Shown here: piece after piece, positions 1 to 64,000 of the stretch
Numbering within the stretch: the first letter of the stretch is position 1
Layout of the letters: the number at the start of each line of letters is the position of its first letter
DNA from: Macrostomum lignano
Lineage: Eukaryota
DNA: 64,000 nucleotides
Assembly (NCBI GenBank): GCA_002269645.1
Contig: NIVC01001589.1
Coordinates: forward strand, 16,259 to 80,258
Reading direction: 5' to 3'
The notes under the pieces: generated by a model
The model's input: the letters and a program-made list of their open reading frames with translations, nothing else
The model's database searches: none
Told to the model about the DNA's origin: nothing
Made by a program: the position numbers and the translations under genes

Positions 1-2
1 TC

Positions 3-377
3 ATTAAAGACAGCATGGTACTGAAGCCTCCGGCCTGGTACAAAAGCCTCTGCGTGTGCGAAATCACCTTTCAGGCACCTCTGATCTTCCTGTGCACCTA
101 TGCATTCGTTCTCGGCGGCCGAAGGTGGATTCGAATACCTGCCATCATCTACGGCACCCACGTGGCCACCACGCTCATCCCAATATTGGCTCACATCGGC
201 TATCACGACTTTACTGGAGAGACGCCCCAAGGACCAGAGACACTTGATGACCGGCTCAAGGTGGCCGGAATCTATCTGCCGTGGTTTGTGTGGCCCGCCC
301 TGCTGGTCTGGCGAATGTGCGTAAGCCCGTTCTACTCTGGCCAGGCGAGTGCAACGAATAAGCGCAAAGCCCACTAG
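3..377 (+). CDS. TMEM97: TMEM97 / sigma-2 receptor (EXPERA domain), C-terminal part; 5' part lies outside the window
   Basis: PPAWYKSLCVCEITFQAP...WIRIPAIIYGTHVATTLIPIL...PETLDDRL..YLPWFVWP matches the TMEM97 C-terminal half as recalled (PPAWFKSF.FCE..FQ.P / WIRTPAIIY / TTLIPIL / PETL.ERL); stop at 375-377. Confidence 0.85.
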   Translation: MKDSMVLKPPAWYKSLCVCEITFQAPLIFLCTYAFVLGGRRWIRIPAIIYGTHVATTLIPILAHIGYHDFTGETPQGPETLDDRLKVAGIYLPWFVWPALLVWRMCVSPFYSGQASATNKRKAH

Positions 378-1309
378 AGATACATGAAACCATTGCCATG
401 GTTACGTTCTATTCCTTTTCAATTTATCTGATCTGAATGATATCAATCGAAGCCATTCATCTATTCGTATCCAACATCTTCTCGTAATTGTATATGTAAC
501 CATAGCAACTGAATTCTTCAACTATACATGTAGGAATTTAAGTTACGAGCTAATAAAGAATTACCCCTCTGACTGCGAAATTTCGCTTGGTTTTAGAATA
601 CTTTGCAAGCGTGTAATTTTCTTTGTTTATTTGTTTATTTGGCAGTGGCCAAAAATCATGTTTTGCATTATTTTTCATAACAATGATTTGAGAGTGTTCC
701 TAATTCCTTTCTATTGTTCTGACATGTATGATGATAACAACAGGGTATGACTTGCTGATATTGCTTCAATATTACTGTAAGGATAAAATTCAAGCAACGA
801 AAACAATCATTAATAGGCCTATCCAAGCTAAGGTTTTGTACGCTCGTAGTGTGGTGCAGGAAGAAAACTCTAGCGGAATAGACGACACGTGTCTACGGAC
901 CACCCAAGGACCACTGTAGTACTCGAACGTCTCGAAGTATAACTACTATAAACAGCACACCCCAAGGGAAGGGAAGGCGGACGCGAATGTTTGCGAGTAC
1001 ATCGAGTACAGTGCGAGTGGATACGACGGTCCAAAATCCGAAAAATGATGGGAAAATAGTGAAAGAAAAACGGGGGGGCACGCAGAATGCTGGGACACGC
1101 TTGCAAGCAAAATAAAATAAACAGTCATTAAAGCAGCACTTAATCGATAAAACAACAGTCATCATTGCAAGAAAAAGATAAAATACTAAATAAGAAAAAA
1201 ACACGAGTTGAGAAGAAAAAAAATCCAAACATTTGAGTCCAAGCCAGAGGAAAAAGAAAGCAGACAGCACACCAGCTTCAACCCAGAGCAGGCAAATGAA
1301 AAATTATAG

Positions 1310-2130
1310 TCATTGAGACAGTTTGCGAACAGCCGCCAGCTGGAGGTCGAAGCCCTTTTCCAGCCCCAGGTACACCTCAACCGCCGAGCTCCGCCAGTCG
1401 GCCAGGGCCTTGACGACCGGCAGCGGGACACCGGCGCGGAAAGCCAGCGAGGCGCCGCCGCGTCGAAGGCTGTGAGGAGACAGAGACCGGTCTGCCAGGC
1501 CGGCACGGTGGACGACGTGCTGAAACAGGCGACAGAACCGGGTGCCGGTCAGAGGCGTCAGGCCGCTGCTGCTTCGGTAGGCGAAGAGGTGGGCAGCAGC
1601 GGCGCGGTCGGGCTGGTTGATGCGCAGGTGGTGAAGCAGCGCTGCCACGGGGCAGAGCGGGTGCTGCGACGCGTGCCGGAGGCGCGGCAGGACAACGCGC
1701 TGCACTCGCTGGCGGTACTGGTTCGTCTTGGAGCGCCAAATGTGCAGGATGACCAGATCCGGTGATACTTGCAGGTCGCCGCAGGTGACCGCCTCGCCAG
1801 CTGGTGGGAACGGTTTCGAGCAGCACAGATTGGCGCGGCACAGGAGGCCCCAGAATCCGACCAGGACCGCCGCCCAGAAGGCTGCATCTTGAGGCTGCTG
1901 CAGGCGCAGGGTTCCTCGCAGTTTGAGGAGGTCACCTTGGGCGCCTTGCGCGCCGGTGGCTTGGCGAGTTTGCGCTGCACACCGCGGAGGAGCAGGTCGA
2001 TGCGGGAGTCGCGAGGAAGGCCGCGGCCGGTCTTGAGCTTGTAGTGCAGGTCTGCGGCGTTATTGTACGCACCGACGCTGGCATGCGAGGAGAGGCGGTC
2101 GGACAGCGCGATGATGTAGTGCGCGACCAT
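1310..2130 (-). pseudogene. Tyrosine recombinase of the Ngaro/DIRS element, frameshifted and N-terminally truncated
   Basis: LLLRGVQRKLAKPPARKAP, GFWGLLRRANL, RSKTNQ, HPLCPVAAL, HSLRRGGAS...LADWRSSAVEVYL (catalytic R, K, HxxR, W, Y). Frameshift near 1930. Confidence 0.9.
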
Positions 2131-3100
2131 CAGACCCAGTTGATGCGGCCACAGAGCGATTGGAGTTGGCGCTTGGTGATGCGCTCGCGAGAGAGCGCGT
2201 ACTGCAGCTGAGACTTGGTGGCGTCGAGCTTTTCCTTCGGAAGCTCCAGCAGGCCGCTGACGGTGTCGATGAGGACGCCCAGGTAGACCAGTCTGGTGCA
2301 CGGCGCCACCACCTTGCTCCAGTTGATGGAGAAGCCAAGCTTCCGCAGCAGATTGAGCAGGGTGTCGAGAGCGAGCTGGCAGTCGTCCTTGCTGGAGGCT
2401 GCTATGGCGAAGTCGTCGAGATAACTGCCGATATCGTTGAAGCCCCGTCTCTGCATCATGCGCTTGACGGCCTGGCTCAGACGGTGGAAAACTTCCACGG
2501 AGGCAGCAGCGCCAAAGGGGAGCCGCGTGTCGCAGATGTACGAATCGCTGCGCTGGTCGCTGAATTTCCACTTCAAGCCGGTGAGCCGAAAATCGTGCGG
2601 GCTGATGCCGACACTCCGGTAGGCATTGGCGAGGTCGACTTTGGCTATGAACCAACCGGGTTGCAGCTTGGCGGTGAAGTGACTGACGGTCTCGAACTTG
2701 ATTCTGTAGTCGGAAGAAAATCGCCTGTTTAGGGAGAGACCCGGAGGGTTAGAGCAGTCGTGGATGAGTCGAATCTTGTTGTTGCCCTTCGGAATGGTGC
2801 CAAGGGCGCTGATGACCTCCGGTTTGTCACTGACTTGAACGTAGCGGCCATTAAGGATTTCCTCTTGCACCTGCTGCTCGACCAGCTGCCGGTAACTGTT
2901 GACTGATAGCTAGTTCTGGATTTCTGACATAGTTGAGGCTCTTTCTGACGGGTCAGGGCAGGTGAGTTGGAAGCCGTTGCGGATGCCATTCAGCAGGAAT
3001 TCGCGGTCAGGATCGTCAGTCAGCTCAGTTTCCCAGGCGGCTGTGGCGAGGTCGGATGAGAAAGCGACGGACTCGAGGGGCTTGGGACAGGGCCAGCCGG
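2130..3100 (-). pseudogene. DIRS/Ngaro reverse transcriptase, disrupted; RNase H absent
   Basis: RLIHDCS, KVDLANAYRSV, RLPFGAAAS, SYLDDF, LGFSINWSK, YLGVLIDT. In-frame TAG at ~2910 (N*LSV). The frame ends at GRINWV* and abuts the YR sequence. Confidence 0.9.
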
Positions 3101-3174
3101 GGGCAGCAGGGGTTCGACTTTGGCTTCCGCCAGGGCAGCTGCGCTGCCAGTTGAGCCCCCCGGCCGGCCGCGAT

Positions 3175-3690
3175 CTAGTTTTTGAAGATCGCGTTGCCGC
3201 CCTGATTTGACTTTGGTGCCAGAATGTGCTTGGATAGCAGCTGCAGCGACTCCCGCTCCCAGCTGCCGCTCGACTGATGTTGCAGAATCCTGAAGTCTTC
3301 ATCGTAACAGTTGAGGGCGGCCTGACTGAAACCCTGGTGCATAAACTCGCCGAACTGCACACAGTAGCGAACGTAGGCCTTCAGCTGTTCAAGATCCACC
3401 GCGCCATCCTTAGCGGTGACCAAGGACCCCTCGTCGAGGATTTTCAGCAGGATTCGGTTGCTGCCTGCTACCCACTGACCCGCCGAGATCTGCTCAGTCC
3501 GGAATCTGGACCTCTCGCCAGAGGCAGGCTCCTCGCCATCACGGTTGATAAAGTCCTTTACCAGAAGGGGCTTTGACGGTCCCGACGGCCTGGCGGAAGT
3601 GCTGTAGAGGCCTTGAAGGCCCAGTTCTGGTAGTCCCAGCTCCGGCTCATAGGCAGCAGGGGACCGGTCAATCGGCAAGGGGCTCCGCAA
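3175..3690 (-). pseudogene. gag-like ORF1 of the Ngaro/DIRS element
   Basis: QWVAGSNRIL...YVRYCVQF...YDEDFRILQ..SGSW resembles the conserved gag region of YR retrotransposons; lies upstream of RT. Confidence 0.65.
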
Positions 3691-5222
3691 CTTACGGCTC
3701 TGTTGGCAAGGCTTGTTCTCCAGCTCAGCCTCGATCTCAGCAGTCTGGCGTTGAAGAGTCTTCAGCCGAAGCAGCTTCTCCTGACGGGCGATCCTCTTGT
3801 CCAGATCGTCGGTGCCCTGCGCGAGAAAATTTCATGCAGCGCGAGAAAGGTGAGGCAGGCTGAGTAAAAGCTAGGTGATATAAACCTCACGGCGGAGGGT
3901 GCAGTGCAGAGGGGGGTTAACTTGGGGTGGGTGTTTACAACCAATCAGCAAACGCCGATTGGACACGTCATTTTAACGACCCTTGCATCTACATTATGTA
4001 AGTCAACGGGAAAATATCTAAATCTCCTACATGTGTGTCACATGCAATTACTGTTTAAGCAGCGCTAGATGCACGCTTTTACACGCATTTCAATTCGAAC
4101 TCACAAGTTAACTGAAGCAACTTCAGAATATTTTACCAATCGTACATCACATATATGTACACATAGCACATTCTGTACTTCTTGTACTTCAGATGCTTGG
4201 GAATTCACAAATCAAATCTACAATATACTGTACATGTGAGGTCAGTCACTACACAATCATATTTATTGTAAGTAACAGGTGCATGGAGTCACCATGATTT
4301 CATAGTGCAAAGCCAAGATCCAAATTAAAGAACAAAACATTTGGCTTGTTTGGTGCATGTAAAAGCCTGCATGTACATGTATGTGCATGTATTGATCGAT
4401 ATATATTTTATTTGGCGCAGGCTACAGAATCTACAACTTAATATGTGTATAGTATATAGCAGACTGCAGAGCAGACACTTTTTGACGCCAGAAGCACTTT
4501 TTTGCCCCCACATGCACTTCAATTATTAGTAACGACGGGAAAGCAAATCTGGGTTTCTACATGATTAATCTACTGCTACGAAATAGTAATTTGCAGATTA
4601 CATATAACACCAAAATGAGTGTCACAGCTTATACTGGAAGGAGGAAGGAAATTTCCTCCCAGTGGTGATTCTCTTGGTAATTAAGTAGATATTGTACATT
4701 ATACATGTAAATTGTAAAGCTTACTGCATGAGATCAGCTTAACGGATCAGATGAGATTTGATTAAACGGATCGAATTGATTTGCATCGATAAAAACTCGA
4801 TACCCACATGATAATTACACTAATATGTTATTTGTGTCCAAAATTAAAAAATTCCATCCATCACATTAACTTGTGGCTCAATTTATCAAGAATCTAATTA
4901 ACGCGGTTTAATTTCATAGAAAGTGGGCTATTAAAAAATCAACACTGTATTTCTGTAGTCTTATATATTCTGCAATAATCCGGTGGATAAAGTTAAGTAA
5001 TTATGCCAAAGTTAAAATTAAGTTTCTGTTGTTTATCTCAGCCGCCCTAAATCACTCAAAGCACCCCGCTATTTTGATTGCACAATTGTTATGCAAATCC
5101 ACGTGATATAAGACTGAGAAGGAATAAATAAATAGTTTTATACAAAAAGCAATTTATTTACAGTTCCACACATTGTTTCTTTAAACGCAAGTTGCTATTT
5201 TAATTCTGTCATCAACAGAAAG

Positions 5223-8200
5223 ATGAGTTGGGAAGAAGAAGCCAGTCAGCTAGGCAACGATGTCTCAAAACTAAACATTGATGCACCTGTATTTGTCCCT
5301 GGACGCAATATTAACGCTCCAGCCTTTGTACCTGGGCAACAAACTTTTACACCCCAAGCTCCAGCTCAAAAGCAGGAGCCGTCTGTTGGGACATCCAATG
5401 CTGAGGAAGCGATGGAAGAGGATAAACCTGCATCATCAAATGATAATACAACTGCTGCAGCAGCAGCATCTGTGTCTCAGGTTAAAGATCAAAAGATGGA
5501 TTCTGAACAGAGTGAGCCATCATTGCAGTCACACTTAATGAAAAGTGTAAAAGATAGCGAAATGCAGAAAGTGGCATCAAATGCTTCATTGTTGTCTTCA
5601 GATGCTGATAAAGGTAATTTTATTGTCTTGTTTCTTTTAAGTTAGGGTCAATCAATGATTTTGATATGATATAACTTTGTTAGCTTAAGCAATTGCAATT
5701 TTTATGCACACTATTTTTTTAGCTTCAATTTTTTTAAATATCACATTGTCAATTTTGAGTTTTGCCTTTAGAAGTTTAGACTTGCTAATCTATCTCTTAT
5801 AAATCTATCTCTTAGAAGCATATAAAGACTGCTAAGAACATATCTTAAAAAGTCTGAATATTAGAAGCATCTTGTCCCGAATCTTATCATATTGTCTTAA
5901 ATTTTAATCTAGAACAAAATCTCAATATCAGCCACATGTAAAAAGAAAAATATAATGTTCCATCTATATTATAATGGCACTGCCAGATCCTTAGCCCTTA
6001 GAAAATGGGTTCTGGTGCCGGAACTCTAGCCATTGCCAGTTTAGACTAGCAAATAGAACTTCAAGCAAATGTCATAGAGGCTAACTTCTCTCTATTAAAA
6101 TTCCAGCTGCTAATACCAAGTTGTACTAGGGATTAACTCTTTATTCTTAATTAATTAAATGGCATAGCACTATTAATAAGTCTAACTATTTCTTAGAATT
6201 AGTCAGTGGCGCAACTAGGAAGGTAGGGACAGGGTGGTTGCCCCAGAGACCTAAAAAAAATCAAAGGGGGACCATGCAAATTTTTGCCAAAAACAGAGCT
6301 ACCCCTCTGCCCCTGGGACTTTATCCTCCAGAATCTGTCCCTTCCCCTCAAAAAATTTCTGGTTGCGCTACTGGAATTAGGTAATGATTTCTCTTTAGTA
6401 CATTTCTAGATACCATTTTATATATAATTCTAGTAGCATCGGGTGCAGCCCATTTTGGCGAAGGAATTTTCGGCAAAAGACGCTTTGGCGAAAGTGAATT
6501 TTAAGTTTTAATAGATGTACATTTCAGCAAAAGAAAGTGACTAGTTCGGCGAAAAGGTAGGCTACGTATATATTGCAAATATACCACTTTGGTGATTGAA
6601 GCTTTTAATAAATTTTCATTGCTGCAAATTATTTGCAGTTACAAAATTTTAAAACTCATGACTTAGCTCGTAGCAATGTTATGTACATGAGCGCAATTTA
6701 TCAATATGCAGTCGATAGATTAGGGATGATGACAGTGTGATTTTTCAGATTATCCAGGCTCCTAAAATTGTACTTTGAAATTCCGCCGTAATGGATGGGA
6801 ATCTAATAAAACAACTCAATTAAACTGCGACAAAACAAAACATGTCACGATAAAATTAGTCTTTATAAAGTTCGTCATTTTTCTTTTTAACTTTCTTCTA
6901 AAACAAAAAACTTTTCAGCAAAGCTTGGAATAAATTTTTCGCCGAAATGGGCAGCTTTAGATGAAATGGTCATTGCGAAAGTATTTTTTGCCATTATTGA
7001 CTTTCGCCAAAAATTCTTTCGCCGAAGTAGGTTGAAACCATAGCATCTAATGTATACTTCTAGCATTGAGCAGTCTACTAGTAGATAAACTTTTCCAGTC
7101 TAGATGTTATCAGGATCAGAGGGTCATGGTAAAACTCTAGTATATTTCTTTGAATTACTCTCCAACTCTCTCTTTTAGTATATTTCTCTTAACTATTTCT
7201 CAGCCTTTCAAAATGAATAAGTTGCCCTTAGTCTTAACTTGAAAGCTCTAAGAATATAGATTGAATTATAATATTTACTATAACCATATTATAATAAATA
7301 GTTGTACATTTAAACAAACAAATATTTAGTGTCTGGCATAGCTTTGATTTCTTAAAAAAGATATAATATTAATTAAGAATTACTATTACATTCATTCAAG
7401 GTAAAAATATTCAAGTAGCACTATTACACAAATTTAGACTTATTGTAAATATATATTACTTAGTTAGATGACTAGAAAGGCAGTATTAGCCTTAAAGTAA
7501 ACTTAATAGTTTGGGTTTAAGATAAAAAACTAATTAAGAATAATGCCCAATATTAGATTTGCAATTTTAGAAACTTTAAAATAGAAGAATTCTTAAAAAG
7601 AAAAATCTTTGATAAAAAAGGCTAAAAAGCCCAAAGGCTCTTAATTATAGCATAACAATATATAAGTTAGACAAGTATGAAATATTTAGTTAAGCATGAG
7701 ATATTGTGAATTTTTTGTTTCAGCAAAAATTATTTGATCATGATTTACAAAAGCAATTAAATATCATAGTAAAATGCAATAAATCATAAATGCAATGAAT
7801 TTATTTTTAGTACAAATATAAAAATTGTCAACATTATCTTTTCTTTTTCATTTTTACTTTGTATATAATTTCTGGTTTTATTGACTTTATATAATCAATT
7901 TAAATATATTTAATTGACTTTATATATATATATATATATTAATTTAAAGACTTATCTTCAACTACTAAAGTATATAAAACAAGTAATGGCAATTGTTATT
8001 GCAACTTGCAATAAATATAAGATCAATAGTGAAAGTTACAAAATATAGAGACCATTATCCATTTATGTTGGATATTTCTCTTAACTATTTCTCAGCCTTT
8101 CAAAATGAATAAGTTGCTCTTAGTCTTAACTCAAAAGCTCTAAGAATATAGATTGAATTATTATAATATTTACTATCACCATATTATAATAAATAGTTGG

Positions 8201-11200
8201 TACATTTAAACAAACTAATATTTAGTGTCTTGCATAGCTTTGATTTCTTAAAGAAGATATAATATTAATTGAGAATTAATATTTACTATTTACTACAAGG
8301 GGTGTCCCAAAAGTTCCCGGAATGTCTAACGTAGCTCTTCAACAGAGCCATGAAATTTCATGCCCATGGTGTCAAATGAAAGGAAATTTTGTCACAAAGA
8401 ATACAAAGTTAAAATCATGTTGATATCTTTTTTTATTCAAGACAAGAGCTACAGCAAGAAATGTGCGCAAAGGTCAGGGGTAGTGTTACACAACCTCAAC
8501 AATCTATGGCAATAATTTTTTCATCTCCATTTTTGGAGTTTTTCATTTTGAATTCGTGCTACTGACGTGTCAGAAAGATGTGGTAGTGTCTATGGAAAAA
8601 AGCAGAAATGCTCATAAAGCTAATCTGAGCTTTTGCGCAAGTGCAGATAATTCGTACCAAGCGCTTGCTTTCAACTTGAAATTTCTTTGCAAAATTGAGT
8701 TCTCTTCAAAGCCTTGAAAGTCAGCAAAGTCAAGTTTTTGCCCTTTGGTCAGTAGGATGGAGTGGAGCCAAGATTTCTGACCACTTATTCTCCATCCACG
8801 GTGAGAACAGCCTGAAAAACTGAAATTTACGGATGGATCGAATGCTTTAGAGATGGCCAGTCTGCTGTGAATGAATTCAAAATAAAAAACTCCAAAAATG
8901 GAGATGAAAAAATTATTGCCATAGATTGTTGAGGTTGTGTAACACTACCCCTGACCTTTGCATACGTTTCTTGCTGTAGCTCTTGAATAAAAAAAGATAT
9001 CAACATGATTTTAACTTTGTATTCTTTGTGACAAAATTTCCTTTCATTTGACACCATGGGCGTGAAATTTCATGGCTCTGTTGAAGAGTTACTTTAGACA
9101 TTCCGGGAACTTTGGGACACCCCTCGTAATATTTACTATAACCTATTACTATTTAATATCAATTATATTAGTGTTTTACATATCATTTTTTAAAAATCAA
9201 ATATTATGTTACAAGCAAAATTAGTAGCAAGAGTAAAGACTTTAATGAAGTTATAGAATTTTTGTTTGAAAATGGACAAAAAATCCAAATATTTGAAATT
9301 ATATTGTTATAAATTGTTATAATAAAAACAATATATTATAGATTAATATGTTGAAATAATAATGTTGAAATTATAATATCTGCATAAACTATACATTATG
9401 TACATTAAAGATGCATTTAAGTTTAACTGACCATGTGCTTGGTATCTCTAGCTATTGAGCCAGCATTCTTTAAGCACCTAATTTAAATATATTTTTTTTA
9501 GAAAAAAATCAATGAGAAATAAATTTGCATTCATAATTTTGATTTAAAACAAGTTGTTGATAAAATTTATTAACTGTCCTACTAAGCTTCACTCGTACAC
9601 AATTGCTGACCAACTTAGCCTATCCAGCCAGTGTAAGTTGCAGTAGACCAAGAATAAAAAAATCACAAAAGTGACAATTTTTGAAAACTTTTTAACTTTT
9701 AAAAACTAAACAGACAAAGAGTAAGGGTATTTAATGAATCTAGGCAATTTTATAATCTTATCAAGTTTTATCTGAGCTTATATTGCCTATATAATATAAA
9801 CTCTGCAAATAACTATTATTAAGGCGATGATGAGGCTCCAAGTAGCCGCTCAGCCAAGGCGGACACTCGCAAGGAGCACCTCAGCCTGGTCTTCGTTGGC
9901 CATGTCGATGCCGGCAAATCCACCATAGGCGGTCACCTGCTCTACCTTACTGGCATGGTGGACCAGCGCACATTGGAAAAGTACGAACGCGAGGCCAAGG
10001 AGAAGAACAGAGAGACCTGGTACCTCAGCTGGGCTCTTGACACCAACGCTGAAGAGCGGGAGAAAGGCAAAACTGTTGAAGTTGGCCGGGCCTACTTCGA
10101 GACAAATAAGAAGCACTTTACTGTGTTGGACGCTCCCGGACACAAATCCTTTGTGCCCAACATGATTGGCGGCGCTTCTCAGGTAATTCTTGATCTTGAG
10201 TCTAATAAAAAATCCTTGATTTTTATTGTTTCATCCTTGAAATGGCCCAAGACTCAATCCCTAATCACTGAACGACAATTCCCAGGCTTAATCCCGAATC
10301 CTTAATCCAGTATCCCAGTTCCCAGGCTTAATCCCGAATCCTTAATCTAGTATCCCAGTTCCTAGGCTTAATCCCGAATCCTTGATCCAGTATCCTAGTT
10401 CCCAGGCTTAATCCCAAATCCTTGATCTAGTATCCCAGTTCCCAGGCTTAATCTATAAACCGCAATCCGTGTGCCAAGGCTCAAAAGCTCAAATCAATTG
10501 AAACATAAATCCCAGTTGTGAGACATAGAATCCCAAATTTCACAAAACATGTATCCTAACTGATGCCTGATTTTCCCCCTGCGAACGATTTGCAGGCAGA
10601 CTTGGCCATCCTGGTGATCAGCGCCAGAAAAGGCGAATTCGAGACCGGCTTCGAGAAGGGCGGCCAGACCCGGGAGCACGCCATGCTAGTGAAAACCGCA
10701 GGCGTACGCCAACTAATTGTACTCATTAACAAAATGGACGATCCAACCGTGCAGTGGGCCGAGCAGCGCTACGAGGAGTGCAAATCTAAGCTGACGCCCT
10801 TTCTGCGCAAGTGCGGCTTCGCATCCAGCTCTCTGTATTTCATGCCGTGCAGCGGCCTGACCGGCGGCTGGCTCAGGGACTCCGTGCCCGAGGATGTGTG
10901 TCCGTGGTATCGGGGCCCGACTCTGCTAGACTATCTGGACCAGATGCCCACTCTGTCCCGGCTGTCCGACGCTCCGCTGCGGCTGCCCATTGCGGACAAG
11001 TACCGGGATATGGGCACCATTGTTATGGGCCGGATTGAGGCCGGCCGGCTGAAACAGGGCGACCAGCTGCTAATGATGCCCAATAGAGTCAATGTAGACA
11101 TTGTTGGTCTCTGGTGGGACGAGCTCGATGTTTCTCAGGTGAGTTGGGTACTAGAGAGATTTGGGGCAGAGCAGCTCAGTGGTAAACGCGTCTGACTCGA

Positions 11201-13259
11201 TCACGCCATGACTCGTGGTTCGAATCCTGTGCGGCCACATTCATTTGGACGATTCACACCTATGAAGGCCAACCCTTAGAACACAGACAGTGTACATGCC
11301 TGACGATTAGAAAACCAGGGTCTCTGTACACCCTGTGTGAGCGTGTGTACGAGTGCTGTGTCTGCGTACAGTATTGGCGCGCTTGTATGTGCTCACAATA
11401 GGGAGCCGTAGCCCAATGGTCCAGCGCGGCGCTCTGACGATCCAGCGGCCCAGGCTCGATTCCAAGTGCAGTCACATTAATTGTGAAGGCATATCACTTC
11501 AGTTCACTCACTCAAGGCACAGTGAAGTGTACACGCCTAACGATAAATAAAGTTAAGGCCGCTGTACACTCCTGTGTGAGTGTGTGCCTGTGCGTGTGAC
11601 TGCGTACGTATCCGCGCGCTTGAGTGCCTGCTCAGGGGAGTCGGCGGAATGGGCAGCAATGCCTCTTGCCGGTTGTGTGACAATGTCGCTTAAAGTGCGC
11701 CATGGTGCACGCAGCCCCCTGCTGCTAATAAAAACCTGTACATAATTGTAGAGGTGTGCTGTACATAACTGATGTGCTAGTGAAGGGCAGGGCCAGTGCA
11801 CTGATAGATAATTAAGGCTGCGGAAATAGTTGCATGCCTACTCCTACCTAGAAACCATTAACCCGATTAATCTCAGGCTGAGAGCGGCGACTCTGTCAAG
11901 CTGAAGCTTCGAGGCGTAGAAGAAGAAGAGGTCTCGCCCGGATTCGTTCTGTGCCACCAGCCGACTCCGTGTCACGTGACAGACATATTCGACGCCAAGA
12001 TAATGATTTTGGAGCACAAGTCGATCATATGCGCCGGATATTCGGCTGTTCTGCATCTGCACACCTGCGTTGAGGAGGTCAGCATTAAACTGTTGATTTG
12101 CATTCTGGATAAGAAGACTGGCGAGAAGCAACAGGTAATGAATTTTATAATTTAAGTAGCTTTTATCTACAATTTCCACTACTTCCCTACTGTTAGTAGC
12201 GTGTTGGCGATATAAATTTCTTTGTAATAAACTATAGGCAAGTTCACTAACTTTTCAATACTGATCCTAACCACAGACACTAAAATAACTAGATGGGCTA
12301 GTCAGGCACATATACTTAGTAAAACAGCTTTCTACTTTCAGTTCAGTAGCAAAGAAGAATACATAAGCTATTTTATAAAAATAAAGGCAGCTGAAATGAC
12401 TTTGATAAGTTTAGAAGCCTAAGCAGGCGTAAACAACTTGCTAATTGGTTTAGCAATAATGTAGTGTCCCGCATAGCAAAATTACGTATCCAATAGAAAG
12501 TGGGACGTCTCCGATACGTAACTTTTTTGGTTGCAGGAACGTCCTTGATACGTATCCAATTTTTATGATTCTCTAAAGAAGCTCGTTTCTACAAAAATGG
12601 TGGAATAAATAATCAATAAAATTACAAGCATTATCTGTTCACCATTTTTGTAGAAACGAGCTTCTTTAGAGAATCATAAAAATTGGATACGTATCAAGGA
12701 CGTTCCTGCAACCAAAAAATTTACGTATCGGAGACGTCCCACTTTCTATTGGATACGTAATTTTGCTATGCGGGTGTGAAAAGGTGCGGTTGGAGGGTTT
12801 AAGCTGGGGGGGGGGTAAGAGCCAATAGAGTCTTGGCTTTAAAAGTACAAAAGTGCTTCTGTTTAACTTACTACTGAACTGAAAGTAGTTTACATGCAAA
12901 TGTGCTGAGTGGCCCATCTAGTTATTCTAGTATGTGATTTCAACCTAAACCCCATTATAAGGCAGTCAAATGGCTTGCTTATCTATACCCCTTGATCCAC
13001 AAGAATGATCTTTTCGATTTTCAGCTTTCATCTTGTTTCCCATTTCATTCCTTATTTCATTCAGGTGCGGCCCAAGTTTCTCAAGCAGGACCAGCTGGCA
13101 GTTGTTCGGCTCCAGGTGAAAGGCGGCAACATCTGCGTAGAATGCTATTCGGAATTTCCCCAGATGGGCCGCGTCACCCTGCGCGACGAGGGTCGCACCG
13201 TTGCTATTGGCAACGTGGTGAAAATCCTGCCGCCAACTTCTAGCGTGTCAACAGATTAA
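5223..13259 (+). CDS. GSPT1: Eukaryotic peptide chain release factor eRF3 (GSPT/Sup35), 5 exons: 5223-5613, 9824-10182, 10596-11138, 11877-12134, 13065-13259
   Basis: N-terminal PAM2-like motifs, G1 GHVDAGKST, DAPGH, NKMD, EEEEVSPGFVLC, ILEHKSIICAGYSAVLHLH, FPQMGRVTLRDEG. All four introns are GT-AG with compatible phases. Exon 4 was read by hand and is not in the ORF track. Confidence 0.95.
6204..6373. mobile_element. hAT-type MITE (170 bp)
   Basis: TIRs CAGTGGCGCAACTAG / CTGGTTGCGCTACTG; flanking 8-mers GAATTAGT and GAATTAGG (7/8 match, TSD). Confidence 0.8.
6441..7040. mobile_element. Possible degenerate non-autonomous DNA transposon with subterminal TTCGCC(G/A)AA repeats
   Basis: Clusters of TTGGCGAA/TTCGGCGAA on the left and inverted TTCGCCGAA/TTCGCCAA on the right; imperfect termini, no clear TSD. 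Confidence 0.4.
7178..8290 (+). repeat. ~210-bp AT-rich direct duplication (about 7178-7390 and 8072-8290) in eRF3 intron 1
   Basis: Near-identical blocks beginning ATATTTCTCTTAACTATTTCTCAGCCTTTCAAAATGAATAAGTTGC. Confidence 0.8.
8296..9126. mobile_element. Tc1/mariner-type non-autonomous element with ~255-bp TIRs and TA TSD
   Basis: TA|CAAGGGGTGTCCC ... GGGACACCCCTCG|TA; 8296-8555 is the reverse complement of 8873-9126 with few mismatches. Confidence 0.85.
10279..10453 (+). repeat. 40-bp minisatellite, ~4.3 copies, eRF3 intron 2
   Basis: CCCAGGCTTAATCCCGAATCC... recurs at 10281, 10321, 10361, 10401 and 10441. Confidence 0.9.
11163..11315 (+). mobile_element. tRNA-derived SINE-like copy 1
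   Basis: A-box-like CAGCTCAGTGGT and B-box GGTTCGAATCC; 3' end AGTGTACATGCCTGACGAT shared with copy 2; no full tRNA cloverleaf. Confidence 0.55.
11401..11552 (+). mobile_element. tRNA-derived SINE-like copy 2
   Basis: A-box-like TAGCCCAATGGT, B-box-like GGCTCGATTCC, tail AGTGTACACGCCTAACGATAAATAAA. Confidence 0.5.
12468..12774. mobile_element. Palindromic MITE (307 bp; ~135-bp arms, ~37-bp spacer), CCC...GGG termini, 3-bp TGT TSD
   Basis: CCCGCATAGCAAAATTACGTATCC... and ...GGATACGTAATTTTGCTATGCGGG are near-perfect inverted arms; TGT flanks both ends. Confidence 0.85.
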
Positions 13260-14535
13260 GCTTGAGCGCGCCCGGCTCAATTTGTCAGTTTGTTGTTGGC
13301 ACTAATTCAAATTAACTTCCGTGTTAAATTGTTTGCGCTTGTTGAAACTGTGTGCGTGTCTGCAGACATTGCAAAAGTCATTCATACATTTTTCGCTTGT
13401 TTATTTTTTTGGTGGGAAAAATTCTACGCTAAATCAGCAAGTAGCACGCTTTACTCAGCTTCTATCGAAATTGTCTCTGAGTTTCTTGGTTGACTCTGTT
13501 TGTACCCATCTATGCTAGTAGCTGACCTATTTTCTCGCCTAAATTGATTTTCAAAGCACGTTGCAAAAGTTTAAGAATTGCAAAAAATATTGTTTCATCA
13601 TACTACTACTATTAACCCATTGATAACGTTGCAAACGGCTTTAAAAACAACTCTGGGGCGACCTCTTGTGACCTTTTAATGACCCAATCGACTGTAATGC
13701 GACGGAGAGTCGATTGTTGAATCACGAGTTCATCGCGTGAGTTGTAGAGTCGTAGGAGTCGCAAAAAAGTGTCGTTGTATTGGCACTTAATTTCTATCAA
13801 CTGTGACGCAGATGTGCTTTAGACGCAATTAGAGTCGTTATAGAGTCGTCTAGATTCACTTCTTTCCTATTTTGTCTGTGTTCCCTGCAACGACTCTGGG
13901 ATGCTTCTTGGCCTAGGTACCGTTTGCATCGGGTAAGCCACTTCTATAATAAGATCTAGTACGATCCGCTCACAGTCCACACGCGAACGCAGACACGTTT
14001 TACTATGGCATTGCCTTGTGCTCACCTTGTCCCGATGTACTTCATGGAAACTTCCTTCCTGAACCACTTGGACTGGAAGCTTATAATGGAGATATCATGC
14101 CGCTTTCCCAGTTTGGATGGAGTCTGACAATAAAAGCTTGTGTTTTTTTCGATTCTTTAAATGCTATTCCCCGCTCTCCTGCTAGATGCTGTGGCGGTGC
14201 CTGGTTGACTGCCACTGTAATCGCTACCTTGCACTAAACCAATTTTTATGTTCACCCTACTGTTTCATGTGTTTGATCCGTATATTATACATATATTACT
14301 GTTGTTGAAATTAAGAGCAAGTGAAATATAAAAAAGGTTTGAAAGTTTCGCTACTGACTACTGACCAGCAGATGGCTTGAGCGCATCTGGACTGAACGGG
14401 TGTCAGCTAGTGGCGTTTGTGAGCTTTTGATTTTTTCAGACGTTGGCTCAAATATTGTTTGCCATTTTTATTATATGCTTATTATCAGCTAGTACCGAAA
14501 TTTAGGGCTTGTTATATCCGGAATTTTGCACCGGA

Positions 14536-15685
14536 ATCTCAGATAGTTTAGAGTGCACCCTGCTATCTCAGACAGTTTAGAGTGCACCCTGCTATCTCAG
14601 ACAGTTTAGAGTGCACCCTGCTATCTCAGACAGTTTAGAGTGCATCCTGCTATCTCAGACAGTTTAGAGTGCACCCTGCTATCTCAGACAGTTTAGAGTG
14701 CACCCTGCTATCTCAGACAGTTTAGAGTGCACCCTGCTATCTCAGACTGTTTAGAGTGCACCCTGCTATCTCAGACAGTTTAGAGTGCACCCTGCTATCT
14801 CAGACAGTTTAGAGTGCATCCTGCTATCTCAGACAGTTTAGAGTGCACCCTGCTATCTCAGACAGTTTAGAGTGCACCCTGCTATCTCAGACAGTTTAGA
14901 GTGCATCCTGCTATCTCAGACAGTTTAGAGTGCACCCTGCTATCTCAGACAGTTTAGAGTGCATCCTGTTATCTCAGATAGTTTAGAGTGCACCCTGCTA
15001 TCTCAGACAGTTTAGAGTGCATCCTGTTATCTCAGATAGTTTAGAGTGCACCCTGCTATCTCAGACAGTTTAGAGTGCATCCTGCTATCTCAGACAGTTT
15101 AGAGTGCATCCTGCTATCTCAGACAGTTTAGAGTGCATCCTGCTATCTCAGATAGTTTAGAGTGCACCCTGTTATCTCAGACAGTTTAGAGTTCACCCTG
15201 TTATCTGAGACAGTTTCGAGTTCACCCTGTTATCTGAGACAGTTTAGAGTGCACCCTGTTATCTGAGACAGTTTAGAGTTCACCCTGTTATCTGAGACAG
15301 TTTAGAGTTCACCCTGTTATCTGAGACAGTTTAGAGTTCACCCTGTTATCTGAGACAGTTTAGAGTTCACCCTGTTATCTGAGACAGTTTAGAGTTCACC
15401 CTGTTATCTGAGACAGTTTAGAGTTCACCCTGTTATCTGAGACAGTTTAGAGTTCACCCTGTTATCTGAGACAGTTTAGAGTTCACCCTGTTATCTGAGA
15501 CAGTTTAGAGTTCACCTTGTTATCTGAGACAGTTTAGAGTTCACCCTGTTATCTGAGACAGTTTAGAGTTCACCCTGTTATCTGAGACAGTTTAGAGTTC
15601 ACCCTGCTATCTCAGACAGTTTAGAGTTCACCCTGTTATCTCAGACAGTTTAGAGTGCACCCTGCTATTTGAGACAGTTTAGAGT
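14536..15685 (+). repeat. 29-bp tandem repeat (~39 copies) immediately upstream of NOP56
   Basis: Unit ATCTCAGACAGTTTAGAGTGCACCCTGCT, changing to ATCTGAGACAGTTTAGAGTTCACCCTGTT after ~15190. Confidence 0.95.
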
Positions 15686-15845
15686 TTGCCCTGTAATCCC
15701 CCCCGACAGTCAAAAGTACAGCCTGTTATTTCATTCGTCTAAAGTACATCGAGTCCTCTATTTTTAATGATTAGTATTCCCAGGCATGCACAATAGGCCA
15801 ATAGCTATCAGTCAGCAATTATGCAACAACCCCCGCAGAGCAGCA

Positions 15846-18800
15846 ATGTCGGCAGAGCCGGTCTACCTGCTATTCGAGCACGCCAGCGGTTACGCGCTGC
15901 TCCAGGTGAAAGAGACAGAAGAGCTGGGCTTAATCTCAGCCCAGGCCGAGGCCGCCGGCTCCGATGTTGGCAAATTCAATTCGCTAGTCAAGCTGGTCGC
16001 CTACTCGCCGTTCAAGAGCTCCCTGTCCGCGCTAGAGAACGGCAACGCCATCTCCGAGGGCGTGTTGCACGAGGAATTGCGCGCATTTCTGCAGAACAAT
16101 CTGCCCAAAACTGGCAAGCCGCTTCTTGGGGTTGGCCACTCTAAGCTGGCCGACTCCATCAAGGAGGAGCTGGGCGTCCGCTGCAGCGCCGCCGGCTCAT
16201 TTCCCGAGCTGACCCGCTGCTGCCGCCAGCACTTCCCTAAGCTGGTGCGCGGCCTGTCGCTAGTGGCTGAGAACAAGGCCCAGATTGGCCTGGCCCACGG
16301 CTACAGCCGAGCCAAGCTCAAGTTCAATGTGAACCGAGCCGATAACATGATTATACAGGCCATTAACCTGCTGGACCAGCTGGATAAGGACATCAATACC
16401 TTTGCTATGCGCGTTCGAGAATGGTTCGTTTCTATTCAGACTGCCCCATCCCAATACAAGTAGATTCCCTTTGATCAGCCACTGCCAAATCCCAATAGAT
16501 TCCCTTTGATCAGCCACTGCCAAATCCCAATAGACCCCTTTGATCAGCCACTGCCAAATCCCAATAGATCAGATCCCCTTTGATCAGCCACTGCCAAATC
16601 CCAATAGATCAGACCCCCTTTGATCAGCCACTGCCAAATCCCAATAGATTCCCTTTGATCAGCCACTGCCAAATCCCAATAGATCCCCTTTGATCTGCCA
16701 CTGTTAAATCCTAATAGATCCCTTTGATCAGCCACTGCCAAATCCCAATAGACCCCATTTGATCAGCCACTGCCAAATCCCAATAGATTCCCTTTGATCT
16801 GCCACTGTTAAATCCTAATAGATCCCCTTTGATCTGCCACTGTTAAATCCTAATAGATCCCCTTTGATCTGCCACTGCCAAATCCCAATAGATTCCCTTT
16901 GATCAGCCACTGCCCCATCCCAATACAAGTAGATCCCATTTGATCAGTCACTGCCAAATCCCAATAGATTCCCTTTGATCAGCCACTGCCAAATCCCAAT
17001 AGATTCCCTTTGATCAGTCACTGCCAAATTCCAATAGATTCCCTTTGATCAGCCACTGCCAAATCCCAATAGATTCCCTTTGATCAGCCACTGCCAAATC
17101 CCAATAGATCCCCTTTGATCAGCCAGTGCCAAATCCCAATAGATTCCCTTTGATCAGCCAGTGCCAAATCCCAATAGATTTCTTTTGATCAGCCACTGCC
17201 AAATCCCAATAGATTCCCTTTGATCAGCCACTGCCAAATCCCAATAGATTCCCTTTGATCAGTCACTGCCAAATCCCAATAGATTCCCTTTGATCAGCCA
17301 CTGCCAAATCCCAATAGATCCCCTTTGATCAGCCACTGCCAAATCCCAATAGATCCCCTTTGATCAGCCGCTGCCAAATCCCAATAGATCCCCTTTGATC
17401 AGCCACTGCCAAATCCCAATAGATTCCCTTTGATCTGCCACTGTTAAATCCTAATAGATCCCCTTTGATCTGCCACTGTTAAATCCTAATAGATCCCCTT
17501 TGATCTGCCACTGCCAAATCCCAATAGATTCCCTTTGATCAGCCACTGCCCCATCCCAATACAAGTAGATCCCATTTGATCAGTCACTGCCAAATCCCAA
17601 TAGATTCCCTTTGATCAGCCACTGCCAAATCCCAATAGATTCCCTTTGATCAGTCACTGCCAAATTCCAACAGATTCCCTTTGATCAGCCACTGCCAGAT
17701 CCCAATAGATTCCCTTTGATCAGCCACTGCCAAATCCCAATAGATCCCCTTTGATCAGCCACTGCCAAATCCCAATAGATTCCCTTTGATCAGCCACTGC
17801 CAAATCCCAATAGATCAGATCCCCTTTGATCAGCCACTGCCAAATCCCAATAGATCAGATCCCCTTTGATCATCCACTGCCAAATCCCAATAGATCAGAT
17901 CCCCTTTGATCATCCACTGCCAAATCCCAATAGATCAGATCCCCTTTGATCAGCCGCTGCCAAATCCCAATAGATCCCCTTTGATCAGCCACTGCCAAAT
18001 CCCAATAGATCAGATCCCCTTTGATCAGCCACTGCCAAATCCCAATAGATCCCCTTTGATCAGCCACTGCCAAATCCCAATAGATTCCCTTTGATCAGCC
18101 ACTGCCAAATCCCAATAGATCAGATCCCCTTTGATCAGCCACTGCCAAATCCCAATAGATCAGATCCCCTTTGATCAGCCACTGCCAAATCCCAATAGAT
18201 CCCCTTTGATCAGCCGCTGCCAAATCCCAATAGATCCCCTTTGATCAGCCGCTGCCAAATCCCAATAGATTTCTTTTGATCAGCCACTGCCAAATCCCAA
18301 TAGATTCCCTTTGATCAGCCACTGCCAAATCCCAATAGATTCCCTTTGATCAGTCACTGCCAAATCTCAATAGATTCCCTTTGATCAGCCACTGCCAAAT
18401 CCCAATAGATCCCCTTTGATCAGCCACTGCCAAATCCCAATAGATCAGATCCCCTTTGATCAGCCACTGCCAAATCCCAATAGATCCCCTTTGATCAGCC
18501 ACTGCCAAATCCCAATAGATTTCTTTTGATCAGCCACTGCCAAATCCCAATAGATTCCCTTTGATCAGTCACTGCCAAATCTTAATAGACCCCTTTGATC
18601 AGCCACTGCCAAATCCCAATAGATCAGATCCACTTTGATCAGCCACTGCCAAATCCCAATAGATCAGATCCCCTTTGATCAGCCACTGCCAAATCCCAAT
18701 AGATCCCCTTTGATCAGCCACTGCCAAATCCCAATAGATCCCCTTTGATCAGCCACTGCCAAATCCCAATAGATCCCCTTTGATCAGCCGCTGCCTAATC

Positions 18801-21767
18801 CCAATAGATCCCCTTTGATCAGCCGCTGCCAAATCCCAATAGACCCCTTTGATCAGCCACTGCCAAATCCCAATAGATCAGATCCCCTTTGATCAGCCAC
18901 TGCCAAATCCCAATAGATCAGATCCCCTTTGATCAGCCACTGCCAAATCCCAATAGATCAGATCCCCTTTGATCAGCCACTGCCAAATCCCAATAGATCA
19001 GATCCCCTTTGATCAGCCACTGCCAAATCCCAATAGATCCCCTTTGATCAGCCACTGCCAAATCCCAATAGATTCCCTTTGATCATCCACTGCCAAATCC
19101 CAATAGATCAGATCCCCTTTGATCAGCCACTGCCAAATCCCAATAGATCAGATCCCCTTTGATCAGCCACTGCCAAATCCCAATAGATCAGATCCCCTTT
19201 GATCAGCCACTGCCAAATCCCAATAGATCAGATCCCCTTTGATCAGCCGCTGCCAAATCCCAATAGATCAGATCCCCTTTGATCAGCCACTGCCAAATCC
19301 CAATAGATCAGATCCCCTTTGATCAGCCACTGCCAAATCCCAATAGATCAGATCCCCTTTGATCAGCCACTGCCAAATCCCAATAGATTCCCTTTGATCA
19401 GCCACTGCCAAATCCCAATAGATCCCCTTTGATCAGCCACTGCCAAATCCCAATAGATTCCCTTTGATCAGCCACTGCCAAATCCCAATAGATCCCCTTT
19501 GATCAGCCACTGCCAAATCCCAATAGATCCCCTTTGATCAGCCACTGCCAAATCCCAATAGATCCCCTTTGATCAGCCGCTGCCAAATCCCAATAGATCC
19601 CCTTTGATCAGCCACTGCCAAATCCCAATAGATCCCCTTTGATCAGCCACTGCCAAATCCCAATAGATCCCCTTTGATCAGCCGCTGCCAAATCCCAATA
19701 GATCCCCTTTGATCAGCCACTGCCAAATCCCAATAGATTCCCTTTGATCAGCCACTGCCAAATCCCAATAGATCCCCTTTGATCAGCCACTGCCAAATCC
19801 CAATAGATCCCCTTTGATCAGCCACTGCCAAATCCCAATAGATCCCCTTTGATCAGCCGCTGCCAAATCCCAATAGATCCCCTTTGATCAGCCGCTGCCA
19901 AATCCCAATAGATCCCCTTTGATCAGCCGCTGCCAAATCCCAATAGATCCCCTTTGATCAGCCGCTGCCAAATCCCAATGAATTTATCCTATTCCTATCC
20001 CGTGTACCTAGCCCATCACAATGGGTTATTTAAAAGCCACTGCAAGCTGTCAATCAAATGAGCAGTAATACTCACTCACTCACCCTCTGTGCAGGTACGG
20101 CTACCATTTCCCAGAACTGGTCCGCCTGGTGACGGACAATCCAACCTACGTGGCCGTGGCCTCGTACGTAGGCGATCGCAAGCAGTACTTAGCCGAGCCC
20201 AAGCCTGACGAACTCGAGGCCATTGTGCAGGACACAGCCAAGGCCGAGGCTATTCACGACGCTATGCGCTCCTCAATGGGCATGGACATCTCCGAGATAG
20301 ATCTGGCCCAGATTCGGCACTTTGCCAGCCGGATTTCGGCTATGATCGGGCGCAGGCGCGAGCTGCACACCTATCTGATTGACAAGATGACTCAGGTGGC
20401 GCCTAATCTATCAACTCTGATTGGCGATCAGGTCGCTGCCAGGCTGATTGCCCACGCCGGCTCTCTGGTCAATCTGGCCAAATTTCCCGCCTCTACTGTG
20501 CAAATCCTTGGCGCCGAGAAGGCCCTGTTCCGGGCACTTAAAACTCGCGGCAATACGCCAAAGTACGGCCTGATCTTTCATTCCACCTTTATTGGCAAAG
20601 CGGCTCGCGAGCACAAGGGTCGGGTGTCTCGCTATCTGGCTAGCAAGGTTCGGATTTGATTAATCTGCTTTAGTGTGTTTGCTCTGCTACAGTCAGTACA
20701 GTATACTGGTTTCTGCGCATGCATTCGTCGTTTAGCCATCGGTTCTCTGTGTAGTTGCCACCGCAATAGCCGCAACGCCGCCCGCCCTTTAAAGACAGCT
20801 CCATCATTCCGAATCACAGATCCAGCTTCCCGAATCACAGCTCCATCATCCCCAATCGCAGCTCCATCATCCCCTATCACAGCTCCAGCATCCCCAATCA
20901 CAGCTCCATCATCCCGAATCACAGCTCCATCATCCCGAATCACAGCTCCATCATCCCCAATCACAGCTCCAGCATCCCCAATCACAGCTCAATCATCCCG
21001 AATCACAGCTCCAGCATCCCCAATCACAACTCCATCATCCTCAATCACAGCTCCATCATCCCCAATCACAACTCCATCATCCCCAATCACAACTCCATCA
21101 TCCCCAATCACAACTCCAGCATCCCCAATCACAGCTCCATCATCCCCAATCACAGCTCCATCATCCCAAATGCCAGTCCCAGCATCCAGTGGGCTTTGCA
21201 CTTTCGTAAACCAGGGGGGTACATTGGACAGCTATCACCGCCCCGCCCGCCATTGCCCACCGTCAGGCGTCCATCGCTACCCGCATCGACGCATTCAGCG
21301 AGGTGCCAACGGGCGTATTCGGCGAGCACCTCCGCCGGCAGGTGGAAAACCGCCTGACCTTCCTGGCCAGCGGCGAGAATCCGCCAAAGAATGCCGAGGT
21401 GATGGCCGCCGCTGTTGTTGAAGCCGCGGCCGCCAGCACCCGCCTGTTGCGCAAGCTGAAACGCAAGGAGAAAAAGAAGAAGCGCGAACGGGACAGCCAG
21501 CTGGCCCAGCTAGCCCAGCCCGGCGTCGATGTCGACAACGGCGATGCGGACGCTGACGACGCCGCTGATGACCAGCTGCAAAAGCAGAAGAAAAATAAGA
21601 AAGCAAAGAAGCGATCGAAGAGCGTCTCATCTGAGCTGACAGCTGAGGGCAACGGCGATGCCACCGTCGATGTCGACGCTGCCGACGTCGACGGCGAGGC
21701 TCCGCCAGCCAAAAAGAAGAAGAAAAACAAGAAGAGCCGGCAGAGCGATGGAGTTGCGATCGTGTAG
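15846..21767 (+). CDS. NOP56: Nucleolar protein 56 (box C/D snoRNP), 3 exons: 15846-16423, 20095-20647, 21267-21767
   Basis: [56 protein letters not shown]|[45 protein letters not shown]|[12 protein letters not shown], lysine-rich tail; GT-AG phases are consistent. Confidence 0.95.
16440..19980 (+). repeat. 35/40-bp satellite filling NOP56 intron 1 (~3.5 kb)
   Basis: Unit AGATCCCCTTTGATCAGCCACTGCCAAATCCCAAT, with or without an extra GATCA. Confidence 0.95.
20796..21172 (+). repeat. 21-bp minisatellite in NOP56 intron 2
   Basis: Unit ATCACAGCTCCATCATCCCCA, ~18 copies. Confidence 0.95.
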
Positions 21768-22279
21768 TTAGACTTTGAGACCATTTTGATTAATTGGCAC
21801 AGGTGAACTTGGCTTGGATTGATAGCTGACCCCCAAACTCTCCAAGTATGTACATAGTATTTCTATCTACGGTATAATATATTTAGACCATGCAAAGCTC
21901 TCTGTGGCTATCATTTGGTCTATCAAGCGATCAGTTCTGTTGTTTGCACAGGAATTAGGGGAAAAATGTTTTAGCAATTCACTGTGCTATGACACTGCGC
22001 TTGAAATACATATTCAACAGCCATTTGAATTTGACAGGTAAACTGGTCTTGAGGGCTCCGCGTGGCCCTTCTAGCCTGGCATTTTTGGAATAATAAAAAA
22101 AAATAAGAGCGTAGTCGTGTTGTCTTTACTGTTTCAGTATGGTGTTGTTGGACGGCGGACGCGACAAATGCATCAGAAATCCCCTAGTCCAGGCGCGTCC
22201 AGGGCCCATCCTCTAAAGGTTGGCAAAAATGATGGCGTCCCTTAAGTAGGCGTCCTTTTGAATGGCGCCTCCGGTACTG

Positions 22280-22588
22280 GGGACACCCGTTACTGGTGCC
22301 TAGTAGTTGGAGCGTCAGACTCACGACTTGAAGGTCGGGGGTTCAATTCTCAACCCACTCAGAACAATTTGTGTCATTGAGCAAAACCTTAACTCTGCAG
22401 TGCTTCAGTTCATCCAGCTGTAAAATGGGTGCCAGCATTAGCTGGCGTAATTGAGGGTGTGTGGCGACCCCCCAGTCCTTGGACTGAACAGCCGTACGCA
22501 GCCTTCAGATGCGCCGCGCAATAGCTGCGGCTGAGCGGTCGGTGGGCTGTTGGCCATCGGGCAGGTGTAATCAATTATTATCATTATA
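22280..22588 (+). mobile_element. CORE-type tRNA-derived SINE
   Basis: B-box-like GGGTTCAATTC; TGTGTCATTGAGCAAAACCTTAACTCTGCAGTGCTTCAGTTCATCCAGCTGTAAAATGGG (22371-22429) resembles the MIR/CORE consensus as recalled; ATT-rich tail. Confidence 0.65.
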
Positions 22589-23559
22589 TTGGATCAGCAA
22601 CTCTCTGATTCCCAATGGTCGTGGAGCTCGAAAACCTAGATTCTGGTGAGCACCTCCTACTTCGAAGTATATGCACGAGTGCTGCCCCGGTACAGCAAGG
22701 AGACCTTCGAAGTTCGACCCGAAATTGGGGTGGTTTCGATTTCATTCTAAAAAATTATTAGTTTACAATTTGTGATAGATCGTGTAAATTTAAGCAAGAG
22801 ATCATGGAAATGGGTAGCACATTATTTTTGCCACTGGTGCACAGCTGCAAACATTTTGGCGCAGACATTGCGCTGGTTTATAGACGGGACATTCAAGGAT
22901 CGTGTCGCCATTTTGAGCAACTCTTCACAATTTTTATACAGGCCCTAATGATGCATAACGATCCCCGAGAATGCCAATATACTCTTAGCTTTTAATTGTA
23001 CCTAAAAAAGAGTCCATAAATTATTATCATGAATCATTAGGCACCAACAGTTCTTACTGGGCTTCGAAGCCGCTCTTTGCATGGCTGTCTCTGCGATCAA
23101 ACATCCAGGCGTCCAGGCGTCGTGCAGTGTTGCTACGTAATTATTCAAATTCTGCGCAAATGCGCAAAAAATGAAAGAACCCCCAAACCTGATTCAAATG
23201 AGATAGTCACCCCACCCCGTATGCTCCACCCCACACTCCATCCCACGCGTCACTCTAGGCTCCGCTGCAGCAATCAAATCATTCACTGGCGTACTTTTAA
23301 CGGTTCTGCCTGCAGCGTAGCGTTGTTTTCAAACGCAACAGTCTCTTGTAATACTATTGCTTCAAGCCCAAAATGAGAATATTCTATACAATACTTGTCG
23401 ACATTTTTGTTTGTCTTCGAAGCAAGGAGTACTCAAGTAGGATGGGAAACTGCGGTTCTTGGAAATTTTTACGAGGCAGGTTTTACTTGGTTTTACTTTA
23501 CTTTTACATGGAGTTTCTCTTTTTTGAGCACAAATTTTGTGCGGTCTGGTGATGGTGAC

Positions 23560-23638
<79 letters not shown>

Positions 23639-23662
23639 CAGTCTGTCTGTCTGTCTGTCTGC

Positions 23663-23689
<27 letters not shown>
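23560..23689 (+). repeat. (TGTC)n microsatellite
   Basis: Directly visible. Confidence 0.95.
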
Positions 23690-23695
<6 letters not shown>

Positions 23696-25279
23696 GTTGA
23701 TTTTCTCGAGAACCGTCTGGCCGATTTTTTTTAAATTAGCTTTAAAAAAAATTGTAATTTTTCGGCTATCATGCATAACTTTTTCTTGGTGAAAAAATCG
23801 AATTGGAAGTTGGGTCAAATATTCGAAAAGCGATTTTTTAATGCTTTCAATGGGCGCTCCGTTTCTAAAAATTGCTCAGTTCAACCATGTAGGCCTCTCC
23901 TTGGCCAATGTACAGTGTAGAATCGAATGTACATTCACAATAAAGTTTAGGAGTTTTATGACACCCTTGGCGCGCCGGGCTGGCAAATTGTGGAGTTGGT
24001 TGAACTTTATTGTGGTTTACCAACCAGTCTGATAGACGATTGATGAAAGAGTGGGTGCATGGGAGGTTAAAAAGCTGGCCTGAAATTTATCAACCCTCTA
24101 AACTGCTCTGATCTGTTTGTCTTATTTTATGAATACAACACCGGGTTGCGCAGTTGCAGATGGGGGCAGTAGCTAATGGGCCCAATTAATTCTGATTCAA
24201 TACGCAAAGATCTGCTTGAGCTGCCCTTCGTTCGCGTTCCTTCTGTGAGGGAAGTCCTCAGTCTGAGGCCCAACCTGACTGACAGAGGTCGCGGCGTTGC
24301 TCCGGTGTCGAGACGTCCTGGTGTACAACTCGATACTTGACGCTGTACGTTGACTCTCTTGGAGTTGCACTGTTGAACTGTCGCGCAGAAGAAGCTCCTT
24401 ATTGAAGAAAGCCTGAGTGTTATTAACAGTAAGATTTTAGCCTTGTGATCCTCTTTACATGCACATGCAGTTTAGGATTTTATGGTCAAGAATTGCGAGC
24501 TCTAGAGCGTTATGGACATTCATTCATTCAAACATACAAACCTTAGAGATTTAGTATATTTAGACTCAGCAACAGTCAAAAGTTCCACCCTCCAAGCAAG
24601 CTGAATTTTTTAAACTTATTGCGAGTCACGCAACTTACTACGCACGCGCAAAGCTTATTGCCACATTCAAGCAAGCATACAAACAAACCATAAGAAGTAG
24701 TAAATAATAGACTGAAATTTGCATAAGGGCACAATATTGTGCATGCAACAGCACAAATTGCAACGCTGCATATGCAGCTGCTGTTGTGTTAATGTTAGCT
24801 GATAAGCTGCAGTAGCTGAAATAGATGAGATTGATAAGTCGCGGTGTACACCGCCGCCTCCCAGCTCTAGCTCTTACAGACTGTCTCTCCAGTTTGACTT
24901 CTACCGTCATAGCCCTCTACCTTGTCATGACTGCCTCTAGCCAGTGCATGAGCTTTTTTTCTTCAAAACTATTGGGAGTTTTTACTTAATGAAAAATATT
25001 CGCAGCGTGACTGTTTACGGATCGCCAGTCGCATTGCTTCGTATTTGCGTCACAGAACATAAAATAATCAAGTCGAACAGAACTGCTAATTAAGGGTAAT
25101 TTAAACCTGCTTACACTGGCTTGCATAAAAATTGGGCCTGAAAAGCTCCCTGAAGGCTATAAAAGACTTGTTCTCCCCAGTATACCCTTGTCATTCGCGA
25201 GTTTTCGGCCGAGTGTAACCGATTTGGAAACCGAGTGAAAGCAGCAACCAAGTATGTAAAACTCTCTCCCCAAGCTTTA

Positions 25280-26250
25280 GAATAGACTGCAGTCCATCTT
25301 GGAAAAGACTTTTTCTCATTCGTTTAAAAAGTCTAGGTACTGCCTAGCCAGTTTCTGTCAGTGCACTGTTTCTAAAACTGTCACGCATGAACGAATTTTG
25401 GAGGTTGCGAAATGTATGATAGATCTCGAGCCGTATCAGAGTGTGTCCTCGTGAGCAGTTACTGTCTCATCCACATAGATTCTGGGTTACGAGCTCATGT
25501 TTCACAAATCCCCGAAATATCAGATTTTTTTTCAAGTCTGTCGAAAGTTTTCATATAATCGTTTCCTTCTCCCAACAGTTCAGGAAGACAACAAACAATG
25601 GACTCGATGGTACTTTCTCAGTGTGATCTCTAGAGTCACATTCTCAAACTTCTGGCGCACCTTCTTTCACAAGGATAAGCTTTGTGAAATTTCTTCATTG
25701 AAGTTTCGATCTTGCTAGAGTTTTCGGTGTTGTGAAATTCCGATATATTTTTGAAAGCATAAGTAATGATAAATTTCTCTCTGGTCGGCTCTGTCTTGAA
25801 GCTTTAGAAGCTTGAGACTGCAGTGACATCTTACAGGAAAAAGTCTCATTCAGTTTAAAAGTATCTAGGTACTGCCTCGCAGCCACGCTTTCTGTCACGT
25901 GCAACTGTTTACGAATGAAAAACTTGTCACGACTGAAACGCTTTTTCATTTTTGCGAAATCTATGAAATCTCGAGCCGTCTAAAATATCAGAGTGGTTTG
26001 TCCTCGTGTAGCAACAGTTACTGTTCTCATCCAATAAACATGAGATTCTGGGCCTACGAGCTCGTACTGTATTTCTCACAAAATCCCGCGAGGAAAAATA
26101 TCAGATTTTTTTTCAAGTCTGTAAAACGACAAATTGAGTTTTCCCATATAATCGTTTCCTTCTCCCAACAGTTCAGGAAGACAACAAACAATGGACTCGA
26201 TGGTACTTTCTCAGTGTGATCTCTAGAGTCACATTCTCAAACTTCTGGCG
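25280..26250 (+). repeat. Indel-rich tandem duplication (about 25280-25657 and 25810-26250)
   Basis: Shared blocks such as CTAGGTACTGCCT and CAGTTCAGGAAGACAACAAACAATGGACTCGATGGTACTTTCTCAGTGTGATCTCTAGAGTCACATTCTCAAACTTCTGGCG. Confidence 0.8.
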
Positions 26251-26865
26251 AGGATCTTTCCTCTTCAATCAGTATATTTTATAAGCCAACACAGTGTACG
26301 CAAGCAAGGAGGAATAGGGGAAGAAAGTGAAATGGAGGCCCAATAGGAGCCGTCGGCCAGAGGAGATTCATGCATCATGCGAGGGTCGCATGGCTGGGCC
26401 TCTCGCTCGCCGATCAGGGCTATTTTTAGGCATGCAGATCTTGTGCATCTGGGGAGTTGTTGCCAAGGCTGGATACTTGTTCACGCATCACGCGCGCGTC
26501 GGCTGATTTTTCCCAATCTCTTGCTAACGGCGCTTTCGTTTCACTTCATCTGTATACTGACCGAATTAACAGCACTGGGCTTGTTGTATTTTTACGCGTC
26601 GTAGCACCTTCGGCTTTCTTTATGCCTATGCCCGCTTTTCCGGTTGAGTCTTATTGATTTACTAATTTCATTCGACTATTGAGCGGCATTGAAATCACGA
26701 TTTATATTTCTCCTGCACTAAATGACTCTAGCCATGCGCCATCACGAGCCGTTGAAGCACGCTTTTTACACATTTTAATCAAAGTTTTTAACAAAGTTCA
26801 AACAAAAATTCCAATTCTCACATAGATCCCACCCAGTCCTGCGTCCAACTGTCCAATCGCCATCA

Positions 26866-29702
26866 ATGACAGCCCGGTGCCTTCGACGAAAGAATCGACT
26901 GCTACTAGCAGCTCTGGCCGCCGTCTGTTGCACAGCTCTGCTGCTCCGGCCGCATCGTGAGAATCCGGTTGCACTGTCGGGGTTCGGGTGTTCGGGGTTA
27001 GGTCGGGGTCGGGATTAGGGGTCGGGGTTCGGGGTCCCGATGAATGTTCGGGACGGGATTTTGGACCGGGATTTCGGGGTTTTCGGGGTTTCGCAAATTT
27101 TCTGAATTCCCATAGAACTACGAAAAAATCCTTATGAATTAGAATTAGCTTTTTTCGTTTTTAACGTGATTGCTTAAGGCTTATGACGCTTAAATTCAAA
27201 GCTTCAAAGATTTAATGCTTTTCTGTGGTCGTAAGTTCCTTAATAACATTTACACTTGCCGTGCCGTCCATAAACTGCGATGATTATCAAGTCAAAAAGA
27301 GTTTTCAAGCTTATTTAAACTCGTTAACTATTACTGTTGGCTAGCTTAAAAATATTTTTTAAACTTATGGTATAGTATTAGTACTATTACAAATATTATT
27401 TTTCTATAATTAAGTTTATATGTTTTTTAAGGTATTGTTTCTTAGAAAAAGATTTAGAATCTTAAGAATTTTAAGAATCATAGAAATGTTTGGATTTATA
27501 GACCTATTCTTCAATAGAGGGTCATATTTAAGTTTAAGTTGAACTGAAACAGGCTATAGTCGTAAGTAGCCGTCAATACCACTTTTTATTAAATGATATT
27601 GCTTACTTCCGGGTTATTGGGGTTCGGGGTCGGGATTAGGGTTCGGGACGGGATTCGGGGTTCCCGATAAATGTTCGGGACGGGATTCGGGATTCCCGAA
27701 AGATGTCCGGGATCGGGGTTAACCCCGAACCCCGAAAAAAATGCCATCCCGAACACCCTAGTTACAGCGCTGCCGACATCCGTAACGCCGCCGCCAATCA
27801 ACCGCTCGGCGATCCCACCGCCCAGCTGCCGCGGCCTCCTGTCTGGCAACGCCAACGACATCCGTCGAGCGGAGGCTCGCTATGGACGGCCGGAAGACTT
27901 TCTGGATGACGGCCAGCTGGCGAGGCTGCCGTGCGACCGGCTCACTGCGGGCTACTGGACCGGGCCGGTCAGCCCTCTGGAGCTCGGCTTCCCCATTGCA
28001 TTCACCGTGATGGCGCATCACAGCTTCTATCAGGTAAAACGAATCAACTTAATCAGAAACAACAACAACTACGACAAAATACACCTCGCGCCGACCACAA
28101 GTGGCCACAGAGGGGGTGTCAGACACTCAATAAGTAAACCAAAAACACTTATTAACGCTCTCAATTAGCTCTTAATGCTCGAATGCAATGAGGAATCCAT
28201 CTGGAGGAGGTCAAGGGTGTAAAATAGCGCTTAAATCCCGCCTGCGGCGCTCTATAACTGGCGCTAAAAAGATTTGTTAAGCTGGAACTGGGATCTCGTG
28301 TAATTGACAACAATTAAATGAGCATTGTGTTGCATCCTGGTCAGCTAAGCGAACATATAAGAGGCTTTCTAGGAAAAACGGGCATTCAACTTTGAGAGCC
28401 TGTGATAAAATGTTCAACCAATTAGTTTTGTTGTCCAACTTTAATACTCGAATAATTGACAGCTTTGCATAAAAACTTACGCTGAGCAGAATTTTGCTTC
28501 CATAGCATGCGTCGGCGAGACTCAGGCGCTGTTTTTTTAACCCAACAGTCCAAGTCAAATGCAAGCTGCCATTGCTTCATTCTGCAGAGATCGTTGAACT
28601 GCATGACTGATTTTTTTAATTAGTTAGAACCTTGCCATGAAGTTGTGGCTTCGTGCCAAGGCGGAAAGAGGAAAAGGTGCCATGAATGAACAATACATAA
28701 TCGTCATTATTGCATGATCGCAGGTGAACAAGCTGATGCAGGCTGTGCACCGCTCCCACAATGCCTACTGTCTGCACGTCGACGCAAAATCCAGCGCCAA
28801 TTTCTCGGCCGCCGCCAAGCGCCTGGCCGGTTGCCTTGGCAACGTGCTCACGGTCGAGTCGACAGTCGTCTGGGGTGAGACATCCGTACTGCTGGCCGAC
28901 CTCAAGTGCTTCCGTGCTCTGCTTAACGGACACAGGGTGAGTGAGCTATTGTACTTAATCCACTCACTGCATGAGCGTGCTGTGAGTCTGACTGTACTCG
29001 TATCGTACGTAACTTCCGCAGAAGTGGAACTACGTTATCAACCTGACTGGGCAGGAATATCCGATCCGCACCCTCATGGAGATGGTGCGCATTCTCAAGC
29101 TGATGAACGGCAGCAACAACATGGAGAAGCTGATTCCCTCCAACTACAGGCTGCAGTACCCCGCGATGCCCAACGCTACGGGCTTGGGGGGCCTTCGCTG
29201 GTACAAGGGCTCAGCTCACGCCATCATCAGCCGAGCTGCTGTCCAATACATCATGGAGGACCACAGAGCTCGCCAGATTCTGGACCACATCCAGAGGCAC
29301 TATGCCAGAGGTCGCACCATTCCAGACGAGACGTACTACGCAACCCTCAACCACAACTACGGAATACTGCAGTTCCCAGGCTCCTACACGGGCAACCGGG
29401 TGACAACTGCGACGGAGTATCGGCAGATCTACCGCTACAAAATCTGGTCTGGAAGGTGCAGGGCCGGTCTCAGCGTTCGTGGCATCTGCATTCTGGGCGC
29501 TGCCGACCTGCAGGACTTCAACTCGAGACCGGAGCTTATCGCCAACAAGATGTACTTCGACTTCCAGAGCGATGCGTTCCGCTGCGTACAGGAGAGATTC
29601 TGGAATAACACGAGGGCCGACTATGACTCCAATTTGACCAAGAGCTTCGTGGTACCGCTGAGTTTCTATGAGAAACTCGAGTTCGTGAGGCACCACGTGT
29701 AG
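26866..29702 (+). CDS. GT14 core-2/I-branching beta-1,6-GlcNAc transferase-like type II membrane protein; exons 26866-26956, 27762 (or 27768)-28033, 28724-28936, 29022-29702
   Basis: N-terminus MTARCLRRKNRLLLAALAAVCCTALLL (signal anchor); FPIAFTVMAH, YCLHVDAKS, VVWGETSVLLADLKC, WNYVINLTGQEYP, YKGSAH, PDETYYATL, IANK. Splice phases are consistent. Confidence 0.88.
26984..27760. mobile_element. Probable non-autonomous DNA transposon in GT14 intron 1 with CGGG(A/G)TT subterminal repeats
   Basis: Right end CCCGAACACCCTA is the reverse complement of TAGGGTGTTCGGG; left end TCGGGTGTTCGGG has 1 mismatch. AT-rich core; no TSD found. Confidence 0.45.
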
Positions 29703-29899
29703 CTTTACCGAGTTTGTGAGGCACCACGTGTAGCTTTACCGAGTTTGTGGGGCACCACTGAGCTCAGAGTAGTTCACCACGAACTCACGACGTACAGAGT
29801 GGATGCACAAGTACTCAGCGTGCTACAGCGTAACAAGGGCAAAACTCACGACTACGAGAGGTACCAAGAGTGCAGTACATTTTCAGTACAAGTGAAACA

Positions 29900-32800
29900 A
29901 ATTTTACAAGTTCACCACAAACTCTGCAAGGCACACCACTCACTGACTAGAGGCACACCCCCTACGCTGCACCCTCACTACTACGTTACTGTTCTCACTG
30001 CTACAAGGCACACAAACTCACTGACTAACACACCAAGTTATATACGGTAAACACACTACAAACTCATGACTGGTAATACACACAAAACTCATGTACGAAC
30101 ACACAAACACTGCACAAAACTCACTGACTACTAAGGTGCACCAATCACTCTAGTCGAATCACTGAAAAAAACACAACTCCTGCTACAGGAAAACAAACTT
30201 GACTAGAAGGTAAACACACACAAACTCACTGATTAAAACACACAAACTCACTTACAAACACACACAAACTCACTGACTACAAGTAAACACACACAAACTC
30301 ACTGACTAAGGTAAACACACACAAACTCACTGACTACAAGGTAAACACACACAAACTCACTGACTACAAGGTAAACACACAAAACTCACTGACCAGGTAA
30401 ACACACACAACTCACTGACTACAAGGTAAACACACACAAACTCACTGACTACAAGAAACTACTGACTACAAGTAAACACACACAAACTCACTGACTACAA
30501 GGTAAACACACACAAACTCACTGACTACAAGGTAAACACACACAAACTCACTGACTACAAGGTAAACACACACAAACTCACTGACTACAAGGTAAACACA
30601 CACAAACTCACTGACTACAAAAACACACACAAACTCACTGACTACAAGGTAAACACACACAAACTCACTGACTACAAGGTAAACACACACAAACTCACTG
30701 ACTACAAGGTAAACACACACAAACTCACTGACTACAAGGTAAACACACACAAACTCACTGACTACAAGGTAAACACACACAAACTCACTGACTACAAGGT
30801 AAACACACACAAACTCACTGACTACAAGGTAAACACACACAAACTCACTGACTACAAGTAAACACACACAAACTCACTGACTACAAGGTAAACACACACA
30901 AACTCACTGACTACAAGGTAAACACACACAAACTCACTGACTACAAGGTAAACACACACAAACTCACTGACTACAAGGTAAACACACACAAACTCACTGA
31001 CTACAAGGTAAACACACACAAACTCACTGACTACAAGGTAAACACACACAAACTCACTGACTACAAGGTAAACACACACAAACTCACTGACTACAAGGTA
31101 AACACACACAAACTCACTGACTACAAGGTAAACACACACAAACTCACTGACTACAAGGTAAACACACACAAACTCACTGACTACAAGGTAAACACACACA
31201 AACTCACTGACTACAAGGTAAACACACACAAACTCACTGACTACAAGGTAAACACACACAAACTCACTGACTACAAGGTAAACACACACAAACTCACTGA
31301 CTACAAGGTAAACACACACAAACTCACTGACTACAAGGTAAACACACACAAACTCACTGACTACAAGGTAAACACACACAAACTCACTGACTACAAGGTA
31401 AACACACACAAACTCACTGACTACAAGGTAAACACACACAAACTCACTGACTACAAGGTAAACACACACAAACTCACTGACTACAAGGTAAACACACACA
31501 AACTCACTGACTACAAGGTAAACACACACAAACTCACTGACTACAAGGTAAACACACACAAACTCACTGACTACAAGGTAAACACACACAAACTCACTGA
31601 CTACAAGGTAAACACACACAAACTCACTGACTACAAGGTAAACACACACAAACTCACTGACTACAAGGTAAACACACACAAACTCACTGACTACAAGGTA
31701 AACACACACAAACTCACTGACTACAAGGTAAACACACACAAACTCACTGACTACAAGGTAAACACACACAAACTCACTGACTACAAGGTAAACACACACA
31801 AACTCACTGACTACAAGGTAAACACACACAAACTCACTGACTACAAGGTAAACACACACAAACTCACTGACTACAAGGTAAACACACACAAACTCACTGA
31901 CTACAAGGTAAACACACACAAACTCACTGACTACAAGGTAAACACACACAAACTCACTGACTACAAGGTAAACACACACAAACTCACTGACTACAAGGTA
32001 AACACACACAAACTCACTGACTACAAGGTAAACACACACAAACTCACTGACTACAAGGTAAACACACACAAACTCACTGACTACAAGGTAAACACACACA
32101 AACTCACTGACTACAAGGTAAACACACACAAACTCACTGACTACAAGGTAAACACACACAAACTCACTGACTACAAGGTAAACACACACAAACTCACTGA
32201 CTACAAGGTAAACACACACAAACTCACTGACTACAAGGTAAACACACACAAACTCACTGACTACAAGGTAAACACACACAAACTCACTGACTACAAGGTA
32301 AACACACACAAACTCACTGACTACAAGGTAAACACACACAAACTCACTGACTACAAGGTAAACACACACAAACTCACTGACTACAAGGTAAACACACACA
32401 AACTCACTGACTACAAGGTAAACACACACAAACTCACTGACTACAAGGTAAACACACACAAACTCACTGACTACAAGGTAAACACACACAAACTCACTGA
32501 CTACAAGGTAAACACACACAAACTCACTGACTACAAGGTAAACACACACAAACTCACTGACTACAAGGTAAACACACACAAACTCACTGACTACAAGGTA
32601 AACACACACAAACTCACTGACTACAAGGTAAACACACACAAACTCACTGACTACAAGGTAAACACACACAAACTCACTGACTACAAGGTAAACACACACA
32701 AACTCACTGACTACAAGGTAAACACACACAAACTCACTGACTACAAGGTAAACACACACAAACTCACTGACTACAAGGTAAACACACACAAACTCACTGA

Positions 32801-35800
32801 CTACAAGGTAAACACACACAAACTCACTGACTACAAGGTAAACACACACAAACTCACTGACTACAAGGTAAACACACACAAACTCACTGACTACAAGGTA
32901 AACACACACAAACTCACTGACTACAAGGTAAACACACACAAACTCACTGACTACAAGGTAAACACACACAAACTCACTGACTACAAGGTAAACACACACA
33001 AACTCACTGACTACAAGGTAAACACACACAAACTCACTGACTACAAGGTAAACACACACAAACTCACTGACTACAAGGTAAACACACACAAACTCACTGA
33101 CTACAAGGTAAACACACACAAACTCACTGACTACAAGGTAAACACACACAAACTCACTGACTACAAGGTAAACACACACAAACTCACTGACTACAAGGTA
33201 AACACACACAAACTCACTGACTACAAGGTAAACACACACAAACTCACTGACTACAAGGTAAACACACACAAACTCACTGACTACAAGGTAAACACACACA
33301 AACTCACTGACTACAAGGTAAACACACACAAACTCACTGACTACAAGGTAAACACACACAAACTCACTGACTACAAGGTAAACACACACAAACTCACTGA
33401 CTACAAGGTAAACACACACAAACTCACTGACTACAAGGTAAACACACACAAACTCACTGACTACAAGGTAAACACACACAAACTCACTGACTACAAGGTA
33501 AACACACACAAACTCACTGACTACAAGGTAAACACACACAAACTCACTGACTACAAGGTAAACACACACAAACTCACTGACTACAAGGTAAACACACACA
33601 AACTCACTGACTACAAGGTAAACACACACAAACTCACTGACTACAAGGTAAACACACACAAACTCACTGACTACAAGGTAAACACACACAAACTCACTGA
33701 CTACAAGGTAAACACACACAAACTCACTGACTACAAGGTAAACACACACAAACTCACTGACTACAAGGTAAACACACACAAACTCACTGACTACAAGGTA
33801 AACACACACAAACTCACTGACTACAAGGTAAACACACACAAACTCACTGACTACAAGGTAAACACACACAAACTCACTGACTACAAGGTAAACACACACA
33901 AACTCACTGACTACAAGGTAAACACACACAAACTCACTGACTACAAGGTAAACACACACAAACTCACTGACTACAAGGTAAACACACACAAACTCACTGA
34001 CTACAAGGTAAACACACACAAACTCACTGACTACAAGGTAAACACACACAAACTCACTGACTACAAGGTAAACACACACAAACTCACTGACTACAAGGTA
34101 AACACACACAAACTCACTGACTACAAGGTAAACACACACAAACTCACTGACTACAAGGTAAACACACACAAACTCACTGACTACAAGGTAAACACACACA
34201 AACTCACTGACTACAAGGTAAACACACACAAACTCACTGACTACAAGGTAAACACACACAAACTCACTGACTACAAGGTAAACACACACAAACTCACTGA
34301 CTACAAGGTAAACACACACAAACTCACTGACTACAAGGTAAACACACACAAACTCACTGACTACAAGGTAAACACACACAAACTCACTGACTACAAGGTA
34401 AACACACACAAACTCACTGACTACAAGGTAAACACACACAAACTCACTGACTACAAGGTAAACACACACAAACTCACTGACTACAAGGTAAACACACACA
34501 AACTCACTGACTACAAGGTAAACACACACAAACTCACTGACTACAAGGTAAACACACACAAACTCACTGACTACAAGGTAAACACACACAAACTCACTGA
34601 CTACAAGGTAAACACACACAAACTCACTGACTACAAGGTAAACACACACAAACTCACTGACTACAAGGTAAACACACACAAACTCACTGACTACAAGGTA
34701 AACACACACAAACTCACTGACTACAAGGTAAACACACACAAACTCACTGACTACAAGGTAAACACACACAAACTCACTGACTACAAGGTAAACACACACA
34801 AACTCACTGACTACAAGGTAAACACACACAAACTCACTGACTACAAGGTAAACACACACAAACTCACTGACTACAAGGTAAACACACACAAACTCACTGA
34901 CTACAAGGTAAACACACACAAACTCACTGACTACAAGGTAAACACACACAAACTCACTGACTACAAGGTAAACACACACAAACTCACTGACTACAAGGTA
35001 AACACACACAAACTCACTGACTACAAGGTAAACACACACAAACTCACTGACTACAAGGTAAACACACACAAACTCACTGACTACAAGGTAAACACACACA
35101 AACTCACTGACTACAAGGTAAACACACACAAACTCACTGACTACAAGGTAAACACACACAAACTCACTGACTACAAGGTAAACACACACAAACTCACTGA
35201 CTACAAGGTAAACACACACAAACTCACTGACTACAAGGTAAACACACACAAACTCACTGACTACAAGGTAAACACACACAAACTCACTGACTACAAGGTA
35301 AACACACACAAACTCACTGACTACAAGGTAAACACACACAAACTCACTGACTACAAGGTAAACACACACAAACTCACTGACTACAAGGTAAACACACACA
35401 AACTCACTGACTACAAGGTAAACACACACAAACTCACTGACTACAAGGTAAACACACACAAACTCACTGACTACAAGGTAAACACACACAAACTCACTGA
35501 CTACAAGGTAAACACACACAAACTCACTGACTACAAGGTAAACACACACAAACTCACTGACTACAAGGTAAACACACACAAACTCACTGACTACAAGGTA
35601 AACACACACAAACTCACTGACTACAAGGTAAACACACACAAACTCACTGACTACAAGGTAAACACACACAAACTCACTGACTACAAGGTAAACACACACA
35701 AACTCACTGACTACAAGGTAAACACACACAAACTCACTGACTACAAGGTAAACACACACAAACTCACTGACTACAAGGTAAACACACACAAACTCACTGA

Positions 35801-38800
35801 CTACAAGGTAAACACACACAAACTCACTGACTACAAGGTAAACACACACAAACTCACTGACTACAAGGTAAACACACACAAACTCACTGACTACAAGGTA
35901 AACACACACAAACTCACTGACTACAAGGTAAACACACACAAACTCACTGACTACAAGGTAAACACACACAAACTCACTGACTACAAGGTAAACACACACA
36001 AACTCACTGACTACAAGGTAAACACACACAAACTCACTGACTACAAGGTAAACACACACAAACTCACTGACTACAAGGTAAACACACACAAACTCACTGA
36101 CTACAAGGTAAACACACACAAACTCACTGACTACAAGGTAAACACACACAAACTCACTGACTACAAGGTAAACACACACAAACTCACTGACTACAAGGTA
36201 AACACACACAAACTCACTGACTACAAGGTAAACACACACAAACTCACTGACTACAAGGTAAACACACACAAACTCACTGACTACAAGGTAAACACACACA
36301 AACTCACTGACTACAAGGTAAACACACACAAACTCACTGACTACAAGGTAAACACACACAAACTCACTGACTACAAGGTAAACACACACAAACTCACTGA
36401 CTACAAGGTAAACACACACAAACTCACTGACTACAAGGTAAACACACACAAACTCACTGACTACAAGGTAAACACACACAAACTCACTGACTACAAGGTA
36501 AACACACACAAACTCACTGACTACAAGGTAAACACACACAAACTCACTGACTACAAGGTAAACACACACAAACTCACTGACTACAAGGTAAACACACACA
36601 AACTCACTGACTACAAGGTAAACACACACAAACTCACTGACTACAAGGTAAACACACACAAACTCACTGACTACAAGGTAAACACACACAAACTCACTGA
36701 CTACAAGGTAAACACACACAAACTCACTGACTACAAGGTAAACACACACAAACTCACTGACTACAAGGTAAACACACACAAACTCACTGACTACAAGGTA
36801 AACACACACAAACTCACTGACTACAAGGTAAACACACACAAACTCACTGACTACAAGGTAAACACACACAAACTCACTGACTACAAGGTAAACACACACA
36901 AACTCACTGACTACAAGGTAAACACACACAAACTCACTGACTACAAGGTAAACACACACAAACTCACTGACTACAAGGTAAACACACACAAACTCACTGA
37001 CTACAAGGTAAACACACACAAACTCACTGACTACAAGGTAAACACACACAAACTCACTGACTACAAGGTAAACACACACAAACTCACTGACTACAAGGTA
37101 AACACACACAAACTCACTGACTACAAGGTAAACACACACAAACTCACTGACTACAAGGTAAACACACACAAACTCACTGACTACAAGGTAAACACACACA
37201 AACTCACTGACTACAAGGTAAACACACACAAACTCACTGACTACAAGGTAAACACACACAAACTCACTGACTACAAGGTAAACACACACAAACTCACTGA
37301 CTACAAGGTAAACACACACAAACTCACTGACTACAAGGTAAACACACACAAACTCACTGACTACAAGGTAAACACACACAAACTCACTGACTACAAGGTA
37401 AACACACACAAACTCACTGACTACAAGGTAAACACACACAAACTCACTGACTACAAGGTAAACACACACAAACTCACTGACTACAAGGTAAACACACACA
37501 AACTCACTGACTACAAGGTAAACACACACAAACTCACTGACTACAAGGTAAACACACACAAACTCACTGACTACAAGGTAAACACACACAAACTCACTGA
37601 CTACAAGGTAAACACACACAAACTCACTGACTACAAGGTAAACACACACAAACTCACTGACTACAAGGTAAACACACACAAACTCACTGACTACAAGGTA
37701 AACACACACAAACTCACTGACTACAAGGTAAACACACACAAACTCACTGACTACAAGGTAAACACACACAAACTCACTGACTACAAGGTAAACACACACA
37801 AACTCACTGACTACAAGGTAAACACACACAAACTCACTGACTACAAGGTAAACACACACAAACTCACTGACTACAAGGTAAACACACACAAACTCACTGA
37901 CTACAAGGTAAACACACACAAACTCACTGACTACAAGGTAAACACACACAAACTCACTGACTACAAGGTAAACACACACAAACTCACTGACTACAAGGTA
38001 AACACACACAAACTCACTGACTACAAGGTAAACACACACAAACTCACTGACTACAAGGTAAACACACACAAACTCACTGACTACAAGGTAAACACACACA
38101 AACTCACTGACTACAAGGTAAACACACACAAACTCACTGACTACAAGGTAAACACACACAAACTCACTGACTACAAGGTAAACACACACAAACTCACTGA
38201 CTACAAGGTAAACACACACAAACTCACTGACTACAAGGTAAACACACACAAACTCACTGACTACAAGGTAAACACACACAAACTCACTGACTACAAGGTA
38301 AACACACACAAACTCACTGACTACAAGGTAAACACACACAAACTCACTGACTACAAGGTAAACACACACAAACTCACTGACTACAAGGTAAACACACACA
38401 AACTCACTGACTACAAGGTAAACACACACAAACTCACTGACTACAAGGTAAACACACACAAACTCACTGACTACAAGGTAAACACACACAAACTCACTGA
38501 CTACAAGGTAAACACACACAAACTCACTGACTACAAGGTAAACACACACAAACTCACTGACTACAAGGTAAACACACACAAACTCACTGACTACAAGGTA
38601 AACACACACAAACTCACTGACTACAAGGTAAACACACACAAACTCACTGACTACAAGGTAAACACACACAAACTCACTGACTACAAGGTAAACACACACA
38701 AACTCACTGACTACAAGGTAAACACACACAAACTCACTGACTACAAGGTAAACACACACAAACTCACTGACTACAAGGTAAACACACACAAACTCACTGA

Positions 38801-41800
38801 CTACAAGGTAAACACACACAAACTCACTGACTACAAGGTAAACACACACAAACTCACTGACTACAAGGTAAACACACACAAACTCACTGACTACAAGGTA
38901 AACACACACAAACTCACTGACTACAAGGTAAACACACACAAACTCACTGACTACAAGGTAAACACACACAAACTCACTGACTACAAGGTAAACACACACA
39001 AACTCACTGACTACAAGGTAAACACACACAAACTCACTGACTACAAGGTAAACACACACAAACTCACTGACTACAAGGTAAACACACACAAACTCACTGA
39101 CTACAAGGTAAACACACACAAACTCACTGACTACAAGGTAAACACACACAAACTCACTGACTACAAGGTAAACACACACAAACTCACTGACTACAAGGTA
39201 AACACACACAAACTCACTGACTACAAGGTAAACACACACAAACTCACTGACTACAAGGTAAACACACACAAACTCACTGACTACAAGGTAAACACACACA
39301 AACTCACTGACTACAAGGTAAACACACACAAACTCACTGACTACAAGGTAAACACACACAAACTCACTGACTACAAGGTAAACACACACAAACTCACTGA
39401 CTACAAGGTAAACACACACAAACTCACTGACTACAAGGTAAACACACACAAACTCACTGACTACAAGGTAAACACACACAAACTCACTGACTACAAGGTA
39501 AACACACACAAACTCACTGACTACAAGGTAAACACACACAAACTCACTGACTACAAGGTAAACACACACAAACTCACTGACTACAAGGTAAACACACACA
39601 AACTCACTGACTACAAGGTAAACACACACAAACTCACTGACTACAAGGTAAACACACACAAACTCACTGACTACAAGGTAAACACACACAAACTCACTGA
39701 CTACAAGGTAAACACACACAAACTCACTGACTACAAGGTAAACACACACAAACTCACTGACTACAAGGTAAACACACACAAACTCACTGACTACAAGGTA
39801 AACACACACAAACTCACTGACTACAAGGTAAACACACACAAACTCACTGACTACAAGGTAAACACACACAAACTCACTGACTACAAGGTAAACACACACA
39901 AACTCACTGACTACAAGGTAAACACACACAAACTCACTGACTACAAGGTAAACACACACAAACTCACTGACTACAAGGTAAACACACACAAACTCACTGA
40001 CTACAAGGTAAACACACACAAACTCACTGACTACAAGGTAAACACACACAAACTCACTGACTACAAGGTAAACACACACAAACTCACTGACTACAAGGTA
40101 AACACACACAAACTCACTGACTACAAGGTAAACACACACAAACTCACTGACTACAAGGTAAACACACACAAACTCACTGACTACAAGGTAAACACACACA
40201 AACTCACTGACTACAAGGTAAACACACACAAACTCACTGACTACAAGGTAAACACACACAAACTCACTGACTACAAGGTAAACACACACAAACTCACTGA
40301 CTACAAGGTAAACACACACAAACTCACTGACTACAAGGTAAACACACACAAACTCACTGACTACAAGGTAAACACACACAAACTCACTGACTACAAGGTA
40401 AACACACACAAACTCACTGACTACAAGGTAAACACACACAAACTCACTGACTACAAGGTAAACACACACAAACTCACTGACTACAAGGTAAACACACACA
40501 AACTCACTGACTACAAGGTAAACACACACAAACTCACTGACTACAAGGTAAACACACACAAACTCACTGACTACAAGGTAAACACACACAAACTCACTGA
40601 CTACAAGGTAAACACACACAAACTCACTGACTACAAGGTAAACACACACAAACTCACTGACTACAAGGTAAACACACACAAACTCACTGACTACAAGGTA
40701 AACACACACAAACTCACTGACTACAAGGTAAACACACACAAACTCACTGACTACAAGGTAAACACACACAAACTCACTGACTACAAGGTAAACACACACA
40801 AACTCACTGACTACAAGGTAAACACACACAAACTCACTGACTACAAGGTAAACACACACAAACTCACTGACTACAAGGTAAACACACACAAACTCACTGA
40901 CTACAAGGTAAACACACACAAACTCACTGACTACAAGGTAAACACACACAAACTCACTGACTACAAGGTAAACACACACAAACTCACTGACTACAAGGTA
41001 AACACACACAAACTCACTGACTACAAGGTAAACACACACAAACTCACTGACTACAAGGTAAACACACACAAACTCACTGACTACAAGGTAAACACACACA
41101 AACTCACTGACTACAAGGTAAACACACACAAACTCACTGACTACAAGGTAAACACACACAAACTCACTGACTACAAGGTAAACACACACAAACTCACTGA
41201 CTACAAGGTAAACACACACAAACTCACTGACTACAAGGTAAACACACACAAACTCACTGACTACAAGGTAAACACACACAAACTCACTGACTACAAGGTA
41301 AAACACACACAAACTCACTGACTACAAGGTAAACACACACAAACTCACTGACTACAAGGTAAACACACACAAACTCACTGACTACAAGGTAAACACACAC
41401 AAACTCACTGACTACAAGGTAAACACACACAAACTCACTGACTACAAGGTAAACACACACAAACTCACTGACTACAAGGTAAACACACACAAACTCACTG
41501 ACTACAAGGTAAACACACACAAACTCACTGACTACAAGGTAAACACACACAAACTCACTGACTACAAGGTAAACACACACAAACTCACTGACTACAAGGT
41601 AAACACACACAAACTCACTGACTACAAGGTAAACACACACAAACTCACTGACTACAAGGTAAACACACACAAACTCACTGACTACAAGGTAAACACACAC
41701 AAACTCACTGACTACAAGGTAAACACACACAAACTCACTGACTACAAGGTAAACACACACAAACTCACTGACTACAAGGTAAACACACACAAACTCACTG

Positions 41801-43306
41801 ACTACAAGGTAAACACACACAAACTCACTGACTACAAGGTAAACACACACAAACTCACTGACTACAAGGTAAACACACACAAACTCACTGACTACAAGGT
41901 AAAACACACAAACTCACTGACTACAAGGTAAAACACACACAAACTCACTGACTACAAGGTAAACACACACAAACTCACTGACTACAAGGTAAACACATAC
42001 AAACTCACTGACTACAAGGTAAACACACACAAACTCACTGACTACAAGGTAAAACACACACAAACTCACTGACTACAAGGTAAACACACACAAACTCACT
42101 GACTACAAGGTAAACGCACACAAACTCACTGACTACAAGGTAAACACACACAAACTCACTGACTACAAGGTAAACGCACACAAACTCACTGACTACAAGG
42201 TAAACACACACAAACTCACTGACTACAAGGTAAACGCACACAAACTCACTGACTACAAGGTAAACACACACAAACTCACTGACTACAAGGTAAAACACAC
42301 ACAAACTCACTGACTACAAGGTAAACGCACACAAACTCACTGACTACAAGGTAAAACACACACAAACTCACTGACTACAAGGTAAACGCACACAAACTCA
42401 CTGACTACAAGGTAAACACACACAAACTCACTGACTACAAGGTAAACACACACAAACTCACTGACTACAAGGTAAAACACACACAAACTCACTGACTACA
42501 AGTTAAACACACACAAACTCACTGACTACAAGGTAAAACACACACAAACTCACTGACTACAAGGTAAACACACACAAACTCACTGACTACAAGGTAAACA
42601 CACACAAACTCACTGACTACAAGGTAAACACACACAAACTCACTGACTACAAGGTAAACACACACAAACTCACTGACTACAAGCTAAAACACACACAAAC
42701 TCACTGACTACAAGGTAAACACACACAAACTCACTGACTACAAGGTAAACACACACAAACTCACTGACTACAAGGTAAACACACACAAACTCACTGACTA
42801 CAAGGTAAACACACACAAACTCACTGACTACAAGGTAAAACACACACAAACTCACTGACTACAAGGTAAAGCGCACACAAACTCACTGACTACAAGGTAA
42901 ACACACACAAACTCACTGACTACAAGTAAAACACACACAAACTCACTGACTACAAGGTAAACACACACAAACTCACTGACTACAAGGTAAACACACACAA
43001 ACTCACTGACTACAAGGTAAACACACACAAACTCACTGACTACAAGCTAAAACACACACAAACTCACTGACTACAAGGTAAACACACACAAACTCACTGA
43101 CTACAAGGTAAACACACACAAACTCACTGACTACAAGGTAAAACACACAAACTCACTGACTACAAGGTAAAACACACACAAACTCACTGACTACAAGGTA
43201 AAACACACACAAACTCACTGACTACAAGGTAAACACACACAAACTCATTGACTACAAGGTAAACACACACAAACTCACTGACTACAAGGTAAAACACACA
43301 CAAACG
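29900..43306 (+). repeat. 30-bp satellite array, ~13 kb (>400 units), with degenerate edges
   Basis: Unit AACTCACTGACTACAAGGTAAACACACACA; apparently invariant from ~30860 to ~41290. Confidence 0.98.
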
Positions 43307-44064
43307 CATTGCCACGTCAGGTGGACGCGATTTACTATTCCAATAGCTTCTACCAATGTTCCTTCGTCTGCCGATCATCTGGTTCTACCAGACCTCCATG
43401 ACCATAAGCTGGAACCGTCTCAGAAAGCAGCTGTTTTCCTATCCGAACTCCTCCGGCATCTGTCGAGCGGAGACTCGGAACTTACGGTTACCGAGCTCGT
43501 GAGGAATAGAGAGGGGAGGAGGAGGAGGAAATGCGAGATGATTAGAGAGAGAAATGGAAATAAGAGGGGAGAGGAGAGACGAGAGCTGAGAAGAGACACA
43601 AACCCTGCGAGCGGGCCGGATTGCTATTGTGAAGGTTCAGAGGACCCGATGGCCGAATAGAGAGGCTTCGAGGGTCGGAGTTGGCCAATCCCTGGCTCCC
43701 TTCTCAGCTGTGAAAGGCTTTACATAGCGGAGGGTTAACATGGCTGCAATTGTCTATGACCAGACCTATTTTAGGTGCTATTTTTAGAACTCCATGGCCG
43801 TCGTGAACCAGGGACTTTTAGAAATAGCACCGCTGGACTGGAAGCCAGAATAAAGCTGGGGAGCAGAGCAGATCAGAACAAGTGAGGGGTGATTTTTAAC
43901 TGGCAGCAGGCTAGCGCATTCCACTGGATTGTTAAAATTATTTGCTTACTTGTAGTTTGAGTTGAATGTCGCGTTTAAAATGGAGCGTAAAATGGTGAGG
44001 CATGCAATCCTGTGGGCTGCATGGCGATCACGCACCAGCGGGTATTGATTTATCCTTTTTGATA

Positions 44065-44122
44065 CCCTTTCCTAGAAGGGGTTTCAAAAAAACAGGAAAA
44101 AATCCTTTCCACAGAAATCTTT
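44065..44122 (-). ncRNA. U5 snRNA 3' half, variant C (degenerate)
   Basis: Minus strand AAAGATTTCTGTGGAAAGG...GTTTTTTTG (Sm-like)...CCCCTTCTAGGAAAGGG hairpin. Confidence 0.65.
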
Positions 44123-44345
44123 GTTGTTAAAACGAGGTGCCGTAAAACTCGGCGCGGATCAGTTTCGAAGAACTCTGCCGCATTACATTTTTATTAAAAG
44201 GTGAATTTACAGGTGAATTCGATTCAGATATTAACGTATATTGTAGTAAAATTTTAATGAATCCGAAAAACTATTTTTAAATATTTGGCATTTTTCGTCG
44301 CCAAAAAAGAAGCGAGGCGAAAAATCCCTCACAGAGAAGGGATCC
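44123..44345 (-). mobile_element. Diverged 3'-end fragment of the same LINE family, joined to a U5 3' half at the same position
   Basis: GTTGTTAAAACGAGGTGCCG...GAAGAACTCTGCCGCA and downstream blocks (AAAACTATTTTT, AATCCC.CAC..AGAAGGGATC) align with the 3' UTR of the full copies, with many substitutions. Confidence 0.8.
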
Positions 44346-44392
44346 TCTGTGTACAAGAAATTGTGGAGTAATTACTTTTGATTTCATTAGTA

Positions 44393-44460
44393 CCCCTTCT
44401 TGGAAGGGGTTTCACAAATCAGGGAACACTCATTGAATGTTCCTCTCCACGGAAATCTTT
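44393..44460 (-). ncRNA. U5 snRNA 3' half, variant B
   Basis: Minus strand AAAGATTTCCGTGGAGAGGAACA (as in metazoan U5), GAACA/TGTTC stem, Sm-like GATTTGTG, CCCCTTC-CAA-GAAGGGG terminal hairpin. Confidence 0.85.
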
Positions 44461-45052
44461 GTTAAAACGAGGTGCCGTCGAAACCGGCGCGGGTCAGTTC
44501 CGAAGAACTCTGCCGCAGTTATATTTTGTATTTGATCGAAAGAATTAAAAATATTTACAAGATTTCGATTTGAATATTTATACGAATATTGAAATTAAAA
44601 ATATACATATATAAAACTTTTTTTCAATATTTTGCAGTATTTTGCACGCATTTGGGGATAAAAAAGAGGGGAGGGGAATCCCACACAAAGAAGGGATCTA
44701 ATAAAAACAGGACATCTAAAAAATACGTGCTGATATTTGAAGGCCTATTGAGAGTAAAAGCAAGACATTTAAGTAAAAAATAGAGATTAAAAATGCAATA
44801 GCGCATATTTGAATTTAGTTGTAAAAATAGAATGAATATAGTAAAGGTGTAAAAAAGCAATTAGTGATATTTGTAGAGCAGTTGGGTAAAAAACACAGTT
44901 GGGAAAATTGTAAAAAGAAACGCGAGGAGACATAGAGATTACCTAATCAGTCCTAATGACTGATCAACCGATCTCTGTCTCAGGCAGCAAGTTTAGTTTT
45001 ATTAGTTGCGTTTCAGAGCGTGGTCACTTCCGGTTTGGAGGCTGGTGCCAGC

Positions 45053-47826
45053 CTACCCTGGGTGGGATTCCCCTGTTTCTTTCCCGACGCCTCATGGCAT
45101 CCCAGAGGACATTGAGGACGGGGTTCGGCCCGGAGCCCGAGGGGCTTCCGGCTCAATGTGGAAGCTGTGGAGCTTGGCTGCCCTCATCTTGAGCAGCCAA
45201 GCCACCCCCAGCTGCTTGACCCTGTCTGCGAGCATCGGCATACCTGCCAGCTTGTGCAGGTATTCAATGCTGATGTAGGATGGCACACCATAGCAGATAC
45301 GGAGAGCCAGGTTTTGATTTTCTGCAATTTGATTTGGTTAGTCGCACAATTTGGCTCAGGATTGGCGCTCCGTAGGTGAGAGCGCTTTCTCCGTATGCCC
45401 TGTACAGCATTCTGAGGGTGGTGCTACTCAGCTTAGTCATTTTTGCAATTCTGCACAGTGACATTACAATGGCTCTGCTGGTATCTGCCATGTTGTCCAC
45501 ATGTTTGTTCAGGCAGAGGCTCTGGTCAAGGAGGACACCCAGGAATTTCACCTCCTGACAGTACGGAACCTCAGTGTCCCCCAGATACAGTTTGGGTCGC
45601 AAGTCCATGCGCCTAGTGGGTTTGTAGTTGAAAGCGATTGCTTTGCTTTTACCGGCATTCAGTCTAATGCCTTGTTTACCGCACCAGTCAAAGACTCGTC
45701 TGAGGTAGCTTTGAAGGGATGTTCGGAGCCCCGCAAAGGTGTCTGCTGAGGCCCAGACGGCCATGTCGTCTGCGAATTGACTGCGTTTGACGCTTGAGAT
45801 GGTGGGAGTCGGCATTGAGCTGACGAAGAGGAGTACAGGAGAGGACTCAGAATGCCTCCCTGAGGGACGCCAGCCTGGATGGTGTGGGGATCGCTTAGGG
45901 CCCCCTCGATTCGAACCTGGATCTGTCTGTCTCGCAGGTAGTCAGACAGGATTCGCATGAGCATAGGTGGAAAACCATCGGTGAGCATGCTATGCCTGAT
46001 CTTGTCGTGCCAGGTGGAGTCAAAAGCTGCCTCTGCATCCAGGAAGACTGCAGCGGACTTTTTAGCTTTGCACTTTGCTACCATGACATCTTGTGCCAGA
46101 CGGCACAGGTTGTCATACGTGGAGTGAATTTTGCGGTAGGCGCATTGGTCATCTCCTAGGGTCTTATTATCCTCAAGGTGCTTGGTGAGTCTTTTTGCTA
46201 TAAGCTTCTCAAACACTTTGCCCAGACATGAGGTCAGGCTGATTGGTCTGTAGGAGTTGGGGTGTTCGGGCGGTTTGTCCGGCTTGGGGATCATTGTCAC
46301 CACAGCTTTCTTCCAGGCGCTGGGGAAAATCCCTCGACCGTAGCAGGCGTTGAAGAGGTTAGTGAGTCTCGTGATTGCCACCCCCTCTAAGCCCAGCTTG
46401 AGGACGCAGTTGGGAATCTTGTCCAGCCCGGGTGCTCCATCAGGCCTGAGGTGCTCCAGTTCCCACACTGTGTCTGCCACAGAGAATGCAGCATCAAGTG
46501 GGTGGGTCTCAATGGGTTCGATTCCCTCAGGAACGGGGTAGAATGAGGTGAGCTGTGCCACATCGGCCACCTCACGTTTGAGCTGTTCGCATGTGGAAGG
46601 GACTGGGCGCATCTTTGAGTCCAGAGTCTCGGCTAGAAGGTTAGCCTTCTCCAGATCTGTGTGCGCAGTTGTTTGACCCAGGGTGAGGCTGGGGATCGAG
46701 GTTGGCTTAAATTTGCCCATCAGCTTTTTAGTGTCATGCCAGAAATTCTTCACTTTCTTGTTCTTGCTGTTTTCAACAATACTCTCACAGACTTTGGTGA
46801 GCTTTCCATTCTGGAAGGAGTTAATTTCTCTCTTTATGCGATTTGCGAGCTGGTTTGCTTGGGTTTTGAAATTTTGATCCCGTGTGCTGAAGAAGAGGCG
46901 TCTGAGTCGTCTGCGCTCTTTGATCAGGTCGAGGATGTACTTGGGTAGGGCGTTTTTGGCACCACAGTCTGGTACTGTGGAGTCAATCACGGTGTGAATG
47001 GCCTTTGTGATGTGATCCACTTCGGCATTGATTTGGTCAGCATTTGATAATTTAATATTCTGATCTGAGCTCAAAGCTTCACTGATTTTGAGTCTGAACT
47101 CGTCCCAGTTTGTTTTTGAGAAGTTTTTGGGTCTGGGGGGACCAGCCCATTTCTTCGACTGAATATTGAGCGTGAGGATTATGGGTAAGTGGTCACTGCC
47201 CAGGTCAGGACCCACCTCAAAGTCCTGCACAAATGGGAGAAAGTCCTCAGTGGCCAGGGCGAGGTCCAAGACATTCCTAGAAATCAGCCCGTTTTTGGTG
47301 GCCAGTCTGGTGAACTGACCGGCTTGATTGAGAATGGTGGCGAGGTGGGGCCCTCAGACAGCCAGTCGTGCAGCTGGTAGCCAGCCATGTTGTTGCTGCT
47401 GTCACCCCCGAGGAAGCGGTGTCTGGCATTGAGGTCACCCATGAGCACACTGCGCCTACGGGAGAGAAGATTTTTGAGTAGGTTCAGGTTCAGATGATAC
47501 GGTGCTGGAGACCTGTACACCAGAGCAAGATTGAAGTCAGGACCAGAGTTGTCAGACAAGCTCACGGTGCAAGAGATGGCTTCATGGTTGACATTGTCAT
47601 ACTGCAAGCGCACATTTGTGAGTTTGACGCGAGGAGAGTGGGCAAGGAGAAGCCCGCGTTTGACTTGCGGGGTATCATACCGAATGATGGAGTACCCGGG
47701 AATCTGGACAGTGTGACAACTTTTGAGAATGGTCTCAGAGAAGAGGGCAATGTCTAGCTCCTGACTGACGACCCACTGTGTCAGCTCTCTGATTTTCGGG
47801 TTGAATCCCCTGCAGTTTAAATGCAT
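45053..47826 (-). pseudogene. ORF2 (APE endonuclease + RT), copy 1, several frameshifts
   Basis: MHLNCRG, FSET, YRSP, GDLNARH, GSDHLP; YRPISLTSCLGK, FLDAEAAFD, GVPQG, QFADD. Confidence 0.9.
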
Positions 47827-47912
47827 AATCTTCAGGGCTGTGGTTTGATTGTTTGAGTCTACAGTTAACGCACTGAAGTTTCAATTCAAGTCTTGAGTTT
47901 AGCTGCCTGAGA

Positions 47913-50616
47913 CTAGGACTCAGTGGTCATGCCAGCCATGCCCGGCACTTCCTGGAGTGCAGCCCGCACAATGTCCTCAACCATTTTACTGGTTGATTCC
48001 ACAGTGAGGACCTCCCCAGGCGGTCGGGACAGGGCCTGCACAACCACTTGAGTCAGAGAGCGGGTGATCAGGGGCAACAGCATGCTCACCACCGACATAA
48101 AGTCACTAAGCTGCAGCTGCACCGCCTGGCCGGCATCAGCTGACGGAGCAGTCGCATTGACATCAGACTCGGTCTCTGCCGCCGGAGCGCTCCTGGCATC
48201 ATCGGTCACGATGACAAGCGGCCGGATCGCGGCGGGTACCGGCACCGTGCGCCTGCCTCGGCGGATCAGCCAGCCGCTGTCGGAGTCGTCGTCGGCGGCG
48301 GCGTCGTCGGTCTCACTTGACACTGGGGCAGCAGCGGCCGCAGCTTCCGCAGCTCGCGCCGCGGCTTTGGCCTCAGCAGCCGCTCTGGTCGCCTTGTCGT
48401 GCTCCGCCTTGGCGACGGTGCAGGCTCGACTGGTGGTTCGGTGCGAGCCGCCGCAGTTGGCGCAGACCGCTGGGCCCTCGTGCTGGCACTCCTTCCAGGA
48501 ATGCTGGCCGCCGCAAATCCGGCAGCGCTGCTGCCCCCGACACTGGCAGCGCGGTGGCCGAACTCCTGGCAGCGCTGGCATTGCAGAGCGCGGACCGGCT
48601 CGTCTGTGCGGCTGTCCTCGCAGTTGAACTTCAAGAAGTCGGTGCAGATGCCATCGCGGAGGCACTTCTCGTAGGTCATCGCCGACTTTGTGAAGATGCG
48701 CACGAACTGGGTTGCCTTCCCAGTCGCTCTGGCTCGGATTCTGTGGACGCTGACAATGTCCAGCTTGAGCGTGTCGCGCAACAGGGTCGCGAAGTCAGCC
48801 TCCGAGAATGCGAGGGGCACCTCAGTAGCGACGAAGGTGCGTACCGGCTGCTGCTGCACTCTGTCGGGCCCTGTTCTGTTGTCCAGCGGTCGGGCTCGGG
48901 CTGGACGGCGCTTTACGGGATGCTCGAGCAGCTTCTCCTCGCGCAGCGCGCCGCCCAGGAAGACGTTGTAGTCCCGCTCCGACGCTGGGAACACGAGATA
49001 GGCCGGCTGATTCGCCATCGGCGCAGTGTTGACGGCTCTAGCTTCGCCGGCAAAGTTGGTCTGCAGCCAGGCAACGAACTGCATCAGCTTGTTGGCCGCG
49101 TCCCGGTGCACCTCAAAAACGATCGGCGGGATGGCAGCCTGGGGCCTTCTGGGCGGCGCAGGGCGCGCCGCAACCTGCGCGTAGGGCCGCGCTGCCGCAG
49201 CCGCCTGCGCGCTTGTCGCCGAAGCCGCCGCCGCACCGGCCGGCCAGGAAGCCGCCGAAGCCGCCGCCGCACCGGACGCCGCGCCGCGACCTCCTCGCCT
49301 GCCTCGCTGGTGGCCGCCACGGCCGCGCCGACCCCGATCGCCTTCGCGGTCTCGCGTCGCCGTCGCCTGCCGCTCCTGGGGCCTGTCGTCGCCCCGGCCG
49401 CCCTGGTCGTCGTCGTGGCCGCCTTGGTCGTCGTCCCGACCGCCTTGGTCGTCGCCGAATGGGCCGCCGTTTAGCGGCTGGCTGTAGGTCGGGTCATCCG
49501 GCAGAGCTCGCTTGCGCCGCAGCTCCGGCTTGGTGACACGGAATGTTAGCGAGATGCGGACGCCATTCTGAGAGTGGGCGGCGGGCACCTGGTGCTGCAG
49601 GCGTTTCTGGCAGTTTCCTGCCATCAGAATCAGCGAGCCTGGCAGCGTTGGAAAGCGGTGCGTCACGTTGCCGTCCCGACGGCGCAGCATGAACAGCCGC
49701 TCAGCGCCGAAGGACACGGTCGCGATCGTCGGCCTGTCGCCGAGCTCATCCTCATCGTCCGAGTGCCAGGGAATCCGGTCTCCCGGCTCGGTGTAGAAGT
49801 TCACCAACACGGAGTTGAACTTCGGGACATCGAACTGGGTATCATGGTAAATGAAGTCACGAATGTCTTCAATTACCTGATGCCAGTCTAGATTTTCCTT
49901 CAGCTCAACCCCGCTGTAGGTGTACGACGGGCCGATCCAGTAGACGCGGCGCTGCTCACTCGGACGATGCTGAAAGGCTTGAGGCAGCAGGTCGGTGATC
50001 AGGCGCTCGTAGACTTGGTCCGCGACCTCGCTCAGGAACTTGGGCGCATAGATGATGGTGCTGTCGCTGGCGTAGATCGTCTGCTGACAGTCAGTCAAGT
50101 CAGGCTCATCAGGGAAGATGATTTGACTGATGTCAGCGTCCAGTTGCTCGGCAGGGGCTTTGGCAGCGTCGAGGCCTGGTCTGCAGCCGATTGCTGGCGC
50201 TCCTCAGACGTCGGCGCTGCCGCTGCCGCACTGAGCTCGCTGGACTCGGCAGTTGGTGGCTCGGTGGTTGCTGCGGCCTCGTTGGATGGCAGGGCGCTTG
50301 TCTGGCCTGGCTCGTCGCAGTCGAGAGACATGCGCTGCTCTGCCTCTGCGCCTGCAGCCTCCGGCAGCTGCTCATTCTCTCGCAGGATCTCCTCTGCGTT
50401 GCGCAAGAGCTCGCCGGCCGGTGGGCTGATCGAGTGGCGGCCTTCCAGACTGCGTCGAGCTCGCATCTGGCCTGCTGGCGGCGGGCTCGCAGTCAATGGC
50501 TCAGCTGTCGGCGTCAGTCCAAGAAGCTGGCGACCGTAGGCTTCGTTCGGACGATACCGGTGCTCGAGAGAGGGCCGGCAGTCCATCTTTTTAGCGCTGG
50601 CGCGATTTGCAGCCAT
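47913..50616 (-). pseudogene. ORF1 (AlkB domain 49535-50065 + gag-like region + 3 CCHC knuckles), copy 1, frameshifts near 50155 and 48545
   Basis: YTYSG, NFY, HSD, HQVP, RISLTFR; knuckles CQRCQEFGH, CRICGGQHSWKEC, CANCGGSHRTTSRAC. Confidence 0.88.
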
Positions 50617-50834
50617 ATGGCGTGATTATTTGGGTGCACTCACACTAAACTAAACTAGACAACTACTAATGAGTCAGGAGGCACACAAAGTGCGCTCGCT
50701 GAGAGGGGTGGGGCGACTGCAAGATAAGACTAGGGGTGGGGTAGAGATAAAAACAAATGTACAGTGGAATGGAAGGCTAACTAAAGTACTTTAAGAGCTA
50801 AGCTAGGCTAGTCTAAACTATTCTATTTCTAATA

Positions 50835-50902
50835 AGCCTTTCTAGGAAAGGCCTGCAAAAACTAGAGAATTCTCCTAAGAGTATCCCTCCACGGAAATCT
50901 TT
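50835..50902 (-). ncRNA. U5 snRNA 3' half, variant A, carried at the 5' end of copy 1
   Basis: AAAGATTTCCGTGGAGGGATAC...AGTTTTTG (Sm)...GCCTTTCCTAGAAAGGC; near-identical to 63740-63806. Confidence 0.85.
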
Positions 50903-51502
50903 GTTGTTAAAACGAGGTGCCGTCGAAACCGGCGCGGGTCAGTTCCGAAGAACTCTGCCGCAGTTATATTTTGTATTTGATCGAAAGAATTAAAAATATT
51001 TACAAGATTTCGATTTGAATATTTAATACGAATATTGAAATTAAAAATATACATATATAAAACTATTTTTCAATATTTTGCAGTATTTTGCACGCATTTG
51101 GGGATAAAAAAGAGGGGAGGGAAATCCCACACAAAGAAGGGATCTAATAAAAACAGGACATCTAAAAAATACGTGCTGATATTTGAAGGCCTATTGAGAG
51201 TAAAAGCAAGACATTTAAGTAAAAAAAATAGAGATTAAAAATGCAATAGCGCATATTTGAATTTAGTTGTAAAAATAGAATGAATATAGTAAAGGTGTAA
51301 AAAAGCAATTAGTGATATTTGTAGAGCAGTTGGGTAAAAAACACAGTTGGGAAAATTGTAAAAAGAAACGCGAGGAGACATAGAGATTACCTAATCAGTC
51401 CTAATGACTGATCAACCGATCTCTGTCTCAGGCAGCAAGTTTAGTTTTATTAGTTGCGTTTCAGAGCGTGGTCACTTCCGGTTTGGAAGGCTGGTAGCCA
51501 GC

Positions 51503-54282
51503 CTAACCCTGGGGTGGGAATCCCCTGTTTCTTTCCCGACGCCTCATGGCATCCCAGAGGACATTGAGGACAGGGGTTCGGCCCGGAGCCCGAGGGGCTT
51601 CCGGCTCAATGTGGAAGCTGTGGAGCTTGGCTGCCCTCATCTTGAGCAGCCAAGCCACCCCCAGCTGCTTGACCCTGTCTGCGAGCATCGGCATACCTGC
51701 CAGCTTGTGCAGGTATTCAATGCTGATGTAGGATGGCACACCATAGCAGATACGGAGAGCCAGGTTTTGAATTTTCTGCAATTTGATTTGGTTAGTCGCA
51801 CAGATTTGGCTCAGGATTGGCGCTCCGTAGGTGAGAGCGCTTTCTCCGTATGCCCTGTACAGCATTCTGAGGGTGGTGCTACTCAGCTTAGTCATTTTTG
51901 CAATTCTGCACAGTGACATTACAATGGCTCTGCTGGTATCTGCCATGTTGTCCACATGTTTGTTCAGGCAGAGGCTCTGGTCAAGGAGGACACCCAGGAA
52001 TTTCACCTCCTGACAGTACGGAACCTCAGTGTCCCCCAGATACAGTTTGGGTCGCAAGTCCATGCGCCTAGTGGGTTTGTAGTTGAAAGCGATTGCTTTG
52101 CTTTTACCGGCATTCAGTCTAATGCCTTGTTTACCGCACCAGTCAAAGACTCGTCTGAGGTAGCTTTGAAGGGATGTTCGGAGCCCCGCAAAGGTGTCTG
52201 CTGAGGCCCAGACGGCCATGTCGTCTGCGAATTGACTGCGTTTGACGCTTGAGATGGTGGGAGTCGGCATTGAGCTGACGAAGAGGAGGTACAGGAGAGG
52301 GCTCAGAATGCCTCCCTGAGGGACGCCAGCCTGGATGGTGTGGGGATCGCTTAGGGCCCCCTCGATTCGAACCTGGATCTGTCTGTCTCGCAGGTAGTCA
52401 GACAGGATTCGCATGAGCATAGGTGGAAAACCATCGGTGAGCATGCTATGCCTGATCTTGTCGTGCCAGGTGGAGTCAAAAGCTGCCTCTGCATCCAGGA
52501 AGACTGCAGCGGACTTTTTAGCTTTGCACTTTGCTACCATGACATCTTGTGCCAGACGGCACAGGTTGTCATACGTGGAGTGAATTTTGCGGTAGGCGCA
52601 TTGGTCATCTCCTAGGGTCTTATTATCCTCAAGGTGCTTGGTGAGTCTTTTTGCTATAAGCTTCTCAAACACTTTGCCCAGACATGAGGTCAGGCTGATT
52701 GGTCTGTAGGAGTTGGGGTGTTCGGGCGGTTTGTCCGGCTTGGGGATCATTGTCACCACAGCTTTCTTCCAGGCGCTGGGGAAAATCCCTCGACCGTAGC
52801 AGGCGTTGAAGAGGTTAGTGAGTCTCGTGATTGCCACCCCCTCTAAGCCCAGCTTGAGGACGCAGTTGGGAATCTTGTCCAGCCCGGGTGCTCCATCAGG
52901 CCTGAGGTGCTCCAGTTCCCACACTGTGTCTGCCACAGAGAATGCAGCATCAAGTGGGTGGGTCTCGATGGGTTCGATTCCCTCAGGAACGGGGTAGAAT
53001 GAGGTGAGCTGTGCCACATCGGCCACCTCACGTTTGAGCTGTTCGCATGTGGAAGGGACTGGGCGCATCTTTGAGTCCAGAGTCTCGGCTAGAAGGTTAG
53101 CCTTCTCCAGATCTGTGTGCGCAGTTGTTTGACCCAGGGTGAGGCTGGGGATCGAGGTTGGCTTAAATTTGCCCATCAGCTTTTTAGTGTCATGCCAGAA
53201 ATTCTTCACTTTCTTGTTCTTGCTGTTTTCAACAATACTCTCACAGACTTTGGTGAGCTTTCCATTCTGGAAGGAGTTAATTTCTCTCTTTATGCGATTT
53301 GCGAGCTGGTTTGCTTGGGTTTTGAAATTTTGATCCCGTGTGCTGAAGAAGAGGCGTCTGAGTCGTCTGCGCTCTTTGATCAGGTCGAGGATGTACTTGG
53401 GTAGGGCGTTTTTGGCACCACAGTCTGGTACTGTGGAGTCAATCACGGTGTGAATGGCCTTTGTGATGTGATCCACTTCGGCATTGATTTGGTCAGCATT
53501 TGATAATTTAATATTCTGATCTGAGCTCAAAGCTTCACTGATTTTGAGTCTGAACTCGTCCCAGTTTGTTTTTGAGAAGTTTTTGGGTCTGGGGGGACCA
53601 GCCCATTTCTTCGACTGAATATTGAGCGTGAGGATTATAGGTAAGTGGTCACTGCCCAGGTCAGGACCCACCTCAAAGTCCTGCACAAATGGGAGAAAGT
53701 CCTCAGTGGCCAGGGCGAGGTCCAAGACATTCCTAGAAATCAGCCCGTTTTTGGTGGCCAGTCTGGTGAACTGACCGGCTTGATTGAGAATGGTGGGCGA
53801 GGTGGGGCCCTCAGACAGCCAGTCGTGCAGCTGGTAGCCAGCCATGTTGTTGCTGCTGTCACCCCCGAGGAAGCGGTGTCTGGCATTGAGGTCACCCATG
53901 AGCACACTGCGCCTACGAGAGAGAAGATTTTTGAGTAGGTTCAGGTTCAGATGGTACGGTGCTGGAGACCTGTACACCAGAGCGAGATTGAAGTCAGGAC
54001 CAGAGTTGTCAGACAAGCTCACGGTGCAAGAGATGGCTTCATGGTTGACATTGTCATACTGCAAGCGCACATTTGTGAGTTTGACGCGAGGAGAGTGGGC
54101 AAGGAGAAGCCCGCGTTTGACTTGCGGGGTATCATACCGAATGATGGAGTACCCGGGAATCTGGACAGTGTGACAACTTTTGAGAATGGTCTCAGAAAGA
54201 GGGCAATGTCTAGCTCCTGACTGACGACCCACTGTGTCAGCTCTCTGATTTTCGGGTTGAATCCCCTGCAGTTTAAATGCAT
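51503..54282 (-). CDS. ORF2 (APE + RT, no RNase H), copy 2, one frameshift near 54196
   Basis: The 945-aa track ORF contains the APE and RT motifs; the true N-terminus MHLNCRG is in the adjacent frame. Confidence 0.9.
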
Positions 54283-54368
54283 AATCTTCAGGGCTGTGGT
54301 TTGATTGTTTGAGTCTACAGTTAACGCACTGAAGTTTCAATTCAAGTCTTGAGTTTAGCTGCCTGAGA

Positions 54369-57071
54369 CTAGGACTCAGTGGTCATGCCAGCCATGCCCG
54401 GCACTTCCTGGAGTGCAGCCCGCACAATGTCCTCAACCATTTTACTGGTTGATTCCACAGTGAGGACCTCCCCAGGCGGTCGGGACAGGGCCTGCACAAC
54501 CACTTGAGTCAGAGAGCGGGTGATCAGGGGCAACAGCATGCTCACCACCGACATAAAGTCACTAAGCTGCAGCTGCACCGCCTGGCCGGCATCAGCTGAC
54601 GGAGCAGTCGCATTGACATCAGACTCGGTCTCTGCCGCCGGAGCGCTCCTGGCATCATCGGTCACGATGACAAGCGGCCGGATCGCGGCGGGTACCGGCA
54701 CCGTGCGCCTGCCTCGGCGGATCAGCCAGCCGCTGTCGGAGTCGTCGTCGGCGGCGGCGTCGTCGGTCTCACTTGACACTGGGGCAGCAGCGGCCGCAGC
54801 TTCCGCAGCTCGCGCCGCGGCTTTGGCCTCAGCAGCCGCTCTGGTCGCCTTGTCGTGCTCCGCCTTGGCGACGGTGCAGGCTCGACTGGTGGTTCGGTGC
54901 GAGCCGCCGCAGTTGGCGCAGACCGCTGGGCCCTCGTGCTGGCACTCCTTCCAGGAATGCTGGCCGCCGCAAATCCGGCAGCGCTGCTGCCCCCGACACT
55001 GGCAGCGCGGTGGCCGAACTCCTGGCAGCGCTGGCATTGCAGAGCGCGGACCGGCTCGTCTGTGCGGCTGTCCTCGCAGTTGAACTTCAAGAAGTCGGTG
55101 CAGATGCCATCGCGGAGGCACTTCTCGTAGGTCATCGCCGACTTTGTGAAGATGCGCACGAACTGGGTTGCCTTCCCAGTCGCTCTGGCTCGGATTCTGT
55201 GGACGCTGACAATGTCCAGCTTGAGCGTGCGCGCAACAGGGTCGCGAAGTCAGCCTCCGAGAATGCGAGGGGCACCTCAGTAGCGACGAAGGTGCGTACC
55301 GGCTGCTGCTGCACTCTGTCGGGCCCTGTTCTGTTGTCCAGCGGTCGGGCTCGGGCTGGACGGCGCTTTACGGGATGCTCGAGCAGCTTCTCCTCGCGCA
55401 GCGCGCCGCCCAGGAAGACGTTGTAGTCCCGCTCCGACGCTGGGAACACGAGATAGGCCGGCTGATTCGCCATCGGCGCAGTGTTGACGGCTCTAGCTTC
55501 GCCGGCAAAGTTGGTCTGCAGCCAGGCAACGAACTGCATCAGCTTGTTGGCCGCGTCCCGGTGCACCTCAAAAACGATCGGCGGGATGGCAGCCTGGGGC
55601 CTTCTGGGCGGCGCAGGGCGCGCCGCAACCTGCGCGTAGGGCCGCGCTGCCGCAGCCGCCTGCGCGCTTGTCGCCGAAGCCGCCGCCGCACCGGCCGGCC
55701 AGGAAGCCGCCGAAGCCGCCGCCGCACCGGACGCCGCGCCGCGACCTCCTCGCCTGCCTCGCTGGTGGCCGCCACGGCCGCGCCGACCCCGATCGCCTTC
55801 GCGGTCTCGCGTCGCCGTCGCCTGCCGCTCCTGGGGCCTGTCGTCGCCCCGGCCGCCCTGGTCGTCGTCGTGGCCGCCTTGGTCGTCGTCCCGACCGCCT
55901 TGGTCGTCGCCGAATGGGCCGCCGTTTAGCGGCTGGCTGTAGGTCGGGTCATCCGGCAGAGCTCGCTTGCGCCGCAGCTCCGGCTTGGTGACACGGAATG
56001 TTAGCGAGATGCGGACGCCATTCTGAGAGTGGGCGGCGGGCACCTGGTGCTGCAGGCGTTTCTGGCAGTTTCCTGCCATCAGAATCAGCGAGCCTGGCAG
56101 CGTTGGAAAGCGGTGCGTCACGTTGCCGTCCCGACGGCGCAGCATGAACAGCCGCTCAGCGCCGAAGGACACGGTCGCGATCGTCGGCCTGTCGCCGAGC
56201 TCATCCTCATCGTCCGAGTGCCAGGGAATCCGGTCTCCCGGCTCGGTGTAGAAGTTCACCAACACGGAGTTGAACTTCGGGACATCGAACTGGGTATCAT
56301 GGTAAATGAAGTCACGAATGTCTTCAATTACCTGATGCCAGTTAGATTTTCCTTCAGCTCAACCCCGCTGTAGGTGTACGACGGGCCGATCCAGTAGACG
56401 CGGCGCTGCTCACTCGGACGATGCTGAAAGGCTTGAGGCAGCAGGTCGGTGATCAGGCGCTCGTAGACTTGGTCCGCGACCTCGCTCAGGAACTTGGGCG
56501 CATAGATGATGGTGCTGTCGCTGGCGTAGATCGTCTGCTGACAGTCAGTCAAGTCAGGCTCATCAGGGAAGATGATTTGACTGATGTCAGCGTCCAGTTG
56601 CTCGGCAGGGGGCTTTGGCAGCGTCGAGGCCTGGTCTGCAGCCGATTGCTGGCGCTCCTCAGACGTCGGCGCTGCCGCTGCCGCACTGAGCTCGCTGGAC
56701 TCGGCAGTTGGTGGCTCGGTGGTTGCTGCGGCCTCGTTGGATGGCAGGGCGCTTGTCTGGCCTGGCTCGTCGCAGTCGAGAGACATGCGCTGCTCTGCCT
56801 CTGCGCCTGCAGCCTCCGGCAGCTGCTCATTCTCTCGCAGGATCTCCTCTGCGTTGCGCAAGAGCTCGCCGGCCGGTGGGCTGATCGAGTGGCGGCCTTC
56901 CAGACTGCGTCGAGCTCGCATCTGGCCTGCTGGCGGCGGGCTCGCAGTCAATGGCTCAGCTGTCGGCGTCAGTCCAAGAAGCTGGCGACCGTAGGCTTCG
57001 TTCGGACGATACCGGTGCTCGAGAGAGGGCCGGCAGTCCATCTTTTTAGCGCTGGCGCGATTTGCAGCCAT
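54369..57071 (-). pseudogene. ORF1 (AlkB + gag knuckles), copy 2, frameshifts near 56342, 55229 and 55000
   Basis: Same motifs as copy 1, split across track ORFs. Confidence 0.85.
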
Positions 57072-57286
57072 ATGGCGTGATTATTTGGGTGCACTCAACT
57101 AAACTAAACTACAACTACTAATGAGTCAGGAGGCACACAAAGTGCGCTCGCTGAGAGGGGTGGGGCGACTGCAAGATAAGACTAGGGGTGGGGTAGAGAT
57201 AAAAACAAATGTACAGTGGAATGGAAGGCTAACTAAAGTACTTTTAAGAGCTAAGCTAGGCTAGTCTAAACTATTCAACTTCAATA

Positions 57287-57354
57287 AGCCTTTCTAGGAA
57301 AGGCCTGCAAAAACTAGAGAATTCTCCTAAGAGTATCCCTCCACGGAAATCTTT
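57287..57354 (-). ncRNA. U5 snRNA 3' half, variant A, carried at the 5' end of copy 2
   Basis: Same sequence as 50835-50902. Confidence 0.85.
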
Positions 57355-57952
57355 GTTGTTAAAACGAGGTGCCGTCGAAACCGGCGCGGGTCAGTTCCGA
57401 AGAACTCTGCCGCAGTTATATTTTGTATTTGATCGAAAGAATTAAAAATATTTACAAGATTTCGATTTGAATATTTAATACGAATATTGAAATTAAAAAT
57501 ATACATATATAAAACTATTTTTCAATATTTTGCAGTATTTTGCACGCATTTGGGGATAAAAAAGAGGGGAGGGAAATCCCGCACAAAGAAGGGATCTAAT
57601 AAAAACAGGACATCTAAAAAATACGTGCTAGATATTTGAAGGCCTATTGAGAATAAAAGCAAGACATTTAAGTAAAAAAAAGAGATTAAAATGCAATAGC
57701 GCATATTTGAATTTAGTTGTAAAAATAGAATGAATATAGTAAAGGTGTAAAAAAGCAATTAGTGATATTTGTAGAGCAGTTGGGTAAAAAACACAGTTGG
57801 GAAAATTGTAAAAAGAAACGCGAGGAGACATAGAGATTACCTAATCAGTCCTAATGACTGATCAACCGATCTCTGTCTCAGGCAGCAAGTTTAGTTTTAT
57901 TAGTTGCGTTTCAGAGCGTGGTCACTTCCGGTTTGGAAGGCTGGTAGCCAGC

Positions 57953-60731
57953 CTAACCCTGGGGTGGGAATCCCCTGTTTCTTTCCCGACGCCTCATGGC
58001 ATCCCAGAGGACATTGAGGACAGGGGTTCGGCCCGGAGCCCGAGGGGCTTCCGGCTCAATGTGGAAGCTGTGGAGCTTGGCTGCCCTCATCTTGAGCAGC
58101 CAAGCCACCCCCAGCTGCTTGACCCTGTCTGCGAGCATCGGCATACCTGCCAGCTTGTGCAGGTATTCAATGCTGATGTAGGATGGCACACCATAGCAGA
58201 TACGGAGAGCCAGGTTTTGAATTTTCTGCAATTTGATTTGGTTAGTCGCACAGATTTGGCTCAGGATTGGCGCTCCGTAGGTGAGAGCGCTTTCTCCGTA
58301 TGCCCTGTACAGCATTCTGAGGGTGGTGCTACTCAGCTTAGTCATTTTTGCAATTCTGCACAGTGACATTACAATGGCTCTGCTGGTATCTGCCATGTTG
58401 TCCACATGTTTGTTCAGGCAGAGGCTCTGGTCAAGGAGGACACCCAGGAATTTCACCTCCTGACAGTACGGAACCTCAGTGTCCCCCAGATACAGTTTGG
58501 GTCGCAAGTCCATGCGCCTAGTGGGTTTGTAGTTGAAAGCGATTGCTTTGCTTTTACCGGCATTCAGTCTAATGCCTTGTTTACCGCACCAGTCAAAGAC
58601 TCGTCTGAGGTAGCTTTGAAGGGATGTTCGGAGCCCCGCAAAGGTGTCTGCTGAGGCCCAGACGGCCATGTCGTCTGCGAATTGACTGCGTTTGACGCTT
58701 GAGATGGTGGGAGTCGGCATTGAGCTGACGAAGAGGAGGTACAGGAGAGGGCTCAGAATGCCTCCCTGAGGGACGCCAGCCTGGATGGTGTGGGGATCGC
58801 TTAGGGCCCCCTCGATTCGAACCTGGATCTGTCTGTCTCGCAGGTAGTCAGACAGGATTCGCATGAGCATAGGTGGAAAACCATCGGTGAGCATGCTATG
58901 CCTGATCTTGTCGTGCCAGGTGGAGTCAAAAGCTGCCTCTGCATCCAGGAAGACTGCAGCGGACTTTTTAGCTTTGCACTTTGCTACCATGACATCTTGT
59001 GCCAGACGGCACAGGTTGTCATACGTGGAGTGAATTTTGCGGTAGGCGCATTGGTCATCTCCTAGGGTCTTATTATCCTCAAGGTGCTTGGTGAGTCTTT
59101 TTGCTATAAGCTTCTCAAACACTTTGCCCAGACATGAGGTCAGGCTGATTGGTCTGTAGGAGTTGGGGTGTTCGGGCGGTTTGTCCGGCTTGGGGATCAT
59201 TGTCACCACAGCTTTCTTCCAGGCGCTGGGGAAAATCCCTCGACCGTAGCAGGCGTTGAAGAGGTTAGTGAGTCTCGTGATTGCCACCCCCTCTAAGCCC
59301 AGCTTGAGGACGCAGTTGGGAATCTTGTCCAGCCCGGGTGCTCCATCAGGCCTGAGGTGCTCCAGTTCCCACACTGTGTCTGCCACAGAGAATGCAGCAT
59401 CAAGTGGGTGGGTCTCGATGGGTTCGATTCCCTCAGGAACGGGGTAGAATGAGGTGAGCTGTGCCACATCGGCCACCTCACGTTTGAGCTGTTCGCATGT
59501 GGAAGGGACTGGGCGCATCTTTGAGTCCAGAGTCTCGGCTAGAAGGTTAGCCTTCTCCAGATCTGTGTGCGCAGTTGTTTGACCCAGGGTGAGGCTGGGG
59601 ATCGAGGTTGGCTTAAATTTGCCCATCAGCTTTTTAGTGTCATGCCAGAAATTCTTCACTTTCTTGTTCTTGCTGTTTTCAACAATACTCTCACAGACTT
59701 TGGTGAGCTTTCCATTCTGGAAGGAGTTAATTTCTCTCTTTATGCGATTTGCGAGCTGGTTTGCTTGGGTTTTGAAATTTTGATCCCGTGTGCTGAAGAA
59801 GAGGCGTCTGAGTCGTCTGCGCTCTTTGATCAGGTCGAGGATGTACTTGGGTAGGGCGTTTTTGGCACCACAGTCTGGTACTGTGGAGTCAATCACGGTG
59901 TGAATGGCCTTTGTGATGTGATCCACTTCGGCATTGATTTGGTCAGCATTTGATAATTTAATATTCTGATCTGAGCTCAAAGCTTCACTGATTTTGAGTC
60001 TGAACTCGTCCCAGTTTGTTTTTGAGAAGTTTTTGGGTCTGGGGGGACCAGCCCATTTCTTCGACTGAATATTGAGCGTGAGGATTATAGGTAAGTGGTC
60101 ACTGCCCAGGTCAGGACCCACCTCAAAGTCTGCACAAATGGGAGAAAGTCCTCAGTGGCCAGGGCGAGGTCCAAGACATTCCTAGAAATCAGCCCGTTTT
60201 TGGTGGCCAGTCTGGTGAACTGACCGGCTTGATTGAGAATGGTGGGCGAGGTGGGGCCCTCAGACAGCCAGTCGTGCAGCTGGTAGCCAGCCATGTTGTT
60301 GCTGCTGTCACCCCGAGGAAGCGGTGTCTGGCATTGAGGTCACCCATGAGCACACTGCGCCTACGAGAGAGAAGATTTTTGAGTAGGTTCAGGTTCAGAT
60401 GGTACGGTGCTGGAGACCTGTACACCAGAGCGAGATTGAAGTCAGGACCAGAGTTGTCAGACAAGCTCACGGTGCAAGAGATGGCTTCATGGTTGACATT
60501 GTCATACTGCAAGCGCACATTTGTGAGTTTGACGCGAGGAGAGTGGGCAAGGAGAAGCCCGCGTTTGACTTGCGGGGTATCATACCGAATGATGGAGTAC
60601 CCGGGAATCTGGACAGTGTGACAACTTTTGAGAATGGTCTCAGAAAAGAGGGCAATGTCTAGCTCCTGACTGACGACCCACTGTGTCAGCTCTCTGATTT
60701 TCGGGTTGAATCCCCTGCAGTTTAAATGCAT
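57953..60731 (-). pseudogene. ORF2 (APE + RT), copy 3, frameshifts near 60310 and 60128
   Basis: 722-aa intact RT portion plus APE in neighbouring frames. Confidence 0.88.
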
Positions 60732-60817
60732 AATCTTCAGGGCTGTGGTTTGATTGTTTGAGTCTACAGTTAACGCACTGAAGTTTCAATTCAAGTCTTG
60801 AGTTTAGCTGCCTGAGA

Positions 60818-63520
60818 CTAGGACTCAGTGGTCATGCCAGCCATGCCCGGCACTTCCTGGAGTGCAGCCCGCACAATGTCCTCAACCATTTTACTGGTTG
60901 ATTCCACAGTGAGGACCTCCCCAGGCGGTCGGGACAGGGCCTGCACAACCACTTGAGTCAGAGAGCGGGTGATCAGGGGCAACAGCATGCTCACCACCGA
61001 CATAAAGTCACTAAGCTGCAGCTGCACCGCCTGGCCGGCATCAGCTGACGGAGCAGTCGCATTGACATCAGACTCGGTCTCTGCCGCCGGAGCGCTCCTG
61101 GCATCATCGGTCACGATGACAAGCGGCCGGATCGCGGCGGGTACCGGCACCGTGCGCCTGCCTCGGCGGATCAGCCAGCCGCTGTCGGAGTCGTCGTCGG
61201 CGGCGGCGTCGTCGGTCTCACTTGACACTGGGGCAGCAGCGGCCGCAGCTTCCGCAGCTCGCGCCGCGGCTTTGGCCTCAGCAGCCGCTCTGGTCGCCTT
61301 GTCGTGCTCCGCCTTGGCGACGGTGCAGGCTCGACTGGTGGTTCGGTGCGAGCCGCCGCAGTTGGCGCAGACCGCTGGGCCCTCGTGCTGGCACTCCTTC
61401 CAGGAATGCTGGCCGCCGCAAATCCGGCAGCGCTGCTGCCCCGACACTGGCAGCGCGGTGGCCGAACTCCTGGCAGCGCTGGCATTGCAGAGCGCGGACC
61501 GGCTCGTCTGTGCGGCTGTCCTCGCAGTTGAACTTCAAGAAGTCGGTGCAGATGCCATCGCGGAGGCACTTCTCGTAGGTCATCGCCGACTTTGTGAAGA
61601 TGCGCACGAACTGGGTTGCCTTCCCAGTCGCTCTGGCTCGGATTCTGTGGACGCTGACAATGTCCAGCTTGAGCGTGCGCGCAACAGGGTCGCGAAGTCA
61701 GCCTCCGAGAATGCGAGGGGCACCTCAGTAGCGACGAAGGTGCGTACCGGCTGCTGCTGCACTCTGTCGGGCCCTGTTCTGTTGTCCAGCGGTCGGGCTC
61801 GGGCTGGACGGCGCTTTACGGGATGCTCGAGCAGCTTCTCCTCGCGCAGCGCGCCGCCCAGGAAGACGTTGTAGTCCCGCTCCGACGCTGGGAACACGAG
61901 ATAGGCCGGCTGATTCGCCATCGGCGCAGTGTTGACGGCTCTAGCTTCGCCGGCAAAGTTGGTCTGCAGCCAGGCAACGAACTGCATCAGCTTGTTGGCC
62001 GCGTCCCGGTGCACCTCAAAAACGATCGGCGGGATGGCAGCCTGGGGCCTTCTGGGCGGCGCAGGGCGCGCCGCAACCTGCGCGTAGGGCCGCGCTGCCG
62101 CAGCCGCCTGCGCGCTTGTCGCCGAAGCCGCCGCCGCACCGGCCGGCCAGGAAGCCGCCGAAGCCGCCGCCGCACCGGACGCCGCGCCGCGACCTCCTCG
62201 CCTGCCTCGCTGGTGGCCGCCACGGCCGCGCCGACCCCGATCGCCTTCGCGGTCTCGCGTCGCCGTCGCCTGCCGCTCCTGGGGCCTGTCGTCGCCCCGG
62301 CCGCCCTGGTCGTCGTCGTGGCCGCCTTGGTCGTCGTCCCGACCGCCTTGGTCGTCGCCGAATGGGCCGCCGTTTAGCGGCTGGCTGTAGGTCGGGTCAT
62401 CCGGCAGAGCTCGCTTGCGCCGCAGCTCCGGCTTGGTGACACGGAATGTTAGCGAGATGCGGACGCCATTCTGAGAGTGGGCGGCGGGCACCTGGTGCTG
62501 CAGGCGTTTCTGGCAGTTTCCTGCCATCAGAATCAGCGAGCCTGGCAGCGTTGGAAAGCGGTGCGTCACGTTGCCGTCCCGACGGCGCAGCATGAACAGC
62601 CGCTCAGCGCCGAAGGACACGGTCGCGATCGTCGGCCTGTCGCCGAGCTCATCCTCATCGTCCGAGTGCCAGGGAATCCGGTCTCCCGGCTCGGTGTAGA
62701 AGTTCACCAACACGGAGTTGAACTTCGGGACATCGAACTGGGTATCATGGTAAATGAAGTCACGAATGTCTTCAATTACCTGATGCCAGTCTAGATTTTC
62801 CTTCAGCTCAACCCCGCTGTAGGTGTACGACGGGCCGATCCAGTAGACGCGGCGCTGCTCACTCGGACGATGCTGAAAGGCTTGAGGCAGCAGGTCGGTG
62901 ATCAGGCGCTCGTAGACTTGGTCCGCGACCTCGCTCAGGAACTTGGGCGCATAGATGATGGTGCTGTCGCTGGCGTAGATCGTCTGCTGACAGTCAGTCA
63001 AGTCAGGCTCATCAGGGAAGATGATTTGACTGATGTCAGCGTCCAGTTGCTCGGCAGGGGGCTTTGGCAGCGTCGAGGCCTGGTCTGCAGCCGATTGCTG
63101 GCGCTCCTCAGACGTCGGCGCTGCCGCTGCCGCACTGAGCTCGCTGGACTCGGCAGTTGGTGGCTCGGTGGTTGCTGCGGCCTCGTTGGATGGCAGGGCG
63201 CTTGTCTGGCCTGGCTCGTCGCAGTCGAGAGACATGCGCTGCTCTGCCTCTGCGCCTGCAGCCTCCGGCAGCTGCTCATTCTCTCGCAGGATCTCCTCTG
63301 CGTTGCGCAAGAGCTCGCCGGCCGGTGGGCTGATCGAGTGGCGGCCTTCCAGACTGCGTCGAGCTCGCATCAGGCCTGCTGGCGGCGGGCTCGCAGTCGA
63401 TGGCTCAGCTGTCGGCGTCAGTCCAAGAAGCTGGCGACCGTAGGCTTCGTTCGGACGATACCGGTGCTCGAGAGAGGGCCGGCAGTCCATCTTTTTAGCG
63501 CTGGCGCGATTTGCAGCCAT
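60818..63520 (-). CDS. ORF1, copy 3: open for 646 aa through the AlkB domain (62438-62968); frameshifts near 61678 and 61445 before and within the knuckles
   Basis: MAANRASAKK...; N273-x-Y275, H285-x-D287, H342, R354, R360. Confidence 0.88.
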
Positions 63521-63739
63521 ATGGCGTGATTATTTGGGTACACTCAAACTAAACCTAAACTACAACTAACTAATGAGTCAGGAGGCACACAAAGTGCGCT
63601 CGCTGAGAGGGGTGGGGCGACTGCAAGATAAGACTAGGGGTGGGGTAGAGATAAAAACAAATGTACAGTGGAATGGAAGGCTAACTAAAGTACTTTCAAG
63701 AGCTAAGCTAGGCTAGTCTAAACTATTCAACTTCCAATA

Positions 63740-63851
63740 AGCCTTTCTAGGAAAGGCCTGCAAAAACTAGAGAATTCTCCTAAAGTATCCCTCCACGGAA
63801 ATCTTTAGTAAAAGGCGAAAGATTTAATCGTGGAATGAAGAAACCAGAGCT
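63740..63851 (-). ncRNA. RNU5: Complete U5 spliceosomal snRNA gene (~112 nt), formed from the host 5' half and the element-carried 3' half
   Basis: Minus strand AGCTCTGGTTTCTTCATTCCACGATTAAATCTTTC GCCTTTTAC TAAAGATTTCCGTGGAGGGATAC...AGTTTTTG CAGGCCTTTCCTAGAAAGGC: invariant loop I, AAATCTTT/AAAGATTT stem, Sm site and 3' hairpin. The core is identical to the recalled metazoan U5 segment AAAUCUUUCGCCUUUUACUAAAGAUUUCCGUGGAG. Confidence 0.95.
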
Positions 63852-64000
63852 GGGATTGTAGAAGGATAGCTTAGATTATATAGAAATATTTTCTACAGCC
63901 TGAATGAAACCTTCGTTTTCGTAAAGCAATTATTAAAAAAGCATTGAAGATTTTAAAGGCAGTTTTTAACATCTCCGAACAATTAATGTGACTAATTCAA

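What the first reader, a model, noticed from the sequence alone, without database searches (positions are those of the whole stretch)
44065..63851. Non-LTR retrotransposon that targets the U5 snRNA gene and rebuilds it on insertion
Seen in sequence: all four element 3' ends (44123, 44461, 50903, 57355) read ...CACCTCGTTTTAAC(AAC)|AAAGATTT on the minus strand, joined to U5 right after loop I. Each full copy starts with a ~68-nt U5 3' half (stem strand, Sm site, terminal hairpin). At the 5'-most junction this half follows the U5 5' half (63807-63851) and gives a full-length U5. Established: site-specific LINEs target multicopy RNA genes (R1/R2 in 28S, NeSL in SL RNA, Keno and Utopia in U2), and phage/ICE attP sites restore tRNA genes on integration. 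Inference: this APE-type LINE cuts U5 at loop I and carries the missing half, so insertion spares an essential gene. I do not know a described U5-specific, gene-restoring APE LINE, but cannot check the literature here.
Basis: partly seen in the sequence, partly recalled or inferred. Interest (0 to 1): 0.95.

Follow-up and report, generated by a model that had tools for sequence, protein, structure and literature searches.

The report
LINE that targets and regenerates U5
A jumping gene of the flatworm Macrostomum lignano inserts at one fixed nucleotide of the U5 spliceosomal RNA gene and is always headed by its own copy of the gene's back half, so an intact-looking U5 gene remains at the head of three of the four insertion arrays found.

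Summary
The window, from Macrostomum lignano, holds a full-length U5 snRNA gene (Rfam RF00020, 78 bits). Behind it lie three 6.45-kb copies of an APE+RT non-LTR retrotransposon and one old 240-nt fragment. Each is joined by its 3' end (...CACCTCGTTTTAAC, plus 0-1 AAC) to U5 nucleotide 46.

I found three more arrays of the same element in the public assembly, all at paralogous U5 loci. All 13 3' junctions lie at the same U5 position.

It is 94-95 nt: U5 nt 46-112 plus about 26 nt of the gene's 3' flank. Its sequence variants travel with the element between loci. In two loci it sits in front of an element whose downstream neighbour is a different (B-type) U5 half. So the head is most likely carried in the RNA, probably a read-through transcript from the U5 promoter.

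A long (about 95-bp) target duplication remains a serious rival, and it best explains two old truncated copies. U5 function and genome-wide specificity are untested.

A U5-targeting Tx1 family is already listed in the literature, so the target is not new. I found no description of the gene-regenerating head. ORF1 carries an ALKBH3-like AlkB domain.

The parts
63740..63851 (-). Full-length U5 snRNA gene, made of resident nt 1-45 plus the element-associated nt 46-112
   Evidence: RF00020 78.4 bits, model positions 1-117. The same structure scores 83.8 and 83.5 bits in L004 and L006.
63807..63851 (-). Resident U5 5' half (nt 1-45, through loop I ...CGCCTTTTACT)
   Evidence: The upstream flank is paralogous between loci.
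63713..63806 (-). U5-derived head of copy E1: U5 nt 46-112 plus 26 nt of U5 gene 3' flank (variant v1)
   Evidence: The boundary is defined by the resident flank of locus N (L011 16046-16140).
57358..63712 (-). Copy E1 body: 5'UTR, ORF1 (ATG at 63520), ORF2, 3'UTR
62395..62830 (-). ALKBH3-like AlkB (2OG-Fe(II) dioxygenase) domain in ORF1 of E1 (approximate limits)
   Evidence: PF13532; human ALKBH3 E=8e-24; also present in relative L001
57355..57357 (-). AAC tail unit at the E1 3' junction
57261..57354 (-). U5-derived head of copy E2 (variant v1')
50906..57260 (-). Copy E2 body. ORF1 pieces at 56328-57071, 55132-56265 and 54369-55121. ORF2 at 51503-54340 (945 aa, APE+RT). 3'UTR at 50906-51502, with two terminal stem-loops.
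50903..50905 (-). AAC tail unit at the E2 3' junction
50808..50902 (-). U5-derived head of copy E3 (variant v2, shared with copies in L005 and L006)
44461..50807 (-). Copy E3 body (v2 lineage); its 3' end joins the B-type half with no AAC
44366..44460 (-). B-type U5 3' half plus 25-nt flank (95 nt). About 99% identical to L006 12115-12209. Probably the half that was in the gene before E3 arrived.
44126..44365 (-). E4: old 5'-truncated copy of a diverged subfamily (last ~240 nt, roughly 80% identical to the 3'UTR of E1-E3)
44123..44125 (-). AAC tail unit at the E4 3' junction
44040..44122 (-). C-type decayed U5 3' half plus flank, the oldest remnant; unique DNA follows

Best explanation
This is a U5-gene-specific APE+RT non-LTR retrotransposon of Macrostomum lignano.

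Shown:
- Its endonuclease site is fixed. Reverse transcription always starts at the bottom-strand position opposite U5 nt 45/46, leaving ...TTTTAAC(AAC)0-2 joined to AAAGATTTCCGTGG.
- Every full-length copy is headed by 94-95 nt of U5-gene sequence: nt 46-112 (stem strand, Sm site, 3' hairpin) plus about 26 nt of the gene's 3' flank.
- This head moves with the element from locus to locus.

Inferred:
- The template RNA is a read-through or co-transcript that starts in or upstream of the U5 part, most simply from the U5 promoter of the regenerated gene.
- After first-strand synthesis, the cDNA copy of the head anneals to the U5 sequence left on the upstream side of the break. At least the 14 nt AAAGATTTCCGTGG are kept there in one truncated insertion.
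- Second-strand synthesis then seals a seamless junction.

The result is promoter + resident nt 1-45(-59) + element-borne nt 46(60)-112 + 3' flank, which is a complete U5 gene and a fresh target. Arrays then grow by repeated insertion at the head. In two of the three arrays where this could be judged, the older copies lie downstream. The head itself probably arose once, from a long target duplication or from read-through at an A-type U5 gene such as locus N.
For: Site specificity: 13 of 13 3' junctions, in the window, L004+L011, L005 and L006, lie at U5 45/46. The tail varies (none, AAC, AACAAC, AACAAA), which argues for separate TPRT events. The loci are paralogues. Their upstream flanks are 96% (L005/L006) and 80-96% (L004/L005) identical, while the element copies differ by at most 1.2%.

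The head is carried:
- In the window and in L006, an A-type head precedes a v2-lineage copy whose downstream neighbour is a B-type half.
- Head variant v2 (columns 77 and 79) co-occurs with internal SNPs at columns 3414, 3444 and 4432 in copies at three loci.
- Head variants differ within a single array (v1, v1', v2; v2, v3), which one target duplication cannot give.
- The 577-nt truncated copy in L005 follows U5 nt 1-59 plus an 8-nt filler. Only 14 bp are duplicated there and no head is present.

Not a local duplication: the two copies in L006 are the most divergent pair apart from the old copy N_Ed, at 42 differences in 4,345 positions.

Regenerated gene: full-length RF00020 hits of 78-84 bits at three array heads. 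The 5' half plus the A-type half folds into the canonical long stem with a 3' hairpin.

Precedent: co-transcription with the target RNA gene helps the 5' joining of R1/R2-type elements (cited in PMC4494074; PMC2718515 listed).
Against: Two old 5'-truncated copies (E4, 240 nt; E4' in L006, 27 nt) sit directly behind a complete B-type half plus 25 nt. A simple 'head is part of the full-length RNA' model does not predict this. It needs internal-deletion derivatives, or a second mechanism.

The U5-derived segment has the same length (94-95 nt) in the A and B types and ends at the homologous flank position. This looks like a fixed top-strand cut.

In locus N, all heads and the resident half differ by at most one change in the junction-variant region (v1, v1', v4), so that array is equally well explained by a long target duplication.

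The window and locus N share two nearly identical copies, so array recombination or allelism blurs the count of independent events.

No transcript data, no genome-wide survey and no evidence of U5 function were available. Many 1-nt indels, likely assembly errors (the window differs from L004 by about 0.17%, almost all 1-nt indels, against 2 substitutions in E1), make ORF integrity unknowable.
Confidence: 0.6

Rival explanations
1. Long target-site duplication. The endonuclease nicks the bottom strand at U5 45/46 and the top strand about 95 nt downstream, 25-26 nt past the U5 3' end. Every insertion, whatever its length, therefore leaves a complete U5 plus 3' flank upstream and a duplicate 3' half downstream. 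The head is target DNA and is not carried by the RNA. Differences between heads arise later, by gene conversion or concerted evolution of the live U5 copy.
For: The U5-derived segment ends at the same homologous position, with the same length (94-95 nt), in front of full-length copies, the 240-nt E4 and the 27-nt E4'. In locus N the resident half and all heads are the same type and differ by at most one change in the junction-variant region (v1, v1', v4). The C and D halves look like decayed relatives of B, as expected for old duplicates. An exceptionally long TSD is documented for R9 (reference in PMC5035012).
Against: A duplication cannot place an A-type head in front of a copy whose downstream half is B-type, as seen in the window and L006. 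Neither can it place different head variants on the two sides of one young copy. The head variants are linked to the element's internal SNPs across loci. The truncated copy in L005 duplicates only 14 bp.
Confidence: 0.2
2. Template jump in trans. After copying the element RNA, fully or partly, the reverse transcriptase jumps to the 3' end of a 3'-extended pre-U5 RNA and copies it back to about nt 46. Homology with the target then closes the junction. This is the route that makes U6/L1 and U5/L1 chimeras.
For: It explains U5 heads in front of truncated copies (E4, E4') that have an identical end point. Template switching onto snRNAs, U5 included, is documented for L1 (PMC4476161).
Against: The head includes about 26 nt of gene flank that is absent from mature U5. 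Identical head/5'UTR junction variants recur at different loci and are linked to internal SNPs, so the junction is inherited and not re-made at each event. The human U5/L1 chimeras carry 3'-truncated U5 segments, unlike the situation here.
Confidence: 0.08
3. One or a few ancient insertions were spread by DNA-level processes: segmental duplication of the U5 region, unequal crossing-over within arrays, and gene conversion between paralogous U5 loci. There is no ongoing site-specific retrotransposition.
For: The four loci are paralogous. The window and locus N share two nearly identical copies plus the upstream flank. N_Eb, N_Ec and W_E2 differ by only 1-2 substitutions.
Against: The elements (at most 1.2% diverged) are much younger than the flanks (4-20% diverged). 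The 3' tails differ at otherwise homologous junctions: no AAC in the window against one AAC in L006, both before the B-type half. There are 5'-truncated copies of different lengths at the same site. Copies within L006 are more divergent from each other than from copies elsewhere. Older subfamily fragments at the same U5 position show repeated use of the site over time.
Confidence: 0.07

Closest known systems
Keno and other Tx1-clade target-specific LINEs, including the Tx1 family listed with target 'U5 snRNA' in Kojima 2015 (PMC4494074, Fig. 3 legend)
   Same: They are APE-type LINEs that insert at one site of a Pol II snRNA gene. Targeting of U5 itself has already been catalogued for a Tx1 family.
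   Different: Clade membership was not shown here. No Cys-His motif follows the RT, ORF1 has CCHC knuckles, and the endonuclease's best (weak) PDB match is TRAS1, not L1. No published description that I could find mentions a carried target half or gene regeneration. The name and host of the Tx1 U5 family could not be retrieved.
Utopia (U2 snRNA gene-specific, restriction-like endonuclease; PMC4640811)
   Same: It is specific to an snRNA gene, has low copy number, forms occasional tandem insertions, and several lineages are maintained within a small gene family.
   Different: Utopia has a C-terminal RLE and a single ORF, and it leaves disrupted U2 genes that lack their 5' 38 bp. The element here has an APE and leaves an intact-looking gene.
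R2/R1 in 28S rDNA, which use co-transcripts
   Same: They depend on the target gene's transcription. Target-derived sequence at the 5' end of the template RNA guides 5' junction formation (cited; PMC2718515).
   Different: R1 and R2 inactivate the rDNA unit they enter. Here the RNA-borne target sequence is the part downstream of the nick, and it rebuilds the gene.
R9 of bdelloid rotifers (exceptionally long TSD; Gladyshev & Arkhipova 2009, reference seen). From memory: SLACS/CZAR in trypanosome SL genes, with a TSD of about 49 bp.
   Same: They are site-specific LINEs that duplicate a long stretch of the target RNA gene.
   Different: In those cases the duplicates are target DNA on both sides. 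Here the upstream copy can differ in type from the downstream one.
U6/L1 and U5/L1 chimeric retrogenes (PMC4476161)
   Same: snRNA sequence is fused to the 5' end of LINE sequence, including truncated LINE copies.
   Different: Those chimeras are dispersed, use mature (or 3'-truncated) snRNA, and form anew at each event. Here the head includes gene flank, is inherited, and always lies at a U5 gene.
Integrative elements and phages whose attP carries the 3' part of a tRNA gene
   Same: The mobile element supplies a replacement for the gene segment it displaces, so the target gene stays whole.
   Different: Those use DNA recombinases in prokaryotes. This is TPRT in an animal.

Membership tests
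Site-specific APE-type non-LTR retrotransposon | ORF2 with an N-terminal AP-like endonuclease followed by a reverse transcriptase | tested here: met
   PF14529 (E=2.8e-11) and PF00078 (E=1.7e-36) in window 51503-54340 (-)
Site-specific APE-type non-LTR retrotransposon | The 3' junction lies at the same target nucleotide in independent insertions | tested here: met
   13 of 13 junctions at U5 45/46 in four arrays at paralogous loci, with varying AAC tails
Site-specific APE-type non-LTR retrotransposon | TPRT hallmarks: 5'-truncated copies and a variable short 3' tail | tested here: met
   Truncated copies of 577 nt (L005), 240 nt (E4) and 27 nt (E4'); tail of 0-2 AAC units, or AACAAA
Site-specific APE-type non-LTR retrotransposon | Copies absent, or rare, outside the target across the whole genome | not testable with these tools
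   The M. lignano genome could not be searched by DNA. Only the loci that carry annotated ORF1 proteins (three contigs) were reachable, and all of them are U5 loci.
Tx1 clade (Keno; the Tx1 family with a U5 target) | RT groups within Tx1 in a phylogeny with reference clades | not tested
   No Repbase reference sequences were available. PDB matches (R2, L1 RT) do not discriminate.
Tx1 clade (Keno; the Tx1 family with a U5 target) | Cys-His motif C-terminal to the RT, as in L1/Tx1 ORF2 (feature recalled from my own knowledge) | tested here: not met
   The ORF2 translation ends about 160 aa after the RT with no CxxC/His cluster. The endonuclease's best PDB hit is TRAS1 (R1 clade), E=0.011, and L1 EN is not hit.
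R2/NeSL/Utopia (RLE-type site-specific LINEs) | Single ORF with a restriction-like endonuclease C-terminal to the RT | tested here: not met
   Two ORFs; an APE domain N-terminal to the RT; no C-terminal domain
snRNA/LINE chimeric retrogene (template switch) | The snRNA part corresponds to the RNA itself, with no gene flank, and each junction is made anew | tested here: not met
   The head includes about 26 nt that match the resident 3' flank of the U5 gene at locus N. Junction variants are shared between loci.
Long-TSD site-specific LINE (R9-like) | Identical target segments on both sides of an insertion | tested here: inconclusive
   Met in locus N (v4/v4). Not met for W_E3 and L006_Ef (A-type upstream, B-type downstream) or for W_E2 (v1' against v2).
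U5 spliceosomal RNA gene (RF00020) | Full-length covariance-model match above the gathering score, with loop I, Sm site and 3' hairpin | tested here: met
   78.4, 83.8 and 83.5 bits against a gathering score of 40; canonical fold
U5 spliceosomal RNA gene (RF00020) | Expressed and assembled into snRNP | not testable with these tools
   No RNA data were available

The most novel reading that the evidence does not exclude
The element and the U5 gene family are interlocked in three ways. First, the working U5 genes of M. lignano get their 3' halves and 3'-end signals from the retrotransposon, which overwrites the resident half at each insertion (A replacing B). The element thereby acts as the vehicle of concerted evolution of U5. 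Second, the element in turn relies on U5-promoter read-through for its template RNA. Third, insertion is close to gene-neutral by design. This would be an animal retrotransposon counterpart of tRNA-restoring integrative elements.
Probability: 0.3. Interest if true: 0.85.

Novelty: new variant of a known kind. Interest (0 to 1): 0.66.

Why it matters
Site-specific LINEs are usually thought to survive by hitting redundant genes and inactivating the copy they enter. U5 is a low-copy, essential Pol II snRNA gene. An element that leaves a complete U5 at each insertion would show a different solution to the cost of insertion.

It would also give a natural example in which RNA-borne target homology directs the poorly understood 5' (second-strand) joining step of TPRT. 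That step is of direct interest for LINE-based targeted gene insertion.

Finally, it raises the question of whether a retrotransposon can homogenise part of a host RNA gene family. The ALKBH3-like domain in ORF1 is a separate lead on nucleic-acid demethylation in a LINE RNP.

Tried and rejected
1. Relatives in other data. ORF2 has only three close homologues (46-59% identity: L001-L003). Their contigs show no U5 motif. L002 has 2.4 kb after the stop codon without one. The UTRs are not alignable.
2. More distant relatives (about 30% identity, L007-L010) are ordinary poly(A)-tailed LINEs with unrelated flanks and no U5. U5 targeting is therefore not a property of the wider lineage.
3. A metagenome scan for TTTTAAC-N0-9-AAAGATTTCCGTGG gave two chance hits in GC-rich sequence with no U5.
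4. A search with the CCHC part of ORF1 found nothing.
5. Half-U5 copies are not detected by Rfam even at E<=1, so halves had to be found by pattern.
6. Model 'unit = element + downstream half, inserted after the U5 3' end'. Rejected because the AAC-tail heterogeneity lies between the element and the downstream half, and because the truncated copy in L005 sits at U5 nt 59.
7. Template switch to mature U5 snRNA. Rejected because the head contains gene flank.
8. Clade assignment by PDB matches was uninformative.
9. The name of the Tx1 family with a U5 target could not be recovered, because no supplement is held.
10. My first impression of a 'hypervariable filler' after the U5 3' end was toned down. 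The variants differ by only 1-3 changes and are shared between loci.


Full report
**What is in the window.**
An Rfam scan finds one gene-quality hit: a full-length U5 snRNA at 63851..63740 on the minus strand, 78.4 bits against a gathering score of 40. The element 3' end CACCTCGTTTTAAC occurs four times on the minus strand, where 0.03 matches are expected by chance. Each occurrence is followed by no AAC or one AAC and then AAAGATTTC[C/T]GTGG, which is U5 from nucleotide 46 onward.

Three units of 6,445-6,452 bp (E1 57358-63806, E2 50906-57357, E3 44461-50905) differ by 5-19 substitutions plus many 1-nt indels. The most upstream unit abuts U5 nt 1-45 and completes the gene. ORF2 has AP-endonuclease and RT domains.

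**Source organism.**
ORF1 matches annotated proteins of Macrostomum lignano, assembly GCA_002269645.1. The window resembles contig NIVC01002892.1 at 99.8% over the first two copies. The differences are almost all 1-nt indels, so the frameshifts that break the ORFs cannot be trusted either way. Downstream of the second copy the window and that contig differ in structure. I therefore treat the contig as a separate array, called N.

**More arrays.**
The ORF1 protein clusters led to two further contigs (L005, L006) and to the rest of N (L004, L011). Their structures are as follows.
- Window: promoter-U5(1-45)-[A head]E1-AAC-[A]E2-AAC-[A]E3-[B half+25 nt]-E4(240 nt)-AAC-[C half]-unique DNA.
- N: promoter-U5(1-45)-[A]Ea-AAC-[A]Eb-AAC-[A]Ec-AAC-[A]Ed-AACAAC-[A half+26 nt]-unique DNA.
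- L005: promoter-U5(1-59)-TGATTTCC-577-nt truncated copy-AACAAA-[A]Ec-AAC-[A]Ed...
- L006: promoter-U5(1-45)-[A]Ee (internally deleted)-[A]Ef-AAC-[B half+25 nt]-E4'(27 nt)-AAT-[D half]-other DNA.

All 13 3' junctions are at U5 45/46. Full-length U5 hits of 83.8 and 83.5 bits head N and L006. In L005 the head gene is broken by the truncated copy.

The loci are paralogues. Upstream flanks are 96% identical between L005 and L006, and 80-96% identical over about 8 kb between L004 and L005. The element copies differ by at most 1.2%. So the elements entered after the loci diverged, and did so at the same nucleotide each time.

**What the U5-derived head really is.**
In N, the last element is followed by an A-type half plus ATTAGAAGTTGAATAGTTTAGACTAG, and then by unrelated DNA. 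Every full-length copy has the same 26 nt, with 1-3 variant positions, between the U5 3' hairpin and its own 5'UTR (CCTAGCTTAGC...).

The head is therefore U5 nt 46-112 plus about 26 nt of U5-gene 3' flank, 94-95 nt in all. It derives from a gene or a primary transcript, not from mature snRNA. The B-type segment is also 95 nt long and ends at the homologous flank position.

**Is the head carried, or is it a target duplication?**
Evidence that it is carried:
- In the window and in L006, an A-type head precedes a copy whose downstream neighbour is a B-type half. A and B differ throughout after GTGGAG.
- Head variant v2 (AGAAATAGAATAG) occurs at three loci. It is linked there to internal substitutions at alignment columns 3414, 3444 and 4432.
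- Heads on the two sides of one young copy differ: v1' against v2 for E2, and v2 against v3 in L005.
- The truncated copy in L005 follows U5 nt 59 plus an 8-nt filler, so only AAAGATTTCCGTGG is duplicated.

Evidence for a long (about 95-bp) duplication:
- The U5 segment ends at one fixed position in front of full-length copies, the 240-nt E4 and the 27-nt E4'.
- The segment has equal length in the A and B types.
- Array N is internally uniform.

I conclude that the head now travels with the element, at a confidence of about 0.6. It probably originated from a long duplication or from read-through at an A-type U5 gene. E4 and E4' remain unexplained under the carry model, unless they are internally deleted head+tail derivatives.

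**Arrays grow by insertion, not only by DNA duplication.**
The two copies in L006 are the most divergent pair apart from the old copy N_Ed, at 42 differences in 4,345 positions. L006_Ef differs from window E3 by 28 in 6,310. The 3' tails differ at otherwise equivalent junctions: there is no AAC before the B half in the window, but one AAC in L006.

In the window and in N the most downstream copies carry the most private substitutions (E3 has 4; N_Ed has 35). That is expected if each new copy enters the regenerated gene at the head of the array. Some local duplication or recombination is nevertheless likely, because N_Eb, N_Ec and W_E2 differ by only 1-2 substitutions.

**Mechanism proposed.**
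The endonuclease nicks the bottom strand opposite U5 45/46, and TPRT starts on the 3' end of the RNA. That 3' end has two conserved terminal stem-loops, which are also kept in E4.

The template is a transcript that includes the U5 head, most simply read-through from the U5 promoter. The cDNA of the head anneals to the U5 sequence kept on the upstream side, and second-strand synthesis yields a seamless U5. This parallels the use of co-transcribed target sequence by R1 and R2 (PMC2718515). The difference is that here the borrowed sequence lies downstream of the nick and so rebuilds the gene. The 5' half plus the A head folds as a canonical U5. Whether it is functional is not shown.

**Literature.**
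Utopia and Keno (U2) and Dada (U1, U6) are the snRNA-gene specialists discussed in the papers I could read. However, the Fig. 3 legend of Kojima 2015 lists 'U5, U5 snRNA' as the target of a Tx1 family. A U5-targeting APE LINE is therefore not new in itself.

I found no description of a LINE that regenerates its snRNA target. Mutsu and Utopia are described as disrupting theirs. Nothing relevant turned up on M. lignano.

The element's clade is unassigned. It has no Cys-His motif after the RT, it has CCHC knuckles in ORF1, and its endonuclease is weakly closest to TRAS1. These features argue against Tx1 but do not prove it.

**Limits.**
The whole genome could not be searched, so 'only in U5' rests on four arrays. 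These were reached through annotated ORF1 proteins on three contigs plus the window. The relatives in other datasets either lack informative ends or are ordinary poly(A) LINEs. A metagenome pattern scan gave only chance hits.

**Side finding.**
ORF1 contains an AlkB-type dioxygenase domain (PF13532) that is closest to human ALKBH3 (E=8e-24). By my reading of the translation, the HxD, H and RxxxxxR motifs are present. The domain is conserved in relative L001. It also occurs in several long proteins in public data, one of which also has a CCHC knuckle. I found no paper describing AlkB in a LINE.

Noticed in passing
window ~62395-62830 (-) in E1; equivalent positions in E2 and E3; L001 2-300: ORF1 of the LINE carries an AlkB-type 2OG-Fe(II) dioxygenase domain (PF13532) closest to human ALKBH3 (E=8e-24), with the catalytic HxD/H/RxxxxxR motifs present. 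An RRM-like region and CCHC knuckles follow it. The domain is conserved in a relative with 56% ORF2 identity, and similar AlkB-containing long proteins (700-960 aa, one of them with zf-CCHC) exist in public data. No LINE with AlkB was found in the searchable literature; only an orchid Ty3/Gypsy case turned up.
   Followed up: partly
window ~63621-63660 (-), 5'UTR of each copy: A strong polypyrimidine tract plus AG (tttgtttttatctctaccccacccctagtcttatcttgcag) lies about 90 nt after the U5 head. It could be a (trans-)splice acceptor that would give a capped, head-less mRNA from a U5-promoter read-through transcript.
   Followed up: no
window 44366-44460 and 44126-44365 (-); L006 12115-12236: Two old 5'-truncated element fragments (240 nt and 27 nt, different subfamilies) both start exactly 25 nt after a near-identical B-type U5 half. 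No single model explains this together with the A/B discordance around the young copies.
   Followed up: partly
window 30456-43305: A 12.8-kb satellite of a 30-bp unit (AAACTCACTGACTACAAGGTAAACACACAC; 428 copies, 99% matches) lies about 750 bp beyond the end of the array. Locus N has a different satellite beyond its array.
   Followed up: no
window 15786-20659 (+): A NOP56/58-like gene (NOP5NT exon at 15786-16463, Nop exon at 20129-20659) holds a 3.5-kb array of a 35-bp repeat (16461-19979, 97 copies) between these exons. A 29-bp repeat (14536-15685) lies just upstream.
   Followed up: no
window 1300-3700 (-): A DIRS-like retrotransposon fragment: RVT_1 (2130-2870) and a tyrosine recombinase (Phage_integrase, 1310-1705).
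   Followed up: no
window 5223-11195 (+) and 28724-29702 (+): Host genes: an eRF3/HBS1-like GTPase (PAM2 exon at 5223-5645, GTP_EFTU exon at 10563-11195) and a Branch-type (core-2/I) glycosyltransferase.
   Followed up: no
window 44461-64000 compared with L004/L011 (NIVC01002892.1): The window is 99.8% identical to the public contig over the U5 gene and the first two copies, the differences being almost all 1-nt indels. It then has a different third copy and a different array end. It is either another haplotype or homeologue, or a recombinant array. The indel rate makes the ORF frameshifts unreliable.
   Followed up: partly
window 50906-50965 (-) and 44126-44190 (-): The element 3' end folds into two stem-loops (GCGG...AGUUC-UUCG-GAACU...CCGC and GCCG-N7-CGGC) that are kept in the diverged E4 fragment. 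The last 12 nt (CTCGTTTTAAC) resemble U5 loop I (TCGCCTTTTACT), so each element/half junction mimics the target site.
   Followed up: partly

What the first reader, a model, noticed from the sequence alone, without database searches (positions are those of the whole stretch)
62438..62968. AlkB (2OG-Fe(II) dioxygenase) domain inside LINE ORF1
Seen in sequence: ORF1 aa ~185-361 has the YTYSG lid, FNSVLVNFY, W-H285-S-D287, H342 and R354-ISLTF-R360, so the iron and 2-oxoglutarate ligands are all present. The domain is in frame with the downstream gag-like region and occurs in all three copies (also 49535-50065 and 55990-56520). Established: ALKBH2/3-type enzymes remove m1A/m3C, lesions that block reverse transcriptase, and plant RNA viruses (flexi- and closteroviruses) carry AlkB domains. 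Inference: the element may package a demethylase in its RNP to repair or de-modify its own RNA or cDNA, or to counter host methyl marks. This is unusual cargo for a LINE.
Basis: partly seen in the sequence, partly recalled or inferred. Interest (0 to 1): 0.85.

Follow-up and report, generated by a model that had tools for sequence, protein, structure and literature searches.

The report
LINE retrotransposon carrying an AlkB demethylase
A flatworm (Macrostomum lignano) LINE retrotransposon has an intact, selectively conserved ALKBH3-like nucleic-acid demethylase domain fused to the front of its gag-like ORF1 protein; I found no published report of this cargo in a LINE, and the three copies sit head to tail inside a U5 snRNA gene.

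Summary
On the minus strand, ORF 61580-63520 (646 aa) has a PF13532 AlkB domain (E=2e-21). Its closest solved relative is human ALKBH3, by sequence (E=9e-24) and by predicted fold (TM about 0.8).

The domain belongs to ORF1 of an APE+RT LINE present as three 6.45-kb head-to-tail copies, about 99.7% identical. In the window the copies carry 1-nt frame breaks. For the first copy, every ORF1 break is contradicted by the GenBank version of the same locus, so these look like long-read indel errors.

Diverged relatives (37-42% identity in the domain) encode uninterrupted AlkB-gag ORF1s, one followed by an EN/RT ORF2. All catalytic residues are invariant, and AlkB is the most constrained part of ORF1 (dN/dS about 0.07-0.24; linkers 0.37-0.72). 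A more distant relative has a normal ORF1 without AlkB.

The likely function is an ORF1p-tethered demethylase that clears RT-blocking m1A/m3C from the element's RNA or cDNA. This is inferred, not tested. I found no paper describing AlkB in a LINE.

Unexpectedly, every unit starts with the 3' half of U5 snRNA, and the array regenerates an intact U5 gene.

The parts
62438..62968 (-). AlkB (2OG/Fe(II) dioxygenase) domain of copy U3, aa 185-361 of ORF1. The Pfam-matched core is 62441-62857.
   Evidence: Pfam PF13532 E=2.1e-21. Human ALKBH3 E=8.8e-24. AF2 pLDDT 86 and Foldseek top hits ALKBH3, TM 0.74-0.85.
61580..63520 (-). U3 ORF1 as readable in the window (646 aa): N-terminal low-complexity region, AlkB, G/R/A-rich linker and RRM-like 'PPIVFEV...AYLVFP' module. 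It stops at 61580 because of a 1-nt indel at 61679.
60818..61697 (-). U3 remainder of ORF1: the 'FVRIFTKS' module, three CCHC knuckles (CX2CX4HX4C, CX2CX3HX4C, CX2CX3HX6C) and a C-terminal helix. Frame breaks at 61679, 61450 and 61443 exist only in the window version.
   Evidence: tblastn frames. Window versus GenBank version. Intact 399-aa ORF in L001 11506-12705.
57953..60731 (-). U3 ORF2 (APE endonuclease + reverse transcriptase, no RNase H). Two 1-nt breaks (60315, 60130) in the window version; intact 926 aa in L001.
   Evidence: Pfam RVT_1 1e-36 and Exo_endo_phos_2..
57355..63806 (-). LINE unit U3: U5 3' half (63740-63806), 5' leader, ORF1, ORF2, A/T-rich 3' UTR with terminal stem-loops, and an (AAC)2 tail. 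No poly(A).
50903..57354 (-). LINE unit U2. AlkB is at 55990-56520 with a 1-nt deletion at 56343. ORF2 51503-54340 is an uninterrupted 945-aa ORF in the window (ATG at 54282).
44461..50902 (-). LINE unit U1, the most diverged copy. AlkB is at 49535-50065. ORF 48266-50098 reads from AlkB through to knuckle 1. ORF2 has several indels. The tail is (AAC)1.
63740..63851 (-). Full-length U5 snRNA gene. The 5' half (63807-63851) is unique flank. The 3' half (63740-63806) is the first 67 nt of LINE unit U3. The junction lies at the loop I / stem boundary (...CCUUUUACU|AAAGAUUUCCG...).
   Evidence: Rfam RF00020, 78.4 bits against GA 40, model positions 1-117. 83.8 bits in L001.
44123..44460 (-). Short derivative element: a second variant of the U5 3' half, a diverged homologue of the LINE 3' UTR, and an (AAC)2 tail.
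   Evidence: Read from the sequence. Motif scan.
44050..44122 (-). Third variant of the U5 3' half (AAAGATTTCTGTGGAAAGG..., Sm-like U-run and terminal hairpin), followed by unique sequence. Probably the displaced 3' half of the original target gene.
   Evidence: inference.
30456..43305 (.). 12.8-kb satellite of 30-bp units (428 copies) flanking the array. Context only.
   Evidence: TRF. Composition.

Best explanation
**What it is (shown).** This is an autonomous APE-type LINE of Macrostomum lignano.
- Its ORF1 protein is about 900 aa when read across the assembly indels.
- The protein is a fusion: an N-terminal ALKBH3-like Fe(II)/2-oxoglutarate dioxygenase domain, a disordered G/R/A-rich linker, and a canonical I/Jockey-style gag (an RRM-like module and three CCHC knuckles).
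- The domain has every catalytic residue and is the most conserved part of ORF1 across a family of such elements.

**How it most likely works (inferred).** ORF1p coats the element's own RNA in cis, so the fused enzyme is concentrated on the template. There it oxidatively removes N1-methyladenine and N3-methylcytosine. These lesions or marks block the Watson-Crick face and stall reverse transcriptases. The substrate would be the RNA template and possibly the nascent single-stranded cDNA, allowing full-length target-primed reverse transcription. This is the logic proposed for the AlkB domains of plant RNA virus replicases.

**Context (partly shown, partly inferred).** Each unit begins with the 3' half of U5 snRNA, and its (AAC)n tail abuts the same U5 nucleotide. 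The family therefore appears to insert site-specifically in U5 loop I and to rebuild an intact U5 gene at its 5' junction. That would explain the head-to-tail array. It also suggests co-transcription from the U5 promoter.
For: **Identity of the domain.**
- Pfam PF13532 E=2e-21.
- Best solved relatives are human ALKBH3 (E=9e-24), then ALKBH2 (E about 2e-15).
- AF2 model pLDDT 86 / pTM 0.85. Foldseek top hits are ALKBH3 bound to ssDNA (E=3e-17, TM 0.76-0.85), with E. coli AlkB and ALKBH5/FTO-type folds far lower.
- H285, D287, H342, R354, R360 and the NSxLxNxY motif are invariant in an alignment of seven ORF1 proteins from five clusters that share only about 37-42% identity with the window's domain.

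**Part of the LINE.**
- Same position in three units.
- Intact AlkB-gag ORF1s in P0041, P0043, P0048 and P0050.
- L002 carries ORF1 (843 aa) followed by an EN/RT ORF2.
- L013 has the fusion in one ORF, with an ORF2 56% identical to the window's.

**Selection.**
- AlkB has the lowest dN of all ORF1 regions. dN/dS is 0.07 (P0041/P0043, dS saturated) and 0.24 (window/L013). Linkers give 0.37-0.72.

**Gain of the domain.**
- A relative with 30% ORF2 identity (L016) has a 402-aa ORF1 with three knuckles and no AlkB.

**Frame breaks.**
- 18 of 20 differences between the window and the GenBank version of the same locus are 1-nt indels. Every U3 ORF1 break is absent from one of the two versions.

**Precedent for the mechanism.**
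- Viral AlkB domains repair methylated RNA (PMC2553587).
- A Ty3/Gypsy-encoded AlkB is an active RNA demethylase (PMC9289625).

**U5 context.**
- Rfam U5 at 78-84 bits.
- Five junctions at the same U5 nucleotide, involving three U5 3'-half variants and two element types.
Against: - No activity, substrate or RNP association has been measured.
- ALKBH3-likeness rests on sequence and fold ranking. The NJ tree puts the retroelement AlkBs next to animal ALKBH3-like genes without bootstrap support, and their own clade has only 59% support.
- dS is saturated in the most informative pairs, so the dN/dS values are rough.
- All window copies have at least one frame break as assembled, and U2's break inside AlkB is present in both assemblies.
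- The species behind the Logan contigs is unknown, so the taxonomic breadth is unclear.
- The U5 specificity rests on one locus. The relatives' contigs show no U5 pieces.
Confidence: 0.55

Rival explanations
1. The domain is an m6A (or m6Am) eraser that strips host epitranscriptomic marks from the element's transcript to escape m6A-dependent decay or silencing. This was proposed for the orchid Ty3/Gypsy ALKBH5-like ORF.
For: A retrotransposon-encoded AlkB with m6A demethylase activity exists (PMC9289625). m6A is known to affect L1 (PMC7873242, listed).
Against: By sequence and fold the domain is of the ALKBH3/ALKBH2 type, not ALKBH5/FTO. From established knowledge, that group mainly acts on m1A/m3C.
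Confidence: 0.17
2. The enzyme acts mainly on DNA. It would repair alkylated single-stranded target DNA or cDNA exposed during target-primed reverse transcription, or demethylate 6mA/3mC at the integration site, rather than acting on the RNA template.
For: The best structural matches are ALKBH3 and ALKBH2 bound to DNA. TPRT exposes ssDNA (established knowledge).
Against: The domain is fused to ORF1p, the RNA-coating protein, not to ORF2p, which works at the DNA target. The segment that carries an 'FGK' motif in the aligned bacterial and ALKBH2-type homologues is missing in the whole LINE family. From memory, that hairpin is ALKBH2's duplex-probing finger, so its absence argues against dsDNA.
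Confidence: 0.15
3. The domain is a decaying passenger or purely structural module with no catalytic role. Alternatively it is an annotation or assembly artefact, such as a host exon joined to a LINE.
For: All three window copies have frame breaks as assembled, and U2 has one inside the domain in both assemblies.
Against: - Catalytic residues are invariant at about 40% identity, and AlkB has the lowest dN in ORF1.
- Intact fusions occur in several independent contigs and sequencing runs.
- The breaks differ between assemblies of the same locus.
Confidence: 0.04

Closest known systems
Human ALKBH3 (and ALKBH2): cellular AlkB-type m1A/m3C demethylases
   Same: Same fold and the same HxD...H iron triad and R...R 2OG motif. 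ALKBH3 is the best sequence hit (E=9e-24) and the best structural hit (TM about 0.8).
   Different: Only about 31-33% identical. Here it is a domain of a retrotransposon gag-like protein, not a free-standing host enzyme. The region before the 'RxxxWxGP' strand is shortened. Orthology is not resolved.
AlkB domains in replicases of plant RNA viruses (Flexiviridae, closteroviruses)
   Same: A selfish RNA-based replicator carries an AlkB domain inside its own polyprotein. The proposed role is removing methyl lesions from its own RNA (PMC2553587). The folds match.
   Different: Those are RdRp-based plant viruses with the domain inside the replicase. Identity to them is 20-30%, lower than to ALKBH3. 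Here the replicator is a reverse-transcribing animal LINE and the domain is in ORF1.
Orchid (Phalaenopsis) Ty3/Gypsy elements with an ALKBH5-like ORF
   Same: A retrotransposon lineage that acquired an AlkB-family demethylase. Activity and RNA binding were shown in vitro (PMC9289625).
   Different: That is an LTR element in plants, with the domain in a separate additional ORF of the ALKBH5-like (m6A) subgroup. Here it is a non-LTR element in a flatworm, fused to gag, of the ALKBH3-like subgroup.
I/Jockey-type LINEs with modular ORF1s (PHD, esterase, RRM and CCHC modules)
   Same: ORF1 with an RRM-like module and three CCHC knuckles in the CX2CX4HX4C / CX2CX3HX4C / CX2CX3HX6C pattern. ORF2 has APE + RT. 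L016 shows the plain version.
   Different: An AlkB module has not, to my knowledge or in the searched literature, been listed among ORF1 accessory domains. The exact clade was not resolved. There is no poly(A); the tail is (AAC)n.
snRNA-gene-targeting transposons (Keno and Utopia in U2, Dada-U1, Dada-U6; a Tx1 family listed with a U5 target)
   Same: Insertion at one precise nucleotide of a spliceosomal snRNA gene. Tandem insertions occur (PMC4640811). A U5 target is mentioned in a figure legend of PMC4494074.
   Different: This is a different element type: an I/Jockey-like gag, not Tx1 or RLE. Here each unit carries the snRNA 3' half, so an intact U5 is rebuilt at the 5' junction. Specificity is documented at one locus only.

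Membership tests
AlkB / ALKBH family (PF13532, 2OG-Fe(II) dioxygenase) | Significant match to the family profile above the curated threshold | tested here: met
   77.5 bits against a cutoff of 31.2, E=2.1e-21. 6734 AlkB-type hits in the exhaustive search.
AlkB / ALKBH family (PF13532, 2OG-Fe(II) dioxygenase) | HxD...H iron-binding triad and RxxxxxR 2-oxoglutarate-binding motif | tested here: met
   H285, D287, H342, R354 and R360 are present. They align to the corresponding ALKBH3 residues and are invariant in the LINE family and in 36 homologues.
AlkB / ALKBH family (PF13532, 2OG-Fe(II) dioxygenase) | Double-stranded beta-helix fold with an N-terminal nucleotide-recognition region | tested here: met
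   AF2 pLDDT 86. Foldseek to ALKBH3/ALKBH2 gives E about 1e-17 to 1e-13 and TM 0.7-0.85.
AlkB / ALKBH family (PF13532, 2OG-Fe(II) dioxygenase) | Oxidative demethylase activity | not testable with these tools
   Needs biochemistry.
ALKBH3 subgroup (ssDNA/RNA m1A/m3C demethylase) | Closer to ALKBH3 than to other ALKBH paralogues | tested here: met
   PDB phmmer: ALKBH3 8.8e-24 against ALKBH2 1.8e-15. No other paralogue appears at E<0.01. Foldseek ranks ALKBH3 first.
ALKBH3 subgroup (ssDNA/RNA m1A/m3C demethylase) | Phylogenetic placement within animal ALKBH3 orthologues | tested here: inconclusive
   In the NJ tree the retroelement AlkBs form a clade (bootstrap 59). It sits next to M. lignano and crinoid ALKBH3-like proteins without support. 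Bacterial AlkBs score similarly.
Autonomous APE-type LINE (non-LTR retrotransposon) | ORF2 with an N-terminal APE endonuclease and a reverse transcriptase | tested here: met
   Exo_endo_phos_2 2.8e-11 and RVT_1 1.7e-36 in the 945-aa ORF2 of U2. Same result in L001.
Autonomous APE-type LINE (non-LTR retrotransposon) | gag-like ORF1 upstream of ORF2 on the same strand | tested here: met
   RRM-like module and three CCHC knuckles, aligned with relatives.
Autonomous APE-type LINE (non-LTR retrotransposon) | Poly(A) or simple-repeat 3' tail; multiple copies | tested here: met
   No poly(A). The (AAC)1-2 tail varies in repeat number between junctions. Three near-identical copies plus a short derivative are present.
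Specific LINE clade (Jockey / I / R1 / CR1 ...) | RT phylogeny against reference clade members | not tested
   No reference RT set was on hand. PDB hits to R2 and L1 ORF2p are equally weak. Distant ORF2 relatives include RNase H-bearing elements. The knuckle spacing suggests the I/Jockey supergroup (from memory).
Target-specific LINE (U5 snRNA gene) | Independent insertions joined to the same nucleotide of the target | tested here: met
   Five junctions at ...ACT|AAAGATTTC..., with three different U5 3'-half variants and (AAC)1 versus (AAC)2 tails. The U5 identity comes from Rfam.
Target-specific LINE (U5 snRNA gene) | Genome-wide restriction of copies to the target gene | not testable with these tools
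   Only this locus of the M. lignano genome was accessible. The relatives' contigs carry no U5 pieces.

The most novel reading that the evidence does not exclude
Two claims together.

1. Flatworm retroelements have recruited a nucleic-acid demethylase as standard equipment. A whole family of LINEs fuses AlkB to gag. A probable Penelope-like element (L012) has an AlkB ORF whose domain clusters with the LINE ones. This would imply that base methylation of template RNA (m1A/m3C or similar) is a real barrier to reverse transcription in vivo, through damage or host defence, and that retroelements evolve counter-measures.

2. This particular LINE is a U5-snRNA-gene-specific element that carries its own copy of the U5 3' half. 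It would rebuild a working U5 gene at every insertion and ride the U5 promoter. That would be a eukaryotic LINE counterpart of tRNA-gene-regenerating integrative elements.
Probability: 0.3. Interest if true: 0.85.

Novelty: new variant of a known kind. Interest (0 to 1): 0.72.

Why it matters
LINE ORF1 proteins are usually thought of as RNA chaperones, with only a few accessory modules (PHD, esterase). A conserved, apparently active nucleic-acid demethylase fused to ORF1p would be a new enzymatic activity in the LINE RNP.

It also gives a natural experiment. If the catalytic residues matter for retrotransposition, then methylated bases in the template limit reverse transcription in vivo. This has been suspected from in vitro RT stalling and from the AlkB domains of RNA viruses, but not shown for retrotransposons in animals.

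M. lignano is a transgenic-capable model, so the idea is testable.

The U5 arrangement adds a possible new example of a transposon that repairs the essential gene it lands in.

Tried and rejected
1. **First whole-ORF1 homology search.** The low-complexity linker swamped it, so only self hits came back. I repeated it with the domain alone.
2. **Telomeric HeT-A/TART-like array.** I considered this because of the head-to-tail LINEs next to a satellite. I dropped it once the unit junctions proved to be U5 snRNA halves and the organism proved to be a flatworm.
3. **Target-site duplication as the source of the repeated U5 3' half.** Rejected. The 3' half downstream of U1 is a different variant, and only 16 nt are shared.
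4. **Species of the Logan runs carrying the relatives.** No paper cites those run accessions.
5. **LINE clade assignment through PDB and named homologues.** Uninformative.
6. **U5 pieces in the relatives' contigs.** None found.
7. **dN/dS for P0048/P0050.** dS was saturated, so only dN ranks are usable.
8. **Tandem structure in L002.** None found.
9. **Full-length consensus.** I deliberately did not build one for the element. Only ORF1 protein segments were joined, for alignment.
Full report
**1. What is at the coordinates**

The feature lies on the minus strand. ORF 61580..63520(-) encodes 646 aa, and window 62438-62968 is aa 185-361 of it.
- YTYSG at 232-236 and FNSVLVNFY at 267-275.
- W284-H285-S-D287, H342 and R354-ISLTF-R360.

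Pfam PF13532 (2OG-FeII_Oxy_2) matches aa 222-360 with E=2.1e-21, 77.5 bits against a cutoff of 31.2. The equivalent ORFs of the other two copies match as well.

Among solved structures, the best sequence matches are human ALKBH3 (2iuw, E=8.8e-24) and then ALKBH2 (about 2e-15). The alignment places the HxD, the second His and the RxxxxxR motif on their ALKBH3 counterparts. An AlphaFold2 model built on 36 homologues has mean pLDDT 86 and pTM 0.85. Foldseek returns ALKBH3-ssDNA complexes first (E=3e-17, TM 0.76-0.85), then ALKBH2. E. coli AlkB, ALKBH6 and ALKBH8 come far behind. Viral AlkB domains match structurally at only 20-30% identity.

**2. The element around it**

The window's right end holds three head-to-tail units with a period of about 6450 bp, about 99.7% identical. 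Each unit has, in order:
- a leader;
- ORF1 (ATG at 63520, 57071 and 50616);
- ORF2 with an APE endonuclease and a reverse transcriptase (RVT_1 about 1e-36, Exo_endo_phos_2 about 3e-11; 945 aa uninterrupted in U2);
- an A/T-rich 3' UTR ending in stem-loops;
- an (AAC)n tail, with no poly(A).

The source is Macrostomum lignano, contig NIVC01002892.1.

**3. Is AlkB really fused to gag?**

In the window as given, the answer differs by copy:
- U3 and U2 stop after the RRM-like module, at 61580 and 55132.
- U1 has an extra base at 48774 and reads on into knuckle 1.
- All three copies need a further shift inside knuckle 1.
- U2 has a 1-nt deletion inside AlkB at 56343.
- U1 has a 1-nt deletion at 50158, upstream of AlkB.

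I aligned the window to the GenBank version of the same locus (L001; L001 position 9514 corresponds to window 64000). There are 20 differences in 11.6 kb, and 18 of them are 1-nt indels. In L001 the U3 gag part is one uninterrupted ORF running from the RRM-like module through 'FVRIFTKS' and three CCHC knuckles to the C-terminus. ORF2 there is an intact 926 aa. L001's only ORF1 break (at 11109) is absent from the window. Every U3 ORF1 break is therefore contradicted by the other assembly. The simplest reading is long-read consensus error over an intact ORF1 of about 901 aa. U2's break in AlkB is shared by both versions and may be real.

**4. Relatives**

An exhaustive profile-free search of 1.84 billion representative proteins with the domain alone ranked long proteins first after the self hits: P0041 (962 aa), P0043 (757), P0048 (892), P0050 (843) and the M. 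lignano UniRef entries P0047/P0190. They share 37-42% identity with the window's domain.

Their sequences show the same architecture in a single ORF: AlkB, a non-conserved linker, an RRM-like module, an 'LVRxFT' module, three knuckles and a C-terminal helix.
- Contig L002 has such an ORF1 followed by an EN/RT ORF2.
- The ORF2 search found closer relatives. L013 has an ORF2 56% identical to the window's and has AlkB and gag in one uninterrupted ORF.
- L016, with 30% ORF2 identity, has an ordinary 402-aa ORF1 with three knuckles and no AlkB. The domain therefore looks like an N-terminal addition in one sublineage.

The Logan contigs come from at least three sets of sequencing runs whose species I could not identify.

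**5. Selection**

The Fe and 2OG ligands and surrounding motifs are invariant across the family, while the linkers are unalignable. Nei-Gojobori estimates:

| Pair | Region | dN | dN/dS |
|---|---|---|---|
| P0041 / P0043 | AlkB | 0.23 | 0.07 (dS saturated) |
| | knuckle core | 0.28 | 0.17 |
| | linker | 0.71 | 0.37 |
| Window / L013 | AlkB | 0.36 | 0.24 |
| | RRM-like | | 0.39 |
| | knuckles | | 0.44 |
| | linker | | 0.72 |

For P0048 / P0050, dS is saturated, but AlkB again has the lowest dN (0.30). AlkB is the most constrained part of ORF1.

**6. Origin**

Outside the retroelements, the nearest proteins fall into two groups:
- roughly 200-aa bacterial or metagenomic AlkBs;
- animal ALKBH3-like proteins: a crinoid ALKBH3-like protein, and M. 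lignano P0052 and P0196. P0052 carries C2H2 fingers and is present in several paralogous contigs, so it is probably a host gene.

An NJ tree groups all retroelement AlkBs together (bootstrap 59). It places them beside the animal ALKBH3-like group without support. A single capture from a host ALKBH3-like gene is plausible but not shown.

The whole LINE family lacks the hairpin segment that carries 'FGK' in the aligned homologues. From memory, this corresponds to the duplex-probing finger of ALKBH2. Its absence would fit single-stranded substrates. This is inference.

**7. Mechanism**

- **Shown:** a catalytically complete, conserved ALKBH3-type domain is covalently linked to the RNA-binding gag-like ORF1p of a LINE.
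- **Established knowledge:** ALKBH3 and AlkB remove m1A and m3C from ssDNA and RNA. These bases stall reverse transcriptases. LINE ORF1 proteins bind their own RNA in cis. AlkB domains of plant RNA viruses repair RNA (PMC2553587). An orchid Ty3/Gypsy AlkB is an active RNA demethylase (PMC9289625).
- **Inferred:** the fusion concentrates a demethylase on the element's template, and perhaps on its cDNA, to keep it readable by the RT.

The rivals are listed separately: an m6A eraser, a DNA-directed role, and a non-functional passenger.

**8. Unexpected context**

Rfam finds a full-length U5 snRNA at 63851..63740(-), with 78.4 bits against GA 40 and 83.8 bits in L001. It straddles the 5' boundary of the first unit (63806).
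- The sequence 'AAAGATTTCCGTGGAG...' that opens every unit is the U5 3' half: the stem strand, the Sm-like site and the terminal hairpin.
- The element's (AAC)n tail always abuts that same nucleotide, at the loop I / stem boundary.
- Five such junctions are present (63806, 57354, 50902, 44460, 44122). They involve three different U5 3'-half variants, (AAC)1 or (AAC)2 tails, and a 338-bp derivative made of a U5 3' half plus a diverged 3' UTR.

The best reading is site-specific insertion into U5 loop I by an element that carries a U5 3' half at its 5' end. That 3' half could be part of the mobile unit, or it could arise through co-transcription from the U5 promoter and homology-guided 5' joining, as described for R2. 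The upstream junction would then rebuild an intact U5, and repeated insertion would give the head-to-tail array.

Published snRNA-targeting transposons are Keno and Utopia (U2), Dada-U1 and Dada-U6 (PMC4640811). A U5 target for a Tx1 family appears in a figure legend of PMC4494074. Here the evidence is one locus only, and the relatives' contigs show no U5 pieces.

**9. Novelty**

Eight full-text searches found no description of an AlkB domain in a LINE or a Penelope-like element. The precedents are RNA viruses and one plant LTR lineage. I rate this a new variant of a known kind: a LINE with a new enzymatic ORF1 module. It is real, conserved and testable. Function remains inferred.

Noticed in passing
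window 63740-63851 (-); junctions at 63806, 57354, 50902, 44460, 44122: A full-length U5 snRNA gene straddles the start of the LINE array. Every LINE unit begins with the U5 3' half, and every (AAC)n tail abuts the same U5 nucleotide. This suggests a U5-gene-specific LINE that regenerates its target gene.
   Followed up: partly
window 44123-44460 (-): A 338-bp unit made of a variant U5 3' half, a diverged copy of the LINE 3' UTR and an (AAC)2 tail. It could be an internally deleted or SINE-like non-autonomous derivative with an snRNA-derived head.
   Followed up: no
L012 3134-7083 (Logan SRR19193851): An AlkB ORF (P0045, 569 aa; cluster member P0191 is 1012 aa) lies directly upstream of an ORF with weak RVT_1 and GIY-YIG matches. 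That combination suggests a Penelope-like element. Its AlkB clusters with the LINE AlkBs (bootstrap 59). A second retroelement class may carry AlkB.
   Followed up: partly
window versus L001 (NIVC01002892.1:78898-100043): The window and the GenBank assembly of the same locus differ at 20 positions in 11.6 kb, and 18 are single-base indels. ORF breaks in this region are therefore unreliable.
   Followed up: yes
window 30456-43305: A 12.8-kb, 99%-homogeneous satellite of 30-bp units (AAACTCACTGACTACAAGGTAAACACACAC, 428 copies) lies about 750 bp beyond the end of the LINE/U5 array (44050). A degenerate variant is at 30256-30455.
   Followed up: no
window 14536-15685, 16461-19979, 20795-21171, 10279-10453: Four more tandem arrays, with 29-bp, 35-bp, 21-bp and 40-bp units. 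The 35-bp array has strong C-over-G skew. The region is satellite-rich.
   Followed up: no
L001 about 8800-9080: A satellite of roughly 18-bp units (AAATATCACAAACCCG...) lies about 600 bp upstream of the U5 gene, just beyond the window's end.
   Followed up: no
window 28724-29608 (+): An ORF fragment matches the Core-2/I-branching enzyme family (PF02485, E=4e-9). It is probably an exon or remnant of a host glycosyltransferase gene.
   Followed up: no
P0052 / P0193 / P0194 and P0196 (M. lignano proteins): M. lignano has free-standing ALKBH3-like genes. One type has N-terminal C2H2 zinc fingers fused to AlkB. These are candidate donors of the LINE domain.
   Followed up: partly
L002 4346-4717, L006/L007 about 3177-3643: In the AT-richer relatives, a conserved small ORF of about 123 aa with no Pfam match sits between ORF1 and the EN/RT ORF. 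It could be a separate ORF or the frameshifted N-terminus of ORF2.
   Followed up: no
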